This document shows positions 1-64,000 of a stretch of DNA of 64,000 bases, one piece after another (the first letter of the stretch is position 1; each line of letters starts with the position of its first letter). The notes beneath the pieces were generated by a model that was not told the origin of the DNA, searched no databases, and was given only the letters and a program-made list of their open reading frames with translations. Made by a program: the position numbers and the translations under genes. Where the stretch lies: IMG/VR virus record IMGVR_UViG_3300037484_000435, positions 160,001 through 224,000 of that record; one strand, 5' to 3'. The DNA is from a virus. Its lineage: Duplodnaviria > Caudoviricetes.

Positions 1-1377
1 ATGACTATGTATCTGGTCTATAGTTGTGGTTACATCACCTTCTTGGGTAAGTAACCAATAAAGATTACGAAGATTTTGTCCTACCTTCCCTTTAGCGTTC
101 AGTCCATTAAGGCCATTTAATTCTACTTGCTCCAATATCTTTTTAGCGGTTTCCTTTCCTATACCCTTCTGGAACATAAGCAACCGTTTCCAAGCCCCTA
201 AATCCTTCGGGTTTAATATAACCCGCAAATAAGAAATAAAATCCTTAATATGTCTAGCTTCTTTAATCTCCTGCCCGCCGTACTTCTTGTAGGGAATCCC
301 TTTATTTACCAAAGCATACTCTAAACCCCGAGCGTCATAGTTACCTCGGTAAAGTATGCTGGTCTCACTGTGATTTAATAGGCCAAGAGTCTTTATGATG
401 AAGTCACTCATTTGATATTGATTCTCGGCCACCACAATCTTGGGGGAGACTTTACTCTTAATCTCAGACTTTAATGGGTTCTCCAGTTTACCCAGATTCA
501 AGCGTTTATAAAAAGAATTAACAGTCTTAATGATATTCTGATTGCTACGGTAATTCTGGTTTAATTTAATTATGCGGGCGTGCGGAAACTTCTCTAAAAA
601 TGTATTTATATTATCAGGATTGGCCCCGCGAAACCCATAGATTGATTGGGCATAATCTCCCACAGCCGTTACAAATTCGTGCTCTTGGGTTAAAAGGTCA
701 AGCATATTAGCCTGAAGAATATTAGTATCTTGATACTCGTCTACCAAGATATAACGAAGCTTCTGCCCGAGCATCTTTCGTATTTCGGGGCGGTTACACA
801 ACATGGTATTAAATTCTACCAGTATGTCATCAAAGTCTAATAGGTCCTGCCTCTGTTTAAAAGTAGAGTATTCCTTCTGTAGACCCACTATCTTTTTTTC
901 ATAATCAAGCCATGTCTTAGGCAATAAATCATGCAGAGCGACCCCTTTATTTACAACCTTGGAATAAATCTGCATTAACTCGTAAGGGTCGATACCCCCT
1001 TTGTCTAGTTTCAAGTCCTTAACTCGAACACGAAAGAAGGAACGTACTTCGCCCTCATCAATAACTTGTTGTCTGTTACCCGAGTAATGCCTTAAACTAT
1101 CCAGAGCAAAGGCGTGAAATGTGCCTCCAACTGGGTCAGGTAAATTCATACCAGATAAACTTCTTACGCGTTGCAACATTTCTTGTGCTGCTTTTTTCGT
1201 GAAAGTAAGTAGGAGTATGTTTTGTGGATGTACCCCGATAGTAGTTAAAAACAAAGTCTTGTAAGTAATCACGCGGGTCTTCCCGGTACCAGCCCCGGCC
1301 ACCACCAAACAAGGATTACCCACGTCCACCACAGCTTCCAACTGTTCTGGATTTAAGTCGTTAAGATATTCTGTCAT
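1..1377 (-). CDS. uvrD: UvrD/PcrA/Rep-family SF1 DNA helicase; 3' end lies outside the window and it is missing from the ORF track
   Basis: Hand translation from ATG at 1377: MTEYLNDLNPEQLEAV..LVVAGAGTGKT (Walker A), LLTFTKKAA, GTFHAF, YILVDEYQDTN (Walker B), VGDYAQSIYGFRGA, LNQNYRS. Segments checked are open to base 1. Confidence 0.93.
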   Translation of the reverse strand, partial: MTEYLNDLNPEQLEAVVDVGNPCLVVAGAGTGKTRVITYKTLFLTTIGVHPQNILLLTFTKKAAQEMLQRVRSLSGMNLPDPVGGTFHAFALDSLRHYSGNRQQVIDEGEVRSFFRVRVKDLKLDKGGIDPYELMQIYSKVVNKGVALHDLLPKTWLDYEKKIVGLQKEYSTFKQRQDLLDFDDILVEFNTMLCNRPEIRKMLGQKLRYILVDEYQDTNILQANMLDLLTQEHEFVTAVGDYAQSIYGFRGANPDNINTFLEKFPHARIIKLNQNYRSNQNIIKTVNSFYKRLNLGKLENPLKSEIKSKVSPKIVVAENQYQMSDFIIKTLGLLNHSETSILYRGNYDARGLEYALVNKGIPYKKYGGQEIKEARHIKDFISYLRVILNPKDLGAWKRLLMFQKGIGKETAKKILEQVELNGLNGLNAKGKVGQNLRNLYWLLTQEGDVTTTIDQIHSH

Positions 1378-1387
1378 GTTGATGCCG

Positions 1388-2326
1388 TCAGTTAGCATTC
1401 CCTGCTTGTTGAAGAGACTGTGGAGTTACACAACCAGTAAAGCTTTGCTCCATTACTGGATAACCTGAGGGGTCGAATTCAAATATATCCGCACGTTTGA
1501 TGAAATTCTCTAGCAAAACATTAGGGGTATAATCATGCTCCAAGGGCTCAGTGTAAAGTTCAAAATCCTTATTCTTTATATCCTCTAAACCTTTTTCAAA
1601 AATCATATCTATAGCTTTCTTTTCGAACCGCATATCAAAAGGAAAAAACATCGGTAAATCTATTGTGTTGGTGTGGTTAAATTGTAATATACTTCGTACC
1701 ATCTTTCCGACTGGATCCAAGTGCGAAGTGTGGTGAATGGTAACTTCCTCAATTGGTACAGGTTGATACTGTGGCATAGGAGCACCTTCACCATTCACTA
1801 CCCTTACCCCGTCATTTGAGTCTGGATGAAAAGTGGTTCTACGTATGTGGTTATGTGGCACTGCGTAACCTTGAAGGATATCATGAGCTAGATCTGGCCT
1901 ATTCCTGAAAACATGAGGTCCTTTTGAACTACACCCGTCCGCCCGATGATGGCGGTCACAATAGTAATTAAGAAGGCTGAAAGAAATCCCCGCACCGTTT
2001 TCGAGAGGATACCTCTTAACAATATCCTTCAACGATGGACCGTGGAAAGTAAAGATTTCATCCACGTCTAAAAACAAAACCACATCTGAATCTGCCAGTC
2101 TTAAAGCAGAGGTGAAACCACTTCCGAAGGGATTATCAAAGCAATTGAATAATGATTTCACATGTTTACGTACCTTCCCGTATCTGGATAAATCTACCTT
2201 ATCATATATAGACGTATCCAGAAAAACGAAGGAGTCCACATGGTCGTATAAACTCTCAATGGACTCGTATAAAGGTAATTTAACTGTTATAGGATCGCTA
2301 ATCATAGCGTAAGCAGTAATGAACAT
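1388..2326 (-). CDS. Putative GT-A fold (GT2-like) glycosyltransferase
   Basis: LYESIESLYDHVDSFVFLDT N-terminus and DVVLFLDVDEIF (DxD) motif. Confidence 0.6.
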   Translation of the reverse strand: MFITAYAMISDPITVKLPLYESIESLYDHVDSFVFLDTSIYDKVDLSRYGKVRKHVKSLFNCFDNPFGSGFTSALRLADSDVVLFLDVDEIFTFHGPSLKDIVKRYPLENGAGISFSLLNYYCDRHHRADGCSSKGPHVFRNRPDLAHDILQGYAVPHNHIRRTTFHPDSNDGVRVVNGEGAPMPQYQPVPIEEVTIHHTSHLDPVGKMVRSILQFNHTNTIDLPMFFPFDMRFEKKAIDMIFEKGLEDIKNKDFELYTEPLEHDYTPNVLLENFIKRADIFEFDPSGYPVMEQSFTGCVTPQSLQQAGNAN

Positions 2327-3078
2327 TATATTTCCCCTTCTAATTTGTTATTTATTTCCCAATGCCTAACTCGATGACAATTCGCACAGTACAACACACA
2401 CTTATCTAATTCTTCTCTGACCTTTTTGGACATTGAGCGGTGCCGAGCCAGTAATGTTCCCAAATTCATTTCTTTCTCCTCAGAATCATGATGAAAATCA
2501 TAGACATCAAGAATCTCTGTTTCTTTTAAACCACATTTAATACATTTCCCACCTAAGTATTCGATGCAACTCCTTTTTGCGTTTATACGATCGACCTTAG
2601 ATTTCTCTGCATACTTTTTATTACAAGATTTACAATAGTTTTTGGACAAATCCTCTTTGGGAGACTTGCAGGAAACACAAAGCCCCTGTTCTTTTAATTT
2701 AATGGCCCGAATCTTACTCTTCTGGTACTTACATTTTCTACATTGTAACTCATACTTAAATTTACGCTTTAAATAGTCGAACTCAGAAATAGGTTTTAGA
2801 CGTTGACATGTACTACATAGTTGCTCAGTAGGAAACTCACGTGGTTTATTGTTTGCCCAACGTTCTAATGATTTCTCTTTTATTCTATCCTTATTTTTAG
2901 CATAATAACATCGAGTTTTTTGTCGGTTATTTTCTAAATTATTTGCCCATTTCATTTTGCTATACAGTCGGTTACACTCTTTGCAACTACAGCGAAGCCC
3001 GTCATTATGCGACCGATCCACAGAAAATTCGTCAACACTCTTCTCTATTTTACATTTGCTACACACCTTAGTCTCCAA
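2326..3078 (-). CDS. HNH endonuclease with N-terminal zinc fingers (putative homing endonuclease)
   Basis: Repeated CxxC pairs; C-terminal DFHH...ELDKCVLYCANCHRVRH. Confidence 0.8.
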   Translation of the reverse strand: METKVCSKCKIEKSVDEFSVDRSHNDGLRCSCKECNRLYSKMKWANNLENNRQKTRCYYAKNKDRIKEKSLERWANNKPREFPTEQLCSTCQRLKPISEFDYLKRKFKYELQCRKCKYQKSKIRAIKLKEQGLCVSCKSPKEDLSKNYCKSCNKKYAEKSKVDRINAKRSCIEYLGGKCIKCGLKETEILDVYDFHHDSEEKEMNLGTLLARHRSMSKKVREELDKCVLYCANCHRVRHWEINNKLEGEI

Positions 3079-3082
3079 AATA

Positions 3083-3295
3083 CTATTTTAACCTCTCACA
3101 ACCTTCTTGTTTTTGTTGAAATTGTTCTAAGTATTCCTCAAATTCTTTTGAGTTTATTCCTATATTCACTCCTGCACCACCAAAGGTACAAGACCACCCT
3201 TCAGATAAATCTGGGAGACCTCCTTTCCAATCCCCCCAGATGTGTGTAATAGTTCCTAAGTCTTTATTGTCTGGCATTCTCATCCTCCTCAACAA
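3083..3295 (-). CDS. Hypothetical protein (likely start 3277 or 3283)
   Basis: ORF track; GAGGAGG RBS upstream; fits operon spacing. Confidence 0.5.
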   Translation of the reverse strand: MLRRMRMPDNKDLGTITHIWGDWKGGLPDLSEGWSCTFGGAGVNIGINSKEFEEYLEQFQQKQEGCERLK

Positions 3296-3425
3296 GCCCC
3301 GTCTTTACATAGTTATCACAATCTTTACATTTCAGATATCCCTCTTTCTTATCTCCCGCCTTTACCCACAAAGGTAAACTCTCAAACAGTTCACCACCAC
3401 ACTTATCACACACTATCTTCTCCAT
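3264..3425 (-). CDS. Small zinc-ribbon protein (53 aa, not in ORF track)
   Basis: Hand translation MEKIVCDKCGGELF...YLKCKDCDNYVKTG...RQ*; two CxxC pairs; fills the gap between neighbours. Confidence 0.55.
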   Translation of the reverse strand: MEKIVCDKCGGELFESLPLWVKAGDKKEGYLKCKDCDNYVKTGLVEEDENARQ

Positions 3426-3434
3426 CGCTCATAC

Positions 3435-3728
3435 CTAGTCGGGTAATTTAAATCCCTCGGACTCTACCTCTGAGTATATAATAGGCGGTGTGTATCCTAC
3501 TTTAGGTAAAGGATATTCAGTATAAGGTTTTTTATTTCTCGGCCCGTCAGCTGGGGGTTCTCCAACTAACCACGTTGTATCATGTGGCCCATCAAAAACA
3601 GACCAAGCATTAGGTTCCGTTTTGAAAGGCTTATCAAACAAACCGTCAGGGCAACGCTCTCCTGTATCCCGACAATAAAAATAACCTTTTTTTATTAAGC
3701 AATTGAGTTTTTCACACATTGCACTCAA
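3435..3728 (-). CDS. Hypothetical protein
   Basis: ORF track; start overlaps upstream stop. Confidence 0.55.
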   Translation of the reverse strand: MSAMCEKLNCLIKKGYFYCRDTGERCPDGLFDKPFKTEPNAWSVFDGPHDTTWLVGEPPADGPRNKKPYTEYPLPKVGYTPPIIYSEVESEGFKLPD

Positions 3729-4591
3729 CTCCTATGCTTCTTTATCCAATTCAATTCATCTTCTAGGGAAAAGTCAGTCGCACAATTATCGGGTAAATTC
3801 TCCTTGAATTTAGATAATCCCTCAAAATCATCCACTTCAGTATCTGAGCTCACGACCCAACGCGTAGGTTTTAACCCCTCAGCAATTAGTTCTTGCTGTT
3901 TCTTCTCATTGGGCCAAGCCTTATCAGATTCATAGAGAGGAATCAATATTCTTTCTCTTAATTTATCCCCTTTTCTATATTGAATTACTTTTTCTTCCTT
4001 CCCATAAAAATTCATTTCTCCTCTCCTTCCTGGGATCAATGTTAACTTTCCAGACCTCAAGTCTTCATCAAACCAGCCGTCATGTAATTTTCTATGACAA
4101 TTGGCGCACACATACACACATTTCTGAAGTTCTGGCACAACAATTGTGTCCCAATCACGACTTATTAAGGTCGCCACAACGAAGTCTTTTTCGGCTGGAT
4201 CAACATGATGACAATCATACATTCGGTAACAACTTTCACTTACACCACATATGTAACAAGATTGCCCATAATACTCATGAATCTTTTTACTATATCGCCG
4301 CCTATAATCTGTGGCTACCGTATGTATTCTTTCCAGATTACGCTTACGATATTCCTTATTTTTCTCAGATAACTTGTCTCTATTCTGTTGACGATAACTA
4401 GTTTGGTAACATTTAATTTTTTCTACATTCTGTTCTTGATACTTTTTTGCGGACTCGATAATCTCTTGTCTATGTGTCTCGTAATATTTTGCGTTCTTCG
4501 TTGAAATTTTATCTTTATTTTTTAAATAGTATTCTTTCTTATATTGAGACTTACGTGTATCCTTTTCTTCAGTCAAACTATTGATACCCAT
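3725..4591 (-). CDS. HNH endonuclease fused in frame to a C-terminal 96-aa unknown protein
   Basis: Start refined to ATG 4591 (GGGGGAGG RBS). K/Y-rich helical N-terminus, CYICG, DCHHVDP...ELQKCVYVCANCHRKLH. Internal AGGAGAGGAG RBS before in-frame ATG at 4015. Confidence 0.75.
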   Translation of the reverse strand: MGINSLTEEKDTRKSQYKKEYYLKNKDKISTKNAKYYETHRQEIIESAKKYQEQNVEKIKCYQTSYRQQNRDKLSEKNKEYRKRNLERIHTVATDYRRRYSKKIHEYYGQSCYICGVSESCYRMYDCHHVDPAEKDFVVATLISRDWDTIVVPELQKCVYVCANCHRKLHDGWFDEDLRSGKLTLIPGRRGEMNFYGKEEKVIQYRKGDKLRERILIPLYESDKAWPNEKKQQELIAEGLKPTRWVVSSDTEVDDFEGLSKFKENLPDNCATDFSLEDELNWIKKHRS

Positions 4592-4625
4592 ATCTGAAGA
4601 CACCTCCCCCTTAATCAAAAAAATT

Positions 4626-5648
4626 CTATATAACTTCCACAATGAATTTGTCACTTGGTAGTTTAGCAAACGTGTAAATGTCCTTTATATCGCGGGGCCA
4701 TTCTGGTTCCTCAATAGAAACTTCCATCAAGGGGCCTAACGAGTGTGCATCATTAACTTCGATAAGGGGTAAATCAAGAGACAGCGGTGGTTTTAATTTT
4801 CCAATAAACTCTTCACCCCAACGATCCATAAAATAGCGACGGTTAATACTACTTTGGAACCGCATCTCCTCAACATCCATATTCACCGCGGGAATTCCTG
4901 GGTGTAACATTTTAGTTTTGTCTGTAATATCAAACCCAAAACCCGCCATACCCCACCGCAATAGAAAATCTAATTCACCGCTGTGGTCAAAGCCTCGGCT
5001 GAACACACGGTCAAAACCGTTTACTTTATCAAAATTCTTTTTGCTAACAACAAAAGAAAACAGATAGGGTGTGGGTGCGTATTGTGGATGAATCAGATAA
5101 ACCCACTGATCGCAGAAACGTGACCATACTGGCCCTAACACGGTAGTTATACTCGTTAGAGTCGTGTCTATGTTAGCAGTTCGTCCGACTCTGAGTAGGT
5201 CCCAAGGCTGAAAAAACATAACCAAGTCTCTTAGCCCCATTACACGGTCGTGCTCAACAAATTCCATACCGATATCCCAATTTAAAGTAGGCCTGTCGCC
5301 TGGGCACCCCCGACGAATAAACACTATCTTGGTATTGATGTGGTTTTTTATATCGCCCAATACAGATAAGATATCCGCTCGTCGCTCAATATCCGCAACA
5401 AATATAAACTGGTCGTGCTCTTGAATAATTCCTGGAAACTGTGCTATGGCACCCATCTGCTGGGCAAACATCTCAGGAGCCTGCGTACTGATTGCCCATA
5501 CAAAACTCACTGGCTCATTAGGCACAGGTTCATATAGGTGCGGGTAGATATCGTGCTTCTCCAAAAACTTATGGAAGGCCTCCATACGAGCATAGAAAGA
5601 CACGGTTTCTTTTTTATCTTCCATCATTTTTAATATTTGGTCATACAT
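4626..5648 (-). CDS. Divergent GT2-like glycosyltransferase
   Basis: C-terminal SFVVSKKNFDKVNGFD..F...ELDFLLR resembles the GT2 'ggfDe.f..eD.dl..R' region; canonical DxD not clear. Confidence 0.55.
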   Translation of the reverse strand: MYDQILKMMEDKKETVSFYARMEAFHKFLEKHDIYPHLYEPVPNEPVSFVWAISTQAPEMFAQQMGAIAQFPGIIQEHDQFIFVADIERRADILSVLGDIKNHINTKIVFIRRGCPGDRPTLNWDIGMEFVEHDRVMGLRDLVMFFQPWDLLRVGRTANIDTTLTSITTVLGPVWSRFCDQWVYLIHPQYAPTPYLFSFVVSKKNFDKVNGFDRVFSRGFDHSGELDFLLRWGMAGFGFDITDKTKMLHPGIPAVNMDVEEMRFQSSINRRYFMDRWGEEFIGKLKPPLSLDLPLIEVNDAHSLGPLMEVSIEEPEWPRDIKDIYTFAKLPSDKFIVEVI

Positions 5649-6199
5649 TATTGTTTCATCCTTTCTACAAAAGTACTGGTTGACGATCCCTTTAGATTCG
5701 GTCTGGGAATCAACAGGATATTACCATGTAACGAACTTTCCACATTCAATCCCCTCTTCTTATACACAGGAATAAGGTAGTCACATTTAGGGTCATAGCC
5801 CGGAACATTAGCTATATCCCAGTCCTCACCTTTGAACATGACCCCGTGGTACCTTTCCTTAATAATATGCGAAGCCATAATTCCGTAGTCCACTTCACTG
5901 TTCATCAGGAAGCAGGCGTCTACGTACTTGATAGAGTTTACTATATTGAGCCTATGGAATTCTGGGTATACTGGTCTACCTGGACCCTTATTCTCCCTGA
6001 CTAACCTATCAGTTCCTACACCTACTACCAAAAAGTCACACATTTCTCTCGCCTGTCTGAGGCACCAAATGTGGCCGAAATGGCTGAGGTCCCACACCCC
6101 GCTGTAGAAGCCAATAATGCCACCATGCTCGTATCCTATGTGCTCACAATTATATATAAGCCCGTCTATTGACGCGGCATCTTTTAAGTCGACAATCAT
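5648..6199 (-). CDS. Cytidylyltransferase-superfamily nucleotidyltransferase (HldC/RfaE-II or TagD-like)
   Basis: GVWDLSHFGH (HxGH), LVVGVGTD..V...KGPGRPV, R...V.SIKYVD, KGEDW, C-terminal SSTS. Confidence 0.85.
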   Translation of the reverse strand: MIVDLKDAASIDGLIYNCEHIGYEHGGIIGFYSGVWDLSHFGHIWCLRQAREMCDFLVVGVGTDRLVRENKGPGRPVYPEFHRLNIVNSIKYVDACFLMNSEVDYGIMASHIIKERYHGVMFKGEDWDIANVPGYDPKCDYLIPVYKKRGLNVESSLHGNILLIPRPNLKGSSTSTFVERMKQ

Positions 6200-6211
6200 T
6201 TTTCCGCTCCT

Positions 6212-7117
6212 TTAAAACGGTAAGTCCAATTCCTTTCCTTGACCACTGGGGTCTTCGGTATTAGTGACCTGTCCGTCTTTTATGGTATACACTTTACTTA
6301 ATATGTTTGGTGTACCCCACTCTTGGGGCTCGCCGCTGATAACAAGGTTTCTATCGGGACTCAAACGTATGACATTCGCTTTGTCCATAATTTTGAGTCT
6401 GTCAAAAATCCGACGCCCCGCCGCTTCCCGAGCTGGTGGAGTCTTTGGAGGACCATGCCAGAGGTGAATAGCCTGTCCAGTTATTTCCTTCTCATACTCC
6501 CCGTAGTGGTTCTTCCAATGTTCCCGAAAGCACGTATCCTCGTATCCTACAACTAGACTAAACAGTTCATCTATACCACCCAATTCAATAAACTTATTGC
6601 GTGAGAATCCCGAACAAAAATAAAATTTACTACGGGAAAATGGACCGCCTTCGGCGTAGTGGTAGTGTTTCTCATAACCTGACATTATGCTGTCATAATC
6701 ACCAAACCACTCATCTCCCTCAGTAAAGTGGGTTCGAGCGTTATACATTCTCTTGTCATTAGCTTTAAGCCCTTCCGCAATCTCAGAAATAATCCACTCA
6801 TCTTTCAGGACCACTTCGGGGTCTGTCTTGATAACGTAGGGGTTAGAAACAACATGCCTTATCATGCTATTAAATCTAGATACGGGGTTATAGGACCGTT
6901 TGGCTAAAACAGTTTTTTGCATATCAAACTGAAGATATTTAAAAGTAAACACTTCCGAGTACCTATCAATCAGGGAAAGAAGATTGTCAGTACTACGTAC
7001 GTCTCCTATACAAATCTCTATATCGTTGGCTGGGTAATCTTGTCTAGAAATACTTTCTAAACAATATTTAAGTAGATGTGCCCTATTTCGTATTGAGATA
7101 ATTATTGAAAATTTCAT
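6212..7117 (-). CDS. GT2 glycosyltransferase
   Basis: SIIISIRNRAHLLKYCLESI, D.RSTD, KTDPE, GGIDELF..GYED, HLWHG. Confidence 0.85.
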   Translation of the reverse strand: MKFSIIISIRNRAHLLKYCLESISRQDYPANDIEICIGDVRSTDNLLSLIDRYSEVFTFKYLQFDMQKTVLAKRSYNPVSRFNSMIRHVVSNPYVIKTDPEVVLKDEWIISEIAEGLKANDKRMYNARTHFTEGDEWFGDYDSIMSGYEKHYHYAEGGPFSRSKFYFCSGFSRNKFIELGGIDELFSLVVGYEDTCFREHWKNHYGEYEKEITGQAIHLWHGPPKTPPAREAAGRRIFDRLKIMDKANVIRLSPDRNLVISGEPQEWGTPNILSKVYTIKDGQVTNTEDPSGQGKELDLPF

Positions 7118-7908
7118 TGTAGCTCCTCAAAGTTTTCATTGGGAAAACCCCAATTATCTGAAGTTATTGTCTGTCCATATCCCGACTCAAGAGGAGACCC
7201 CGGATGGCGAATATGAATTATGTTATACGGGTAGATGGACCTCGGTCTTCTTACTAATTGCTCTGCTCTGGCTATTTGCCACATGTCGACACCAGCCATG
7301 GAAGTCCCTTTTGGTGTGGACAACCCCTGTAACTGATACCAAATATCTCTATGCATAAGCGTAAAATCTCCGTTAGCGTTCCAATCGTGCGTGTGAACAA
7401 CGTTCTCGGGTTTACCGCAAAACTCTTTCAGTAAAGCTATATCTTTTGGTATATCCATTATAGTGTGATAAACAGTAGGGCGATTAGCAATCATTACACC
7501 ATCACAAGCTAGGCATGCTTTGGGGAATTCATCCACCCATAGGCAGTCTGGGTTAAGTGTTAATATCATTCTGCCCATCGTTCTTCTGACTCCTATATTC
7601 TTAGCGTGGCCTTCATGAAAAGCCCTCTCTGGACTTACTGTTCGTGTGAATTCGTAAGGCACCCTTATAATCCTAGCTTTCGCCTCCTTGACAAAATCCC
7701 AATCGGACGGCCCCTCACCCTCTTCTTTTCCGCACCATTCAACAATTACCAACTCATAATCGATATTCCTAAAGGCATGTTGTAGGGTGTACAAAGAATA
7801 TTCCGCCCGTTTCTTTGCCGAAGTTGGAACGGCGGGCTCAACTTCTCTCCGAACAACTGAACCGTAATTGTTGTTCCCGATACTCATAACTAAAGACAAT
7901 TCTTTCAT
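7114..7908 (-). CDS. GT2-like glycosyltransferase
   Basis: LSLVMSIGNNNYG, YELVIVEW, AKNIGVRR..G..IL.LNPD, GDFTLMHR..W. Confidence 0.65.
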   Translation of the reverse strand: MKELSLVMSIGNNNYGSVVRREVEPAVPTSAKKRAEYSLYTLQHAFRNIDYELVIVEWCGKEEGEGPSDWDFVKEAKARIIRVPYEFTRTVSPERAFHEGHAKNIGVRRTMGRMILTLNPDCLWVDEFPKACLACDGVMIANRPTVYHTIMDIPKDIALLKEFCGKPENVVHTHDWNANGDFTLMHRDIWYQLQGLSTPKGTSMAGVDMWQIARAEQLVRRPRSIYPYNIIHIRHPGSPLESGYGQTITSDNWGFPNENFEELQ

Positions 7909-7916
7909 TCTTCTCC

Positions 7917-8870
7917 TTAATACAATTCTAATTTCTTACACATTCTTCTCAGAGTTGAATAAGACCGTGCAGGAAAAAAATATTGCAATTTAGCAACGTC
8001 CTTATATTTATCATAAATATCCTTCAGACTATTTATCTCTTCTTCTGTCCACCGGATACGTGGTTTTAAGCTTATCTCCCTGCGTATGCCTGTTCTACTA
8101 GCCTTTAAAGTAATAGCAGACCACGAAAAATCAGGCAATAATTCCATCACCTCTTCTCTAGAAGCGTTGGGATAATGATTCTTTAAAATTGAAAAATCCT
8201 CCTCTGCCCACTCTCTCCTGAAAATCTGCTCCGCCCGCTCTCCTAAGAACTCCACAGCGATAGTATATTTTCTCTCTAAATAGATTGTAGCGTCCTTGTA
8301 AATCCATTGTAAGAATCGCACAGCATTCAAGGCAGAGTATTTTACACAGTAAACATTTCCTTCAGGGCATACTCTAGTTGTGTTTCTCTGAATCTTACTG
8401 AACTCACTATGTACAAAAGACACAATATCTAAAGTCCCAACAACCCCACATTGGAGTTTGTGCTTCTTATGAGAATAAATTGTACCATCACCATCAAAGT
8501 AGCCTCGGACATAATGACTTATTAAATTCTCGGGTAAGTTAATAGGTGGTTTTAGAGTAAAGGTCTTTCTAGGGGTAAGGTTATGCTCTAATAACTGATA
8601 ATACAAATTCTTATCACTAACTACAAGAGTTATCATATTACCCTTCTCTTTTCTATTCTGAAGATATAAGGCCCTAGTTGGACATAAAATATTTTTGATT
8701 TTCTCAAGAATCTCCGTGTCAGATTCTTTCAGACTCAATGTAACAACATAGCCAGCGGATTTACTATAATACATACACCCGTCTGCACAAAAGAACCCTA
8801 GAATGTAAGCTTTCTCCTCTGTATCAATAACAGAAAAGTCCAATGATTTGTGTTTACAAGGTCTGCCCAA
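7917..8870 (-). mobile_element. Free-standing two-motif LAGLIDADG endonuclease with C-terminal WxEE repeats
   Basis: IDTEEKAYILGFFCADG and YVRGYFDGDG motifs; WAEEDF and WTEEEI repeats; TTG start with AGGAGG RBS. Confidence 0.9.
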
Positions 8871-8873
8871 TAC

Positions 8874-8915
8874 TACCTCCTTTATACTGTCTACACATAA
8901 AAGAAAGTAAATTAA
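8874..8915 (-). promoter_or_regulatory. RBS-sequestering hairpin plus upstream TTAATTT motif
   Basis: Minus strand TAC(T)TTCTTTTAT-loop-ATAAAGGAGGTA pairs over the AGGAGG RBS (G:U pairs included), checked by hand. Confidence 0.65.
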
Positions 8916-8925
8916 TTTAGGTAGA

Positions 8926-9846
8926 CTAACGGCTACCGAAGATAACTAAATCGGGGCGAGCTTCTGAAATAGGTATTTTATTTACTTTACATTTCCCTTT
9001 CTCCCAAGAAGTCAAAGTAAGATGGCTATACAACCTTCCCCAAGTTAAATCTAAGTTTGGAGGAGTATCCTTTAGTTCCTCCCTTAACTTCGCACCTTGA
9101 TTTACGTAACCATACAGGTGCGAAGGAACTCCTTGCGGGCCCGAAGCCATACCGCCGTGCCAGAGATGGATAACAGGGCTATCCAACATAGGAATAAAAG
9201 AGTCGATCCCATATTTCTTCTTCCAAAAATCTAAGAAATGATTGTCTTCCGAGCCTATGAAGTTAGTGAAGCGCTCATCTATACCACCCAGCCTTATATA
9301 ACTTTCTTTCCTAAAAACTGACATATAATACACAAGTTCATATTTTGCGTTATCTTTTGTTATGTGGGTGGGGTAGTGAGACTTTAAATAGTTATCTTTT
9401 ATACTTTCCATATTACTAATAGGAAACTCGTAGCAATGATAGGGGAATGGCATAACAAATCTGTCCTGCTTCTCGTTTACCAAATCAATTGCTTTCTGCA
9501 AGAACAACGGGTCCAAAATAACCATCTCTGGGTCTGTTTTCCATAGAATATCGTGGCTACACAACTTAACCAAAATGTTGTAACGCTCGGCAGGACACCC
9601 GAACGGATTATTTACTACTGACTTGGAACGGTCCCAGTCCCATTTCTTGACGGACTGAAAAACATTACTGTAGTCACAAAGAACCTCGTCTAGGTTATCT
9701 GAACTACGGCTATCCATAACATTAAGTTCAACCCCGACTCCTGCCCTTGTCGTGTTATCACGTATAGCCTCTAAGCACCACTTCAATAGGTGTGCTCTAT
9801 TGTGAATTGATGTAAATACAGATATTGTTATTCCTTTATTATACAA
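8926..9846 (-). CDS. GT2 glycosyltransferase (paralog of 6212..7117)
   Basis: Start refined to TTG 9846 (AGGAG RBS). SIHNRAHLLKWCLEAI, DSRSSD, KTDPE, GGIDERF..GSED, HLWHG. Confidence 0.85.
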   Translation of the reverse strand: MYNKGITISVFTSIHNRAHLLKWCLEAIRDNTTRAGVGVELNVMDSRSSDNLDEVLCDYSNVFQSVKKWDWDRSKSVVNNPFGCPAERYNILVKLCSHDILWKTDPEMVILDPLFLQKAIDLVNEKQDRFVMPFPYHCYEFPISNMESIKDNYLKSHYPTHITKDNAKYELVYYMSVFRKESYIRLGGIDERFTNFIGSEDNHFLDFWKKKYGIDSFIPMLDSPVIHLWHGGMASGPQGVPSHLYGYVNQGAKLREELKDTPPNLDLTWGRLYSHLTLTSWEKGKCKVNKIPISEARPDLVIFGSR

Positions 9847-9908
9847 AATTCTTTTTCTCCTATAATTCGCAAACAACAATAAAGCAAGTTAGTGTCGTTT
9901 CTCCCTTC

Positions 9909-10958
9909 CTAAAGAGGAGCAACTTCTCCTTTCTCCCTATAAAATGACCTAGTACCGCGAACACGGGTATTAATACCACACTTCTTCAAACACCGCTGTA
10001 TCGTAATAAAGGACACATTGAAAATCTGAGAAATCTCTGAAATAGTCATGCCTCTCTCGTAATAATCTACAACCAAGGAATAGTCAGATATCAATAATTT
10101 CCTCCTCGATTCAATAGAACGTGTTACTGACCCACCACCATTAATATACTTAGAGATGGTTGCATGACAAACACCATACTTAGATGCAAGGGATATAGTA
10201 CTTTCTCCCAGTTCATATTGTTTTATGACTGACTCCGCATCCTCCAAAGAAATTATCTTTCGATCATCCTGTCGTTTACCCAATAAACATATTTGTTTAT
10301 TTTCGTTCTCCATTATAGATAAATAGGAATCAAATTTATTCTTCTTTCTTGTTAGGTGGGGGATATCATCAGTATAATACATCCATTTATATAGTTTTTT
10401 AATGTTTTTAAAACTTTTAGTCTGAGCCACCACACACCCCACCCCATTACGAATAAAAAGGTTAATTCCTAATTCCTCCAATAAAAATAACCGCAGCCCT
10501 GTGACAAAATACTTAGATGATGTAATATTCCATATACCAATTAATATAGGAATACCTTTACGATGACCGACACCGTAACTAAAACACCCGTCGCCATCAA
10601 ACACCCCCCTTATAAAATCCACCATTAGTTCATCAGGTATAAAATTGGGGAATTTTAAAATCGACGTCTTTCTTGGTACACAGCCAAAATAGGCTAATTG
10701 ATCACTCAGACGTAGGCTATTGATTTTGAGGCAAGTAGACCTTGACGAATCCATTGGGGATAAAGGTCGGCTACTTCCTAACAAGTCTTTAAAGTATTTG
10801 AGTAAATAACTGTCCGAACTCTGCAAACAGAGAGATACTGCGTTACTACCCCAATGATTGCACCCATCAGCGTACATCATGCCTAAGAAGTAAGATTTCT
10901 CTGGTGTATCCAAAGTATCTAGAAACCCCTCATTTAAAGTATATCTTCTGGGTGACAT
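9909..10958 (-). mobile_element. Free-standing LAGLIDADG endonuclease with C-terminal HTH repeats
   Basis: TPEKSYFLGMMYADG, FIRGVFDGDG; C-terminal YELGESTISLASKYGV and YERGMTISEISQIFNV HTH-like units. Confidence 0.9.
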
Positions 10959-10959
10959 A

Positions 10960-11002
10960 TACCGCTCTCCTCCTTTTTTACTATAAGAAAGAGGTAAGTT
11001 AA
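10960..11002 (-). promoter_or_regulatory. RBS-sequestering hairpin plus upstream TTAACTT motif
   Basis: Minus strand CTCTTTCTT-loop-AAGGAGGAG stem; TACC/GGTA could pair further out. Confidence 0.65.
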
Positions 11003-11060
11003 ATCAAGTATAGTAAAAAATATCTATATGTATAAGTTGACAGCAGGCTAATTGTTTAAC

Positions 11061-11846
11061 CTAAAATAAAGATTTATTCCAGTACAAGACTGCTTCCTCA
11101 TTAGTCGGAAAGTCTTCTCCTGCCCTTTCTAGGTAACTATGAAGTTTGTTAGTATTTATTTGTGCCCTAACTTTGGGAGGATTACCTATCTTGATAATAG
11201 AATTGTTTATCCCCAATAAATCCGCAATTCGTAGAGGGCTGATAGTGTTTTTAGGGGCTACATTAATGATCTCCTTATTATATTGATCGCTAAGCTTAAC
11301 CACTATCCGTGCAAATCGATCAACATGAATATATTGAGCATATGAATCAGGTGTATAATAAAAATAAGGTTCCTTTCTAGTTAAGGCAAATATAACATTC
11401 TTAGTTAACCCCAATCCTGAAAATCCATTGGGACGCACCACAACGAAGTTTGGTGTTTTTTCTTTCACAACAAGTTCCCCTAAATATTTGGATTTACCAT
11501 AGTTACTTAGTGTAATTTCATCTATTTTTACTTTTTCATCTGGGCATCTATAAGTTGATGGATAAACCGCTTGGCTAGAAACATAAATAAATTTCTCAAG
11601 GGAAAAATCCTCAACAGCCATCTCCACCTGTTTGACATTTACGTCGTAGGCATAAGCCCAATCTTCACACAGTTCTTTGGAAGCGGAACCGCCAGCAAAA
11701 AAGACGTTATTAAATTTATGTCCTTTCCATAAGGGGTAATTCTCACGCGTTATACCTATCCACTCTTTATCAGGACATATAACTTTAGCTACCCGTATTA
11801 TTGCACTCCCAATGAAACCCTTGGCCCCTACCACAGCATTAACCAT
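11061..11846 (-). CDS. Extended SDR NAD-dependent epimerase/reductase
   Basis: Start refined to MVNAVVGAKGFIG (GxxGxxG); YVSSQAVY; YGKSK (YxxxK). Confidence 0.85.
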   Translation of the reverse strand: MVNAVVGAKGFIGSAIIRVAKVICPDKEWIGITRENYPLWKGHKFNNVFFAGGSASKELCEDWAYAYDVNVKQVEMAVEDFSLEKFIYVSSQAVYPSTYRCPDEKVKIDEITLSNYGKSKYLGELVVKEKTPNFVVVRPNGFSGLGLTKNVIFALTRKEPYFYYTPDSYAQYIHVDRFARIVVKLSDQYNKEIINVAPKNTISPLRIADLLGINNSIIKIGNPPKVRAQINTNKLHSYLERAGEDFPTNEEAVLYWNKSLF

Positions 11847-11851
11847 ACTCT

Positions 11852-12337
11852 TTACTCCTTGTATCCGACCTGCTCCTCCAACCATGCCCGCGTCTCAGGA
11901 GCCAGTAATATTACTTCCTTGTTCATCTCGTAATAAGGCAGAACGTTGTTATCCCCGAACCTTATACGTTGGGTAGACCTCCAGTCCGCAAGCATTTCTC
12001 TTCTGTAAGTCTCGGGCATTTCTATTGGGTAAGTAATGCCCTTCTGGTCGTCAGTATACTGCCAATAAGTCCAGTGGTGCGGATTTCGCTTATGCGTGTG
12101 TAAAAACCAAGACATTCCAAACCCACGATCATTCTTGTTGGTTCCCCCACCCTCTTCAGCCATTTGTTTATACTTCCATTCCGCGTAACCGAACCATTCT
12201 GATGGTAGAAGTTTAGACCAGTCATGGATAATTAGACGCCATATAGGAAGACCTAACTTACGCCCCTCGCTGTAAACATAGTATTTATGCTTCATAAGAT
12301 ACGTTAAGTACTCAATATGAACTTTTAGTTTAGTCAT
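11852..12337 (-). CDS. DUF5662-like HD-type metal-binding protein
   Basis: KHK, IHDWSK, H..RNPHH, EMLADW pattern. Confidence 0.7.
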   Translation of the reverse strand: MTKLKVHIEYLTYLMKHKYYVYSEGRKLGLPIWRLIIHDWSKLLPSEWFGYAEWKYKQMAEEGGGTNKNDRGFGMSWFLHTHKRNPHHWTYWQYTDDQKGITYPIEMPETYRREMLADWRSTQRIRFGDNNVLPYYEMNKEVILLAPETRAWLEEQVGYKE

Positions 12338-12341
12338 TTAA

Positions 12342-13112
12342 TTAACCGTGTCTCCTTCCTGTCCACTTACGAATTAAATCTTTGTCTCTTTGGCGGGGTA
12401 TAAACTCTGCTAAGGGTTCTATGTCTTCATATCCATCACATTCATAGTCTAAATCCATCGAGCATGTCTGACATTTAGGACACCTTAATTTTCCATCCTC
12501 AAACCCTTCCCCAAAAAGCCGCCCGATTTCACCTTCTATTCGGGAAATAATAGGTGTGCCTTCTGGAAAGGGAAAAACCTCATCTGTTCCTATATCAGTC
12601 CTCGCTAATAGTCGTGTAAGAATACCCTGACCTTCAACTTTAATATCTATTAAATGCAGCTTATCATAAATCTCACAGTTGCAGTCAGGCCACGAGAAGC
12701 AGTACTCCACAAAATAATTACGACTAGTCACAAAGTAAAATTCAAATACCTTTATATATTTGATATGTGTTTTTTGAGGGCTACCATAAGAGATGCCTTC
12801 TTCTCCTCTGGTTTCCCTAAAGTTTCTGAAGTTCATTGTTCTTGGCTCAATAAAAAAGTCAACGTCTTCCAGAGTGTAAGTCCTCCCGAATCTCCTCGCT
12901 ACTTCTTCTATCTCTTCATTTAGCTCGGTTGCCATTAAAATAATATTTTGCTCAAGTTCAGTTTGTTCCTCTTCTAACTGTCGCGACCGAATAATGAGAC
13001 CCTTAACTCTTTGGTTCATATCGTAGAGCTTTCTATAAGATTCATCAAACGCTTCCGCGACCCAGTCTTTTCTTTCCTCATATCTAAAATCAAGTTTTTC
13101 CATCATCACCAA
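12342..13112 (-). CDS. Hypothetical protein with N-terminal coiled coil
   Basis: ORF track; E/K/L-rich N-terminus; CPKC near the C-terminus. Confidence 0.6.
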   Translation of the reverse strand: MVMMEKLDFRYEERKDWVAEAFDESYRKLYDMNQRVKGLIIRSRQLEEEQTELEQNIILMATELNEEIEEVARRFGRTYTLEDVDFFIEPRTMNFRNFRETRGEEGISYGSPQKTHIKYIKVFEFYFVTSRNYFVEYCFSWPDCNCEIYDKLHLIDIKVEGQGILTRLLARTDIGTDEVFPFPEGTPIISRIEGEIGRLFGEGFEDGKLRCPKCQTCSMDLDYECDGYEDIEPLAEFIPRQRDKDLIRKWTGRRHG

Positions 13113-13816
13113 GTCTCCTTATCAAAATAATCTACTCCGCACATAATATAATCCACCAAATTAACAATCATATGTAAAATCATTATATGTGTCTCTTGAA
13201 TTATTGGGGTATCCTCAGAATCTACATTAATAATGTAGTCAGGTCTTATTATTACCTCTACAGGTTTATAGTGGTATGAAACCCTCTTATCATAGGTATA
13301 ACGGGTCTTAAATTTTCCAGTCAATAAAACCGTTGTCAATCCCGCATTTCTAGCGGCCTCTATAGCTGTCAGTATACTCCTCGACTTACCACTGGTAGAG
13401 ATCCCTACAAAGACATCCCCCCTCTTGCCGAGTCCTTTTACTTGTTTTTTAAAAACCTCGTCAAAACCATGGTCATTAGATATTGCGGTCATAGTGGCGG
13501 TCATGGCAGAGAGGTCAACTGCGGGCAAGGGATCTGTACGTTTTGCTGATAGTTGGTTATTAAATTCCCCACAAAAATGAGCAGAATCACTAGAGGATCC
13601 CCCGCACCCGCAACTTAGAACTTTTTTATCGTCCTGAAAAGCCCTAGCAATTTCCATAGCGACAGCATAAATCTGTCCCTGCATCCAATCAGCTCGCCAC
13701 AAATCTTCCTTTAACCTAATAGATGCCCGTATCCACCTCTTTATCATACTCTTAGCCTGACTCATTTTAGCTAGCTCTATCTGACGTTCCAGTGTTTCTA
13801 TAGAATTAAATCCCAT
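13106..13816 (-). CDS. gmhA: Sedoheptulose-7-phosphate isomerase (SIS domain)
   Basis: Start refined to 13816 (AAGGAG RBS). KVLSCGCGGSSSDSAHF, TAISNDHGFDEVF..QV..LG..GDV..GISTSG, QETHIMILH. Confidence 0.92.
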   Translation of the reverse strand: MGFNSIETLERQIELAKMSQAKSMIKRWIRASIRLKEDLWRADWMQGQIYAVAMEIARAFQDDKKVLSCGCGGSSSDSAHFCGEFNNQLSAKRTDPLPAVDLSAMTATMTAISNDHGFDEVFKKQVKGLGKRGDVFVGISTSGKSRSILTAIEAARNAGLTTVLLTGKFKTRYTYDKRVSYHYKPVEVIIRPDYIINVDSEDTPIIQETHIMILHMIVNLVDYIMCGVDYFDKETW

Positions 13817-14738
13817 TAAAATTACTCCTTTGTCCTTGCTGATGTTCATGGGGGCAATACCCAAAGTAACCCTCTGAAAAGTTACAGTTCAAACAAAGAA
13901 CCTGAAACCCCAGAGGGTAATTATTTGTGTGTAACCACCGATAAAAATGTAAGCCTTTACCGTCTCCTGTTTCTCTGCGGTGTTGATTTCCCAGACCCTC
14001 TATGTGATCAATGGATAATAAATCAATATTAGTTTCACCACAACAACTGCATACAATTTCGTTACTGTAATGGGCCATCACTTCTATTTTTAATTTTTGA
14101 TCATAATCATTTTGTCTATGGCATTGTATGCACATGGTGTTGTGTCTATTGCGATCTTTCCTATAGTAAAACTGTCCCAAATCTTTTTCTTCCCCACATT
14201 TACTACAAACCTGTGTTTTACCTATGCGAGGATATTCCCTCTTCTTTGATGTATTGTGCAGAAGATGCTTCAAGTGATTACAATTGAAACATAACAACTG
14301 AAAGGTTTTTGGAAAACCATGCTCCTTTAACCACTTGTATAAAGATCTCCCTGTTCCATGTTCCTTATTTGCCCTTTTTATAGAACCATCATTGTTCACA
14401 TGGTCAATACAAAGGAACTCTATATGATCAGTACCACATAAATTACATTTTCCCCCGTAGACCTGAATAACCTCTGCTTTCAATTTGTAGTCTCTCACTA
14501 AATTATCATGGGTACTTTGGCGGGGATCCAAATACTTCGGTAGACATTTTCCACAGTACTGCCTTCGTCCAATAAGCTCTGTGTTGCACTTTCGGCATAC
14601 ATGCGGAACGCGAAGTGATTCTCTTCTTAATTTATCATAAATCACCTTGCATTTTCTACAAACATTCGGAGAAGAAGCGTTGCTTGGTGAAAAGTATTCA
14701 CCACATTTAATGCATTTGCGAGTGGCCCTAGGACCCAT
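13806..14738 (-). mobile_element. Tandem two-domain HNH-like endonuclease with zinc fingers
   Basis: Two copies of C..CG...L.IDH...G....LY.WL....P..FQ.LC.NCN; start refined to ATG 14738 (AGGAGA RBS). Confidence 0.75.
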
Positions 14739-15720
14739 GTGATATTCTCCTTGCCGTTGTACCGGTAAAGTCAAATTCAACTTCTAATGTTTTTAATGGT
14801 GACACCATCTGTTTTATCTGTTCCAAAGAGTCAGGGGAAGCCAAACACAGCATCAATCCCCTACCTGCTCCCCCACCCACCAATCTGACTGCTGATTTGC
14901 TATCCACATCATTTACCATCTTTTCTATAAAACCTACTACATCATTAACCATGGTAGGTGATAGCTTTTTCTTCATCTCCCAGGACTCTTTCATAGGTTC
15001 TAGCAACATGAGAGGATGGAAATCTGGTTGTATCATTATAGCGTGCATTTCTTGCACTAATCTTTTTATACGTAAAGTCTCGTCTAAGGTTTCTCCACAC
15101 TTGAGTAGAGCAAGTTGGTCCTGCAACGCCTTCGATGAGTCGCCTGTGTTACCTGTGTATATAAGTAACATGTGTTTCTTAAATAACTCTAAAGATTCAT
15201 TGGACAAAACAACAGGGCTCCGCCTAATATTATAAGGATGGCCTTCTAGGTAGTTAATGCCAGACCACACAACTGCCCCATCTTGAAATCCCCCAGCATG
15301 ACTACACAGTTCTCTTTCTAATTTGTAAACTTGATCGAACAGCAGTTCACTGGAGATGGCGGTGTTCTTATAAAGATAAAGGCCTTTCAAAAGTGTAGCA
15401 ACCATTGCTGTAGATGTACCCAAACCCAATTTATGCGGGCAATCAGAAGAATATATTATTTCCAGCGGGTCTTTAATTCCTACCATTTTTATGGCTTGTT
15501 TAACAATACATAAACCTATATCATCTACATCGTTACAGAGTTCAGTCTTAGAGTAAGAGACCCTATATTTGGATTCCTCTAAGTCATTACGCTGACGTAT
15601 CATAATATAGACACGCTTATTTATGCAAAAACTTAAACTAACTCCCCCAAACCTCTCCGCTATTGGGGAATGGTCTGCGGACCCTAAAGAGACGCGTAAA
15701 GACGACGAACTTAAAATCAT
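14728..15720 (-). CDS. hddA: GHMP kinase, D-glycero-alpha-D-manno-heptose-7-phosphate kinase-like (divergent)
   Basis: LRVSLG, YRVSYSKTE, GLGTSTA ATP loop, GGFQDGA, Gly-rich C-terminal loop; lies next to gmhA and hddC. Confidence 0.82.
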   Translation of the reverse strand: MILSSSSLRVSLGSADHSPIAERFGGVSLSFCINKRVYIMIRQRNDLEESKYRVSYSKTELCNDVDDIGLCIVKQAIKMVGIKDPLEIIYSSDCPHKLGLGTSTAMVATLLKGLYLYKNTAISSELLFDQVYKLERELCSHAGGFQDGAVVWSGINYLEGHPYNIRRSPVVLSNESLELFKKHMLLIYTGNTGDSSKALQDQLALLKCGETLDETLRIKRLVQEMHAIMIQPDFHPLMLLEPMKESWEMKKKLSPTMVNDVVGFIEKMVNDVDSKSAVRLVGGGAGRGLMLCLASPDSLEQIKQMVSPLKTLEVEFDFTGTTARRISHGS

Positions 15721-15754
15721 ACCTATCCTCCTGTCATCAATTAAATATCAAAAA

Positions 15755-16483
15755 CTATATCTGTAAGTTATTAATCCTCTCTGTTGTCCCTATGTCTACT
15801 TTATCCCCTGGGTGTGTCTCTACTAAAAAGAATAGTTCGTCTTTTACCCAATTTGGTAAAAGGTCATATTCAAGGGAGCATACCTCTGGAACGTCATCGA
15901 ATAGGGATTTATTAAACAAGTAACACCCTAAGTTTACCCACTCTGTGTTCCTATTTTTCTCTTCAAAAGATGTTATTAGCCTCGCTCTATATCCCCGCAT
16001 CCATAAGGTTGACTCCTCCTCTACCCCTACTGACCCAAAGGAACCATCATTATTACCTTTATACCCGAGTATACAATTCTCGGCAAGACCTAAATTAGAC
16101 ACCATAGGTAGTTTAGGTTTAAAAACTATACTGTCTCCGTTAACTACCATTACCCGCGGATTCTTTGAAAGTATATTTGAATGCTTCAATGCACACTTAA
16201 TCGCCCCTCCAGTTCCTCGTGGGTAGTCTTCCACAACAGCCTGAAAGTAACCGTAGCGTCTTTGTGGTAGACTCAAGCTGGTTTCCAAATAATCAACTAT
16301 CTGATCACCTTGAATTCCAGCCGCGAATACAATACTCTTGACTCCTTGAATAAGAAGTGCATCAATAAGATGGGCAATGAATGGCTCGCCATCTATGGGA
16401 ATTAAAATTTTAGGAATCTTGCCATTAGTAAATTCTTTAACACGACTCCCTCGGCCCCCTGCGAGGACAATACAGTCACACAT
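15755..16483 (-). CDS. hddC: Sugar-phosphate nucleotidyltransferase, heptose-1-phosphate guanylyltransferase-like
   Basis: IVLAGGRGSR..PKILIPIDGEPF, GTGGAI, VVNGDS, EEK, NLGCY, SLEYD, DIGT; context with gmhA/hddA. Confidence 0.8.
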   Translation of the reverse strand: MCDCIVLAGGRGSRVKEFTNGKIPKILIPIDGEPFIAHLIDALLIQGVKSIVFAAGIQGDQIVDYLETSLSLPQRRYGYFQAVVEDYPRGTGGAIKCALKHSNILSKNPRVMVVNGDSIVFKPKLPMVSNLGLAENCILGYKGNNDGSFGSVGVEEESTLWMRGYRARLITSFEEKNRNTEWVNLGCYLFNKSLFDDVPEVCSLEYDLLPNWVKDELFFLVETHPGDKVDIGTTERINNLQI

Positions 16484-17528
16484 GATTCCCCCTTCGTTTT
16501 CTATTAATAGGGATATTATTCAATAAGAGTAATTTTCTGACTACCCTGTGGCTTGTATGATATTTTGTTTCTAATTGAGACTGAGTTACACCCATTTTGT
16601 AATCTTCAATTAATGTAAGTTCTTGCTGAGGCGTAAGATTATAAACAGACTTGGGTCTTCTTTTTACACCGAGCCTTTCTAAATGTTGTAAAACATTGGG
16701 CTGAGAAATATCAAACTTTTTTGATAATACTAGAGCTGATTCCCCCGATATATACAAATCTTTTAATAATTCTTCATCCGTCTCAGAGATGTTATATTTA
16801 TACCTAGTCTTATTTAAAAATTCCCATCTAATATCTCGGTTTCCTAACATCTGACACATATATAAGTATTTACTGTGTTTTCTTTCAAGGTACAAACTAG
16901 TCTTCATATCACCATACATCCAACCCATAAGGGTCTTTATATTTTTCTTTGAGTTAGTTTTTATATTCGCAATCTTATTTCTTTCTTGATATAAAAGAGG
17001 TGTAATATCTAAGCGTCGTTCTAGGTAATCTTTGCATCTTTTACAAAACGCATAGGATGAGGTGATAGACCAAGAGGCCTTCATTACATTACTTCCTCTA
17101 TTATTCTCTTGATACAAACTAATGCTCCCATCTCCATCAAACACCCCACGAATAAAATGTGGTGTCAATTCCTCACTAATAAACGTAGGGAACTGTAAGG
17201 TTAATGATTTATTGGGATAACATCCCCACCCCACTAACTTGTCAGACATATATTTACTAGAAAACCGTAATTGATATTGGTTTTGCCTGTTACCAGCTGT
17301 TATTCTATACGCCAATTCCCATTTATCATTATAAATTAAATCCCTAAGTTTTTCGAGAATTTCCTTATCTCTTTCCTGTAAAGAAATTACCACGTGACTA
17401 CTAGCAGGTCGGTTATACCCATCTGCGTATAAAAATCCTAAAAAATAAGCCTTTTCTTCGGTATCAATAGCATCAAAGAAATGCTCATTAATATTATAAA
17501 TCCTGTTGTGATAATTCGACTTACTCAT
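16476..17528 (-). mobile_element. Free-standing LAGLIDADG endonuclease with C-terminal HTH repeats
   Basis: IDTEEKAYFLGFLYADG, FIRGVFDGDG; ATG overlaps the upstream TGA. Confidence 0.9.
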
Positions 17529-18403
17529 TTGCCCTCTAACCACTCACACTCATAGAGTATTTTAAACATTTCTTCAGGCATATCCTTCTTCGCATCCATA
17601 ACCGAGCGTAAATCCAAAGCACCTGGGGGCGCTTGATACCAAGCATAAGTCTTAACAAAGGCATGTTCAATGTCTGCTAAGTAACGTTGATATAGTTGGT
17701 AAACGTAGTTATGCTTATAGTAAGAACCCGTAAACATAAGCGTCTGTCCCAGTGGTAGATTTATGTCTTTTATTGTGTCCAATTCCTCTAATAGTTTAGC
17801 TCTCCTTCCTTCTGAAAAAAGATAAAGCCCCTTAATCTTTTCTTGGTCGGACCTATACTTTACTGATAACATGGGGTCCCAGTTAGTCATGGTTATTGGG
17901 CGGAGTACTGTATTAAAGATATTCTCAGGTAAATTTATTGCTTCATCTATTAGCAAAGTGTGACACCTATAACCTTTAAAATAACGACCACAGTTACCAT
18001 CTAAAGAAAAAGACCTAATGTTTGAAAATATCTGGTCCTCTCGATTATGTGTACCGTGGAAAGTAACGTCCCACCGATCGTTCTCTATGCTGTAATTCCT
18101 AATTGACGTCATCAGCACTGGAGAATTCTTAATAATATTTACCATATAGTCAAAAATAATCCTAGACTGTCTCCAAGAAGGGCTAAAACAAGCCACCCGT
18201 TTGCCAGGCCCTGCCCAAGCGGAAAGCAATGCATAAGCAGCTATAAGAAAGCTTTTACCCCACCCAGGATAAGTAACCACTAGGCCACGATTCTTGCCCC
18301 AAGCTGTTTTTACAACATCTTCTTGGGCAGGCATAAGGTCTACATTCAAGACAGTGCGGTAAAGAGCACCTAAATCTTCTGCTAAAATTTCATTTCGAAA
18401 CAT
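17525..18403 (-). CDS. Terminase large-subunit-like ATPase domain lacking the nuclease domain
   Basis: PAQ (Q motif), PGWGKS Walker A, SPSWRQS..IF, KGYRCHTLLIDEA Walker B, MFTGS; ends at F..LYECEW, where the TerL nuclease linker would start. Confidence 0.65.
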   Translation of the reverse strand: MFRNEILAEDLGALYRTVLNVDLMPAQEDVVKTAWGKNRGLVVTYPGWGKSFLIAAYALLSAWAGPGKRVACFSPSWRQSRIIFDYMVNIIKNSPVLMTSIRNYSIENDRWDVTFHGTHNREDQIFSNIRSFSLDGNCGRYFKGYRCHTLLIDEAINLPENIFNTVLRPITMTNWDPMLSVKYRSDQEKIKGLYLFSEGRRAKLLEELDTIKDINLPLGQTLMFTGSYYKHNYVYQLYQRYLADIEHAFVKTYAWYQAPPGALDLRSVMDAKKDMPEEMFKILYECEWLEGK

Positions 18404-18775
18404 TTATTTTACTCCTGCACACTGCGAACAAGCATCGTTTTCTCCACAACTACAAGACGCATCTCGGGCACCATCCATATCGATTAAGTATTGATTTACT
18501 TCTGCCATCAACCCATCTTGGTTAAATATTATGAAGAGGGGACCATTAGTGACCCACTCTCTTATCCATTGTTCAGCGTATTCTATCTGCCTGTCAGTAG
18601 GATTATCTCCCCTTTTTAATTCGTAAGCTTTAAAAGCCTGAATAAAATCTTCTGTACAAAAAGCGACCTCCGAGTCACCCTCATTCTTTTCGCTGCCCAC
18701 ACAACTAATGTGGTCTACGGAACGAAATAGTTCCAACATTGCATTTAAAAATCTTTGCTTATCTAGTATTTGCAT
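18404..18775 (-). CDS. Hypothetical protein
   Basis: ORF track; abuts neighbours. Confidence 0.55.
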   Translation of the reverse strand: MQILDKQRFLNAMLELFRSVDHISCVGSEKNEGDSEVAFCTEDFIQAFKAYELKRGDNPTDRQIEYAEQWIREWVTNGPLFIIFNQDGLMAEVNQYLIDMDGARDASCSCGENDACSQCAGVK

Positions 18776-19078
18776 TTAATCTCCTAAAAAATTCTCTAAA
18801 CAAAATTGTTGAATTAGTTCAACTAAAACATCCCCATGGCATAACTTCGGCTTGCAGCTACAAACAAGGACCTTTCCCTGCAGACTGCAGAGGCTATTCA
18901 TAATTTGTGGGTTAGACAGTGCATAAGGCAGGTACAACTTAACCGCTTCCTCTCTAGTGTCCACATTGACCCCTACAATATAGGGATTCCCAAAGACAGT
19001 GCCACGCCCAATATATATGTATTTGGGGTCTGCAAGGTCATAGGGCTCTTTATGTCTATTCACAACTATCGTTTTCAT
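18776..19078 (-). CDS. DUF4326-domain protein
   Basis: YIGRGTVFGNPY, REEAV..Y, L.GK.L.C.C.P..CHGDVL. Confidence 0.8.
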   Translation of the reverse strand: MKTIVVNRHKEPYDLADPKYIYIGRGTVFGNPYIVGVNVDTREEAVKLYLPYALSNPQIMNSLCSLQGKVLVCSCKPKLCHGDVLVELIQQFCLENFLGD

Positions 19079-19707
19079 AAGACAAATTCTTTCACACCCC
19101 TAAAACCTACCCTATGTAGAGGGGTAATGCCATGTTCTCTTATCATTTCCTTGTGGAATTTTGTTGGGTAACCCTTGTTCTGTTGCCACCCGTATTCGGG
19201 GAACTGCTCCGACAAAGTATCCATAAGCCTGTCTCTAGTAACTTTGGCCAGAACGCTGGCCGCAGCAATAGATAGAGATTTTTGGTCACCCTTAACAATT
19301 GATTCTTGTGGTATTGCGGTTTGAAGAGGTTTATTCCCATCAATTAAAATGTAATTGGGTTGCGGATTTAATTGGGAAATTGATTCTAACATGGCCAGTC
19401 GGCCCGCCCAATAGATATTTATGTTATTTATGGTCTCTACCGAAACTATACTGATACCATAACTAAGGGCTTTCTCAATTATAATGGGATAGAGGTCTTC
19501 CCTCTGCTCGGGTGATAGTAATTTAGAATCAGTCAATCCTTTAATGAAAGTTACACCCTCATCAAATATAACCGCCGCAGCCGTACAAGGGCCCGCGAGG
19601 GGACCTAGACCTGCCTCATCGGTCCCCGCGATTAATCCATATCCTGCTTGTCGTAAAATTTTTTCTCGAAAAAACGTAGGTTTAGCCTTCTCCGACTGCC
19701 TCGTCAT
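19075..19707 (-). CDS. rnhB: Ribonuclease HII
   Basis: AGTDEAG.GPLAGP..AAAV, DSK.LS, ILIDG, KGD..S.SIAAASVLAKV.RD, NKGYPT..H, HR..F. Confidence 0.95.
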   Translation of the reverse strand: MTRQSEKAKPTFFREKILRQAGYGLIAGTDEAGLGPLAGPCTAAAVIFDEGVTFIKGLTDSKLLSPEQREDLYPIIIEKALSYGISIVSVETINNINIYWAGRLAMLESISQLNPQPNYILIDGNKPLQTAIPQESIVKGDQKSLSIAAASVLAKVTRDRLMDTLSEQFPEYGWQQNKGYPTKFHKEMIREHGITPLHRVGFRGVKEFVL

Positions 19708-19972
19708 ATTGAACTCCTTCCTGCTCCGCCCATTCCCGTATGTTTTTGTCTAAGCAAGATGACCAAAAGGCACACACAGTTTCGGTACAATCTTCGTAAC
19801 CTCTGGCATAACAATCTGAAACATACTCTCTATGTTGCCTTCGCCACACTAACTCTTTTTGTTTTTCTCTTAAGCATTTTCTGCAAAATCCGTGGCTAAT
19901 GTTATCGTCCCCTGCCGTTAAATTTCCCCATTGAACTCCACAATGGATGCATTGGTACTTTAAAGGACTCAT
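19682..19972 (-). CDS. Cys-rich hypothetical protein
   Basis: CIHC, SHGFCRKC, further Cys cluster. Confidence 0.55.
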   Translation of the reverse strand: MSPLKYQCIHCGVQWGNLTAGDDNISHGFCRKCLREKQKELVWRRQHREYVSDCYARGYEDCTETVCAFWSSCLDKNIREWAEQEGVQYDEAVGEG

Positions 19973-20073
19973 GCTATCGCCTCCTAGACTAATAGAGAGG
20001 CTTATTCCAATTCAGGATCGCCTCCCTACTTGATGGCATTAAGGTATTTAAAACTTTCAAGATATACTCCGGT

Positions 20074-20337
20074 TTACACCATGCCGCGTTTACGGAGAAT
20101 AAGCCCCTGTATAGGTTCTAAATTTTGTGCCTCGTCCCCTAGCTCCAACCCTATTGAGGTTATTTCATGGTCTGTGATGTCAGAGGTAACGCTTTCCATT
20201 AATCCCATAAAAGCACAGAAATGTCTGATTCCTCCCATACTCTTCGCAAGCTCAACTTGCTCCTCTGGAGATTTTGAATCCCAGTTCCTCTTTATAAAAC
20301 GTTTAGCTAATTGATATTCTCTAATATACATTATCAT
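20074..20337 (-). CDS. Hypothetical protein
   Basis: ORF track, start refined to avoid overlap. Confidence 0.5.
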   Translation of the reverse strand: MIMYIREYQLAKRFIKRNWDSKSPEEQVELAKSMGGIRHFCAFMGLMESVTSDITDHEITSIGLELGDEAQNLEPIQGLILRKRGMV

Positions 20338-20341
20338 TCCC

Positions 20342-20530
20342 CTAAAGATATGAATCAAAAAGGTGGGCATTGTCTTTAAACATAAGCTCATTATTCTTGG
20401 TTTCTTCCAACACACTAATCCTCTTTTTCAATTCCCTAACCTCTTCCCGTAACTCAGAGAGTTCCGTGAGATACTTCCCCATCATTGCTTGCATTTGTTT
20501 CACTTGTGTTTGTGATTGTTCTTTAGCCAT
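20342..20530 (-). CDS. Small coiled-coil protein directly downstream of a conserved promoter-like motif
   Basis: AGGAGG RBS; heptad-rich LTELSELREEVRELKKRISVLE. Confidence 0.6.
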   Translation of the reverse strand: MAKEQSQTQVKQMQAMMGKYLTELSELREEVRELKKRISVLEETKNNELMFKDNAHLFDSYL

Positions 20531-20543
20531 CAACGCCTCCTAA

Positions 20544-20570
20544 TATATAACTAGTACACAAATTCATCTC
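20544..20570 (-). promoter_or_regulatory. Conserved promoter-like motif, copy 1
   Basis: Minus strand GAGATGAATTTGTGTACTAGT followed by TATATA (-10-like), just upstream of an RBS. Confidence 0.7.
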
Positions 20571-21304
20571 AACCAATGTAACCGACGTTTTTCGTACAAA
20601 TCCAAAGCGAATTTATACAAAGAGATATCCGCCTCGTTATTCTTAGTAAGTGCTTTGAGCGAGTCAGCAGACAAATCTGTAGGGCGTGGTACACCGGGGA
20701 CATACTCAGCCTGTTTAACCACAACTCCGTTCCAATTGAATCTTCTATACATCATAGCAAGTATCTCTGGGTATAATTCCGTAAAACCAAAGAGCGTAAC
20801 TATATTCTCTAGGTGGTCACACGCCTGTCTATAAGCAACATCTACGGACTCGGTACGGTCTATTCCGCTTATTTTGTGACATATGCCATTATGATGTTCA
20901 TAATTAGGGTCATTGATAAGGTCCTCCAGTTTCTGAATCTTCATATTTTCATGGTCTTCATAAGAAGACATGTTAGACCCGTAATGATAGAGGGATAAAA
21001 ATCTATGGAGGGGTTCACGAAGTATAGTAATCAAATTAGACTTCTCCTGAATACCCCAAATAAATTCAGCTCCCATAGTAAAATGGCCTGTAATTAATTT
21101 AAACTGTGATTGGTTTTCTACAACTTGTTCCTCGGTGTAGTATCCAAGATGAATAAGCCCTATCCCTTCGTTTCCGTATTGAGAAGCAGCGGCCCACCGA
21201 AAAGAACTCCCCGCGGTGCGAGGGATGTGTAAGAAAGTAATGTGTTTTTCTGGATCGACCGAATCCCATTTTAAGAATTTATCTTCTAAAGTAAGTTTCC
21301 CCAT
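20564..21304 (-). CDS. Sulfotransferase (Sulfotransfer_2-like)
   Basis: FLHIPRTAGSS 5'-PSB loop, ITGHF, TILREP..RFLSLYHY 3'-PB motif, N.ADI.LY.FA. Confidence 0.85.
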   Translation of the reverse strand: MGKLTLEDKFLKWDSVDPEKHITFLHIPRTAGSSFRWAAASQYGNEGIGLIHLGYYTEEQVVENQSQFKLITGHFTMGAEFIWGIQEKSNLITILREPLHRFLSLYHYGSNMSSYEDHENMKIQKLEDLINDPNYEHHNGICHKISGIDRTESVDVAYRQACDHLENIVTLFGFTELYPEILAMMYRRFNWNGVVVKQAEYVPGVPRPTDLSADSLKALTKNNEADISLYKFALDLYEKRRLHWLR

Positions 21305-21939
21305 TATGGTTTCCTTATTGCACACTGCATATAACAAGTATGGATAATCTTTACACCCTTTTCCTCTGCAAACCGAGTTATAGCGTCAGTAACACCCTGA
21401 AGGTGTCCGTAATCATCCAATATTATTACTCCTTTAGAAACTAGCCTCGGCCAAAAGAAATGTAGGGCATCTATAGTGGGTTGATATATATCCATGTCTA
21501 AGTACACAAAGCAAAACTGATCGTCACCCACTTCTGGGAGGGTATCTGGCACCATCCCTTTATGGATGATGATAGAAGGACAATCCTTAAGAAACCTTTT
21601 AACCTTTTCGTAAGGGGCCGACCATTCTCCCCCAGTATAAACACCGCCCGCCCAATTTATATTTAGATGAGGATGGTCGCTAATAACATAGTCTATTGTT
21701 GGGTCAGTTAACTCCACAGGTACCCCCTCAAAGGTATCAAAAACGTGTATTTTTCTACTATGACCTACAGCATTGGCAAGCAATTTTGCTGAGCCGCCCT
21801 TATAACTTCCCAACTCTGCAATTTCACCCTCTAAAGATTGTACAGTATCATTAACCCACGACCATAGATTCCACAAACGATCTGGTGTAACTAGTGTGTA
21901 ACCCTGTATTACTTTACACACGTCAAAAAAATTGCTCAT
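21304..21939 (-). CDS. TylF/MycF-family sugar O-methyltransferase
   Basis: AELGSYKGGS, VFDTFEG, HKGMVPDTL, FVYLDMDIY, GVIILDDY. Confidence 0.88.
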   Translation of the reverse strand: MSNFFDVCKVIQGYTLVTPDRLWNLWSWVNDTVQSLEGEIAELGSYKGGSAKLLANAVGHSRKIHVFDTFEGVPVELTDPTIDYVISDHPHLNINWAGGVYTGGEWSAPYEKVKRFLKDCPSIIIHKGMVPDTLPEVGDDQFCFVYLDMDIYQPTIDALHFFWPRLVSKGVIILDDYGHLQGVTDAITRFAEEKGVKIIHTCYMQCAIRKP

Positions 21940-22811
21940 TTTTTACCTCCACATTCTTCATAAGAAACATAACCAGTTCTCCCAAATTTATCACACCTAG
22001 AAAGAGCTGACATTGCTATGTCACACTTTCTTACCATCGATAAGGAAGCATCTTGGTAAACCCAATTTATAAATTTTAGTGCTTTGGCTCCCACAAAACG
22101 CATACCCCAAATATTTTTGTGCCTGCTCGGAGACTTAGTATGCGAACAATACTTATTGAACTCCGCTAAAATATATTCCAGTATAGCGTAAGAGCCAGAG
22201 ACTATACTAATCTCCAACATTTTCCAGTTACGCCTAAATCCATTTTTGTCAGTGTAATTACAGTTTGTAAATCCTATACTCCCATCCCCCTCTAGATAAC
22301 CTCTAATATAATGAGGTACCATGGTCTTTAAAATATTAGAAGGCGGTTTTAATATAAAAGTTTTATTGGGTATGATGCCGTGTCTACACAAATCCCCGCA
22401 AAACTCTTTACCGTAAATCACAAGTCGATAGTAGTAATAATTTTGTTTGTAAGTGCTATGAGTTTTGTAATACTTACCAACATGACCTTCACCCACAGCA
22501 TCTTTAATTTGAAATAAAATTTCACAATCTTTTTCACTCGCTACCAATTCAACCCTATACATACTCTTATCTATACTCGCATCCGCACCAAAAAACCCGA
22601 GCACATACGCTTTTTCCTCGGAATCTATCAGCGACATATCTATACTGTGCCTTATTCTATGCGGCCTACTGAGGCCTTTCTTTTGAGCCCGAATTTTTAT
22701 AGCATCATCAGTCCTGCCCCGCAATAGTTTCCTCAAATCCTCCCATTCAGCAGTTCTATAATGTTCTCCAAGTAGTATGTCTTCTGCTGAAGACCAACGA
22801 CAGTTCCCCAT
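21936..22811 (-). mobile_element. Free-standing LAGLIDADG endonuclease with N-terminal WxxxE repeat
   Basis: WSSAED N-terminus; IDSEEKAYVLGFFGADA; YIRGYLEGDG. Confidence 0.88.
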
Positions 22812-23737
22812 TATTTTTCCCCTTCTATTATATCTGGAAAACTATAGTCACCAGCAAACCACTTCTGCCGGTTTTCCTTATAGTTAGGATGAACACTATG
22901 TGTCTTGAGCCACTCAATATTCTCTCTTACATATGCAGGAGAATTTTTTTCAGTTAGTTCCACCCGCTCAAGTTTAAATCTGGTCGGGTCAATCTTCTCC
23001 CCCAATAGTGAACGAAACATGCTGTGGTTATAGTAGAGCCACTTATTGACATCATCCTTCAAAAAATTTGTGTGACCATACGTATTGAGTTTACGCCATA
23101 TATGTTTAGCACTGCTACAGGAATGATAATGGTAACCAGTCAACCCTCTAGGCATTAGATACCCCACAGCATGTTCTACTCTTGGTTGTTCTAGTCTAAT
23201 GTTACGTTGTTGTAAATAAGAAAGTTGGGTCCAAACCATACCGGGCCAATCACCGGGGCTACTAAACGTGTTGTCAAAATCATAAGCATAAAAAATAGGA
23301 TTAGGCCTTACAGGCTCCCCGTCATGTTCATACAAAGTTTCGCACATTATTGACCCCTTGTCAGGGTTAGCAAAATCTATAATCTCGTCTATATCAGAAA
23401 CTAGCAACCAAGTTTTAGGTGGATACTTGTTATATATATACTCCTTCTGAGCTTCTCTTTGGAGAAAAATAATCTCCCAATCCTCAACTTTAGGACGACA
23501 TTTACGCTCTATTTCTACTTCAATAATTTTTATCTTGGGCAAGAACCTTTCAAAACGTTTGTCGGTTTCTAGTATACCCTTTAAGACATGCGGAGTACCT
23601 TTGTAATCTCCCCTGAAAGAGTATGTGTTCTCAGTTATTACCCATTCATCCACCCAAGGGGATTCAACATGAAATTTTATTAACAACATATCTGTCTGGT
23701 AGGGTTCGAAGAAACAAAATGAGTCAACAATAATCAT
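22811..23737 (-). CDS. GT17 (MGAT3-like) glycosyltransferase family protein
   Basis: Start refined to MIIVDSFCFFE..MLLIKF.....VDEWVI.E...SF.G..K; QRE; LLVSDIDEI; GYHYH. Confidence 0.7.
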   Translation of the reverse strand: MIIVDSFCFFEPYQTDMLLIKFHVESPWVDEWVITENTYSFRGDYKGTPHVLKGILETDKRFERFLPKIKIIEVEIERKCRPKVEDWEIIFLQREAQKEYIYNKYPPKTWLLVSDIDEIIDFANPDKGSIMCETLYEHDGEPVRPNPIFYAYDFDNTFSSPGDWPGMVWTQLSYLQQRNIRLEQPRVEHAVGYLMPRGLTGYHYHSCSSAKHIWRKLNTYGHTNFLKDDVNKWLYYNHSMFRSLLGEKIDPTRFKLERVELTEKNSPAYVRENIEWLKTHSVHPNYKENRQKWFAGDYSFPDIIEGEK

Positions 23738-24327
23738 AGTCCGTTCCCCTTTCTTAAAGCGACAGCTCCGTCGCCGCATATCTCCTGTACAGTGTAATGG
23801 TAATCTTTTATGAATTCGTCTACCGCCTTCTTTATCGTTCCCGCTCTCGGATAATCATGTATTACGAGATACCCTCGCGGAGATAAATGGGAGTTACAAA
23901 ACAACAAATCACTCATGGTTCCCTCGTAACTGTGGTCTCCGTCTATGAAACAGAAGCCCACGTTCAAATTGGGTATCGTACCTCTTAAATAAGTAGTTGA
24001 CCCCAACAAGGGAATAACACGCCCCTTGAGTTTGAACTTACGGTAAGTATCCATAAAGTTGTCAAAGTTCTTACCTATTGTAGCGGCCCTGTAATCCTCT
24101 AGGGGGTACCACAAATCTATTGCTAAAACTGTAAAAAATTGGGCTAAAATGACCGTTGAACAGCCCTTATAGGACCCAATTTCTATAACAAGGCCATCCT
24201 CCCCAAACTCCTCTGAAGCTTTCTTCGCCCACTTCTCAACAAACTCGTGCTCTGTGAACGGTATATCTTTAGGCTCCTGCCCAGGGGACAAAGCCCTTGG
24301 AACTTGTCTCCAGTCATAAATTCTCAT
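23734..24327 (-). CDS. Class I SAM methyltransferase (Methyltransf_24-like)
   Basis: VIEIGSYKGCST, AIDLW, FIDGDHSYE, LVIHDY. Confidence 0.85.
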   Translation of the reverse strand: MRIYDWRQVPRALSPGQEPKDIPFTEHEFVEKWAKKASEEFGEDGLVIEIGSYKGCSTVILAQFFTVLAIDLWYPLEDYRAATIGKNFDNFMDTYRKFKLKGRVIPLLGSTTYLRGTIPNLNVGFCFIDGDHSYEGTMSDLLFCNSHLSPRGYLVIHDYPRAGTIKKAVDEFIKDYHYTVQEICGDGAVALRKGNGL

Positions 24328-24328
24328 G

Positions 24329-26788
24329 CTACTTCACCCCCTTGGTGTTCAAACTATCTATATCTTCTCGCAAATGCCTATTTACCGCCTCGGCAGACCA
24401 ATGTTCTTCCGAGTACTTCAGGGAATTTAGCGATAACTCCCTTTGTAAATTACAATCATTTAAAATACCTATTACATTCTTGGCGAATTGTTCCCGTGTA
24501 TCACCGATGAGAACGTTTTCCCCGTCTGTCAACCCTATTCCTTCGGCCCCTATTGTAGTAGTCACTACAGGTAACCCATGAGACATAGCCATGGCTATCT
24601 TCCCTTTAAACCCCGCCCCAAACCTGATAGGAGCTACCAGTAAAGAAGAGTAATGCAAGAATACGGTTAAGTCTTCAACATGTCCTTTAACACAGATATT
24701 CTTGTCGTCATGAAGAGCTATTATGTCCTCGGGGGCTTTATCGCCTATCACAGTCAGCACCGCGTCAGGAACCTCCTTCTTTACTAGAGGAAAAACTTCA
24801 GAAGTGAACCAACGAATTGCATCCTGATTTGGAGTATGTTGCATACCACCAATAAAAATTATCTGATTTCTAAATTTAGACTCGCGATTAGAATCGGGTG
24901 GTGGATTAGGAGGACAATACCAAGGCCATACAGATACTTTAGTATCTGGTAATTCCTCTAATAAAATACCTTTTTCATAATCACTTACCGTTACCAACAA
25001 ATCACTATCCCTAATAATAGTAAACTCAGTTTGTTTAGTCTTATCCGATTGTAATAAGAGAGCATAATCATCATTTACTTTCGCTGTTCTCTGTTCTCGA
25101 AGATAGTGGAGGTCATGACAATAATAAACGATAGGAGCCTTTGTAAAGTTTCTTACCTGTTTGATATAATTTATGGCTAAAGGTCTGGCCAAAATAACCA
25201 AATCAATTGTATGTCCTAGGTCGGCCAGTGTATACTCGAAAGGAAAATTGGCTATATTGCAAATCTCCCAATTATTCTGCCACAAAGTCTTTATGTATTT
25301 TACATTTTGTGCCCGCCAGTTAGGATCGTCCGACCAGTAACGTATCTTAAATCCAAGGTCTTGCAAACGGGAACAATAAGAGAACACAGCGTAATCTCCT
25401 GCGTTGGTATCGTATTCAGGAATATGCCAATCCACCCACAAAGCGGTAGGTTTAAGAATTTCGGCTAGCAGGGGGCAATCAAAATCATCTTGCTCCCCTA
25501 ATTGAATAACATATTTCCCTTCCATAGCGTTAGACTTAGACTTGAGAGTAGACAGGTCATAGGTTTTAGATATAAAATAATCATAGAAACGAGGACGTTC
25601 TGCAAGTATCTTCTCCAACATGCTTTCACTCTCATATAACATAACCTCAACGGTATCGGGGATCCAGTCGTGTACGGACATCCAGTCGTCTACACCTACG
25701 TGGAGAGGAAAAAGTGTGACAAAAAAATCTCTATTGACCAAATCCTTTATGTAATCCATAATAGCAGTATCAGCATAGTGAGGACGGGGTACAAAATCAT
25801 TTATAATCAAAACTCTACCACGATACCTCTTGTTGGTTCTAGCGTAAACTGGTGGATTTGACTTGTGATAACCAGTAGCAAGTATTTCTTGATGCCTTCC
25901 CTTCAGAATCTTAGTGTGTTCCTTTACTAGGGTGTCAACACTATTCGAATCGCTACTCCCATACTCATAATGTAACACCTTTGCATTAGGGTCATAGATA
26001 ATTTTATACCCAGATTCTCTGGCACGTAAACAGTAGTCGGATTCCTCGCAGTAACCAGGTGAATATACTTCGTCAAATTTATTTAATTCAAAAAATAATT
26101 CTCTAGGAGTCATAAAACAAGAACCCGAAACGTAATCTACTTCCCTAACAAAATTAACGTCCCCAATATCTGGGTTACGCCCTTTACTATATTCCGCGGC
26201 CTCCCCATCACTCCATAGTATTCCCCCCGCGTCCTGTACTGTATTATCTAAACGTCGTATTTGTGCTCCTACAACCCCAATATTCGTTTGCTTCCAATTT
26301 CGTATACGTTTAAGTAAACTTTGTATACAATTATAGGTCACTAACGCGTCATCATTCAACAGAAGAATATATTCGCCCGAAGTCTGTTCCGCTCCGATAT
26401 TAACACCAGCAACAAAGCCTTGGTTCCCCTCGTTATTAATAATTTTTACATTCTCTAATCTAGAAAGCAATTCCTTATTTTTATCAGAACTTCCATTATT
26501 AGATATAATAATTTCGTAGGAACAATCAGTAACCCAACGGCGTAAAGCCATAAAACATAATAGCTCTAAAGCTGTTTGAGTGTAAGTCACAATTATAATA
26601 CTAACTTCGGGTTTCTCAAAAAAAGGAAACACTATTTTTTTATTTGATTTTAAAAAAGCCTCTAACTGCTGCTCTGCCTTACCTAAAAATTGCTCCTTAA
26701 GCGTGGGTGGTGGAGGTGCTACTGGTGTAGGGGGTTTCTGAGTTATAACAAACTCCTTTACCTTATTTTTCTTTTTATTTTTTTTCAT
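24329..26788 (-). CDS. Multidomain GT2 + GT4 glycosyltransferase
   Basis: N-terminal VSIII..NNGSSD..N.GF..G.N.G..LLNDD, YCEESD; C-terminal IGGMQH.PN.D, APIRFGAGFKGKI..AM..GLPVVTT. Confidence 0.92.
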   Translation of the reverse strand: MKKNKKKNKVKEFVITQKPPTPVAPPPPTLKEQFLGKAEQQLEAFLKSNKKIVFPFFEKPEVSIIIVTYTQTALELLCFMALRRWVTDCSYEIIISNNGSSDKNKELLSRLENVKIINNEGNQGFVAGVNIGAEQTSGEYILLLNDDALVTYNCIQSLLKRIRNWKQTNIGVVGAQIRRLDNTVQDAGGILWSDGEAAEYSKGRNPDIGDVNFVREVDYVSGSCFMTPRELFFELNKFDEVYSPGYCEESDYCLRARESGYKIIYDPNAKVLHYEYGSSDSNSVDTLVKEHTKILKGRHQEILATGYHKSNPPVYARTNKRYRGRVLIINDFVPRPHYADTAIMDYIKDLVNRDFFVTLFPLHVGVDDWMSVHDWIPDTVEVMLYESESMLEKILAERPRFYDYFISKTYDLSTLKSKSNAMEGKYVIQLGEQDDFDCPLLAEILKPTALWVDWHIPEYDTNAGDYAVFSYCSRLQDLGFKIRYWSDDPNWRAQNVKYIKTLWQNNWEICNIANFPFEYTLADLGHTIDLVILARPLAINYIKQVRNFTKAPIVYYCHDLHYLREQRTAKVNDDYALLLQSDKTKQTEFTIIRDSDLLVTVSDYEKGILLEELPDTKVSVWPWYCPPNPPPDSNRESKFRNQIIFIGGMQHTPNQDAIRWFTSEVFPLVKKEVPDAVLTVIGDKAPEDIIALHDDKNICVKGHVEDLTVFLHYSSLLVAPIRFGAGFKGKIAMAMSHGLPVVTTTIGAEGIGLTDGENVLIGDTREQFAKNVIGILNDCNLQRELSLNSLKYSEEHWSAEAVNRHLREDIDSLNTKGVK

Positions 26789-26791
26789 ATC

Positions 26792-27031
26792 TTAACTGTC
26801 CATAGCCTGTAAAAATGCGTTGTAGTGGCGGGCACCAGCAACTGATTGGGCTAAATTTAACCTCTCCTCAACACTCATATTTGGCCACTCTACTTTTATG
26901 GCAGTCAATAAGTATTCTGAATCTACATCTATAGGTTTACCAATAAATAATTCCGATAAACGCAGTCGGAATTCCCTATTCCTGTTCAGTTGTTTTAATA
27001 CATAATCTTTGGCTACCTCTATCTCAGTCAT
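26792..27031 (-). CDS. Hypothetical protein
   Basis: ORF track; operon spacing. Confidence 0.5.
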   Translation of the reverse strand: MTEIEVAKDYVLKQLNRNREFRLRLSELFIGKPIDVDSEYLLTAIKVEWPNMSVEERLNLAQSVAGARHYNAFLQAMDS

Positions 27032-27362
27032 CTACTACCTCCAACTCAAGCATCTTGCCAGTTAAGTAAGCGTGATAGGCACGATTAAAAAACAATGGCA
27101 CGAATGGGGCATTCTGATACCAATTAAATATAAAAGAACGGCGTGCCTTCTCGTGACCATCTATACCTTCCTCAAACATATTTGTGTCAGAAAGAACATC
27201 ATAATCTATTGGTCCTAAATCTGGTATGTCCCACAATTTAGAAATCTCATGAAGATGGTAAGCAGTCTTTGTTAATTTCTCTAACACCTCTTTGGTTACT
27301 GGTGGTGGACTTTCCAAAGTAAACTCTACCCCGTCCTCACTCTTCAATTTTAGCGACATCAT
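27024..27362 (-). CDS. Hypothetical protein (paralog of 42687..42971)
   Basis: Shared pattern KL...L.EI...W and FI..WY..APF; start refined using AGGGGG RBS. Confidence 0.55.
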   Translation of the reverse strand: MMSLKLKSEDGVEFTLESPPPVTKEVLEKLTKTAYHLHEISKLWDIPDLGPIDYDVLSDTNMFEEGIDGHEKARRSFIFNWYQNAPFVPLFFNRAYHAYLTGKMLELEVVDD

Positions 27363-27567
27363 CCCTCCTAAATTTATGAGCCCAATACTCTTTAGTCTCA
27401 ATGCAGAGTTCCCTAGTATCCACATTGAAGTAGATACCAGGGTCTAATTTTAAATACTTAGGTTTATCAGGATAGTTACGTAGTGCACGCAGAAGTTCCT
27501 CAATAAGGCAAGAATTGTAACAAGCCATCAAATTGTTGTATTCTTCTGGGTCACGCACTATTAACAT
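27337..27567 (-). CDS. Hypothetical protein
   Basis: ORF track. Confidence 0.45.
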   Translation of the reverse strand: MLIVRDPEEYNNLMACYNSCLIEELLRALRNYPDKPKYLKLDPGIYFNVDTRELCIETKEYWAHKFRRDDVAKIEE

Positions 27568-27576
27568 TATATTTTC

Positions 27577-27834
27577 CTATACAGAAACGGGAACCAGCTT
27601 AAAATCACAGCGGCCTGCACCGTCCCTAGGAACATATACTTGACATTCCCCGATGCCATTTTCGTCTGTTAGAATCCTAGATGGAGTAACCTCCAGCTTT
27701 CCCTGCGTCACCACTGGAATCACTTCCACATTAGGACACGCGGCCCCACAATCCTCGTCAACCACCATAAACTTGTAGTTAACTGCGGTAGTCACTGTTA
27801 TATGACCCAAATTTGTTCTACCAATCGCCTTCAT
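27577..27834 (-). CDS. Small stand-alone Ig-like (Big_1-like) beta-sandwich protein
   Basis: F.VVDED.G.A.PNV.V....G.L.V.P...TDENG.G; all-beta pattern. Confidence 0.5.
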   Translation of the reverse strand: MKAIGRTNLGHITVTTAVNYKFMVVDEDCGAACPNVEVIPVVTQGKLEVTPSRILTDENGIGECQVYVPRDGAGRCDFKLVPVSV

Positions 27835-27845
27835 TTTTTTTCTCC

Positions 27846-28043
27846 TTAATTCTGCACAATACAGTTCTCAATTTTAAAATGCTCAACAATCGACCCATCT
27901 TCTATAAAAATGTCATCGCCACACCTATAAGCCTGAGCTAAGTCAGAGTAGGTTACTGTTTTTCTAAATGGATAAGTAGCGACTACTAACATGTTCGTAG
28001 CGTCATAGTCCGCTAAAAGAGAATCAGTAATAATTTTAATCAT
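27846..28043 (-). CDS. Hypothetical protein
   Basis: ORF track; AAGGAG RBS. Confidence 0.5.
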   Translation of the reverse strand: MIKIITDSLLADYDATNMLVVATYPFRKTVTYSDLAQAYRCGDDIFIEDGSIVEHFKIENCIVQN

Positions 28044-28045
28044 TT

Positions 28046-28237
28046 TTAAACCTCATAATTTAATTTAAGCCAAGTATCCACATCCATATCCTCGGAAGAT
28101 ATATCTGCGGGTAAATTTTCTATGCAATCACGACGAATAAATATTTTACCGTCTTTAGTTGCATAAGCAGGAAATATCAAAACAATATCCCCGTAGTCCT
28201 TTTCAATAGTATAGAAACCGTCGTTTACTTCTTTCAT
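28046..28237 (-). CDS. Hypothetical protein
   Basis: ORF track; AAGGAAAG RBS. Confidence 0.5.
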   Translation of the reverse strand: MKEVNDGFYTIEKDYGDIVLIFPAYATKDGKIFIRRDCIENLPADISSEDMDVDTWLKLNYEV

Positions 28238-28246
28238 ACTCTTTCC

Positions 28247-29218
28247 TTACAAAAAAGACAAGGCTTTTTGGTATTTACGGTCCATATATATCGTGGCCCC
28301 TCCGTACATCCAACTCAAAAAACGATGCCCCCTTTTTCCGCGATATTGTAGTTGGTAAGATTTTTTGCCAATAGGACAAATATTTACGATTTCTTTCTGT
28401 CTTGTTAATTCATTATATTTTTTGTGAATCCAATCAAGAACCCCGAAAGTGCCACAAAAAGATACCAGACAGTAAAAATTTCCCGTTCCCTTCTTTTTTC
28501 CTTTGGAGGACTGGTAAGCCCCAATACTTCCATCTCCATCGAAATAGCCCCTTACCCAATGAGATACAAATCGATCAGACAACCCCTTTGGTGGTTTAAG
28601 TATAAGAGATTTGTTCGGGACGATTCCCCAACCCTCTAAAGCGTTACAGAGATCTAGGCCGTAAACCCTAAGACTACAAGATGTTAATCCAGTCTTTTTC
28701 CCCCCGCAACTATCTTTATGTCCCAATATCTTGGAATCTGGACATAGAACATTTTTAATTTTAACAAGATGACTATTATCTTTAGTCGATAGAGTTATTC
28801 CTAGATACTTACTTTTATCTGATCTATACACAACGAAACCATCCGCAGCGATAAACCCTAAAAGATATGCTTTAATCACTGTATCAATTTTAGCAAAATC
28901 CAATACACTACGTGGATGAACGTCTCGTTGCAAGCCTAATCTATTTGCTTTTAAAACTATTGCCTGATAACTACGATTAGGGAAATATTTAGTAATCTCT
29001 CCTACCAACATATTATTAAACCACATCTCCTGAAGTAATTCTTCCTCAGATTTTGTCCACCTAAGTTGAGGTGCCCGTATTAGTTTTCTGTCTGTTAACC
29101 AGCCCCAGATCGTATACGGATGAATCCCAACTTCTTCTGCTATTTCTGTGTACTCTCTACCATTAATATACATTTCACAAACTGAGTTCTTTACAACATC
29201 AGAATAAATAATACCCAT
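28247..29218 (-). mobile_element. Free-standing LAGLIDADG endonuclease with N-terminal HTH and WTxxE repeat
   Basis: Start refined to ATG 29218 (GGAGGTGG RBS); IDTVIKAYLLGFIAADG; WVRGYFDGDG. Confidence 0.9.
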
Positions 29219-29264
29219 TGATACCACCTCCATAGTGCCTTAGATATCAATGCAACCAAGTCAG
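29216..29264 (-). promoter_or_regulatory. Start-codon-sequestering hairpin plus upstream CTGACTT motif
   Basis: Minus strand CATTGATATC-loop-GGTATCAATG gives a 10-bp stem covering the ATG, with most of the RBS in the loop. Confidence 0.65.
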
Positions 29265-30278
29265 TTATTTTTTATGAACCCTTTCTCTATACCACTCTAC
29301 CGTCTTACCCACTGCTTCCCTTACAGGGGTCGGCTCCCATTCTACACCTGCTTTCTTCAATACGCCCAAAAGCTTTGTGTTGTCCAAAACTTTATGCATT
29401 TGGCCTGTAGGTTTATTAGTATCAAAATGTATCTTCCCACTAAAACCAGTCACATCCTTTATTGCTACTGCTAATTCTTCTATGGTAGTGCCAATCCCAG
29501 TAGAAATATTAAGGGGACCAATTTCCTCAAAATTATTGATAATGTCAATAAACAATTTTCCAAAATCACCAGCATAAATAAAATCTCTGGTAACGTTAGG
29601 ATTTCCCCACACAGTTACACTGTCATACCCCTCATCACAAGCCTCAATAAAACGTTGTATAAGAGCCATTGCAACGTGGGATTCTTGTTCGAGACAATTA
29701 TCCCATTTACCGATAAGATTAGTAGGCAAGAGTATTGTTGTTTTAATTCCAAATTGTTTCTTGTATACGTCCGCCGCGATAAGCAAAGTTTTCTTAGCAA
29801 AACTGTACCCCAAAGAAGTTTCCACTGGTAACCCGTCCCACATCTCTCCTTCTTTATAAGGCGTAATCTTGTCAGGTTTTAGTGCATAGGAACAACCACC
29901 CATCAACATAATAAGTTTTTCAACAACCCTGTTGGGAGCGGCACAAGTTTCTAACATGTTCATTCCCATCATGAGATTTTGCCAAAAATAAGTGGCTTGT
30001 CGTTCCATGTTGTCCTTAATCCCACCTGATTTACCAGCCAAATGTATAACTGTACGAATGGGACCATGATTAGCCTCAATAGAATTAAACATTGTAGTAA
30101 CATGATTGAGCCGAGTCAAATCAAAAAATTTTGAGCCGTTTATAGTTACTATATCCGCAAATTTCCAACGATTTTCTATTTCGCCTATTAAGTTCTTCGC
30201 AATGAACCCAGTGTCTCCTGTTATGAGGACACGACCTGAGAAGGGAATACCCCTCTTTCTGTTAGTTCCTACCATCAA
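29265..30278 (-). CDS. fcl: GDP-L-fucose synthase (Fcl/WcaG)-like epimerase-reductase
   Basis: TGDTGFI, DLT, HLAGKSGGI..N, GCSY, E..GY..AK, PTNL.G..D....SHV, VWG....TRDF.Y..D, LNISTG, FDT.KP.G. Confidence 0.88.
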   Translation of the reverse strand: MMVGTNRKRGIPFSGRVLITGDTGFIAKNLIGEIENRWKFADIVTINGSKFFDLTRLNHVTTMFNSIEANHGPIRTVIHLAGKSGGIKDNMERQATYFWQNLMMGMNMLETCAAPNRVVEKLIMLMGGCSYALKPDKITPYKEGEMWDGLPVETSLGYSFAKKTLLIAADVYKKQFGIKTTILLPTNLIGKWDNCLEQESHVAMALIQRFIEACDEGYDSVTVWGNPNVTRDFIYAGDFGKLFIDIINNFEEIGPLNISTGIGTTIEELAVAIKDVTGFSGKIHFDTNKPTGQMHKVLDNTKLLGVLKKAGVEWEPTPVREAVGKTVEWYRERVHKK

Positions 30279-30292
30279 ATTCCTCCCTTGTC

Positions 30293-30559
30293 CTAGTCCA
30301 ATAAATCCTTGGGGTGTTTCTGTTTACTGTCCCCATAAATCTGTTTAAACGCTTCCTTGAACGATTTGACATCGCCATCAATCAACCACAATCCCTGAGC
30401 ACAAAATTTTGAAATATGTTTCTCAACAGGCTCAGGATTAAGGTTACAAATTACCATTTCGGGGTGGCCACCCTCCTCTGAATTCAAGCAGTTGGCACAT
30501 GTAATTTTCTTGTTCTCCACTATCGTTATACTCGCATTCTGTTCGAGCGTTTTCCTCAT
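30293..30559 (-). CDS. Small Cys-rich hypothetical protein
   Basis: Start refined to MRKTLEQ (AAGGAG RBS); CANC...CNLNP...C. Confidence 0.55.
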   Translation of the reverse strand: MRKTLEQNASITIVENKKITCANCLNSEEGGHPEMVICNLNPEPVEKHISKFCAQGLWLIDGDVKSFKEAFKQIYGDSKQKHPKDLLD

Positions 30560-30779
30560 ACGTAGTCTCCTTATTACTATTGTATAGGTCCCAATTATAG
30601 GAGGGGACCCCCGCATCTTCCCAACTGGCCTCTTCACAACTATTACAGGCATCAATTGGGATAACAGCGAGCTTCTCACCTTTACGACATTGGATATTGT
30701 CCATGTCTAACAAGTCTATCATCCCTCTATAAGAAACATAAAGACGCTCGCAGTGATCGCAAATAAATGCTCTACTCAT
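30444..30779 (-). CDS. Hypothetical zinc-binding protein
   Basis: CDHC, CNSC; tail overlaps the next gene. Confidence 0.5.
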   Translation of the reverse strand: MSRAFICDHCERLYVSYRGMIDLLDMDNIQCRKGEKLAVIPIDACNSCEEASWEDAGVPSYNWDLYNSNKETTYEENARTECEYNDSGEQENYMCQLLEFRGGWPPRNGNL

Positions 30780-30808
30780 CTATCTAAACCTCCATCAATT
30801 ATTATCTA

Positions 30809-31039
30809 TTAACTATCTGAATAAGTTTTTCTTACTAACTCCTTGCCCAATTCTTCCCGCCATTCCTCTGTATCCATAAAAGCGTCGACCTGTTTCTCCG
30901 TCATAGAGACGGGAGAAATACAGAGACAATGCTCATCCCGACCTAAATAATTGATTTCATATTTGTCTGAATTAGACAATATCAACATGATAGGCTCGAT
31001 TCTAGAATCATAAAATTTGTTCCCGACCTTTACTCTCAC
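30809..31039 (-). CDS. Hypothetical protein
   Basis: GTG start with GGAGG RBS, downstream of promoter motif copy 2. Confidence 0.6.
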   Translation of the reverse strand: MRVKVGNKFYDSRIEPIMLILSNSDKYEINYLGRDEHCLCISPVSMTEKQVDAFMDTEEWREELGKELVRKTYSDS

Positions 31040-31070
31040 CGTTTACCTCCAAGAAAAAGTAAGTCCCTAT

Positions 31071-31098
31071 AGTATAACTAGTACACAAATCCAACTCT
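31071..31098 (-). promoter_or_regulatory. Conserved promoter-like motif, copy 2
   Basis: Minus strand AGAGTTGGATTTGTGTACTAGT followed by TATACT; intergenic. Confidence 0.7.
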
Positions 31099-31102
31099 CA
31101 GT

Positions 31103-31372
31103 TTAGGTAGAAACAGATATTTTGCTAAATCCCACTTCTCCATCGCTTTCGAAATACATGTATGCTTCCCCGTGCGGATTCGTGATATCCACTGGGATTT
31201 TTACCGAAGGGTGCGGATGCTTCAATTGCCCACCTCCCTCTTCAACAAGAAAGCAGACTTGTTGGCCCGCAACAGGCCTTCCTAAGCTATCTGTAACTTT
31301 AGCGGTAAGTAAACTTCTCTGCCCCTGCTTAGCGGGCATAACACAATCAGATGTTATTAATGATATATTCAT
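31103..31372 (-). CDS. Small stand-alone Ig-like (Big_1) domain protein
   Basis: LTAKVTDSLGRPVAGQQV.F.V..GGG.L......T...G.A, typical of invasin/intimin-type Big_1. Confidence 0.7.
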   Translation of the reverse strand: MNISLITSDCVMPAKQGQRSLLTAKVTDSLGRPVAGQQVCFLVEEGGGQLKHPHPSVKIPVDITNPHGEAYMYFESDGEVGFSKISVST

Positions 31373-31397
31373 TTCGTCCTCCTGTTAACTCCAATTA

Positions 31398-32390
31398 TCA
31401 TAATAAACCATCCCTTTTCAAATCATGGGTTTTCGAAGAAATTTGTGTTTTGGAACGACCAAGACCAATCGACATTTCTGACAAAGTTCTCAGTCCAATA
31501 TTTTGCTTCAAGTAATCTACCTCCTCGTTGGTCCAGTATCTCGATTTTATTGACTTAATATAATCATCTAAATCTACTACAAGAAATTTTTCAGCTAGAG
31601 CATACTTTCTATCCATATAAATAGTTGCGAAGTTATACAACCAATTCAAAAATATAACCGCAGTATGTCCCCCATAATGTATAGTTGACAATCTTTTTTT
31701 ATTTAATGTAACATTACAATTATGTGGATAAATTTTTCTAAATTCCTCATTTATGAATTTAATAATAGGATTAGAACCGTTTGCTAAAGTATACCCACCA
31801 ATGAAACAATCTGGGAAATTTTGTGACTTGCCGAATGTAATACAACCATCTCCATCAAAATACCCCCTAATCCAAGAAGCAACTAAGTGTTTAGGAACAG
31901 TTTTAGGTATCTTTGGGTTATAAGTTTTTCTGACAACAATTCCGTGGTATTGTAATTGCGTGGCCAAAAGTGGATCAGCAATACTAAACTCAAACATATC
32001 ATCACGAGGAACATAACGAATCTTAGATTCTGGACTAATTAGATCGCGAAGGGTTTTCAAATGATTCAGGTCCTTCTTTGATAGTTTAATTAGCAACGAA
32101 GGGGTCCGATCACCCACCATTTTACACAAGGCCCCATCAGCAGAAATAAAACCCACAATGTAAGATTTCACTTCAGTATCAATTTCTGTTAAATCTATTA
32201 CTTGCTTTCGTTCAACACCATTCTTAAAAACATTGTTTCTCTTAAGTCCCAAGGAAGTGGCCTTAGTCCAAATATTCTTCCAAGGTCTTCCTGGAAACTC
32301 GTTCATTACCTCGTGCTGAGATTTGTGCTCATAAATAGCAACTAACTTCTCTACTTGGTCTGGGGACCAACCCCAAATTCTCTTTCTCAA
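31398..32390 (-). mobile_element. Free-standing LAGLIDADG endonuclease with N- and C-terminal W-repeat modules
   Basis: WSPDQ; IDTEVKSYIVGFISADG; WIRGYFDGDG; WTNEE. Confidence 0.9.
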
Positions 32391-32396
32391 CTACAA

Positions 32397-32440
32397 ATCC
32401 TCCTATCTGGGTCTTTTATTAAGATAAGAAAGATAGTTAA
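32397..32440 (-). promoter_or_regulatory. RBS-sequestering hairpin plus upstream TTAACTA motif
   Basis: Minus strand ATC(T)TTCTTATCT-loop-AGATAGGAGGAT, about 12 bp including G:U pairs. Confidence 0.65.
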
Positions 32441-32447
32441 ATAATAA

Positions 32448-33464
32448 TTACTTCCAATTATCATAAAAAACATTGGAAGAATCATATGTTATTGTTTCGT
32501 AAAACTTTAATAATTGTTTTATCGTGCGTGCCATATCCCACACAGGGTTAAAACCAATGGATTCTATACGCTCATTACTAACTAAATAGTCGCGACGATC
32601 TTCATCTTTCATTAGTGGGGCTTCCAAAATATGAAGTTCAGTGTACTTTGCTATCTCGTCCGCCAATTCGGCCTTGGTAAGATTTGCTTCTGACAACCCG
32701 ACATTATAAGGCTTACCAGACATCTTATCATACTTCTCAATAGCCAACATGAAAGCCTGACAAACGTCTTCCACATGAATGTAGTTGCGTCTAAAACCTT
32801 TTTCAAATAGAGTAATCTCTCTATTCTTCGCCGCGTTCCAAACAAAGTTATTCACTAACAAGTCTAGCCTCATGCACGGAGAGTACCCCATAACTGTGGC
32901 CAGTCGTAAACTCACGCCGCCTACCTCTAACACAATCTTTTCGGCTTCAACTTTAGACATACCATAGACTGAGATTGGGTTGAGTGGGTCATCTTCTGTA
33001 ACTGGGGTTCCATCCGAACGAGAACCATACCCTGAATTAGTAGACGCGATAATTAGCTTGTGCTTAGGGCCGAGCTCGTCGATCATGGCATTAACCGCAC
33101 CGTAATTTAGGGACCATGCCAGAGCAGGGTCTTTCTTACATGCAGGCATACCCACAATCCCCGCAAGGGGTAATATTACGTCTATGTCGTGTTCTTCAAG
33201 AATCTGCGACACCAAATCAATATTCGTAACTGTCCCATTTACAAATACAAACCTATCATCACTACAGAATTTGCCTAGGGTATTCTGTTTACGAGATAAG
33301 TTGTCCAATACCACTACCTTTTTTACTACAGGTAAATTCATACGTATCTCACCAGGGACATCTTCTGTCACATTTTTTACTTCAACCCATTTGTTCCAAC
33401 CCAATAATTTTTCGACCAACACAGAGCCAATATACCCAGCTCCTCCCGAAATCATAATGTTCAT
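32448..33464 (-). CDS. NAD-dependent SDR closely resembling C. jejuni Cj1427 (GDP-D-glycero-alpha-D-manno-heptose C4 dehydrogenase)
   Basis: GGAGYIGS, PLA.IVG.P.C, TNSGYG, YG.SK, RLATV.G.SP.MRLDLLVN, FRRNYIHV, YDKM.G..YN.GLS.ANLTK, D.RDYLVSN. The match is to Cj1427 as recalled, not searched. Confidence 0.8.
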   Translation of the reverse strand: MNIMISGGAGYIGSVLVEKLLGWNKWVEVKNVTEDVPGEIRMNLPVVKKVVVLDNLSRKQNTLGKFCSDDRFVFVNGTVTNIDLVSQILEEHDIDVILPLAGIVGMPACKKDPALAWSLNYGAVNAMIDELGPKHKLIIASTNSGYGSRSDGTPVTEDDPLNPISVYGMSKVEAEKIVLEVGGVSLRLATVMGYSPCMRLDLLVNNFVWNAAKNREITLFEKGFRRNYIHVEDVCQAFMLAIEKYDKMSGKPYNVGLSEANLTKAELADEIAKYTELHILEAPLMKDEDRRDYLVSNERIESIGFNPVWDMARTIKQLLKFYETITYDSSNVFYDNWK

Positions 33465-33479
33465 AAAATAAAAACCTCC

Positions 33480-34052
33480 TTAACAACTGACACACATTTC
33501 AAAGTCAGCATAACAATTATATTCTTTACACTTTGGACAAGTGGATATTAACCAACCTGTCCTTTTATCTTTAAGAGAAGCCCCGCAAAATCTACAATAG
33601 GCTACACCACCAAAGTCAGGCTCTGCTTTCATCCAGCCCCGCTCAATGAGGTCTCCCTCATCGACTCCTTCAGGTAAATGTTCTATACGAGACATATCCA
33701 AATAGACATACTTATGGCCTCGATTTTTACCCGCAAATCTCCCAGCGTAAACGGGGGAAGTTAAATACTTATCTGAATCCGGGTTTCGTTTAACGACATC
33801 GGACCCGTAATCCCTCGGGGGAATAAAGGTCTCAGTAAAATACCAATCATCAGCGTCCAAATCAGTAAAGGATAAAGTAAAATTATAGTCCGCAACCACA
33901 TCAAACGGATAATAATCTTGGGGTTTTACTGGTTCTATTCTATCGGTCCTTTGTGATACCCTTAACTTTATTCCCCCTAAAGCATTGTTCTCCCTACTAA
34001 TAAAACCATCACCCTTCTCCCTTCTCCCGCAATACCGTAATAGCCTCTTCAT
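33480..34052 (-). CDS. Hypothetical protein with C-terminal zinc ribbon
   Basis: CRFCG...CPKC near the C-terminus. Confidence 0.55.
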   Translation of the reverse strand: MKRLLRYCGRREKGDGFISRENNALGGIKLRVSQRTDRIEPVKPQDYYPFDVVADYNFTLSFTDLDADDWYFTETFIPPRDYGSDVVKRNPDSDKYLTSPVYAGRFAGKNRGHKYVYLDMSRIEHLPEGVDEGDLIERGWMKAEPDFGGVAYCRFCGASLKDKRTGWLISTCPKCKEYNCYADFEMCVSC

Positions 34053-34059
34053 ATTTCAT

Positions 34060-34593
34060 TTATAATCTCCTTAAATGTTTCTTTATCATATTCACTAATA
34101 TTATATAAGCCTCCTCCTCTGAATGAAAACCAGTATCTATTGTCAAATCTGGTAAACGATTCAATCCTAAGTTATCCTCACTAGGCCCCTCAAATGGGCT
34201 TCCGATACCAGTGAAGTTAGGAATTTCTCCTTTCAATGCCTTCTGATATAATCCCTTTGGGTCCCTACTAATTAACGTGTCCAGAGCACACCGTAAATAA
34301 ACTTCGAAATATTTATGAAGCAACCCAGCGTTTGCGTTCCGCATCGCTTGTAAAGGGGTAATAGAAGCTACAACCATGTTATTACCACGGTCTTGTAAAC
34401 CCTTAACGTGGTGCCTTAAAGCTTCTTGGTAATGGGACCGCCCTGCTACGGAGAAATCAGCAGGAGTACTTAATTGCTTTCTCACTGAGTCAGAATCCAA
34501 GAATAGATAATCCAGTTCTTCGGCCAACCTAAACCCCAGTGTGGTCTTTCCAGAACCTGACAAGCCCCAAATCCATATAACATTTCCTAACAT
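34060..34593 (-). CDS. cysC: Adenylyl-sulfate (APS) kinase
   Basis: IWIWGLSGSGKTT, LDSD.VR, VASITP, RDPKGLY.KA..GEI.NFTGI.SPFE.P. Confidence 0.93.
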   Translation of the reverse strand: MLGNVIWIWGLSGSGKTTLGFRLAEELDYLFLDSDSVRKQLSTPADFSVAGRSHYQEALRHHVKGLQDRGNNMVVASITPLQAMRNANAGLLHKYFEVYLRCALDTLISRDPKGLYQKALKGEIPNFTGIGSPFEGPSEDNLGLNRLPDLTIDTGFHSEEEAYIILVNMIKKHLRRL

Positions 34594-34595
34594 TA

Positions 34596-35432
34596 TTAAT
34601 CTCCACCAAATCCTGTTATTCTTCGAATCCCTAACTGTCCTGCCTTCCAAACGATACTCGCAATACTCCTGTCTAATAATAAACTTATCTGTTTGTTACC
34701 TATAGTTCCGTAGTTCATTTGCAAGAAAGCAATCTCTTCAGCAGACCAATAAGTTTTTATATGGGGTTTATAATTATTTGTCTCGTAATCTTGAATAATA
34801 TCTACCGCGTTTCGATACTTCCGAGGCAAGGACAACGAACAGTCTGAATATAGAAATTTTACAAACTGATAGGCACTATAATTTGCATAACCCAACACAT
34901 ATGTATTTCGGCTTGATAAAACCTTACACTTGTTAGGATAATAATCACGAAAGTGAAGCTGAATATAATCTAACATTCTTTTAGATCCACTGTAAACACA
35001 ACATTTCGAATTTCTATTTCTATAGACAACTGATCCATCTCCGTCCACATAACCCCTGATGTAATGTCTTATTAAATTTTTTGGTGTTGAGGAGGGTGGA
35101 CTCAAAATCTTGGATTTTGCAGGTACAATGTTATGCTTAATAAACTCGTTGCACAGTTTGGAAGAGGAAACACGTAATGTGTACTGTATTTGGGTTGCAT
35201 ACTTCTTACCAGTTAAAGGACTTGTCATAATCCTATTACGCGATTCTGTTATTTTGGTTTTGATACCCATTATCATCTTCACTTTTTCTAGAAATTTTCC
35301 ATCTTCCCCAGCCAAATAGAGGGAGACCTGATTTTTAGCAGAAAAAACGTTGCCATCAGCACCATATAATCCCAACAAATAGGCCTTTTCCTCTGTATCA
35401 ATAGTAGAAAAATCTAATAAACCGTTTATCAT
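34596..35432 (-). mobile_element. Free-standing LAGLIDADG endonuclease with C-terminal WSAEE module
   Basis: DFSTIDTEEKAYLLGLYGADG; YIRGYVDGDG. Confidence 0.9.
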
Positions 35433-35950
35433 TTCTTCTTTTCCTTCAACCTTTGCATCAATTTTTTAGTTTCGTTCTTATGACAGGGAACACAGAGAGA
35501 CCTCAAGTTCTCTTCATAAGGTAAATTATGAGGATAGTCTCTAGGACCACCACCCTCGGCAACAGGTAAGATATGGTCTACCGTGAACCACCGACGATTA
35601 TGAAGAGGGGCCCAACCCTTTTCAATATACTTTGCCCTTACCTCTTCTCTACAAGTAGGTGAACCACTAGACTTACATCCGCTTAACTCCCTCAAGAATT
35701 CTCGCCTTACCTCTTCTGTATCTACACCACAAATAACACAGTTACCTCTGTCACGTTTGTAAATCTGTAATGCGGCGTACCTAGGTTGGTTTCTTAATTT
35801 ATATTGATGTACGCAGGCCTCACCACAGAAAGTCCTGCGACCTTTAGGCACTTCCTCCCCACACATCCTACACAGCCCACGCCCGTTGGGCCCACGAGGA
35901 TGCTTCTGATAATCTACCCAGCCTGTATCTTTCATCTTACGCTTGGACAT
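35429..35950 (-). CDS. HNH endonuclease (McrA-like)
   Basis: CRMCG, FC...C, RD...C..CG, VDHILPV..GG...NLRSLCVPCH. Confidence 0.85.
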   Translation of the reverse strand: MSKRKMKDTGWVDYQKHPRGPNGRGLCRMCGEEVPKGRRTFCGEACVHQYKLRNQPRYAALQIYKRDRGNCVICGVDTEEVRREFLRELSGCKSSGSPTCREEVRAKYIEKGWAPLHNRRWFTVDHILPVAEGGGPRDYPHNLPYEENLRSLCVPCHKNETKKLMQRLKEKKK

Positions 35951-36756
35951 TATCTTTTGATTACGAAACCAGTCTCTTGTTCGTTATACTTAGAAATGTG
36001 CATTTCTTCTTTACCATGAATGTGCTTTAACTCTTTGGGATACACAAAATTATGGCGACCCTCATAGGGAGGGGTACTATGCCAGACGGAGATCGCAATG
36101 TTTTCTACTTCTGGATCCACGGGCTGCCAATCACGAACAAAGGTGGAAATACCAAAACTATCCCACCAGTCTTGCGGATAACCTCTAGTCAAACCGATAA
36201 ATTGGTCTGGTGTCCAAAATTCGTGAAGCACCTGAAATTGATAACTGTGGTCTCTGTGCCATATTCTCCAAGCATTCGCTACACGATTATAGTTCAAATC
36301 ATCACAAATTATAATGGCCTCGTCCGCCAGGTAAGGAACAATTCTTTCAAATGCGTCTATAGTCGCTTCATAACTGTGGTCTCCGTCATAATAATACGTC
36401 CCAATTTTCCTCCCCCCTAGAAATTTCTCCAAGTCTAATTCAGTATAATCTCCGAGGTGAAATTTCAAATTGGGAATTGTATCAATTAGTCTCCCCACTT
36501 CTCCTTGCACCTGTATGTCACAAGCAAATTTATGAACATCATCGTTGCCTCTACTCGCCGCATCCAACGAAGACCCATAAAGCAAACCTATTTCAAAATA
36601 GGCTTCATCGGTGCCTTTCAAACAACTAACCGCCAAATTTATTGTGTGCTGTATCAAGGGGCTGTTGGTTCCCCATATATTTGTCAAAGGTTGTAACTCT
36701 TTGGCTCTTGACAAAACCTTTGTATGAAACTGTCTTCTAAAACAATCTAAATTCAT
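35950..36756 (-). CDS. Class I SAM methyltransferase (Methyltransf_24-like)
   Basis: YFEIGLLYGSS, YYYDGDHSYE, IICDD. Confidence 0.8.
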   Translation of the reverse strand: MNLDCFRRQFHTKVLSRAKELQPLTNIWGTNSPLIQHTINLAVSCLKGTDEAYFEIGLLYGSSLDAASRGNDDVHKFACDIQVQGEVGRLIDTIPNLKFHLGDYTELDLEKFLGGRKIGTYYYDGDHSYEATIDAFERIVPYLADEAIIICDDLNYNRVANAWRIWHRDHSYQFQVLHEFWTPDQFIGLTRGYPQDWWDSFGISTFVRDWQPVDPEVENIAISVWHSTPPYEGRHNFVYPKELKHIHGKEEMHISKYNEQETGFVIKR

Positions 36757-37052
36757 CTCTTCCCTCCGCTCCTTGCAATCGTTGATAATGTTACCACGAA
36801 CCTCTCCAAAGCATCCGCCTCATGTAATAACAATTCTTCCCATGTATCAATGATAAACGCTCTTTTTATAAATAATGCTACCCAACAACAAGTACGGTGG
36901 GTATAGTAACGAAGTAAAAACCAATACCCAATCAACCATTTAGGTAAAAATCTTATGATGATGGATACATAATCACGTAAAATTATGTGAGGAAGCATTA
37001 TTAAATAAAAAACATAAAAGAGAATTTTTGACCCAAAACAATCTAAATTCAT
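36739..37052. repeat. 18-bp direct repeat (aaaacaatctaaattcat) at 36739-36756 and 37035-37052
   Basis: Identical 18-mers 296 bp apart; both encode an MNLDCF start. Confidence 0.85.
36753..37052 (-). CDS. Hydrophobic (possibly membrane) hypothetical protein
   Basis: Aromatic/aliphatic-rich; starts at the duplicated MNLDCF. Confidence 0.5.
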   Translation of the reverse strand: MNLDCFGSKILFYVFYLIMLPHIILRDYVSIIIRFLPKWLIGYWFLLRYYTHRTCCWVALFIKRAFIIDTWEELLLHEADALERFVVTLSTIARSGGKR

Positions 37053-37053
37053 A

Positions 37054-37272
37054 CTACCACTCCCGTTTCCCATGTTGGGAAGAACATTCCCACAACATAA
37101 ATATAAAATCCATAGCGTCCCCCACTATACCATCAAGAACACCGCTGTTATATCCATCAAATTTTTCCAGCATAGCTAAATCCAAGACTTGTCCCAGCTT
37201 GAACATTTGCTCGTCACTCATGTTCATTATGCGTTCACAAATATCTTCTCGTGTTGTTATGTTCTCGCTCAT
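37054..37272 (-). CDS. Hypothetical protein
   Basis: Start refined to MSENITT from the ATGA overlap. Confidence 0.5.
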   Translation of the reverse strand: MSENITTREDICERIMNMSDEQMFKLGQVLDLAMLEKFDGYNSGVLDGIVGDAMDFIFMLWECSSQHGKREW

Positions 37273-37433
37273 ATTAAATCCCACCCTATAATAAAGAAAG
37301 GATTTCTCTCCAGAGTCTCCCTCCATATATATAAACTTGAGAAAGCCCCTCGGCTGTCCCAGCATAGGGGTTTAAAAAGAATATTATGGGCATCAATTGG
37401 TTTACCACCAGGCATAAAAGTTCCTAGCGTCAT
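37269..37433 (-). CDS. Small hypothetical protein
   Basis: ATGA overlaps at both ends. Confidence 0.45.
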   Translation of the reverse strand: MTLGTFMPGGKPIDAHNILFKPLCWDSRGAFSSLYIWRETLERNPFFIIGWDLI

Positions 37434-37630
37434 ACTAAATCCCACTTCCAAATAAAGAATGGACTACTTTTAGCCCCAGTCGGAGACAGCTGTCTAACAT
37501 GTTTATAATACATTTCGCTATAATTATTTTTAATCTCTATCATTCTCCACCCTTCTTCCTCACATTTCTCGCAGGAATCTAGGACGAAGGGGCAGTAATG
37601 TATATTATCATACCTAGGGAAGGGCAACAT
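37430..37630 (-). CDS. Small hypothetical protein
   Basis: ORF track; Cys cluster. Confidence 0.45.
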   Translation of the reverse strand: MLPFPRYDNIHYCPFVLDSCEKCEEEGWRMIEIKNNYSEMYYKHVRQLSPTGAKSSPFFIWKWDLV

Positions 37631-38260
37631 TTACGCAACCTCCTTCTGTATAACACATTGCATCATAGCGGTTGTAGTTATTGTCGCTCCAACTGATTCG
37701 GCAAACTCAGTAACAGCTTTTGTAATAGGCTCTATCGTTGCCCAATCATCATAAACAATGACACCGCCATCGACGAGGCGGGGCCAAAAAAACTTTGATG
37801 CTTCCAGTGTAGGTAGATAGACGTCCATATCTAAATGGACCAGACTAAACTTCTCATCTCCTAATTGGTTAAGTGTTTCTGGAACAAGTCCTTGGTATAA
37901 GGTAGCAGGTATATCACCCAGTGTTGCTCTTACTTGGTCCTGACTCACTGCAAATTCTCCACCTCGGCACCCATTACCTTCTATTATATACTGTGCGGGT
38001 ATCCCTGCAAAAGTATCAAAAATATGTAGAGGCTTTGTACCATCTGAAGCCAGATACATCACCTTTGAAGCCCCGCCCAAGTAGGTACCACACTCTGCTA
38101 TACACCCTCCCAAAGGAAGAGTGTAGCGGGCCATAGCCCAGAGTATCCAAAGGCGGTCGGGTGTTAACAGAGTTCTGTGGAGAATTTGTCTTTCCACATC
38201 CATAAACCGCTCTCTAGTTTCTTCTACCCGCCCGCAGCCGTAAACCTTATAATAATCCAT
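37631..38260 (-). CDS. TylF/MycF-family sugar O-methyltransferase (paralog of 21304..21939)
   Basis: TLLTPDRLWILW, AECGTY.GG, IFDTFAG, GLVPETL, HLDMDVY, YDDW. Confidence 0.88.
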   Translation of the reverse strand: MDYYKVYGCGRVEETRERFMDVERQILHRTLLTPDRLWILWAMARYTLPLGGCIAECGTYLGGASKVMYLASDGTKPLHIFDTFAGIPAQYIIEGNGCRGGEFAVSQDQVRATLGDIPATLYQGLVPETLNQLGDEKFSLVHLDMDVYLPTLEASKFFWPRLVDGGVIVYDDWATIEPITKAVTEFAESVGATITTTAMMQCVIQKEVA

Positions 38261-38261
38261 G

Positions 38262-38696
38262 CTAACCTCCTATTTGTCTAGTTAACCAACCCAGTTGTTC
38301 CCGAGCCAAAGGTGCATCATATCCTGGGTCGTAAGCCCACTTCTCCATAGATAATAATTGAAGAAGCCACCCACGATGTGTTTCTTTATCCGCCTCGAAA
38401 GCGGATTCACACTCCCGTAAAAATGCCCCGAACGCACTTAGGAAAGGAACACCGTCCGAGGTAGGATAAACAAAATAAGTTCTACGACATCCAGGCATAC
38501 TTCCACCCGACCTTATACACTTACAAATGTTTTCGATGTCGCTCTTACCACCCTCTGAGTAGTGGCTAGGGCATTTGTACCCAATGATTTCAACACACCG
38601 TTCGATGCATTGGGCCTCTAACTCCCGTATAGTCCCCTCATCGGGTATTGCTTTAACTGTACGTAATATTTGAGACCAAATATCTAGATAATTCAT
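38262..38696 (-). CDS. Hypothetical protein
   Basis: ORF track. Confidence 0.55.
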   Translation of the reverse strand: MNYLDIWSQILRTVKAIPDEGTIRELEAQCIERCVEIIGYKCPSHYSEGGKSDIENICKCIRSGGSMPGCRRTYFVYPTSDGVPFLSAFGAFLRECESAFEADKETHRGWLLQLLSMEKWAYDPGYDAPLAREQLGWLTRQIGG

Positions 38697-38698
38697 AA

Positions 38699-39259
38699 TT
38701 AATCCTTCATCAATTTAGACTTTTTGGTAAGTTGAAAACGGTCAAATGCCTGCTTGATTATTTTGTGGAAGTAATCCAACCCGTCACCCTCTGGACAACT
38801 TAAATGTCGTGCGGTTTCATTCTTTAAAAGCTTCAACTTAGAATGTTGAGCCATATCAATTACTTTTTCACCGGTGTTTTCATCCGTAACACATAAGTAA
38901 TATATAGGCTTGCCTCCGGGAACCACGGGCTCAAAGGAAGTAACTTCTGCCGCTGTTAAAAAAGATTCTAACTCTGCGGAAGTATAACTCCCATATTTAT
39001 TCATAATCTGCAAACGGAAACCGAGAAAAGAAGCTTCTGTCGAAGCATATATCCCTGGGGTTATATTGAACCACGGAATCTTATGAGCACGAGTTAGTTC
39101 AATCAACCAATCGATTATTTCATTGAGGTTATGTTCTATTCTATCTTTGTCAACCTCGTTATCTATCTTAGCCCTCAACTCCTCTACCTCTTCTTTGAAA
39201 GGATAGAAATCCGAAGTAGAATTAAGTACCACCTTTATATCATTTAGTGCTTTATTCAT
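38699..39259 (-). CDS. Hypothetical protein
   Basis: ORF track. Confidence 0.55.
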   Translation of the reverse strand: MNKALNDIKVVLNSTSDFYPFKEEVEELRAKIDNEVDKDRIEHNLNEIIDWLIELTRAHKIPWFNITPGIYASTEASFLGFRLQIMNKYGSYTSAELESFLTAAEVTSFEPVVPGGKPIYYLCVTDENTGEKVIDMAQHSKLKLLKNETARHLSCPEGDGLDYFHKIIKQAFDRFQLTKKSKLMKD

Positions 39260-39270
39260 AATCTCTCCTA

Positions 39271-47795: not shown

Positions 47796-48755
47796 TTAAA
47801 ACCTATCCAGAATATATTGGGCTAAAATGACGGATGTCATATATTTTTGACCATAATCATAACACTCTTTTTGGAGTTGTTTAGATTCTTCTGGTCTGTT
47901 TACCCAATAATCCAATTTCCCTTTTAATTCCTCCGCGTCACCCCACAATATACAATTTACCCCATCAATAAAGGAATGGTAGGGTATAATCTCACTAGAA
48001 CACCTTTGAATTACTGGAATACACCCCGCCGCATAAGACTCCGCGTGCCTAAAACATGTCCAACCAGCGCCCGCAGGACAAAATGAGAACATATACTTAC
48101 ACAACTCTTCATAGTACCTAGGGTCATGTGTATACCTTCCGTAAATCCATTTGCTCCATTTCCCGTCCCCATCATTATACTCATAAGTTCCATATCTAAC
48201 TGGTAAACCAGCGTTACGAACAGTGTCCAAGTACAGCTGGCGGTGGGCCGTAGAAAGTGTTCCCAAAAACAGCAACTCCATCCGACGCTCTTTATTTAGA
48301 TGCTGAACACAAGATTCGGTATACCTTCTTTCTATCGTATAATCAAGAGCATAAACTGGTAAACCCTTCTTAGCACATTTATCCTTGGTTGCCACATCCA
48401 AATCCCTAACAAAAAGAGTATCTCCTTTCATACTGTCCACAGGTACTGGTTTAATTGGACTGCTTGGGACATTGATGTAATCAGTAAAACGATCATGAAG
48501 ATGACAAATAATTTTTTTAGCCCCGCGCAGTGGGAGCCCCATTTTATCTGGAGATAGTGCTAACGCTATACTATTATCTGTGTCCAGCATAAACCAAATA
48601 TCAATCTTACTTGGAGAAGGGATCGGCCAAGACTCAGCGTAATTAATTGCTGGCCCATTAAGATTATATACTTTATGACCCAATTGCAAAAGGCCGTCCA
48701 CAATTCCACAAATACTCGATTCCACATAATTAGTTGAAGTAATTGCTATATTCAT
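47796..48755 (-). CDS. GT-B-type glycosyltransferase (exostosin/GT47- or CgeB-like C-terminus)
   Basis: LLFLGT, FSFCPAGAGW.CFRH.E..A.GCIPV, F.DG..CI.W. Confidence 0.65.
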   Translation of the reverse strand: MNIAITSTNYVESSICGIVDGLLQLGHKVYNLNGPAINYAESWPIPSPSKIDIWFMLDTDNSIALALSPDKMGLPLRGAKKIICHLHDRFTDYINVPSSPIKPVPVDSMKGDTLFVRDLDVATKDKCAKKGLPVYALDYTIERRYTESCVQHLNKERRMELLFLGTLSTAHRQLYLDTVRNAGLPVRYGTYEYNDGDGKWSKWIYGRYTHDPRYYEELCKYMFSFCPAGAGWTCFRHAESYAAGCIPVIQRCSSEIIPYHSFIDGVNCILWGDAEELKGKLDYWVNRPEESKQLQKECYDYGQKYMTSVILAQYILDRF

Positions 48756-48762
48756 GCTAGCC

Positions 48763-49947
48763 TCACCTTAACCCTCTCTTTTTTGCTACCACATCAGCAA
48801 TATTGGAAAGTAATACTTGAGTAATCCTCTCGCTATTATACAAATCAACCATATTTAATCTGGCCTGTTTGCCTACCTCAAAAGCCTCAGATTTATTGTC
48901 ATATACGTGACGCATCAACTCTGCGGCGTTTGGTAAATTAGGCTCGGCCCACATCTGTTCCCCCCTATAAAATTGATTCCAACCCATATTATCCACAAAT
49001 GTCAATTGGTACTTTACAGGGTAGGAGTTAGTTTCGTTTAGGAATTGCCTAGACCCCCCAAAATCAGTCGCGATGATAGGGTTGGCTGCAGCAGCTGCAT
49101 CCATATAAGGTAGCCCCAAGCCCTCACCTCGGTCCAACAATACATAACAATCACACTCCTCGTGAAGTTTTCGAATAGCCTCGTTGGTTAGTTTTTCTGT
49201 AATCAAGTAAACAGGTGCATAACCTTTTACTAAATTCAAAGACCGTTTCAAATTGGAGATATGTTCTTTAATTATGTCCCTTTGGTTTTGTTGTTCTTCA
49301 ACTCTGGTGAGGTAAGTTTTCAATACCAATAAAACATCATCCTGCTCCGTAAAGGCGTTGTAATAAGCCTTAAGTAGACCTGCTCCGTTTTTTCTTTCCG
49401 TCCACTGCTGGATTGAATAAAATTTGTAAGTCCCTTGACTAACTGATTCCTTTGGTTTAAAAAGAGAAGCGTCTACATAGTTGGGAACCAAATGAATCGG
49501 GACTTTTACTCCTGAATCTTTGAAGACATCAACGGACCACCTACTCTCTACAAATACGGCATCAAACTTATTACAACAGTCAACCCACATCGGGTCTAAC
49601 CTAGTTGTTTCCCATGCACACGAGAGTATGTTTATAGAATTAGGGTCTAGAAACTGTACACCAACCTCTGGACTGAGACGCACAAAATTTATATCATGCG
49701 GACAGGGCTGTCTACATAGACCATCAAATAGTTCAAAATCCGCACCTAAGTCGGGGCGGTCTTTTTCAAAAGAAACAGGGTGTATCCATAAAGGAACGCC
49801 CGCATCCTTCATACCCTTTACCCAATTTCTTACACCTTGAGCATAACCCGAGCCATCAAACGGGCAGGATACTACTCGTATCCCTTGAATACGAATCTCT
49901 GTCTGCGGCTGCGACTCAACCTTCTCTTCCATTTCTACTTTCCGCAT
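48763..49947 (-). CDS. GT4 glycosyltransferase
   Basis: SGYA...R, AWET, ERKN..GLL.AY, LY..CDCYV...RGEGLGLP..DA.A...P.IAT.FGG..FL, WAEP. Confidence 0.9.
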   Translation of the reverse strand: MRKVEMEEKVESQPQTEIRIQGIRVVSCPFDGSGYAQGVRNWVKGMKDAGVPLWIHPVSFEKDRPDLGADFELFDGLCRQPCPHDINFVRLSPEVGVQFLDPNSINILSCAWETTRLDPMWVDCCNKFDAVFVESRWSVDVFKDSGVKVPIHLVPNYVDASLFKPKESVSQGTYKFYSIQQWTERKNGAGLLKAYYNAFTEQDDVLLVLKTYLTRVEEQQNQRDIIKEHISNLKRSLNLVKGYAPVYLITEKLTNEAIRKLHEECDCYVLLDRGEGLGLPYMDAAAAANPIIATDFGGSRQFLNETNSYPVKYQLTFVDNMGWNQFYRGEQMWAEPNLPNAAELMRHVYDNKSEAFEVGKQARLNMVDLYNSERITQVLLSNIADVVAKKRGLR

Positions 49948-51368
49948 TATACTACCTCTCCTTGACGCCAGTCACTGGGCAATTCCTTATTGGGGATTAC
50001 CGCTTCGGGCATGGGGGTCTTTAATTCTTCATACAGATTTTTAATTATATTGTCAAATCTAGGTACAATATGTCGTTCCCACTGTAAAGTATGCAAAACC
50101 CAGTCGTAAGCCTTTTCCGCCATCCTATGTCCTACCTCTGGTTTTTCATATAGCCGCTTAAGATACTTAATCATATCATTAACATTCATCTTGGGACGAA
50201 CAACTTCATTATCCATAGGGAGTACTACTCGCATATTGGGAGTATCCCCGCTCCTGCAAAGAAAGCCACGACCATCCGCAAAAATCTCTGTTAGAGATGT
50301 GTTGTCAGGAAAAATACAAGGTGTCTTAGTAGCCATAGCCTCTGTAGAACTTAAACCCCAACCTTCTCCTAACGCCGCACTTATACACACATCAGCACAA
50401 TTATAAAGTTCATTTACTATACGCACTGGAAAACCAGTATTAACATTGAAGTTCTTGGGAAAAACTATATCATCTCCCACTCTCAAATCCAAATGTTGTG
50501 CGACTCGGTTTAGGTCCCAACCAACATCTTTTTCTGCACAATGTAAATACAAAATACTGGCAGGACACTCCTTTTTAAACTCTTTGAAAGCCATCATAGT
50601 CGTAGGAATATCTTTCCTTTGTTGGTTACGGTTAACATTAATAATGATAAATTTATCCGCATGCGGACCAAAATAGAATTTACGCAGTCTTGCCCGCTCT
50701 TCGTGTGTAACAGGAAAAAACTCCTTGAGACTTATACCGTGGGGTATTACTTGCAAACGCTCTGCTATACTGGGATAAGCTCGTGCACATTGTGCTTTCC
50801 CCCATTCAGTATAAGTAATAGGTACGTCCGCCGCCGACATTGATTCAATCCACTCGGGCCACGGGACACCATCTATAGGAAAATAAACCAAACTACGGAA
50901 ATTCTTTCCACGCTTACGCATTTCTTGTATAACACTGGGGAGAAACGTCATGATGAAAGAATCCTGCAATAGAAATAGGATATCAAACTCCATTTGTGGA
51001 AGAATTTGCTGAATCTTCTCTCTACCATACGGGTCTCCTTGGGGATTAGGGAGCATAGGATAAATTTGGAAGGGGTATGGATGTGGTATGCCCATATAGT
51101 TCACACCAAAACAGTAGATTTCATAATCACCTGTCTCATAAAGATAGGGGAGAATGTTGCTAGATACTTTACCAAAACCTGTGGCTACGCTGGGAGCGTC
51201 ACCATAAAATACTAACCTTATTTTTTTCTTATTGTCCTGAGCAGGGGGCTTAAATGACCACCCTTGTGATTCTAATTTTGATAATGCTTCCTTTAGTTGT
51301 GAGTCGTTTAGGCCAACGCCACTATCCTTTCCGAGCATTTCGCTACCTGCTGGTATCATGTCACTCAT
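49947..51368 (-). CDS. GT4 glycosyltransferase
   Basis: TGFG.V, IPHG, NVNRNQ.RKD, LYN.ADV......GEGWGL...EAMA...P. Confidence 0.9.
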   Translation of the reverse strand: MSDMIPAGSEMLGKDSGVGLNDSQLKEALSKLESQGWSFKPPAQDNKKKIRLVFYGDAPSVATGFGKVSSNILPYLYETGDYEIYCFGVNYMGIPHPYPFQIYPMLPNPQGDPYGREKIQQILPQMEFDILFLLQDSFIMTFLPSVIQEMRKRGKNFRSLVYFPIDGVPWPEWIESMSAADVPITYTEWGKAQCARAYPSIAERLQVIPHGISLKEFFPVTHEERARLRKFYFGPHADKFIIINVNRNQQRKDIPTTMMAFKEFKKECPASILYLHCAEKDVGWDLNRVAQHLDLRVGDDIVFPKNFNVNTGFPVRIVNELYNCADVCISAALGEGWGLSSTEAMATKTPCIFPDNTSLTEIFADGRGFLCRSGDTPNMRVVLPMDNEVVRPKMNVNDMIKYLKRLYEKPEVGHRMAEKAYDWVLHTLQWERHIVPRFDNIIKNLYEELKTPMPEAVIPNKELPSDWRQGEVV

Positions 51369-51603
51369 TCAATTTACCTCCATTGACTACCAATAAAAAT
51401 CTTTCAATTGTGGCCCGATGAAATTCTTTTGTAAATCCATCGGACCAATCTTTTATTATTAAAATATTTGGTTTATGCTCAACCAATTCACCAAAAATCT
51501 TTTCACCACTAATAAACTGTACACATACACTCCGTCCCCTTTTTTCTAATTTACGGGGCTTAGTGTGGTCAGTTATTTTGGAATCCATATCTCTCGTTAT
51601 CAT
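51361..51603 (-). CDS. Small hypothetical protein (possibly Sm-like fold)
   Basis: V.V.F.SGE.I.G.L......L.I pattern. Confidence 0.45.
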   Translation of the reverse strand: MITRDMDSKITDHTKPRKLEKRGRSVCVQFISGEKIFGELVEHKPNILIIKDWSDGFTKEFHRATIERFLLVVNGGKLNE

Positions 51604-52136
51604 TTTTTCTTTTTACTACGGGAAACTTTTTTGCGTACGGCACATTCCCCTCTACTCGATAAGATGTACCACCACCCTACAGTGTAGGCATCAGTAATAT
51701 CATTTCCCTTTTCAAAAGATTCCGGTAAATTATACTTCTTTTGGAAGAAGGCGTAGGGTTCTTCTTTATTATTCTTAAAACCCACACAACTCCGTGCAAC
51801 TGTAGCAGTAACAGTAATGGGGTCGGCCCCGAGCACTTCGAAGGCGGTTTGCATAATAATACCCTTCGCATTATTAAGGCGAGCATTAGTGAGAGCATTC
51901 TTTCCAGAATACGTTTCCTCAATTACCACTACATCGGCTCTTGTTGACTTTATCAACTTAATCAGTTCATTTCTTATGTAAGTTAGCTTAAATCCCAAGG
52001 ACATGGTAGGTTTAGTTGTGATGATTCCGTATTTAGAGGCTTTTACCCCCTCCCATCCTTCACCACCTTTGTTTTCTAATACAACCCATCCACTGTGATT
52101 TAATGCACCATCTATCGCTAGTATACGCATTATCAC
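51600..52136 (-). CDS. ruvC: RuvC-like Holliday junction resolvase
   Basis: ILAIDG....SGW.VL, VVIEE, K, D.TDA. Confidence 0.85.
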
Positions 52137-52951
52137 CTCGTACTATATATTCTCTCGGCAATCTTCAATAAAGCCTTTTTATCCTCCTCTGAAATATTAC
52201 TTTGCTCAGGATAAATTACCTTAAACATTAAAACGAGGGCCCCCGCGGGGCCTTGAAAAGGACCATGGTTTCCACCGTCCTTTATAAGTTTGGTGCCGTC
52301 AGGCCTTATATCCGTTAAAGTAACATCCCTCTCAATTTCTACCTGAATCAGACCGGTTCCACCGCAACGTGTACACATATTCTCTTTAAGAATACCTGTG
52401 TTTCCACAATCGCCGCACGGGGAATCTATTACCCTACGTTGGCGACCAGCCTCTTTAACCTCTCTCTTAATCCCGTGACCCTCACAAGCTGGACAATGCT
52501 TCAAATCCGCACCATGACCACTACATTCATCACAAGGTTCCAAACGACCGTAACGTATTCTAACGTCTAAGCCTAACATCAATTGAAACGGTGTCACGTC
52601 GAGAACCAAATGAATTGGTTTTCCTACCAGAGTACCGTGCTCGGGTATAGGTGACGGAGGTGGTCTGTCAAATGTAAAAGAAAAGTTAACACCATTCATC
52701 CCAAATGGAAATGGCCCAAAACCACCAAATCCCGCGAAGGGACCTTGGGGCTTTGGGTTATCATATACAAATCGTTTTTCGGGATTAGAAAGAATCTCGT
52801 AAGCTTCCGCAATTTCTTTAAATTTATTTTCAGCCTCTGCGTCACCTGGATTACGATCAGGATGAAACTCTAACGCAAGCTTTCTATAAACTTTTTTAAT
52901 CTCATCAGTCGTCGCATCACGCGGAACTCCCAGAACATTATAATAATCCAT
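52133..52951 (-). CDS. dnaJ: DnaJ-type co-chaperone (J domain plus CxxCxGxG zinc fingers, short C-terminus)
   Basis: DYY.VLGV, YRKLA.EFHPDRN, FKEI.EAYE.LS; [32 protein letters not shown]. Confidence 0.93.
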
Positions 52952-52974
52952 GTATCATCCTTTTAGACTTTTAA

Positions 52975-53691
52975 TTACAACACTTCAAACCTATTGACAC
53001 GAAAATCAGTCTGCCAATTAGACTGCTCTCCCTGTTTGGAAGCATCCCACCTATTGGCGTTTGCCCACACTCTAACAGGAGTACCTACAGGCAATTGGGC
53101 CATAGCCTGAGCAATTGCACCCCAAGCAGACATCGCAAAGCGGACATCTCTGACAGCGGGTGAGCCATCAGGATTAAATACTTGCTGACCACTTTCGTAA
53201 ACAAAAGATTCCCAAGCTAATAGAAAGCCCACTCGTGTAACAGAACCATCGGGGGCATTCGTAACTCGGACATTATTAATGTACCCATCCATCATCAAGA
53301 GGTTCATACGCTCCATTTGTTTACGGGTACACTGTAATTTAACTACTGGGTTACCGCCCTGCCCCTGTTGTGGGGCTTGCTGCTGTCCCTGTTGAGGCCA
53401 ACCACCTTGTTGCTGTGGGGCTTGCTGCTGCTGCGGCCAACCACCTTGTTGCTGTGGGGCTTGCTGCTGCTGAACAGGTGCCTGTTGAGGAGGATACTGT
53501 TGTTGCTGTTGTTGTTGCGGGGGCTGCTGAACAGGTGCCTGCTGTTGTGGAAGCTGTTGATACTGTTGCTGCGGTACCTGCTGTTGCTCCTGTGGTGGTG
53601 CCATCGGCTGTTGCTGTGGGTTATACTGCTGTTGCTGTGGCATATACTGGCCCTGCTGTTGCTGGGCATACGGATCGTAAACTGTTTCCAT
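52975..53691 (-). CDS. ssb: Probable single-stranded DNA-binding protein: N-terminal Q/P-rich disordered region plus C-terminal OB fold
   Basis: About 115 aa of Q/P/G low complexity, then N...M.G.I...V.W...AWG.IA......G.PV.V.....RW pattern; next to dnaG. Confidence 0.65.
   Translation of the reverse strand: METVYDPYAQQQQGQYMPQQQQYNPQQQPMAPPQEQQQVPQQQYQQLPQQQAPVQQPPQQQQQQQYPPQQAPVQQQQAPQQQGGWPQQQQAPQQQGGWPQQGQQQAPQQGQGGNPVVKLQCTRKQMERMNLLMMDGYINNVRVTNAPDGSVTRVGFLLAWESFVYESGQQVFNPDGSPAVRDVRFAMSAWGAIAQAMAQLPVGTPVRVWANANRWDASKQGEQSNWQTDFRVNRFEVL
53396..53472. repeat. 39-bp-period tandem duplication encoding QQQQAPQQQGGWP
   Basis: ggccaaccaccttgttgctgtggggcttgctgctgctg occurs at 53396-53433 and 53435-53472. 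Confidence 0.9.
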
Positions 53692-53693
53692 TA

Positions 53694-54791
53694 CTAGCTC
53701 CTTAAATTTTCTCCAATAATTTGGTGTAGTTGTTGTGGTGTTAATGTACTTGGATCGTGTCCATCTGGCATATCTATAACTTTTATATCACAAAAATAAC
53801 CTAACTCGCTTTTTGTTCGTCTAGAACCATTTCGTCCTGCGTCGTCTCCGTCTAAGATAACAACAAGACGTTTAAGATTTAAATTTTGCATAAGTAGAGA
53901 CCCTTGATCGCCTTGTAATCCCGCTCCCATACAGGCAGCTGTATTCCAATAACCATTAGCTACCATGGACCAACAAGCCTTATACCCTTCCACCAAGAAC
54001 AAATGTCCGTCAGATTCCTTGATGTAGTTTTTGGCTCTATAATAGTTATACAATACTTTGCCTTTCGGAAAACCTTGGGGGTCTATATTGTAACGCATCT
54101 TATTATCTATCCCATCGGTGCGTCTACCGTCCCAAGCTACTATTCGGCCATTTGTATCTCTTATAGGAAAACTAGCTCTCGGTATTCCATAACGGTCATA
54201 ACAGAAACCTACTTCAAAGTAATCCTGAATCTCGTGGCTGTAACCTTTGTTATAAAAAAAGTCTGTGCGGTTTTGTATCCAGCCAAAAACAAATTCCTCT
54301 ATATTATAACTAGTACACAAATCCATCTCTGTTGAATTTTTTTGTGATCGGCGGACAAAATCAGAGAGGTCTTTCTTAATCGCGGCTACATAAGCCACTT
54401 TAGAATTATCGTCTGATAAATTGATTCCAGATAAACCAGCCAAATACAGAACTGCGTCAACAAAGTTGCAATTGGTTGCCAACTGCACTAGTCCTATTAT
54501 ATCACTATATCCTTCATGACACTGGTGTGTGAAACACTTCCAAAAACCTGTTGATAAGTTAATTGAAAACGCACCTTTGTTATCCCCGTGGTGTATAGGA
54601 CATGTATTGCTGCCCCATCCGTTACTTACCCGATTTAAAAGGATACCAACACTACTCAGTACCAATTCCACATCCACTATCTGTTTAATATGTTCAACTA
54701 CGCCCTTGTTAATATTAGGACGGTTATTGCCCGATGACAGGGAGTGGGCTATCGGTCTGTTGGGATAATTGTTTATAGGCTGCATTTGCAT
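53694..54791 (-). CDS. dnaG: DnaG-type primase (CHC2 zinc finger plus Toprim, no helicase-binding domain)
   Basis: CPIH.GD...F.....FWKCF..C; FPIRD..G..VA..GR; LVEG; ILDGDDAG; D.PDG.DP. Confidence 0.92.
   Translation of the reverse strand: MQMQPINNYPNRPIAHSLSSGNNRPNINKGVVEHIKQIVDVELVLSSVGILLNRVSNGWGSNTCPIHHGDNKGAFSINLSTGFWKCFTHQCHEGYSDIIGLVQLATNCNFVDAVLYLAGLSGINLSDDNSKVAYVAAIKKDLSDFVRRSQKNSTEMDLCTSYNIEEFVFGWIQNRTDFFYNKGYSHEIQDYFEVGFCYDRYGIPRASFPIRDTNGRIVAWDGRRTDGIDNKMRYNIDPQGFPKGKVLYNYYRAKNYIKESDGHLFLVEGYKACWSMVANGYWNTAACMGAGLQGDQGSLLMQNLNLKRLVVILDGDDAGRNGSRRTKSELGYFCDIKVIDMPDGHDPSTLTPQQLHQIIGENLRS
54303..54330 (-). promoter_or_regulatory. Conserved promoter-like motif, copy 3, inside the dnaG coding sequence
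   Basis: Minus strand AGAGATGGATTTGTGTACTAGT followed by a perfect TATAAT. Confidence 0.6.
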
Positions 54792-56151
54792 CCGAAACCT
54801 CCATCATAGGTTGTACCTGAGAAACAACAAATTTAAAACAATAACCATAATACCTCAAATTTATACCACTAATAATAGACCCAGTATACCGACCCCTATA
54901 AAGTTGCAGTCGATGAGTACCAGCATTTTGTTCCTGTTGAATTTCTTTGGGTGTCTTCCAGTTAAGCATAAAGGCAACATCAGCTACCTGCAAAACTCCA
55001 TCGGATTCCGCTAATGACTCGCCGCCCGTTCTGCTTTGGCCTTCGCCTTTTCGGTTCTGCTGTAACGCCGTTAACCCAGTTATATCCAACTCACCCATGC
55101 TATCTTTGAGGTTTCGTGCTAGGTCGCCAATTACTTGCCAGCGTGCCCTATCCTCTTCTCCACCAGAAGGTTCCTTGATATAATCGAATACGACTAAGTT
55201 CACACCATGATTATAAACGTAACGTTTAATTGTGTTTATTACTTGGGTACGTTTAAATCCAGGAATGTATTCATGAAAGAAAGAACCTTTCCTTTTATCC
55301 ACCAAAGAAGAAGCCATCTCAAAATTCTTTTTGGCTTGCTCATCTGGGTACCAAGAACCATCTAACAGACTAAGACCATCTATATTTCCTATATTGGCTG
55401 CCATACGAAAAATGAATTCGTTCTCGGTGCCCATTTCCGTGTCAAGGTATAACACCCTAACATCTTGATTTGACAAGATGGAAGCATAAATAGCCCATTG
55501 CATTAACAATGCTGATTTACCTTCCTTGGGTCGGGCGGCTACAAAATACAAACGTCTTTTTAACCAACCTAAAGTAGCGTTATCAAGGATAGGCATACCA
55601 GAATAGATACCCTGATAGTTTTCCTTATTATGTACCCTATCCATAATAGCATCACGAAATATTGTTGAAATATCTATAGGCTCATTCACGCTTGTCTTAT
55701 TACCGATATTATATATATCGGTTTGTACTTCATCAAGGAGCCCCTGTGCAGACACCGCAACCCCTTGTGTATGTAAGGTATTAATGTGTTTAGACAGGGT
55801 ATTATAAAGACGGCTCTTAATCTGTGTGTCCAAAAAATCTTGGAGATAAGAACCAAAGTTGATGTCGCTCACATTCGCCTTATATAATGAGACCAAGTAA
55901 GAGTGTAATTGTTCCTTAGAAAGTTCTGGTAGATCGTAAGTAAATAAAGAGCTAAATACCAAATCTATATCAAAGGCGGTATATCCCCTTTGAAACAGGT
56001 TATTACACGCCAAGAGTATGGCGCGGTTTACTGGAGACTTGAAAAAAGATATGTCGACTTTACCATCTAGTTCGATTAACAAAAAAGGTTTCTGTAGAAC
56101 ACACGCTAGTAATGCTCTTTCCAAATGAAGAAACCGGGAATCGTCCCACAT
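54724..56151 (-). CDS. dnaB: DnaB-type replicative helicase
   Basis: ERALLACVL, GI.SG...LD....G.....L...AARP..GKS, LDTEM, LVVFDYI, Q.NR.G, L.ESD.V.Q.AD, K/R.RY.G. Confidence 0.92.
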   Translation of the reverse strand: MWDDSRFLHLERALLACVLQKPFLLIELDGKVDISFFKSPVNRAILLACNNLFQRGYTAFDIDLVFSSLFTYDLPELSKEQLHSYLVSLYKANVSDINFGSYLQDFLDTQIKSRLYNTLSKHINTLHTQGVAVSAQGLLDEVQTDIYNIGNKTSVNEPIDISTIFRDAIMDRVHNKENYQGIYSGMPILDNATLGWLKRRLYFVAARPKEGKSALLMQWAIYASILSNQDVRVLYLDTEMGTENEFIFRMAANIGNIDGLSLLDGSWYPDEQAKKNFEMASSLVDKRKGSFFHEYIPGFKRTQVINTIKRYVYNHGVNLVVFDYIKEPSGGEEDRARWQVIGDLARNLKDSMGELDITGLTALQQNRKGEGQSRTGGESLAESDGVLQVADVAFMLNWKTPKEIQQEQNAGTHRLQLYRGRYTGSIISGINLRYYGYCFKFVVSQVQPMMEVSDANAAYKQLSQQTDSPLPVIGQ

Positions 56152-56154
56152 GTT

Positions 56155-56619
56155 TTATCTCCTGTTTTCTCTCCGCTTTAGTTCGTACTTTAAAACTTGG
56201 ATGTGTTCTGAGAGTCTCTCTGGCATCCGCTCATAGTATTTTGCTTTTTCCTCAGCATCAGCCAGACGTTCCTCAATTTTTTGTAATTCTGGATTAGCTT
56301 TATATGCCCTTACCATCATAACATTACCACTTGTACGATCAGTGATACCGTCTAACCCAGAAATAGTTAAATATTTTTGTCCTTCATAATAACGTTTTAA
56401 CTTGGCGGATTCCGCCTGTAATTGGTTTCCAAAAAATTGTACATGACTCAAGAAACGAGACAACGCAGCCAAAGTAATGCTAATAATCTCGTCAGGCTGG
56501 TAGGGTATAGTACGAATAAAGTCATCACTAAAACTTTTTTGGACAAGGTTGTCAACATCTGGATAATTTTCTAAGAGGATGTCCACAAACCATTTTGTTT
56601 TAAATTCAGGTATTGTCAT
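56155..56619 (-). CDS. Helical hypothetical protein (position suggests a recombination/replication accessory factor)
   Basis: Coiled-coil rich; between dnaB and recA. Confidence 0.5.
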   Translation of the reverse strand: MTIPEFKTKWFVDILLENYPDVDNLVQKSFSDDFIRTIPYQPDEIISITLAALSRFLSHVQFFGNQLQAESAKLKRYYEGQKYLTISGLDGITDRTSGNVMMVRAYKANPELQKIEERLADAEEKAKYYERMPERLSEHIQVLKYELKRRENRR

Positions 56620-56966
56620 TTCTTGGCCCTGTTCTGATAAATGAAATGAAAGAGTTCCGCTGCAGTGGTCGGTTTTTGATTGAAAGGAATTTCAACCAAT
56701 ATCGCCTTCTGTTTTCGTGCCCAATCCCTCTTGGCTTGGTCTCTCGCCAAGTATGACTTGAACCCTTCCTCGGATTGGTGATAGTGGGGAACAAACTTAT
56801 AATGTTGTTCCCCTTGGCATTCTATAGCCAAATTCATTGATGGGATAAAGAAGTCTATGAACAACTGGTCCCCGCCAAACTTAACCGCGTATTGAGATAA
56901 AATAGTACACCTAGGAAAAGCTTCATTCAGAAGTTCTTCTATATCGTCCTCGAAATTACTCGGCAT
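56616..56966 (-). CDS. Small DUF559/Vsr-like restriction-fold endonuclease
   Basis: FIDFFIP..NLAIECQGEQHY, RD..K..W....L.EIP. Confidence 0.8.
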   Translation of the reverse strand: MPSNFEDDIEELLNEAFPRCTILSQYAVKFGGDQLFIDFFIPSMNLAIECQGEQHYKFVPHYHQSEEGFKSYLARDQAKRDWARKQKAILVEIPFNQKPTTAAELFHFIYQNRAKK

Positions 56967-58203
56967 CTTCGTCTGCTCCTATAATCTCTACGTCTAGGTC
57001 TTCAACCTCTACTATCGGTACTCTACCGATTAACTGCATAGCCTTTACATCATTCCATAACTTCTGAAGTACTTCTGGGTTAGAGTCGATGTAATCCGTA
57101 GCTTGTTCCATTCCACGACAATGGTAATCATAAATTGTATAATTTCCACCGCCGCCCTGCTTAATTACACTTAAGGATGTTCCCATCTTTAAAAGCTCAC
57201 CAGCAGTAAGGAATCTCTTACCAAACTCTAGGAAAACTTCAAACTGTTTGAAGAATGTATCCCCGGAGTGGTTTCGGAATATTGTACCGCGAGACCACTG
57301 GCCCTTGTACTTTGACTCCTCTTGCACAAACTTACCACTAGCATCTTTTGCCCCTTTCTTATATCCTGACTGAAAGTTATCAAAGAATATAGAGACCGAG
57401 ACACCATGCTTCAAAGCGTAGCCACCACCTTTGTTGTACTGGTTCATACCAAACGAGAACTGTCCTGCTTTTAAGTTAGCCCTAACTTGATTAATAAGTA
57501 ACATTGGGACACCTGTCCGTGCAGCGGCCCCCGTCAACTTAGGAAGCCAATCAGCAATAAACCCAGCTTGAACTCCGTAATGACTAGTCTGGTCATCCTT
57601 CTTAAGTTTTTCCCAAGGTTGCAGAGCACTTATACTATCTAGCATAATCAGGGAAGTCCCCGCACTCTCCGCAAAAGAAAACATGAGACCAAAGGCATCT
57701 TCACCACTACTTGGTTCTACAAAGAAAGTATGGTCAGGATGAAAACCGCCTCGCCACTGATTCAAGAGTCTCCTATCGAATTTGTGTTCAGCATCAATAA
57801 ACACTATTCCTGCTGGTACACTAAGGTCCCCTTCTGCCCTTTTCTTCAATGCTTGCTGCTGGCGATGCCACGCGATTTCTAATCCTAAGCTAGTTTTACC
57901 ACTGCTAGGTGGACCCCATAATTCAATCATTCGTCCTTCGGGTAATCCCTCTCCACCAAGGGCGGTATCTAACCCCAAACAACCACTACTGAACCTACCC
58001 TGTTCTAACTTATCTTGCTCATACAGCCAAGCCATAAAACTATTTTTGAACTTACCACCGATCGCCGCCGACGTCATTTCAAATGCTAATTTGGCATCTA
58101 TAACTGCAAGCTCCCCCTCAGCTTTAGTTTTGGACTTTTTTTCTTTAGTTTCTTTTTTATCCTTCTTAACTTCTTTAACTTCATCCGTTTTCTTTTTTGC
58201 CAT
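56956..58203 (-). CDS. recA: RecA-family recombinase (divergent, phage type)
   Basis: SSG..GLD.ALG..GLP.GR.IELWGPPSSGKTS, FIDAEH, LDSISAL, INQVR, GG.ALK. Confidence 0.93.
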   Translation of the reverse strand: MAKKKTDEVKEVKKDKKETKEKKSKTKAEGELAVIDAKLAFEMTSAAIGGKFKNSFMAWLYEQDKLEQGRFSSGCLGLDTALGGEGLPEGRMIELWGPPSSGKTSLGLEIAWHRQQQALKKRAEGDLSVPAGIVFIDAEHKFDRRLLNQWRGGFHPDHTFFVEPSSGEDAFGLMFSFAESAGTSLIMLDSISALQPWEKLKKDDQTSHYGVQAGFIADWLPKLTGAAARTGVPMLLINQVRANLKAGQFSFGMNQYNKGGGYALKHGVSVSIFFDNFQSGYKKGAKDASGKFVQEESKYKGQWSRGTIFRNHSGDTFFKQFEVFLEFGKRFLTAGELLKMGTSLSVIKQGGGGNYTIYDYHCRGMEQATDYIDSNPEVLQKLWNDVKAMQLIGRVPIVEVEDLDVEIIGADEDAE

Positions 58204-58885
58204 TACTATCTCCCAGTTTTATTTTTCTCCGTTTCTTTCGGCGTAAATTAAATTCTTGTGCCTCTAGCATTTTTCGTCTACTCTCAGCCAACATGGCTAA
58301 ATAGTCTTGTTGGTCTTCGTAAATCAATAATTGTTCTACTTGATATCCTATTCTCTTATCTTGCTCTACATGCACATTATTCAAGAGCGATAATACAAAA
58401 GGTTTATTTGTTGTGATACTTAGAATACCCATACTATCTATATCTAATTTCCACTCGCCCTTTTTTTCAATAAGCATATCAATCGCTACAAATAACTCCT
58501 CAATAGCATTCCGTATAGTTACATTACTCCCCATCCGCCATTTAATAAAGTTGTTTACAATACTGCAATCTACTCTCCTAAACTTAGGGTCCTTCAATTT
58601 ATCTGAATCAAAGGATTTGGACCCAGATCGACGCAACTTCTCATAAAAATATAGGGCAATATCATCCGCGTTTATTATTTTATTGGGGTCCACCTTAACC
58701 AGAGAGTCTCTGATATGTTCTATCTTATAACCAGACATCTCTAACTTACGGAGAATCTCAGCCTCTTCCACATCAATATTATCCTCTACCCGAAAAGTTC
58801 CGTACCCGTGAGCATGAAGAAAATCAATACACCACTGTAGTTGATCGTCCTCACTAATGATAGACTTGTTTTGTTTCTTCGCCAT
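58181..58885 (-). CDS. Hypothetical protein
   Basis: ORF track; within the replication module. Confidence 0.55.
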   Translation of the reverse strand: MAKKQNKSIISEDDQLQWCIDFLHAHGYGTFRVEDNIDVEEAEILRKLEMSGYKIEHIRDSLVKVDPNKIINADDIALYFYEKLRRSGSKSFDSDKLKDPKFRRVDCSIVNNFIKWRMGSNVTIRNAIEELFVAIDMLIEKKGEWKLDIDSMGILSITTNKPFVLSLLNNVHVEQDKRIGYQVEQLLIYEDQQDYLAMLAESRRKMLEAQEFNLRRKKRRKIKLGDSNGKKENG

Positions 58886-58898
58886 TCACACCTCCAGT

Positions 58899-60083
58899 TT
58901 AATCTTCATCCACCAATGCAATCGCAATTTTGATTCGTAAGTTATCATCCAAATTATCTACTACAATAGGCCTCTTGTCAGAGGGGATTGTTATCTGTAT
59001 AACATCCGAACCTAAGATACTCAACGAAGAATCTAAAAGGACCGCGTTTATAACTAAATCCTGTGGTTGCCTCGGCCCCTGCAATAATGGGATACCTTCG
59101 TTTTTAAAACTTATATGGCTACCTTGACCGTGATTATAGATATTAAAGGTTGACGCAGTAAAATTAATCTTAATCCTATAAGGGTCTTCATCTATTGCTT
59201 TTCTCACATTAGCCACGTTATCCACCAACAATTTGGTGTTAAACTTAACCACCGTCCCAGTAATATCAAACACAGAAGAGTATGGTGGAAAATAAGCTGA
59301 GATAATTGCAGATAATACAGACGTATGCAAACCGGCATTATCAATAACAAACTTTACTTGATGCCCGTCTGACCACATCTCCAAATCATCGCCATCCGAA
59401 ATCAAGCTCTGCATCACCATACAAGTTACTTTTGGTAGAATGATATCAAAGTCAACCGCGTCTATATCTCCTGGATAGGAAATCTCTATAATTCGATAAC
59501 CATCAGATACCACAAAAAGAAGTTTCTTATTTTTACACCGCACCAGTACGCCCGATAAGCCAGCTATACTTGATGTGTAGTTAGCGATTATTTTTCCCAA
59601 AGCACGAAAAACATCTGCTAAGTAAAGTGCAGGTAACTCTACTTTAACAGCGTTCACACCTTGTGGAATAAAATCATCTCGGGCGGATAATACAGCGTTC
59701 ACTAGAGTAAAGGACCTATTCTGAGACACACTGGCCCCTATGTTTGTATAATCAGACACCGTAGATACCGAAAGGGTTCCTCGGTCTGCCTTTAACTCTA
59801 AGTCTTTGGATTGTAAATTTGGATTATTTGTGTGAGGCAATTTAGAAATTAATTGGAAAAAATCTGTTCCATTTACACTTATTATTCCTGGTTCCTTTAT
59901 CGTGGCGAATATCTCTGACGATGCTGTTATGGTAGCATTATCACTCACGATTAACCTCAACTTATTATTCTTTGCCTCAATAGTGTAAATGGTAAAAGAA
60001 AAGCCTGTGGTCACCAGACTCTTCATTGGCTTCAGTTTAGACATAAGTCTAATAAAATCCGCCGTTGGTACCGTTAGATGCAT
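58899..60083 (-). CDS. dnaN: DNA polymerase III beta-type sliding clamp (divergent)
   Basis: Start refined to MHLTV (GAGG RBS); EPG.I.V....F..LI.KLP, LSGVL, V.SDG.R, IILPK, FPPY..V, IN...L..L pattern; about 394 aa. Confidence 0.82.
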   Translation of the reverse strand: MHLTVPTADFIRLMSKLKPMKSLVTTGFSFTIYTIEAKNNKLRLIVSDNATITASSEIFATIKEPGIISVNGTDFFQLISKLPHTNNPNLQSKDLELKADRGTLSVSTVSDYTNIGASVSQNRSFTLVNAVLSARDDFIPQGVNAVKVELPALYLADVFRALGKIIANYTSSIAGLSGVLVRCKNKKLLFVVSDGYRIIEISYPGDIDAVDFDIILPKVTCMVMQSLISDGDDLEMWSDGHQVKFVIDNAGLHTSVLSAIISAYFPPYSSVFDITGTVVKFNTKLLVDNVANVRKAIDEDPYRIKINFTASTFNIYNHGQGSHISFKNEGIPLLQGPRQPQDLVINAVLLDSSLSILGSDVIQITIPSDKRPIVVDNLDDNLRIKIAIALVDED

Positions 60084-60098
60084 ATTTTTTACCTCTAC

Positions 60099-60126
60099 TT
60101 GATAACTAGTACACAAATTTATCTCT
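60099..60126 (-). promoter_or_regulatory. Conserved promoter-like motif, copy 4 (upstream of dnaN)
   Basis: Minus strand AGAGATAAATTTGTGTACTAGT-TATCAA, directly before the RBS. Confidence 0.7.
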
Positions 60127-60242
60127 ACAAATTTTATTGGAAAGCTTCTCGGAGTACGTTATAGATTAACCTCGAACCTTTCAAACAAAAAATCCTCGTG
60201 GACTGTACCTTATTAGCTAGGTTTTCTTGTTTCGCGTTTAGT

Positions 60243-60269
60243 ACTAATATAGTACACAAATTCATCTCT
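60243..60269 (-). promoter_or_regulatory. Conserved promoter-like motif, copy 5
   Basis: Minus strand AGAGATGAATTTGTGTACTA-TATTAGT; about 143 bp upstream of copy 4. Confidence 0.6.
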
Positions 60270-60290
60270 AAAAAATAAAGTTAATAAGTA

Positions 60291-62267
60291 TTAGGAAACA
60301 CAGTTAATTTCGACACTGAGGTCATGTAAATGGGCTGGCTCAATAAATACAGCTAAATTATAAAATCGATCCGTACCCCAAATATCCATAAAAACATTTA
60401 AATCCCTATAACCACCGGTCGCTTTAATATATACTTCCAATTTGGATTGGCCTTTATACGTAAATGCACTTATAAGAGCTTTAAAAGCAGCATCAATGGT
60501 TTGGTAATTTTCCATATCACTAATTTCATAAAGAGAGACATAATCAATTTGTCCACTATATTCGGCATGAGGTAAATAACCGCGAGCCATTGCTGACCAA
60601 CGTTCATAATCTTCTTTCTTGTAGGCTCGTTGCTCATTTGATACCCAGTAATAATCATGAACTTGCTCACCAAAGACAACCTCTATAATTCTAACAACCT
60701 CAGGAGGGTCCTCCGCCCAAAGCTCAATCTCTTTGACTTGAAAGACCGCAGGCCACACAGGCTCTTCCCACGATTGAGTTCTTTGTACGATAGGCTGGGA
60801 TGTGGGCATTTTTGGTACATCTGGTCTAAAAGCAAATAAATCAATTGTCAAGTCGTGATAAGGGTCCTGTTTATATGCAACCAAGTCTATCGTCAAATTC
60901 AGATTACCGCTAAATATTCTAATCCGCGGCCACGAAAAACGAAGTTGCATCACTTCTGTTACGATATCATCAAATTGATTATTATAAACTACTGGTAACT
61001 GGTCCACTATTTTTGCTTCCATATCCCAAGTTGTCTGCGGAAGATAAAATTCTAGACCATAACTATTAAGATAGGAAGTAAAGTTTGAACGATTGAGATA
61101 CGTACCTAGATTGGACACACCACTCCCGTCTATTACTTTGAACAACACTTCCAAAGCCAAGAAAAAAGCAGGTTTAAAAGTTACTGAAAAATTGCTATAA
61201 GAAGAACCAAAACCACAAGGCCAGCCTTGGTTTATCGACACATACAAATCATGTATCTCAACAGTTAATACAGGAATAATAGTAGTCATAACCCGCGAAG
61301 CTGGTTTTAAAGTTACAAACAAGTCTCGGTAACTAGATGTTCCGGGCAAATTTATAGTGAAGTCATGTTTCCCTCCCATAGTAAAGGTAGCACTAAAGTC
61401 CGAGAAGTAAACTCCCCACACATATACAGGCAAAGTATAAAGCCCGAGCCAAATATCAAAATCGACTAAGAGATGTGACGTACGAAAAGTTCGATGAGTC
61501 ACTATTAAATCATACCCATCTTCTGGGGCGGCCACAAAATCAACAGCCAAATCCTGAGGTGCAGAAGCACTAATAGCAGCGTCCAAGTCAGAATATCTCC
61601 ACCCATATATATTGGCAATTAAATCAAAGGGAGCGTGACCTCCTATAGGTACCGAAAGAGTTCGGATACCCCAACCCCAGAAGTTAACATACAAGTCTTC
61701 AAACCCGCTATGCACTGGATTAGCAAAAACATAGAGATCGGTTATACCATGCTGAAATATCCGCATAAAGACTGTAAAATCTTTTGGAGAATGTACTTTG
61801 ACTTGAGTGTACAGATCGTGTTTTTTCATTATGTTAAACGGAACTTCTAAATCATATGGTGGGTGAATACCTAACTCGGCGTACAAATAAGACTGGTGCA
61901 CTGACCAGAATTCAACCAGAAGTTGGTGATAAGGAATCGGAGACAAAACTACATCGAGGTCACTAGGTTGATGCCCAGCTATATCAGTATATAAATTATA
62001 AGGCATAATAGTCCGCAGACTAACTTCTAAATCGTATGGCTGCGAAACACCTATTTTTACTTCTAAATCCTTAAACCATTTCCAGATACCAAAATTTACA
62101 TAAAGGTCAACTGGAATCGGCAGTGGATGCAGTGTAACCTCCAAATCCTGAGGCCTATGCGCAGAAATATACGTCTGCATTTCTACAGTATTTTTTAGAA
62201 GTATGCCATCAATTTCTATCCCATCAGGGGTCGCAACAATTATCATCCTACACCAGTGACCTCCCAT
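60291..62267 (-). CDS. Probable virion protein with about 25 tandem ~12-aa DLxV repeats
   Basis: Periodic QP.DL.V.L/F units over roughly residues 38-325; beta-rich. Confidence 0.55.
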   Translation of the reverse strand: MGGHWCRMIIVATPDGIEIDGILLKNTVEMQTYISAHRPQDLEVTLHPLPIPVDLYVNFGIWKWFKDLEVKIGVSQPYDLEVSLRTIMPYNLYTDIAGHQPSDLDVVLSPIPYHQLLVEFWSVHQSYLYAELGIHPPYDLEVPFNIMKKHDLYTQVKVHSPKDFTVFMRIFQHGITDLYVFANPVHSGFEDLYVNFWGWGIRTLSVPIGGHAPFDLIANIYGWRYSDLDAAISASAPQDLAVDFVAAPEDGYDLIVTHRTFRTSHLLVDFDIWLGLYTLPVYVWGVYFSDFSATFTMGGKHDFTINLPGTSSYRDLFVTLKPASRVMTTIIPVLTVEIHDLYVSINQGWPCGFGSSYSNFSVTFKPAFFLALEVLFKVIDGSGVSNLGTYLNRSNFTSYLNSYGLEFYLPQTTWDMEAKIVDQLPVVYNNQFDDIVTEVMQLRFSWPRIRIFSGNLNLTIDLVAYKQDPYHDLTIDLFAFRPDVPKMPTSQPIVQRTQSWEEPVWPAVFQVKEIELWAEDPPEVVRIIEVVFGEQVHDYYWVSNEQRAYKKEDYERWSAMARGYLPHAEYSGQIDYVSLYEISDMENYQTIDAAFKALISAFTYKGQSKLEVYIKATGGYRDLNVFMDIWGTDRFYNLAVFIEPAHLHDLSVEINCVS

Positions 62268-64000
62268 TTAACCATTAGGTAGGCTGTGTCTCTCTTATGT
62301 AATTTTTTTATTTCTTTTTGTGGACGTTTATTTCGCATATACACTGTGCAACAATCACTGTTAGGCACACTCGTATACAATAAAGGTAGATTACCTGCAA
62401 GAAAACTTTTCCAATCCACTCCGTCTTTGGAAAGTTCAATTAAATTTTCGGGAATCAATGAGGTACTATCCACATCTACAAATGGATTACTAACAGCATG
62501 TTTATAAACCCTTACTTTAGAAAAGCCAGCATACGCCGCCAAGGGGTCCATATCGTCCTTACTTAAAATAACTGTTCCCTTCCCTAGCGTAACTTTTACA
62601 TCATCTGTAGTAAAATACTTACCTAAACCCTCAAATCTACCACTACAAGTCTTTATACCATTTATCCACAAAGCAACGGCCTCAGTTTCCATCAAACCTG
62701 GGATGGACGGAGGGGACCAACTCAACACAACATGAAAGGGCCCTAGATTATCTAGTGTAGGGAGTATACGCTCTGCCTCCTTCAAGGAAGGCATACTAAC
62801 ATAAACTAAATTATCTTCAGGACTAAAACAGAATAGAGACCAGCCCCAACGCAAATCCAAAGCCACACAAATTCCAGCATTAGCGTTTGAAACAGTGGCT
62901 ACATTATAAAGATACTTACGCGGATCCCCATCGACCAAATTTACTGCGGCCTTGGATGGCAGATAATCAAACTCCAAAGTACCGGTGTTGGTCAAATCTA
63001 AATCAGGGATATACAAAGCTTCCTCAATACCAAGGAACATGAAGTCATCTACAAATCTTTGTCGTTTATTAGAAAGATTCTTAAAATAAATATCACATCC
63101 AGCACTACCAGAAACGGTCATTTCTATGTAACCCATAGTCAAATAAGGAAGAGGCATATAAGGGGCCTCAAGGGCCGAATAGAACTCGATATCGTGCTGG
63201 GTATAGGAAGGTTCATCCGGAGACCTATCTCCACGTATGACCATCTGAGAGTCCTTATACGTCCACTGGTGAGTTGTCCACGATTGAGACAAAGTACCGG
63301 TTACCGTAAATAAATAATAACAGTCTGGGTCTCGCCCCACTTTTACCGAGATGGAATTAATATTTTCAGGGTGGGACAGTTTCAAATCGATAGAAAACAA
63401 ATCCTCCCACGTCCATTGTTGGTCAGAAGCTAGTCTCCAAAATGGAGACCCGTCACCATTAAAATAACAAGACCCCTCAATGTTCAAACCTGGATAACTA
63501 TAAATCATAGTGTAGGATGGGTCCCACTCTGTATTATCCACCCACTGCGTTAAACCAAAATTAGTGCTCCACCAATTAATATTGTCTGTTATATATGTGG
63601 GTCGGTCAAAATGGCTTAATTCCACCGGACCCATAAACCATATACCCGTAGCTGTAGGAGTAATAGCTTTGTAATCTTGACTTTCTAACAATAACCATCG
63701 TGCCCGCCCACTAGTAAAGAGAGGGCAGGCTTGGTTAACATTTCCGGCATCAGTGGCCCAACCATCACACTCACCAGCAAAATAATAATTAGGTATCTCC
63801 CCCTCTCCATAAATCATACGAGGTTTACCGTGTGTGTAATCTGCTGTACACTCATTGTTTTTGCTACTATAAATACATCGCCTAAAAAACCCAGCCTCAT
63901 CGTATGATGAGGATTCCCAGTTTACTTTTAGAAAATAAGGTGTATCTGTATCACCAAAACGGCCCTTAGCTAAATTGGTAGCTAGCGGACATCTCCCTAA
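62243..64000 (-). CDS. Probable virion/tail protein with carbohydrate-binding or LamG-like beta domains; 5' end outside the window
   Basis: Hand translation shows the 62243..63817 frame stays open to base 64000; H.V..W...L.ING motif typical of LamG/ConA folds. Confidence 0.5.
   Translation of the reverse strand, partial: LGRCPLATNLAKGRFGDTDTPYFLKVNWESSSYDEAGFFRRCIYSSKNNECTADYTHGKPRMIYGEGEIPNYYFAGECDGWATDAGNVNQACPLFTSGRARWLLLESQDYKAITPTATGIWFMGPVELSHFDRPTYITDNINWWSTNFGLTQWVDNTEWDPSYTMIYSYPGLNIEGSCYFNGDGSPFWRLASDQQWTWEDLFSIDLKLSHPENINSISVKVGRDPDCYYLFTVTGTLSQSWTTHQWTYKDSQMVIRGDRSPDEPSYTQHDIEFYSALEAPYMPLPYLTMGYIEMTVSGSAGCDIYFKNLSNKRQRFVDDFMFLGIEEALYIPDLDLTNTGTLEFDYLPSKAAVNLVDGDPRKYLYNVATVSNANAGICVALDLRWGWSLFCFSPEDNLVYVSMPSLKEAERILPTLDNLGPFHVVLSWSPPSIPGLMETEAVALWINGIKTCSGRFEGLGKYFTTDDVKVTLGKGTVILSKDDMDPLAAYAGFSKVRVYKHAVSNPFVDVDSTSLIPENLIELSKDGVDWKSFLAGNLPLLYTSVPNSDCCTVYMRNKRPQKEIKKLHKRDTAYLMVKWEVTGVG

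What the first reader, a model, noticed from the sequence alone, without database searches (positions are those of the whole stretch)
1388..51368. About 50 kb glycan assembly and decoration region in a phage: target unknown
Seen: about 11 glycosyltransferase genes (GT2-like x5, GT17-like, GT2+GT4 fusion, GT4 x2, GT47/CgeB-like, one divergent GT-A), 6 SAM methyltransferases including two TylF sugar O-methyltransferases, a sulfotransferase, and nucleotide-sugar enzymes. Established: phages glycosylate either DNA (needs a base-activating enzyme such as dCMP hydroxymethylase or TET/JBP) or virion proteins (shown for mycobacteriophages). No base-activating enzyme, flippase or polymerase for host-surface conversion was seen here. 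Inference: a complex methylated and sulfated heptose-containing glycan coat on virion proteins is the most economical reading, possibly for shielding or mimicry.
Basis: partly seen in the sequence, partly recalled or inferred. Interest (0 to 1): 0.85.

Follow-up and report, generated by a model that had tools for sequence, protein, structure and literature searches.

The report
Self-encoded glycan factory in huge phage
A 545-kb sediment phage carries about 27 soluble sugar-building, sugar-transferring, methylating and sulfating enzymes and no membrane export or DNA-base-activating genes; the same variable gene island is present in every relative inspected, so these phages most likely coat their own particles with a home-made glycan, as giant viruses do, though this is not proven.

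Summary
Window 1388-51368 carries 5 glycosyltransferases (GTs) above Pfam cut-offs and 5 weaker GT-like ORFs. It also has 6 SAM methyltransferases, a sulfotransferase, an APS kinase and a GDP-heptose-type pathway. About 24% of the stretch is 13 homing-endonuclease genes, and three left-end ORFs with no Pfam hit proved to be HNH nucleases.

New findings:
- The region is a fixed-position, variable-content island. It follows DnaB-DnaG-SSB-DnaJ-RuvC and opens with a conserved GT4 pair in all six relatives inspected (contigs of 72-315 kb); GT4a homologues also occur on a 658-kb contig.
- The genome has no thymidylate-synthase-type hydroxymethylase, no detectable TET, no initiating phosphoglycosyl transferase and no protein with six or more membrane helices apart from the tape measure.
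- GT4a is closest, in sequence and fold, to chlorovirus GT B736L.
- A second sulfotransferase lies beside the tail-tube gene. Its 44%-identical homologue in a relative lies inside the island, next to APS kinase.

Best reading (about 0.5): cytoplasmic glycosylation of virion proteins. Rivals are host-envelope remodelling through host exporters, a free or other cytoplasmic acceptor, and DNA. All support is indirect.

The scan has not noted this island on other DNA; it was only re-read in overlapping windows of this genome.

The parts
49950..51368 (-). GT4a, clade-core glycosyltransferase and first gene of the island
   Evidence: Pfam Glycos_transf_1 at 42 bits. 792 homologues at E<=1e-10, 47-78% identical, on huge-phage contigs. 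AF2 model pLDDT 88.9; best PDB match is chlorovirus B736L 3oy2, E 2e-23. The EX7E motif is conserved.
48766..49947 (-). GT4b, conserved partner gene of GT4a
   Evidence: Pfam Glycos_transf_1. It follows GT4a directly in L007, L015, L016 and two JGI contigs; in G001 about 2 kb lies between them.
51364..51603 (-). Conserved 80-aa ORF overlapping the GT4a start; function unknown
   Evidence: Orthologues 44-56% identical in L007 and L008; ORFs of 81-86 aa occupy the same slot in other relatives.
47799..48755 (-). GT47/CgeB-like GT-B glycosyltransferase
   Evidence: Exostosin_GT47 E 6e-6 and Glyco_trans_1_2 here, both weak. Orthologues carry PF13524/PF03016.
43972..44769 (-). ADP-ribosylglycohydrolase; kept inside the island in relatives, role unknown
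   Evidence: Pfam E 3e-36. Orthologues lie in the G001 island and in the island of a JGI 114-kb contig.
41989..42687 (-). SAM methyltransferase (Methyltransf_23)
   Evidence: orthologues in L007, L016 and the P0013 contig
41276..42013 (-). SAM methyltransferase (Methyltransf_24)
   Evidence: 48% identical orthologue in G001
39274..40152 (-). Conserved island ORF of unknown function
   Evidence: No Pfam or PHROG hit. 63% identical orthologue in the G001 island.
37634..38260 (-). TylF-type sugar O-methyltransferase
   Evidence: Pfam TylF E 8e-15; 41% identical paralogue of 21307-21939.
35953..36756 (-). SAM methyltransferase (Methyltransf_24)
   Evidence: 54-59% identical orthologues in L007 and G001
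34063..34650 (-). APS kinase (makes the sulfate donor PAPS)
   Evidence: Pfam E 3e-29; NCBIfam apsK E 7e-31. It is the only copy in the genome.
32451..33464 (-). SDR, NDP-sugar 4,6-dehydratase/epimerase-like
   Evidence: Epimerase E 8e-32; GDP_Man_Dehyd E 1e-21; NCBIfam GalE/RmlB-like.
29268..30278 (-). GDP-fucose-synthase-like 3,5-epimerase/4-reductase
   Evidence: NCBIfam GDPFucSynFcl E 6e-49, below the equivalog cut-off.
24332..26788 (-). Two-domain GT2 + GT4 glycosyltransferase (819 aa)
   Evidence: Pfam GT2 E 4e-19 plus Glyco_trans_1_4 E 4e-23. 52% identical orthologue in G001; 787-aa orthologues next to APS kinase in two JGI contigs.
23737..24327 (-). SAM methyltransferase (Methyltransf_24, weak TylF)
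   Evidence: 60% identical orthologue in G001
22814..23779 (-). GT17-like ORF (a lead only)
   Evidence: Pfam Glyco_transf_17 E 0.0026, below cut-off. 67% identical orthologue in G001.
21307..21939 (-). TylF-type sugar O-methyltransferase
   Evidence: Pfam TylF E 2e-22; 71% identical orthologue in G001.
20567..21337 (-). Island sulfotransferase (Sulfotransfer_2)
   Evidence: 23.6 bits against a cut-off of 22. 43% identical orthologue in G001. Distant paralogue in the tail operon at genome 336888-337889.
15758..16483 (-). HddC-like sugar-1-phosphate nucleotidyltransferase
   Evidence: Pfam NTP_transferase E 7e-14; NCBIfam HddC E 8e-19, below cut-off.
14731..15720 (-). HddA-like GHMP sugar kinase
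   Evidence: GHMP_kinases_N E 7e-10. Best NCBIfam hit is D-glycero-D-manno-heptose 7-phosphate kinase, E 9e-17, below cut-off.
13109..13864 (-). GmhA-like sedoheptulose-7-phosphate isomerase
   Evidence: SIS_2 E 1.5e-18; NCBIfam phosphoheptose isomerase E 2e-43, below cut-off.
11064..11885 (-). Short SDR (C-terminal part of the epimerase fold)
   Evidence: Pfam Epimerase, profile positions 98-240 only. A same-length orthologue exists in G001.
8929..9879 (-). GT2 glycosyltransferase
   Evidence: Pfam 24.5 bits against a cut-off of 23.3; orthologues in L007 and G001.
7117..7908 (-). GT-A-fold glycosyltransferase-like protein
   Evidence: No Pfam hit. Atlas features score 0.97-0.99 and structure TM 0.7-0.84 to GT2 clusters. 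18 homologues, all on relatives' islands where these were inspected.
6215..7117 (-). GT2 glycosyltransferase
   Evidence: Pfam E 1.5e-9; 75% identical orthologue in L007.
5651..6199 (-). RfaE-domain-II-like sugar-phosphate nucleotidyltransferase
   Evidence: CTP_transf_like E 1e-10; NCBIfam rfaE_dom_II E 2e-20, below cut-off.
4629..5648 (-). GT-A-like ORF (a lead only)
   Evidence: Atlas features score 0.95 to GT2 clusters; 46% identical orthologue in G001.
1391..2326 (-). GT-A-like ORF (a lead only), last gene of the island
   Evidence: Atlas features score 0.96-0.97 to viral clusters, some carrying GT2; 56% identical orthologue in G001.
7920..47745 (-). Span holding nine free-standing LAGLIDADG genes that inflate the island: 7920-8870, 9912-10958, 16479-17543, 21939-22811, 28250-29233, 31401-32390, 34599-35432, 42971-43906, 46762-47745
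   Evidence: Pfam LAGLIDADG_3/_1. 31 paralogues genome-wide. No Rfam match of any kind, so no group I intron call, at E<=0.1.
2329..35950 (-). Span holding four HNH endonuclease genes: 2329-3078, 3728-4669, 13809-14780, 35432-35950
   Evidence: PHROG 2255 HNH endonuclease, E 1e-16 to 1e-27; Pfam HNH.

Best explanation
The island is a virus-encoded, wholly cytoplasmic glycosylation system. Its product is attached to the phage's own structural proteins: tail tube, capsid, or Ig-like fibre and decoration proteins.

Proposed steps, all inferred from homology:
1. The GmhA-like isomerase, HddA-like kinase and HddC-like nucleotidyltransferase turn sedoheptulose-7-phosphate into GDP-heptose. The missing phosphatase step is borrowed from the host.
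2. The dehydratase-like and Fcl-like SDRs remodel the GDP-heptose. The RfaE-II-like enzyme activates a second sugar phosphate.
3. The conserved GT4a/GT4b pair primes a conserved acceptor. The variable set of GT-A, GT2, GT47-like and GT2+GT4 enzymes extends the glycan.
4. The TylF, Methyltransf_24 and Methyltransf_23 enzymes O-methylate it.
5. APS kinase supplies PAPS. Two sulfotransferases, one in the island and one beside the tail-tube gene, add sulfate.

Because sugar content differs between relatives, the glycan would behave like a serotype determinant of the virion surface.
For: Shown:
- All enzymes in the island lack membrane helices; only one 106-aa ORF has a hydrophobic N-terminus.
- Genome-wide there is no Bac_transf initiating transferase. 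No protein has six or more membrane helices except the tape measure. The only 5-helix protein is an ABC importer permease.
- Neither this genome nor G001 has a thymidylate-synthase-family hydroxymethylase, and the controls for that search worked.
- GT4a is inherited with the clade. It has 792 homologues, and they sit on contigs of the same lengths as those carrying the tail-tube protein.
- The island's position is fixed and its content varies: aminosugar genes in L015/L019, sulfation in others.
- GT4a's nearest solved relative by sequence (E 2.7e-8) and fold (E 2e-23, TM 0.82) is chlorovirus GT B736L. Chlorovirus GTs are soluble, expressed early, and glycosylate the capsid protein (PMC9614988).
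- A Sulfotransfer_2 gene lies directly downstream of the tail-tube gene. The tube was identified by an AF2 model matching the P74-26 and T5 tail tubes. The orthologous context in L017 ends in a PF10145 tape-measure gene.
- G001 also has this sulfotransferase in its structural operon.
- Its 44%-identical homologue lies inside the island of another clade member, next to APS kinase.

Inferred: virion proteins are the acceptor.
Against: - No glycan has been observed on anything.
- The island sits in the replication and recombination module, not the structural module.
- Neither the tail tube nor the putative capsid protein has a Ser/Thr-rich tail, although I do not know what acceptor feature to expect.
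- The tail-operon sulfotransferase is confined to the G000/G001 sublineage. Two more distant members lack it, one of them despite having sulfation genes in its island.
- After B736L, GT4a's structural neighbours are small-molecule GT4s such as BshA, MshA and GlgM, not known protein O-glycosyltransferases.
- Moron-type genes are common in tail operons for unrelated reasons.
- Host flippases or ABC exporters could handle a lipid-linked product.
Confidence: 0.5

Rival explanations
1. Host-envelope remodelling. The phage enzymes build or modify a lipid-linked oligosaccharide on the cytoplasmic face. They use a host-made undecaprenyl-PP-sugar primer and host flippase, ABC exporter or ligase. This changes LPS, capsule or wall glycans during a long infection, for example to block superinfection.
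For: This is the published reading of large GT and sugar-nucleotide clusters in jumbo cyanophages (PMC7824862). Huge-phage surveys file GTs under host manipulation or envelope functions. Content that varies between relatives is also what O-antigen loci show. From my own knowledge: GDP-heptose, 6-deoxyheptose and O-methyl sugars are typical of capsules and O-antigens, and GT4 plus a methyltransferase recalls ABC-dependent O-polysaccharide pathways.
Against: There is no initiating transferase, flippase, polymerase, ligase, ABC-2 exporter or GtrA/B-type component anywhere in a genome rated 100% complete. GT4a stays 47-78% identical across a clade whose hosts probably differ, which fits a phage-encoded acceptor better. 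The GT-A-like ORFs resemble phage families rather than host loci. Base composition matches the flanks. One pathway sulfotransferase sits in the tail operon.
Confidence: 0.2
2. A free or otherwise anchored cytoplasmic product. Candidates are an intracellular methylated and sulfated oligo- or polysaccharide, a glycolipid, a glycosylated small molecule, or a glycan on a non-virion phage or host protein.
For: GT4a's structural neighbours include soluble GT4s acting on small acceptors (BshA, MshA, GlgM, sucrose-phosphate synthase) and the mannosyltransferase of the mycobacterial cytoplasmic methylmannose polysaccharide. The all-soluble enzyme set fits this reading as well as it fits virion glycosylation. 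From my own knowledge, TylF enzymes also tailor natural-product sugars.
Against: No PKS, NRPS or aglycone-forming genes were seen in the window. Ten GTs with content that varies between relatives are hard to explain for a housekeeping intracellular polymer. The tail-operon sulfotransferase has no role in this reading.
Confidence: 0.15
3. DNA hypermodification. The GTs decorate a modified base in phage DNA to evade restriction and CRISPR.
For: Phage gene clusters do put mono- to trisaccharides, including heptose, on 5hmC, using a cytidylyltransferase plus a GT-B enzyme (bioRxiv 10.1101/2023.12.21.572611). The island lies inside the replication module in every relative. The genome has one C5-cytosine methyltransferase at genome 111653-112576.
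Against: Neither this genome nor G001 has a thymidylate-synthase-family hydroxymethylase or hydroxylase, with working controls. No Tet_JBP or 2OG-FeII_Oxy_3 hit was found (the Tet control was silent, so that negative is weak). The C5-methyltransferase is an orphan 48 kb away among small ORFs. T4 beta-GT is not among the top 50 fold matches of GT4a. The DNA glycans reported in that preprint are at most trisaccharides, and I know of none that is sulfated or O-methylated; ten GTs, six methyltransferases and PAPS chemistry would be a large excess.
Confidence: 0.07

Closest known systems
Chlorovirus (PBCV-1, NY-2A) self-encoded capsid glycosylation machinery
   Same: Soluble, cytoplasmic, virus-encoded GTs plus sugar O-methyltransferases act without ER, Golgi or membrane carriers. 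Multi-domain transferases occur there (A064R: GT+GT+MT) and here (GT2+GT4). The genes are expressed early yet modify the capsid (PMC9614988). GT4a's best sequence and fold match is NY-2A B736L, which binds GDP-mannose.
   Different: The host is eukaryotic and the glycans are N-linked to the capsid protein. No heptose or sulfation is reported for chloroviruses. B736L's own acceptor is unknown. Identity to GT4a is only about 15%.
Mimiviridae glycan gene clusters (e.g. the Moumouvirus australiensis 12-gene cluster)
   Same: These are clustered sugar-nucleotide enzymes plus single- and multi-domain GTs whose content differs between related viruses. The Moumouvirus cluster includes two sulfate-metabolism genes (PMC9614988).
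   Different: The glycans decorate fibrils of giant eukaryotic viruses. No homology was tested beyond the generic GT fold.
Mycobacteriophage virion glycosylation (Freeman et al. 2023, as summarised in PMC12619734)
   Same: Phage-encoded GTs modify capsid and tail-tube subunits of siphophages. Here a pathway sulfotransferase sits beside the tail-tube gene.
   Different: From my memory, those phages carry only 2-4 GTs and no sugar-nucleotide synthesis, methylation or sulfation genes. The glycans there are at the C-termini of the subunits; no Ser/Thr-rich tail was found here. I could not read the primary paper.
Polysaccharide gene clusters of jumbo cyanophages (P-SSM2 type)
   Same: Clusters of about 15 genes hold epimerase/dehydratases, sugar kinases, nucleotidyltransferases and several GT families, differ between related phages, and have no demonstrated target (PMC7824862).
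   Different: They occur in T4-like myoviruses and are read as host O-antigen or capsule modification. No conserved GT4 anchor, sulfation module or heptose pathway is described in the passages I read.
Phage DNA sugar-hypermodification gene clusters (C5-methyltransferase + TET + GT)
   Same: Phage GT-A and GT-B enzymes are repurposed from LPS or teichoic-acid-type enzymes. Heptose can be the sugar, with a cytidylyltransferase in the cluster.
   Different: Those clusters need a 5hmC-generating enzyme next to the GT, which is not found here.
GDP-D-glycero-alpha-D-manno-heptose pathway of Campylobacter, Yersinia and Burkholderia capsules or O-antigens and of S-layer glycans (my own knowledge)
   Same: The enzyme set is the same: GmhA + GHMP kinase (HddA) + NTP_transferase (HddC), followed by dehydratase and epimerase/reductase SDRs. 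O-methylated heptoses occur in Campylobacter capsules.
   Different: All hits fall below NCBIfam equivalog cut-offs and GmhB is missing. The bacterial products are exported on lipid carriers.

Membership tests
Phage DNA sugar-hypermodification cluster | An enzyme that creates the hydroxyl acceptor on a pyrimidine: a thymidylate-synthase-like dCMP/dUMP hydroxymethylase or hydroxylase | tested here: not met
   PF00303 gave no candidate in G000 or in G001, and the control rang in 10 of 14 genomes.
Phage DNA sugar-hypermodification cluster | C5-cytosine methyltransferase plus a TET/JBP dioxygenase adjacent to the GT | tested here: inconclusive
   One orphan C5-methyltransferase lies 48 kb from the island with only small ORFs around it. 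There was no PF12851 hit, but that control was silent. There was no PF13640 hit.
Wzx/Wzy- or ABC-dependent surface polysaccharide locus, or O-antigen conversion module | Initiating polyprenyl-phosphate glycosyl-phosphate transferase (Bac_transf or WecA type) | tested here: not met
   PF02397 is absent with a working control. No WecA-like multi-pass membrane protein appears in the hydropathy scan.
Wzx/Wzy- or ABC-dependent surface polysaccharide locus, or O-antigen conversion module | Flippase, polymerase, ligase or oligosaccharyltransferase, or an ABC-2 exporter (multi-pass membrane proteins) | tested here: not met
   The hydropathy scan of 776 ORFs found no protein with six or more helices except the 14,711-aa tape measure. 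The 5-helix protein is a BPD_transp_1 importer permease and the 4-helix protein is DUF1385. The scan is crude, and Pfam models for Wzx and Wzy were not run.
GDP-D-glycero-alpha-D-manno-heptose biosynthesis | GmhA isomerase, HddA kinase and HddC guanylyltransferase | tested here: inconclusive
   The best NCBIfam hits are these three enzymes (E 2e-43, 9e-17 and 8e-19), but all fall below equivalog cut-offs.
GDP-D-glycero-alpha-D-manno-heptose biosynthesis | GmhB heptose-1,7-bisphosphate phosphatase | tested here: not met
   TIGR01662 (HAD-IIIA) gave no hit in the genome, and the control rang in 14 of 14. A host enzyme or an unrecognised ORF would be needed.
PAPS-dependent sulfation module | APS kinase plus a PAPS-dependent sulfotransferase | tested here: met
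   APS_kinase E 3e-29. Sulfotransfer_2 is above cut-off for both copies, and the tail copy also hits the PHROG Gal-3-O-sulfotransferase family. No CysD/CysH-type PF01507 enzyme is present. Sat-type ATP sulfurylase was not tested, so APS probably comes from the host.
Phage virion protein glycosylation (mycobacteriophage type) | Glycans demonstrated on capsid or tail-tube subunits | not testable with these tools
   This needs glycoproteomics on purified virions.
Phage virion protein glycosylation (mycobacteriophage type) | C-terminal acceptor segment on capsid or tail-tube subunits (the glycans are at the C-termini, per PMC12619734) | tested here: inconclusive
   No Ser/Thr-rich C-terminal tail was seen in the tail tube or the putative capsid protein. 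The acceptor motif for this system is unknown, and Ser/Thr richness was my own proxy.
GT4 family (retaining GT-B) | GT-B two-Rossmann fold with the EX7E motif | tested here: met
   GT4a model pLDDT 88.9 with TM 0.75-0.82 to GT4 structures. GEGWGLSSxE is conserved in four clade members.

The most novel reading that the evidence does not exclude
A whole clade of huge long-tailed phages (GT4a homologues occur on contigs up to about 650 kb) carries an O-antigen-like 'serotype island'. It sits at a fixed place in the replication module and is anchored by a conserved GT4 pair related to a chlorovirus GT. With it the phages build complex, lineage-specific glycans in the host cytoplasm and attach them to their own tail-tube and capsid surface. 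In this genome the glycan would be a sulfated, O-methylated heptoglycan. This would be the bacteriophage counterpart of giant-virus autonomous glycosylation and, as far as I know, the first sulfated phage glycoprotein.
Probability: 0.4. Interest if true: 0.85.

Novelty: new variant of a known kind. Interest (0 to 1): 0.66.

Why it matters
From what I know, phage virion glycosylation has been shown experimentally only in mycobacteriophages, where it involves a few GTs. Large sugar-gene clusters in jumbo phages have been filed under host manipulation without any test.

This analysis gives a concrete object to study. The island is conserved in position and variable in content, carries no export machinery, and is linked to the tail operon through a relocated pathway gene. 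It occurs on relatives' contigs from several samples, so the hypothesis can be tested on any cultivable or enrichable member.

If the glycan is on virions, it would affect how huge phages adsorb, persist in sediment, and evade predators or defences. It would also extend the giant-virus principle of autonomous viral glycosylation to bacteriophages, and would supply new soluble GTs, heptose-modifying enzymes and carbohydrate sulfotransferases.

If the target is instead the host envelope, it would show that phages can hijack host exporters with a fully foreign glycan pathway.

Tried and rejected
- Group I introns or inteins as hosts of the LAGLIDADG genes: Rfam found nothing at E<=0.1. The ORFs are free-standing here, although a relative has an epimerase with a LAGLIDADG insert.
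- Single-protein scans of IMG/VR with the GT fusion, DnaB and HddA found no relatives. Relatives came only through the search for homologous proteins and an alignment-based scan.
- GenBank phages hold only distant GT hits.
- PDB phmmer gave nothing significant for ORFs 1391-2326, 4629-5648, 7117-7908 and 22814-23779, the tail-tube protein, or either sulfotransferase.
- PHROGs and Pfam gave nothing for the tail-operon neighbours, so a fold search was needed.
- I rejected the idea that ORFs 2329-3078, 3728-4669 and 13809-14780 are GTs; they are HNH endonucleases.
- Ser/Thr-rich acceptor search: the two richest proteins are a secreted solute-binding-like protein and a small membrane protein, not virion proteins. 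I dropped this line.
- Strict co-variation between island sulfation and a tail-operon sulfotransferase does not hold: L020 has sulfation genes, but L018 from the same contig has no tail copy, and G001 lacks APS kinase.
- The PF20706 'GT4-conflict' hit to GT4a is below cut-off and I did not pursue it.
- No RNA holder was listed for the island; the only run holding it is a sediment metagenome that may be the source sample.
- The putative capsid protein (genome 349938-351041) was not tested by profile or fold.

Full report
**What the genome is.** The window is bases 160001-224000 of a single 545,322-bp contig with a 145-bp end overlap. It has 41.9% GC and 40 tRNA genes, including a CUA suppressor. 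It is an IMG/VR virus record that CheckV rates 100% complete. The only sequencing run that holds it is a sediment metagenome. Every gene in the window is on the minus strand, and base composition is even throughout.

**Checking the observation.** I scanned every ORF of 100 aa or more, plus several smaller ones, against Pfam.
- Glycosyltransferases (GTs) above curated cut-offs: two GT4 genes (49950-51368, 48766-49947), an 819-aa GT2+GT4 fusion (24332-26788) and two GT2 genes (8929-9879, 6215-7117).
- Weaker candidates: a GT47/CgeB-like protein (47799-48755), whose orthologues score better, and a GT17-like ORF at E 0.0026 (22814-23779).
- Three ORFs with no Pfam hit (7117-7908, 4629-5648, 1391-2326) are GT-A look-alikes in the ESM Atlas. 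The first also matches by structure at TM 0.7-0.84.
- Six SAM methyltransferases, two of them clear TylF, a Sulfotransfer_2 protein and an APS kinase are all present.
- For the sugar-nucleotide genes, the best NCBIfam matches are phosphoheptose isomerase GmhA (E 2e-43), heptose-7-phosphate kinase HddA (E 9e-17), heptose-1-phosphate guanylyltransferase HddC (E 8e-19), the adenylyltransferase domain of HldE (E 2e-20) and GDP-fucose synthase (E 6e-49), plus a dehydratase-like SDR. All fall below equivalog cut-offs.
- No GmhB-type phosphatase exists anywhere in the genome.
- Pfam GT2 and GT4 hits occur nowhere else in the 545 kb, so the concentration is real.

Nine LAGLIDADG and four HNH endonuclease genes take about 24% of the stretch, against 46% for glycan genes. 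An RNase HII, a terminase-ATPase paralogue, an ArfB-like protein and an ADP-ribosylglycohydrolase are also interspersed.

**The island is conserved in a clade of huge phages.**
- Homologues of the GT-A-like protein 7117-7908 led to related contigs. An alignment-based scan found a 259,732-bp IMG/VR genome, G001, rated 96% complete.
- In the roughly 85 kb of G001 that I fetched, gene order matches this genome. Its island is about 31 kb and has fewer endonuclease genes.
- GT4a has 792 homologues at E<=1e-10, 47-78% identical. They sit on contigs of 658, 327, 320, 315, 256 and 211 kb. Several of these lengths recur among contigs carrying the tail-tube protein, so GT4a is inherited with the clade.
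- In every neighbourhood inspected the order is DnaB, DnaG, SSB, DnaJ, RuvC, usually a small ORF (a nuclease gene in L015), then GT4a and GT4b; clamp and RecA lie upstream where the locus reaches that far. A variable set follows.
  - L015/L019 has dTDP-sugar isomerase, GNAT, DegT aminotransferase and a CmcI methyltransferase, with no sulfation genes, and ends at DNA polymerase A and RNR.
  - L016/L020 has an epimerase with a LAGLIDADG insert, a CgeB-like GT, methyltransferases, and Sulfotransfer_1 with APS kinase.
  - L007 has Sulfotransfer_1, APS kinase, TylF and DUF5662.
  - Two JGI contigs have two Sulfotransfer_2 genes, APS kinase, the GT2+GT4 fusion and a hexapeptide acyltransferase.
- A fixed anchor with variable sugar chemistry is how bacterial O-antigen and capsule loci are organised.

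**Testing possible targets: DNA.** Neither this genome nor G001 has a thymidylate-synthase-family enzyme, and the controls for that search worked. I found no Tet_JBP or 2OG-FeII_Oxy_3 hit, but the Tet control was silent, so that negative is weak. The single C5-cytosine methyltransferase is an orphan 48 kb away among small ORFs. Published phage DNA-glycan clusters need such an activator next to the GT and reach trisaccharides at most, although they can use heptose.

**Testing possible targets: the host surface.** There is no Bac_transf initiating transferase. A hydropathy scan of 776 ORFs found no protein with six or more membrane helices except the 14,711-aa tape measure. The one 5-helix protein is an ABC importer permease flanked by solute-binding proteins and an ATPase. 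Hydrophobic windows inside the island enzymes are Rossmann-fold cores, not membrane helices. The pathway is therefore soluble and cytoplasmic unless host machinery is borrowed.

**A link to the virion.**
- The island sulfotransferase has a distant paralogue at genome 336888-337889. It is Sulfotransfer_2 above cut-off and matches the PHROG Gal-3-O-sulfotransferase family at E 1e-8.
- The 561-aa gene just upstream of it has over 430 homologues. Its AF2 model (pLDDT 79.7) matches the tandem-domain tail tubes of P74-26 and T5.
- Downstream come small chaperone-position genes and then the giant tape-measure gene. The orthologous tape-measure gene in a relative carries PF10145.
- G001 has the same sulfotransferase in its structural operon, at a slightly different slot. 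Two more distant members lack it.
- An exhaustive HMMER search found that one of its closest relatives outside these two genomes (44% identity) lies inside the glycan island of another clade member, immediately upstream of APS kinase and the GT2+GT4 fusion.
- So in this sublineage a pathway gene moved from the island into the tail operon.

**The core GT.** GT4a gave a confident model (pLDDT 88.9). Its best PDB match, by five orders of magnitude in E-value, is B736L of chlorovirus NY-2A (E 2e-23, TM 0.82). B736L is also its best sequence match. According to PMC9614988, B736L binds GDP-mannose, and chlorovirus GTs are soluble, expressed early and build the capsid glycan together with O-methyltransferases. 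A Moumouvirus glycan cluster contains sulfate-metabolism genes. The next structural neighbours of GT4a are soluble small-molecule GT4s, including the mannosyltransferase of a cytoplasmic methylmannose polysaccharide. T4 beta-GT is not in the top 50.

**Verdict.** The most likely function, at about 0.5, is autonomous cytoplasmic glycosylation of virion proteins with a lineage-specific glycan. In this genome the glycan is predicted to contain modified heptose, O-methyl groups and sulfate.

The following are shown:
- the gene content of the island;
- its conservation and variability across the clade;
- the genome-wide absence of export and base-activating genes;
- the soluble nature of the enzymes;
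- the placement of a sulfotransferase next to the tail-tube gene.

The following are inferred: each enzymatic step, the composition of the glycan and the acceptor.

Rivals are host-envelope remodelling through host exporters (0.2; the published default for jumbo-phage sugar clusters), a free or otherwise anchored cytoplasmic product (0.15) and DNA modification (0.07).

I rate it a new variant of a known kind. Virus-encoded virion glycosylation is known in giant viruses and, in a minimal form, in mycobacteriophages. Large sugar clusters in jumbo phages have also been noted. What is new here is the clade-wide anchored island, the sulfation and heptose chemistry, and the link to the tail operon.

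Noticed in passing
window 7920-47745; genome-wide: 31 LAGLIDADG paralogues occur in the genome, 9 of them in this window, plus a family of HNH endonuclease paralogues. They are free-standing, and no Rfam family of any kind, group I introns included, was matched. Relatives have far fewer in the same island.
   Followed up: partly
window 17528-18403: A 292-aa terminase large-subunit ATPase-like paralogue sits inside the island. It is 31% identical to a 590-aa ORF at genome 369358-371130 that I take, untested, to be the real terminase, and it has no nuclease domain.
   Followed up: partly
L016:12987-14990 (same as L020:2753-4756): In a 256-kb relative, the island's epimerase gene encodes a 667-aa product with the layout Epimerase-LAGLIDADG-Epimerase. 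This is a likely intein, whereas this genome has the endonuclease genes free-standing.
   Followed up: no
window 40522-40908, and genome 47126-47202: An RF-1-domain (ArfB-like) protein lies in the island, and the genome has a tRNA with a CUA anticodon. Together they hint at manipulation of stop-codon reading. ORF density under the standard code is 92%.
   Followed up: no
window 43972-44769: An ADP-ribosylglycohydrolase is retained inside the glycan island in G001 and in a JGI 114-kb contig. Its role is unknown; it could be counter-defence or sugar-nucleotide chemistry.
   Followed up: partly
genome 524282-534664 (outside the window): A cluster of signal-peptide solute-binding-like proteins, a BPD_transp_1 permease and an ABC ATPase forms a phage-encoded ABC importer. 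It might import a sulfur compound that feeds the sulfation module, but this is speculation.
   Followed up: partly
genome 337924-339609 (L001:5927-7609, minus strand): The major tail-tube protein has tandem tube domains, like those of T5 and P74-26. It has over 430 homologues, 41-90% identical among the best 120 listed, on contigs up to 647 kb, and makes a good marker for the clade.
   Followed up: yes
window 31106-31372: An 89-aa Ig-like (Big_1, below cut-off) ORF lies inside the island. It resembles residues 322-395 of a 400-aa protein at genome 249231-250433, in the fibre/Ig-protein region. It is not conserved in the part of the G001 island that I compared (L008).
   Followed up: partly
G001:C1:255512-256375 (L009): The tail-operon sulfotransferase orthologue in G001 has one in-frame TGA within the match. 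This could be recoding, a sequencing error or a pseudogene.
   Followed up: no
genome 71495-73288 (outside the window): A 597-aa secreted protein has a roughly 110-residue Ser/Thr-rich repeat linker (SSGYSKP/SSGYTKP) ahead of a domain that, by eye only, looks like a solute-binding protein. The linker is a possible O-glycosylation substrate, but the protein is exported.
   Followed up: no
genome 349938-351041, 395920-396987, 413049-414125: There are three capsid-like paralogues. The first is 74% identical to its G001 counterpart and lies in the head-tail operon. Their identity as capsid proteins was not tested here.
   Followed up: no

What the first reader, a model, noticed from the sequence alone, without database searches (positions are those of the whole stretch)
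20564..34593. Split sulfation module: APS kinase and sulfotransferase
Seen: cysC (34060) and a sulfotransferase (20564) next to a TylF methyltransferase; no ATP sulfurylase in the window. Established: CysC makes PAPS, the sulfotransferase donor. Inference: the phage diverts host APS to PAPS to sulfate its glycan, so cysC here is not a sulfur-assimilation auxiliary gene. This would suit a host rich in APS, such as a sulfate reducer (speculative).
Basis: partly seen in the sequence, partly recalled or inferred. Interest (0 to 1): 0.6.

Follow-up and report, generated by a model that had tools for sequence, protein, structure and literature searches.

The report
Phage APS kinase feeding viral sulfotransferases
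A 545-kb sediment phage carries an APS kinase and three sulfotransferases but no other sulfur-assimilation gene, so its 'cysC' most likely makes the sulfate donor PAPS to sulfate a phage-built sugar chain and not to help the host make cysteine; a survey here suggests the same for most cysC-carrying phages.

Summary
Window 34060-34593(-) encodes an APS kinase with all its motifs intact. Window 20564-21304(-) encodes a PAPS-type sulfotransferase (ST1) whose start overlaps the stop of a TylF O-methyltransferase. Both lie in one co-directional glycan island interrupted by homing endonucleases.

The whole 545-kb genome (CheckV 100%) has no ATP sulfurylase, PAPS reductase/CysD or CysQ. It does have two more sulfotransferases outside the window.

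In the two nearest fetchable relatives, CysC directly abuts sulfotransferases. Of 50 CysC-bearing viral records, 29 also carry a sulfotransferase, 19 of them within 3 kb. Only 4 carry a PAPS_reduct gene and none an ATP sulfurylase. Of 48 epimerase-matched control records, 2 carry a sulfotransferase (p = 3e-9).

The published papers I read treat viral cysC as an assimilatory-sulfate-reduction gene and never mention sulfotransferases. This scan had already reached the same general conclusion on other DNA (e1-5366551, e1-5709087, e1-1935162, e1-1938665), and I reproduced it independently.

Three points stay unproven: the acceptor (virion glycan or host envelope), enzyme activity, and the host. 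The sulfate-reducer idea has no support.

The parts
34060..34593 (-). APS kinase (CysC), 177 aa, the predicted PAPS producer
   Evidence: PF01583 E 2.8e-29. Best PDB match 2yvu, E 5e-23. P-loop, D-x-D-x-x-R, FS..R, I-x-P, RDPK..Y and FTG residues are invariant against cellular enzymes. ATG at 34593 with a Shine-Dalgarno sequence. Below the NCBIfam equivalog cut-off, 107 against 138.7 bits.
20564..21304 (-). Sulfotransferase ST1, 246 aa, Sulfotransfer_2-like, predicted sugar O-sulfotransferase
   Evidence: PF03567 23.6 bits, cut-off 22. Invariant HxP(R/K)TxGxS, GH and RxPxxRxxSxY. AlphaFold2 pLDDT 90.2. Foldseek top matches are heparan sulfate 6-OST 5t05 (E 8.8e-8) and 2-OST 4ndz/3f5f. phrog_3347 E 2e-4.
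21304..21939 (-). TylF-type sugar O-methyltransferase, probably translationally coupled to ST1
   Evidence: PF05711 E 2.3e-22. Its stop TAA overlaps the ST1 ATG as TAATG.
33480..34052 (-). Conserved CysC-linked ORF of unknown function, 190 aa, with a C-terminal four-Cys zinc ribbon
   Evidence: Lies directly downstream of CysC. Homologues at 59-64% identity sit on contigs whose lengths equal those of CysC-clade contigs: 647399, 10890 and 11243 bp. No Pfam, PHROG or NCBIfam family. Not a nucleotidyltransferase by motif. The fold model failed, pLDDT 34.
34596..35950 (-). LAGLIDADG (34596-35432) and HNH (35429-35950) homing endonucleases inserted just upstream of CysC
   Evidence: PF14528 E 6.1e-14 and PF01844 E 7e-6.
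21936..22811 (-). LAGLIDADG homing endonuclease between the TylF-ST1 pair and the glycosyltransferases
   Evidence: PF14528 and PF00961.
22811..26788 (-). GT17-like glycosyltransferase (22811-23779), Methyltransf_24 (23734-24327) and a GT2-GT4 fusion glycosyltransferase (24329-26788)
   Evidence: PF04724 (weak), PF13578 E 3.5e-13, PF00535 E 4.4e-19 and PF13692 E 4.1e-23.
28247..33464 (-). LAGLIDADG (28247-29233), Fcl-like NDP-sugar epimerase/reductase (29265-30278), LAGLIDADG (31398-32390) and NDP-sugar epimerase/dehydratase (32448-33464)
   Evidence: Pfam. NCBIfam GDP-L-fucose synthase E 6e-49, below cut-off.
35950..38260 (-). Methyltransf_24 (35950-36756) and a second TylF-like methyltransferase (37631-38260) upstream of CysC
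13106..16483 (-). GDP-heptose precursor genes of the same island: SIS/GmhA-like (13106-13864), GHMP kinase (14728-15720) and NTP transferase (15755-16483)

Best explanation
The phage encodes a donor-supply-plus-transfer system for sulfation. Its APS kinase phosphorylates APS made by the host's own ATP sulfurylase, giving PAPS. Three phage sulfotransferases then use PAPS. ST1 is co-translated with a TylF O-methyltransferase at the end of a co-directional array of about 16 kb (methyltransferases, CysC, epimerases, glycosyltransferases, TylF, ST1), and it most likely O-sulfates a sugar of the methylated, probably heptose-containing, glycan that the island builds. The module looks split because homing endonucleases and further glycan genes lie between parts that are contiguous in relatives. 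Shown here: gene content, motifs, the ST1 fold, absence of the assimilatory partners, and linkage in relatives and across viral records. Inferred: enzyme activities, host APS as the substrate, and a glycan as the acceptor.
For: (1) CysC keeps every APS-kinase signature residue and matches solved APS kinases at E 5e-23. (2) ST1 has the PSB Arg, the PB Ser, a conserved His and a carbohydrate-sulfotransferase-like fold. ST2 matches phrog_3347 over its full length. ST3 matches PF00685 above cut-off and has the motifs. (3) The complete 545-kb genome has no ATP sulfurylase, PAPS_reduct, CysQ or Cj1418-type domain. (4) The window CysC forms a 100/99-supported clade with those of L109 and L007/L110. 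In L109 the order is ST-CysC-ST-MT-TylF-?-epimerase. In L007 it is epimerase-GNAT-MT-CysC-ST-ST-?-MT-epimerase. (5) ST1-clade and CysC-clade proteins share three contigs, judged by exact contig length: 47912, 171429 and 114178 bp. (6) Of 50 CysC-bearing viral records, 29 have a sulfotransferase above cut-off, 4 have PAPS_reduct and 0 have ATP sulfurylase. The nearest ST is within 3 kb in 19 and on the same strand in 27 of the 29. Among records at least 90% complete the count is 6 of 8. Controls: 2 of 48; odds ratio 32, p = 3e-9; p = 4e-7 with near-duplicates collapsed. (7) The linkage recurs across the viral CysC tree with three different ST families. (8) The TylF stop overlaps the ST1 start.
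Against: There is no biochemistry. The ST1 and ST2 Pfam scores are marginal (23.6 and 23.8 against 22), and CysC is below the NCBIfam equivalog cut-offs. The acceptor is unknown. There is no initiating phosphoglycosyltransferase (PF02397, PF00953) and no Wzx/Wzy-size membrane protein, so the fate of the glycan is open. ST2 and ST3 are not in glycan contexts. There is no phage PAP phosphatase. A host with PAPS reductase could also use the extra PAPS for assimilation. Close relatives could not be fetched, so their co-occurrence rests on matching contig lengths. IMG/VR records may include mis-called cellular DNA and near-duplicates, and the control is only roughly matched (median 45 kb against 73 kb).
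Confidence: 0.75

Rival explanations
1. Classical auxiliary metabolic gene: phage CysC boosts the host's assimilatory sulfate reduction (APS to PAPS to sulfite to cysteine) during infection, and the sulfotransferases are unrelated passengers.
For: This is the published reading of viral cysC (PMC10914622; bioRxiv 10.1101/2021.01.05.425418). A minority of viral CysC records do sit with PAPS_reduct-family genes (4 of 50), including a CysD plus CysN-CysC arrangement in G024. PAPS made by the phage could feed a host CysH.
Against: This complete genome has no cysH, cysD, cysN or sat. It has three PAPS-type sulfotransferases. CysC lies inside a glycan island and abuts sulfotransferases in its nearest relatives. 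The window CysC is in a different, long-branch clade from the PAPS_reduct-linked ones. Sulfotransferases are about 14 times as frequent in CysC-bearing records as in controls (58% against 4%).
Confidence: 0.12
2. MeOPN-like chemistry: the CysC-like kinase is a Cj1415-type cytidine diphosphoramidate kinase that makes a PAPS-like 3'-phospho-CDP-phosphoramidate, and the sulfotransferase-fold proteins transfer phosphoramidate onto heptose, as in Campylobacter jejuni capsules.
For: The island makes GDP-heptose precursors and is rich in methyltransferases, like the C. jejuni capsule cluster, where MeOPN decorates a methylated heptose (PMC11800397). Scan note e1-4733091 reports a sulfotransferase-fold protein inside such an operon. 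A donor with a 3'-phosphonucleotide would fit the same PSB and PB motifs.
Against: That pathway needs Cj1415-Cj1418 together, and the complete genome has no PPDK_N domain of the Cj1418 glutamine-kinase type. The kinase keeps the APS-kinase residues shared with bona fide enzymes. Other phages in this scan pair CysC and sulfotransferases with complete cysDN sulfate activation (e1-5709087, e1-1935162; not checked here).
Confidence: 0.05
3. PAPS supply is real, but the main acceptors are not glycans: one or more of the sulfotransferases sulfate protein tyrosines (RaxST-like), lipids or small molecules.
For: ST2 lies four genes upstream of the 14,711-aa tape-measure gene among unknowns and homing endonucleases, not among glycan genes. 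ST3 is Sulfotransfer_1-like, the family of small-molecule sulfotransferases, and sits among unannotated ORFs. No glycan export genes were found.
Against: ST1 is coupled to a sugar O-methyltransferase in a glycosyltransferase array. Its best structural matches are carbohydrate O-sulfotransferases. In L109 and L007 the sulfotransferases sit between methyltransferases and NDP-sugar epimerases.
Confidence: 0.2

Closest known systems
Rhizobial NodPQ-NodH and Xanthomonas RaxPQ-RaxST: dedicated PAPS supply plus a sulfotransferase (PMC4216712; PMC11625862)
   Same: A dedicated APS kinase is paired with a PAPS-dependent sulfotransferase to decorate a specific product, separate from cysteine synthesis. 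NodH acts on a sugar.
   Different: Those systems carry their own ATP sulfurylase (NodP/NodQ, RaxP). This phage has the kinase only and must draw on host APS. Its parts are scattered over the genome (12.8 kb, about 143 kb and about 228 kb from CysC). It is viral, with three sulfotransferases from two Pfam families.
Viral 'cysC' auxiliary metabolic genes as described in COBRA (PMC10914622) and the organosulfur AMG survey (10.1101/2021.01.05.425418)
   Same: The same gene family. COBRA also notes that cysC-encoding phages have larger genomes, which fits this 545-kb phage.
   Different: Both papers assign viral cysC to assimilatory sulfate reduction, and neither mentions sulfotransferases. Here the partners are sulfotransferases, not cysH or cysDN.
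Heparan sulfate 6-O- and 2-O-sulfotransferases (PDB 5t05, 5t03, 4ndz, 3f5f)
   Same: The ST1 model shares their fold (Foldseek E 8.8e-8, TMq 0.64) and the PSB and PB motifs plus a His base.
   Different: Only 17% identity. ST1 is a small (246 aa), soluble, cytoplasmic protein, and its PSB has Arg where these enzymes have Lys. Its acceptor is unknown.
phrog_3347, 'Galactose-3-O-sulfotransferase' (PHROGs v4, moron/AMG category)
   Same: ST2 matches over its full length (E 1.3e-8) and ST1 matches over its N-terminal half (E 2e-4). Phage sulfotransferases are therefore already catalogued.
   Different: [quoted passage not shown] No link to viral cysC is made.
Campylobacter jejuni MeOPN pathway kinase Cj1415 (PMC11800397)
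   Same: A CysC-like kinase in a heptose and methyltransferase capsule cluster that makes a 3'-phosphorylated nucleotide donor.
   Different: It needs Cj1416-Cj1418, and no Cj1418-type domain is in this genome. The donor there is a phosphoramidate, not sulfate.

Membership tests
APS kinase (CysC, PF01583) | Score above Pfam's gathering cut-off over the whole domain | tested here: met
   102.6 bits against 21.1, model positions 2-150 of 152.
APS kinase (CysC, PF01583) | P-loop GxxGxGK(S/T)T, the D-x-D-x-x-R motif, the Phe and Arg of FS..R, I(S/T)P, RDPKGLY and FTG | tested here: met
   G13 G15 K16 T18 D33 D35 R38 F47 R52 I78 P80 R110-K113 Y116 G129 are invariant across the phage clade and four cellular enzymes. 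Differences: LDSD for LDGD, ITP for ISP, YQEALR for ENIRR.
APS kinase (CysC, PF01583) | NCBIfam equivalog-level score (TIGR00455) | tested here: not met
   107.3 bits against a cut-off of 138.7. It is a divergent clade, dropping from 45-75% identity inside the clade to 44% or less against cellular enzymes.
APS kinase (CysC, PF01583) | Catalyses APS + ATP to PAPS + ADP | not testable with these tools
   Needs an enzyme assay.
PAPS-dependent sulfotransferase (PF03567 / PF00685) | PSB loop with a conserved Lys or Arg (definition in PMC11625862) | tested here: met
   ST1 HIPRTAGSS (Arg, as in Stf0 and NodH), ST2 HMPKTAGNS, ST3 VPKCGTY.
PAPS-dependent sulfotransferase (PF03567 / PF00685) | PB helix with a conserved Ser (RxxxxS) | tested here: met
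   ST1 REPLHRFLS, ST2 REPIDRVIS, ST3 TRDLRLAAIS. R96, P98 and S104 are invariant in 18 sequences.
PAPS-dependent sulfotransferase (PF03567 / PF00685) | Catalytic base, His or Glu | tested here: inconclusive
   An invariant His (GH; H74 of the 246-aa form) is present. Its position in the active site was not checked by superposition.
PAPS-dependent sulfotransferase (PF03567 / PF00685) | Sulfotransferase alpha/beta fold | tested here: met
   ST1 model pLDDT 90.2, pTM 0.89. All listed Foldseek PDB matches are sulfotransferases, best E 8.8e-8. ST2 and ST3 were not folded.
PAPS-dependent sulfotransferase (PF03567 / PF00685) | Pfam gathering cut-off | tested here: met
   ST1 23.6 and ST2 23.8 against 22, both marginal and covering the N-terminal part only. 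ST3 29.8 against 22.
Self-sufficient PAPS-synthesis plus sulfotransferase cassette (NodPQ-NodH / RaxPQ-RaxST type) | Own ATP sulfurylase (Sat or CysD/CysN) | tested here: not met
   No PF01747 or PF01507 match above cut-off in the complete genome. The weak hits are a cytidylyltransferase-like protein and an NAD synthase. The ORF downstream of CysC is not a nucleotidyltransferase by motif.
Self-sufficient PAPS-synthesis plus sulfotransferase cassette (NodPQ-NodH / RaxPQ-RaxST type) | APS kinase and sulfotransferase in one genetic unit | tested here: inconclusive
   Same strand and same island, but 12.8 kb apart with about 15 genes between them. They are contiguous in relatives L109 and L007.
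Assimilatory sulfate reduction AMG set | Presence of cysH, cysD/N or sat with cysC | tested here: not met
   Absent from the genome. Present in only 4 of 50 CysC-bearing viral records.
MeOPN (phosphoramidate) donor pathway, Cj1415-Cj1418 | Cj1418-type glutamine kinase (PPDK_N / PEP-utilising family) | tested here: not met
   No PF01326 match in the genome.
MeOPN (phosphoramidate) donor pathway, Cj1415-Cj1418 | Homologues of Cj1416 and Cj1417 | not tested

The most novel reading that the evidence does not exclude
The megaphage coats its own virion, or part of it such as the very long tail, with an O-methylated and O-sulfated heptose-containing glycan made entirely in the cytoplasm. It uses host APS, which its own kinase converts to PAPS. 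This would be a polyanionic, glycosaminoglycan-like surface of a kind I found described for no phage. ST2 beside the tail module, soluble enzymes only, and the absence of any lipid-carrier, flippase or polymerase gene are all compatible with this reading. More broadly, most viral 'cysC' genes would then be sulfation genes and not sulfur-assimilation AMGs.
Probability: 0.25. Interest if true: 0.8.

Novelty: new variant of a known kind. Interest (0 to 1): 0.6.

Why it matters
Viral cysC is counted in environmental virome studies as evidence that phages drive assimilatory sulfate reduction. If most viral cysC genes instead feed virus-encoded sulfotransferases, as the 29/50 against 4/50 split and the tight physical linkage suggest, those biogeochemical inferences need revising. 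It would also give an answer to the stated open question of what phage sulfotransferases do (PMC10580990). The kinase-only design in this complete genome further predicts a host that makes APS but little or no PAPS, which is a testable clue to the host. Sulfated, methylated glycans made by phages would be a new class of phage surface or host-envelope modification, relevant to adsorption, superinfection exclusion and recognition by other organisms.

Tried and rejected
1. Hidden sulfurylase. The best genome hits to ATP-sulfurylase and PAPS_reduct are a cytidylyltransferase-like protein and an NAD synthase.

2. The 190-aa ORF downstream of CysC as a mini sulfurylase. It had a BLAST hit (E 2e-4) to a CysC-adjacent HxGH nucleotidyltransferase from another phage. 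However, the 'GH' is not conserved in its own homologues, and the central strand and ISAT motif are missing. The fold model failed, pLDDT 34. Rejected.

3. APS-kinase hits in several ST-bearing viral records. These are half-domain matches in 252-264-aa proteins of a different subfamily. I did not count them as CysC.

5. Deposited phages. There is no ST1 or ST2 homologue by tblastn. The 462-kb phage LR756500 has a CysC-like gene and only a weak ST-like ORF of 197 aa.

6. Host inference. Cellular ST relatives are at most 29% identical over their full length and spread over many phyla. Cellular CysC relatives are equally mixed. The scan's notes hold no host prediction.

7. Selecting on the sulfotransferase instead of on CysC. 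An APS kinase within 8-10 kb is then rare in both viral/metagenome loci and bacterial loci. The informative direction is from CysC to ST.

8. MeOPN rival. See the rival explanations.

Full report
CONTEXT. The window is bases 160001-224000 of a single 545,322-bp IMG/VR virus record that CheckV rates 100% complete. Earlier notes of this scan describe it as a sediment megaphage with a 14,711-aa tape-measure gene; I confirmed that ORF at genome 288395-332530. In the window nearly all long ORFs are on the minus strand, and GC content is about 0.40 throughout.

THE OBSERVATION.
- CysC. The ORF at 34060-34650(-) matches PF01583 APS_kinase at E 2.8e-29 over model positions 2-150 of 152. The true start is the ATG at 34593. 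It is preceded by GGTGGAG and lies 2 nt after the stop of an upstream LAGLIDADG gene. This gives the 177-aa form that is on record.
- ST1. The ORF at 20564-21337(-) matches PF03567 Sulfotransfer_2 at only 23.6 bits against a cut-off of 22. Its homologues start at the internal ATG at 21304, giving 246 aa.
- TylF. The ORF at 21304-21939(-) matches PF05711 at E 2.3e-22. Its stop overlaps the ST1 start as TAATG, so the methyltransferase and the sulfotransferase are probably translationally coupled.

IS ST1 A REAL SULFOTRANSFERASE? The weak Pfam score needed support, and four lines of evidence gave it.
- ST1 belongs to a small clade of ten metagenomic proteins, several on contigs of 48-171 kb.
- The alignment of that clade with a second genomic paralogue shows the sulfotransferase signature as invariant columns: HxPxTxGxS (the 5'-PSB loop, with Arg in ST1 and Lys in ST2), GH, and RxPxxRxxSxY (the 3'-PB helix). 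These columns survive in an 18-sequence alignment that includes viral homologues at 20-27% identity.
- They are the features that the review PMC11625862 uses to define the enzyme class.
- An AlphaFold2 model from that alignment is confident (pLDDT 90.2, pTM 0.89). Every listed Foldseek match in the PDB is a PAPS-dependent sulfotransferase. The best are heparan sulfate 6-O-sulfotransferase (5t05, E 8.8e-8, TMq 0.64) and 2-O-sulfotransferase (4ndz, 3f5f).

IS THE KINASE A REAL APS KINASE? It matches solved APS kinases (2yvu at E 5e-23, and about 20 others). Aligned with four cellular enzymes, it keeps the P-loop, the D-x-D-x-x-R motif, the Phe and Arg of the FS..R segment, I-x-P, RDPK..Y and the FTG glycine. 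It is divergent all the same: 107 bits against the TIGR00455 cut-off of 138.7. It sits in a discrete clade of about 29 metagenomic proteins at 45-75% identity, several on contigs of 114-647 kb. After that clade, scores drop to 104 bits or less for cellular enzymes.

- No ATP sulfurylase (PF01747) and no PAPS_reduct (CysH/CysD, PF01507) reaches the cut-off. The two sub-threshold hits are a cytidylyltransferase-like protein and an NAD synthase that lie about 3 kb apart.
- There is no CysQ-type phosphatase.
- Two more sulfotransferases turned up. ST2 is at genome 336888-337889(-): PF03567 23.8 bits, and phrog_3347 'Galactose-3-O-sulfotransferase' at E 1.3e-8 over its full length. It lies four genes upstream of the tape-measure gene, among homing endonucleases and unknowns. 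ST3 is at genome 422917-423699(+): PF00685 29.8 bits, with motifs VPKCGTY, VGH and TRDLRLAAIS.
- The genome therefore has one predicted PAPS producer, three predicted PAPS consumers, and neither a sulfate-activating nor a PAPS-reducing enzyme.

THE ISLAND. On the minus strand the order runs as follows:
- Methyltransf_24 (36756-35950), HNH, LAGLIDADG;
- CysC, then a conserved 190-aa ORF, then an NDP-sugar epimerase;
- LAGLIDADG, small ORFs, an Fcl-like epimerase/reductase, LAGLIDADG, small ORFs;
- a GT2-GT4 fusion, Methyltransf_24, a GT17-like protein, LAGLIDADG;
- TylF, then ST1.
Further out lie another TylF-like gene, more methyltransferases and GT4/GT47-like genes upstream, and GDP-heptose precursor genes (SIS, GHMP kinase, NTP transferase), GT2s and a cytidylyltransferase-like gene downstream. 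The genome has no Bac_transf or WecA-type initiating transferase and no multi-pass membrane protein of Wzx/Wzy size. The island enzymes look soluble. The acceptor, whether a virion protein glycan or a host lipid-linked intermediate, is thus not determined.

RELATIVES.
- Cluster look-ups show ST1-clade and CysC-clade proteins on contigs of exactly the same length three times: 47,912, 171,429 and 114,178 bp. The 190-aa ORF pairs with CysC in the same way on contigs of 647,399, 10,890 and 11,243 bp.
- The two nearest relatives that could be fetched are decisive. In L007 (66 kb) the order is epimerase, GNAT, methyltransferase, CysC (45% identical), ST, ST, unknown ORF, methyltransferase, epimerase, epimerase. 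In L109 (211 kb, CysC 64% identical) it is LAGLIDADG, Sulfotransfer_1 ST, CysC, Sulfotransfer_2 ST, methyltransferase, TylF, unknown ORF, epimerase.
- These three CysCs form a clade with 100/99 support on a long branch.
- The 'split' in our genome is therefore a dispersed version of a compact cassette, loosened by homing endonucleases and additional glycan genes.

A GENERAL TEST. I took the 50 best CysC-bearing IMG/VR records and scanned each whole record.
- Above Pfam cut-offs, 15 carry Sulfotransfer_2, 13 Sulfotransfer_3 and 14 Sulfotransfer_1. The union is 29 of 50.
- Only 4 carry a PAPS_reduct-family gene, and none an ATP sulfurylase.
- Among the eight records that are at least 90% complete, six carry a sulfotransferase and none carries PAPS_reduct.
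- The nearest sulfotransferase is within 400 bp of CysC in 7 records and within 3 kb in 19. It is on the same strand in 27 of the 29.
- In a control set of 48 viral records chosen through the neighbouring NDP-sugar epimerase family, 2 carry a sulfotransferase and 2 an APS kinase.
- Fisher's test gives an odds ratio of 32 and p = 3e-9. With near-duplicates among the ST-positive records collapsed it is 21/42 against 2/48, p = 4e-7. Among records of 100 kb or less it is 16/34 against 2/40.
- On a CysC tree the linkage is scattered over many clades and involves different sulfotransferase families. Several of the 'none' rows are short fragments that sit inside ST-positive clades, one of them with a CysC identical to an ST-positive row. 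Two of the PAPS_reduct-linked CysCs (G024, G068) form their own clade.
- Caveats: IMG/VR calls may include cellular DNA, the records are not fully dereplicated, and the control set is smaller in median size (45 kb against 73 kb).

LITERATURE. [quoted passage not shown] It notes that cysC phages have larger genomes and never mentions sulfotransferases. The organosulfur AMG survey does the same. [quoted passage not shown] My searches for a paper that links the two found none. This scan's own notes already hold the same general conclusion on other DNA: e1-5366551, on the 211-kb phage that is my L109, and e1-5709087, e1-1935162 and e1-1938665, on phages with full cysDN-cysC operons plus sulfotransferases. 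I saw those notes only after my own survey, which agrees with them.

RIVALS.
- The assimilatory-AMG reading is not excluded, because a host CysH could use phage-made PAPS. It does not explain the three sulfotransferases, the island context or the linkage statistics.
- A MeOPN-type reading (a Cj1415-like kinase making a phosphoramidate donor for heptose) was prompted by note e1-4733091 and by the heptose and methyltransferase content of the island. That pathway needs Cj1415-Cj1418 (PMC11800397), and no PPDK_N domain of the Cj1418 type is in the genome. Cj1416 and Cj1417 could not be searched for.
- Non-glycan acceptors remain possible for ST2 and ST3.
- The sulfate-reducer host idea has no support. 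Cellular relatives of ST1 and of CysC are distant and taxonomically mixed.

VERDICT. This is a kinase-only, dispersed variant of a dedicated PAPS-supply-plus-sulfotransferase system. It sits inside a phage glycan island and depends on host APS. It also exemplifies a pattern in which viral cysC mostly travels with sulfotransferases. I found that pattern in no paper I could search, though this scan's own notes had already recorded it on other DNA.

Noticed in passing
L154:3524-3940, L146:2449-2847, L112:3483-4133; fused forms L038:1501-2259, L039:1501-2262, L041:1489-2283: In other phages a small ORF (132-216 aa) follows CysC directly. The two shortest carry an HxGH nucleotidyltransferase motif (GRWxPxHxGH ... 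YGRGVGY ... ISAT). The same domain is fused behind an APS-kinase-like half-domain in 252-264-aa proteins. Pfam puts the three free-standing ORFs just under the ATP-sulfurylase cut-off (23.4, 17.6 and 20.8 bits against 24.3) or in CTP_transf_like. They may be a minimal sulfate adenylyltransferase (a mini PAPS synthase) or an NMNAT/NadR-like enzyme..
   Followed up: partly
window 33480-34059 (-): The conserved 190-aa ORF downstream of CysC has the homologue-like N-terminus MKYEEA... starting at 34059 in another frame, which stops after 16 codons. The listed ORF starts at 34052. This is an early frameshift or indel, or a later start, in this genome's copy.
   Followed up: partly
genome 336888-337889 (-), outside the window (L004:898-1896): The second sulfotransferase (ST2, 333 aa) lies four genes upstream of the 14,711-aa tape-measure gene. 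It has a C-terminal extension of about 65 aa, rich in charged residues, that ST1 lacks. A possible link between sulfation and the tail module.
   Followed up: partly
genome 422917-423699 (+), outside the window (L045:1465-2247): The third sulfotransferase (ST3, Sulfotransfer_1 type, GTG start) sits among unannotated ORFs, far from any glycan gene.
   Followed up: partly
window 7917-8870, 9909-10958, 16476-17543, 21936-22811, 28247-29233, 31398-32390, 34596-35432, 35429-35950, 42968-43906, 46759-47745: At least nine LAGLIDADG genes and one HNH homing-endonuclease gene are spread through the glycan island. Several sit exactly between functionally linked genes, and L109 also has a LAGLIDADG next to its ST-CysC-ST cassette.
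   Followed up: no
window 17525-18403 (-): An ORF with a weak match to the terminase large-subunit N-terminal ATPase domain (PF03237, E 4.4e-4, below cut-off) lies inside the sugar-gene region, followed by a LAGLIDADG gene.
   Followed up: no
window 43969-44769 (-) and 11852-12337 (-): An ADP-ribosylglycohydrolase (PF03747, E 3.3e-36) and a DUF5662 protein (E 7.5e-31) are embedded in the island.
   Followed up: no
L274:7375-8016 and L314:6689-7996: In a Paenibacillus and a Cohnella genome an APS kinase ends exactly where an ST1-like sulfotransferase begins, so compact cysC-ST cassettes also exist in some Bacillota. In Cohnella the kinase ORF is 436 aa and may be a fusion.
   Followed up: no
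L104 / LR756500.1 at about 112833-113315 and 134353-134598: A published 462-kb uncultured phage has a CysC-like gene (29.6% identity) and, about 21 kb away, a 197-aa ORF with weak matches to the sulfotransferase profile (E 1.3e-4).
   Followed up: partly
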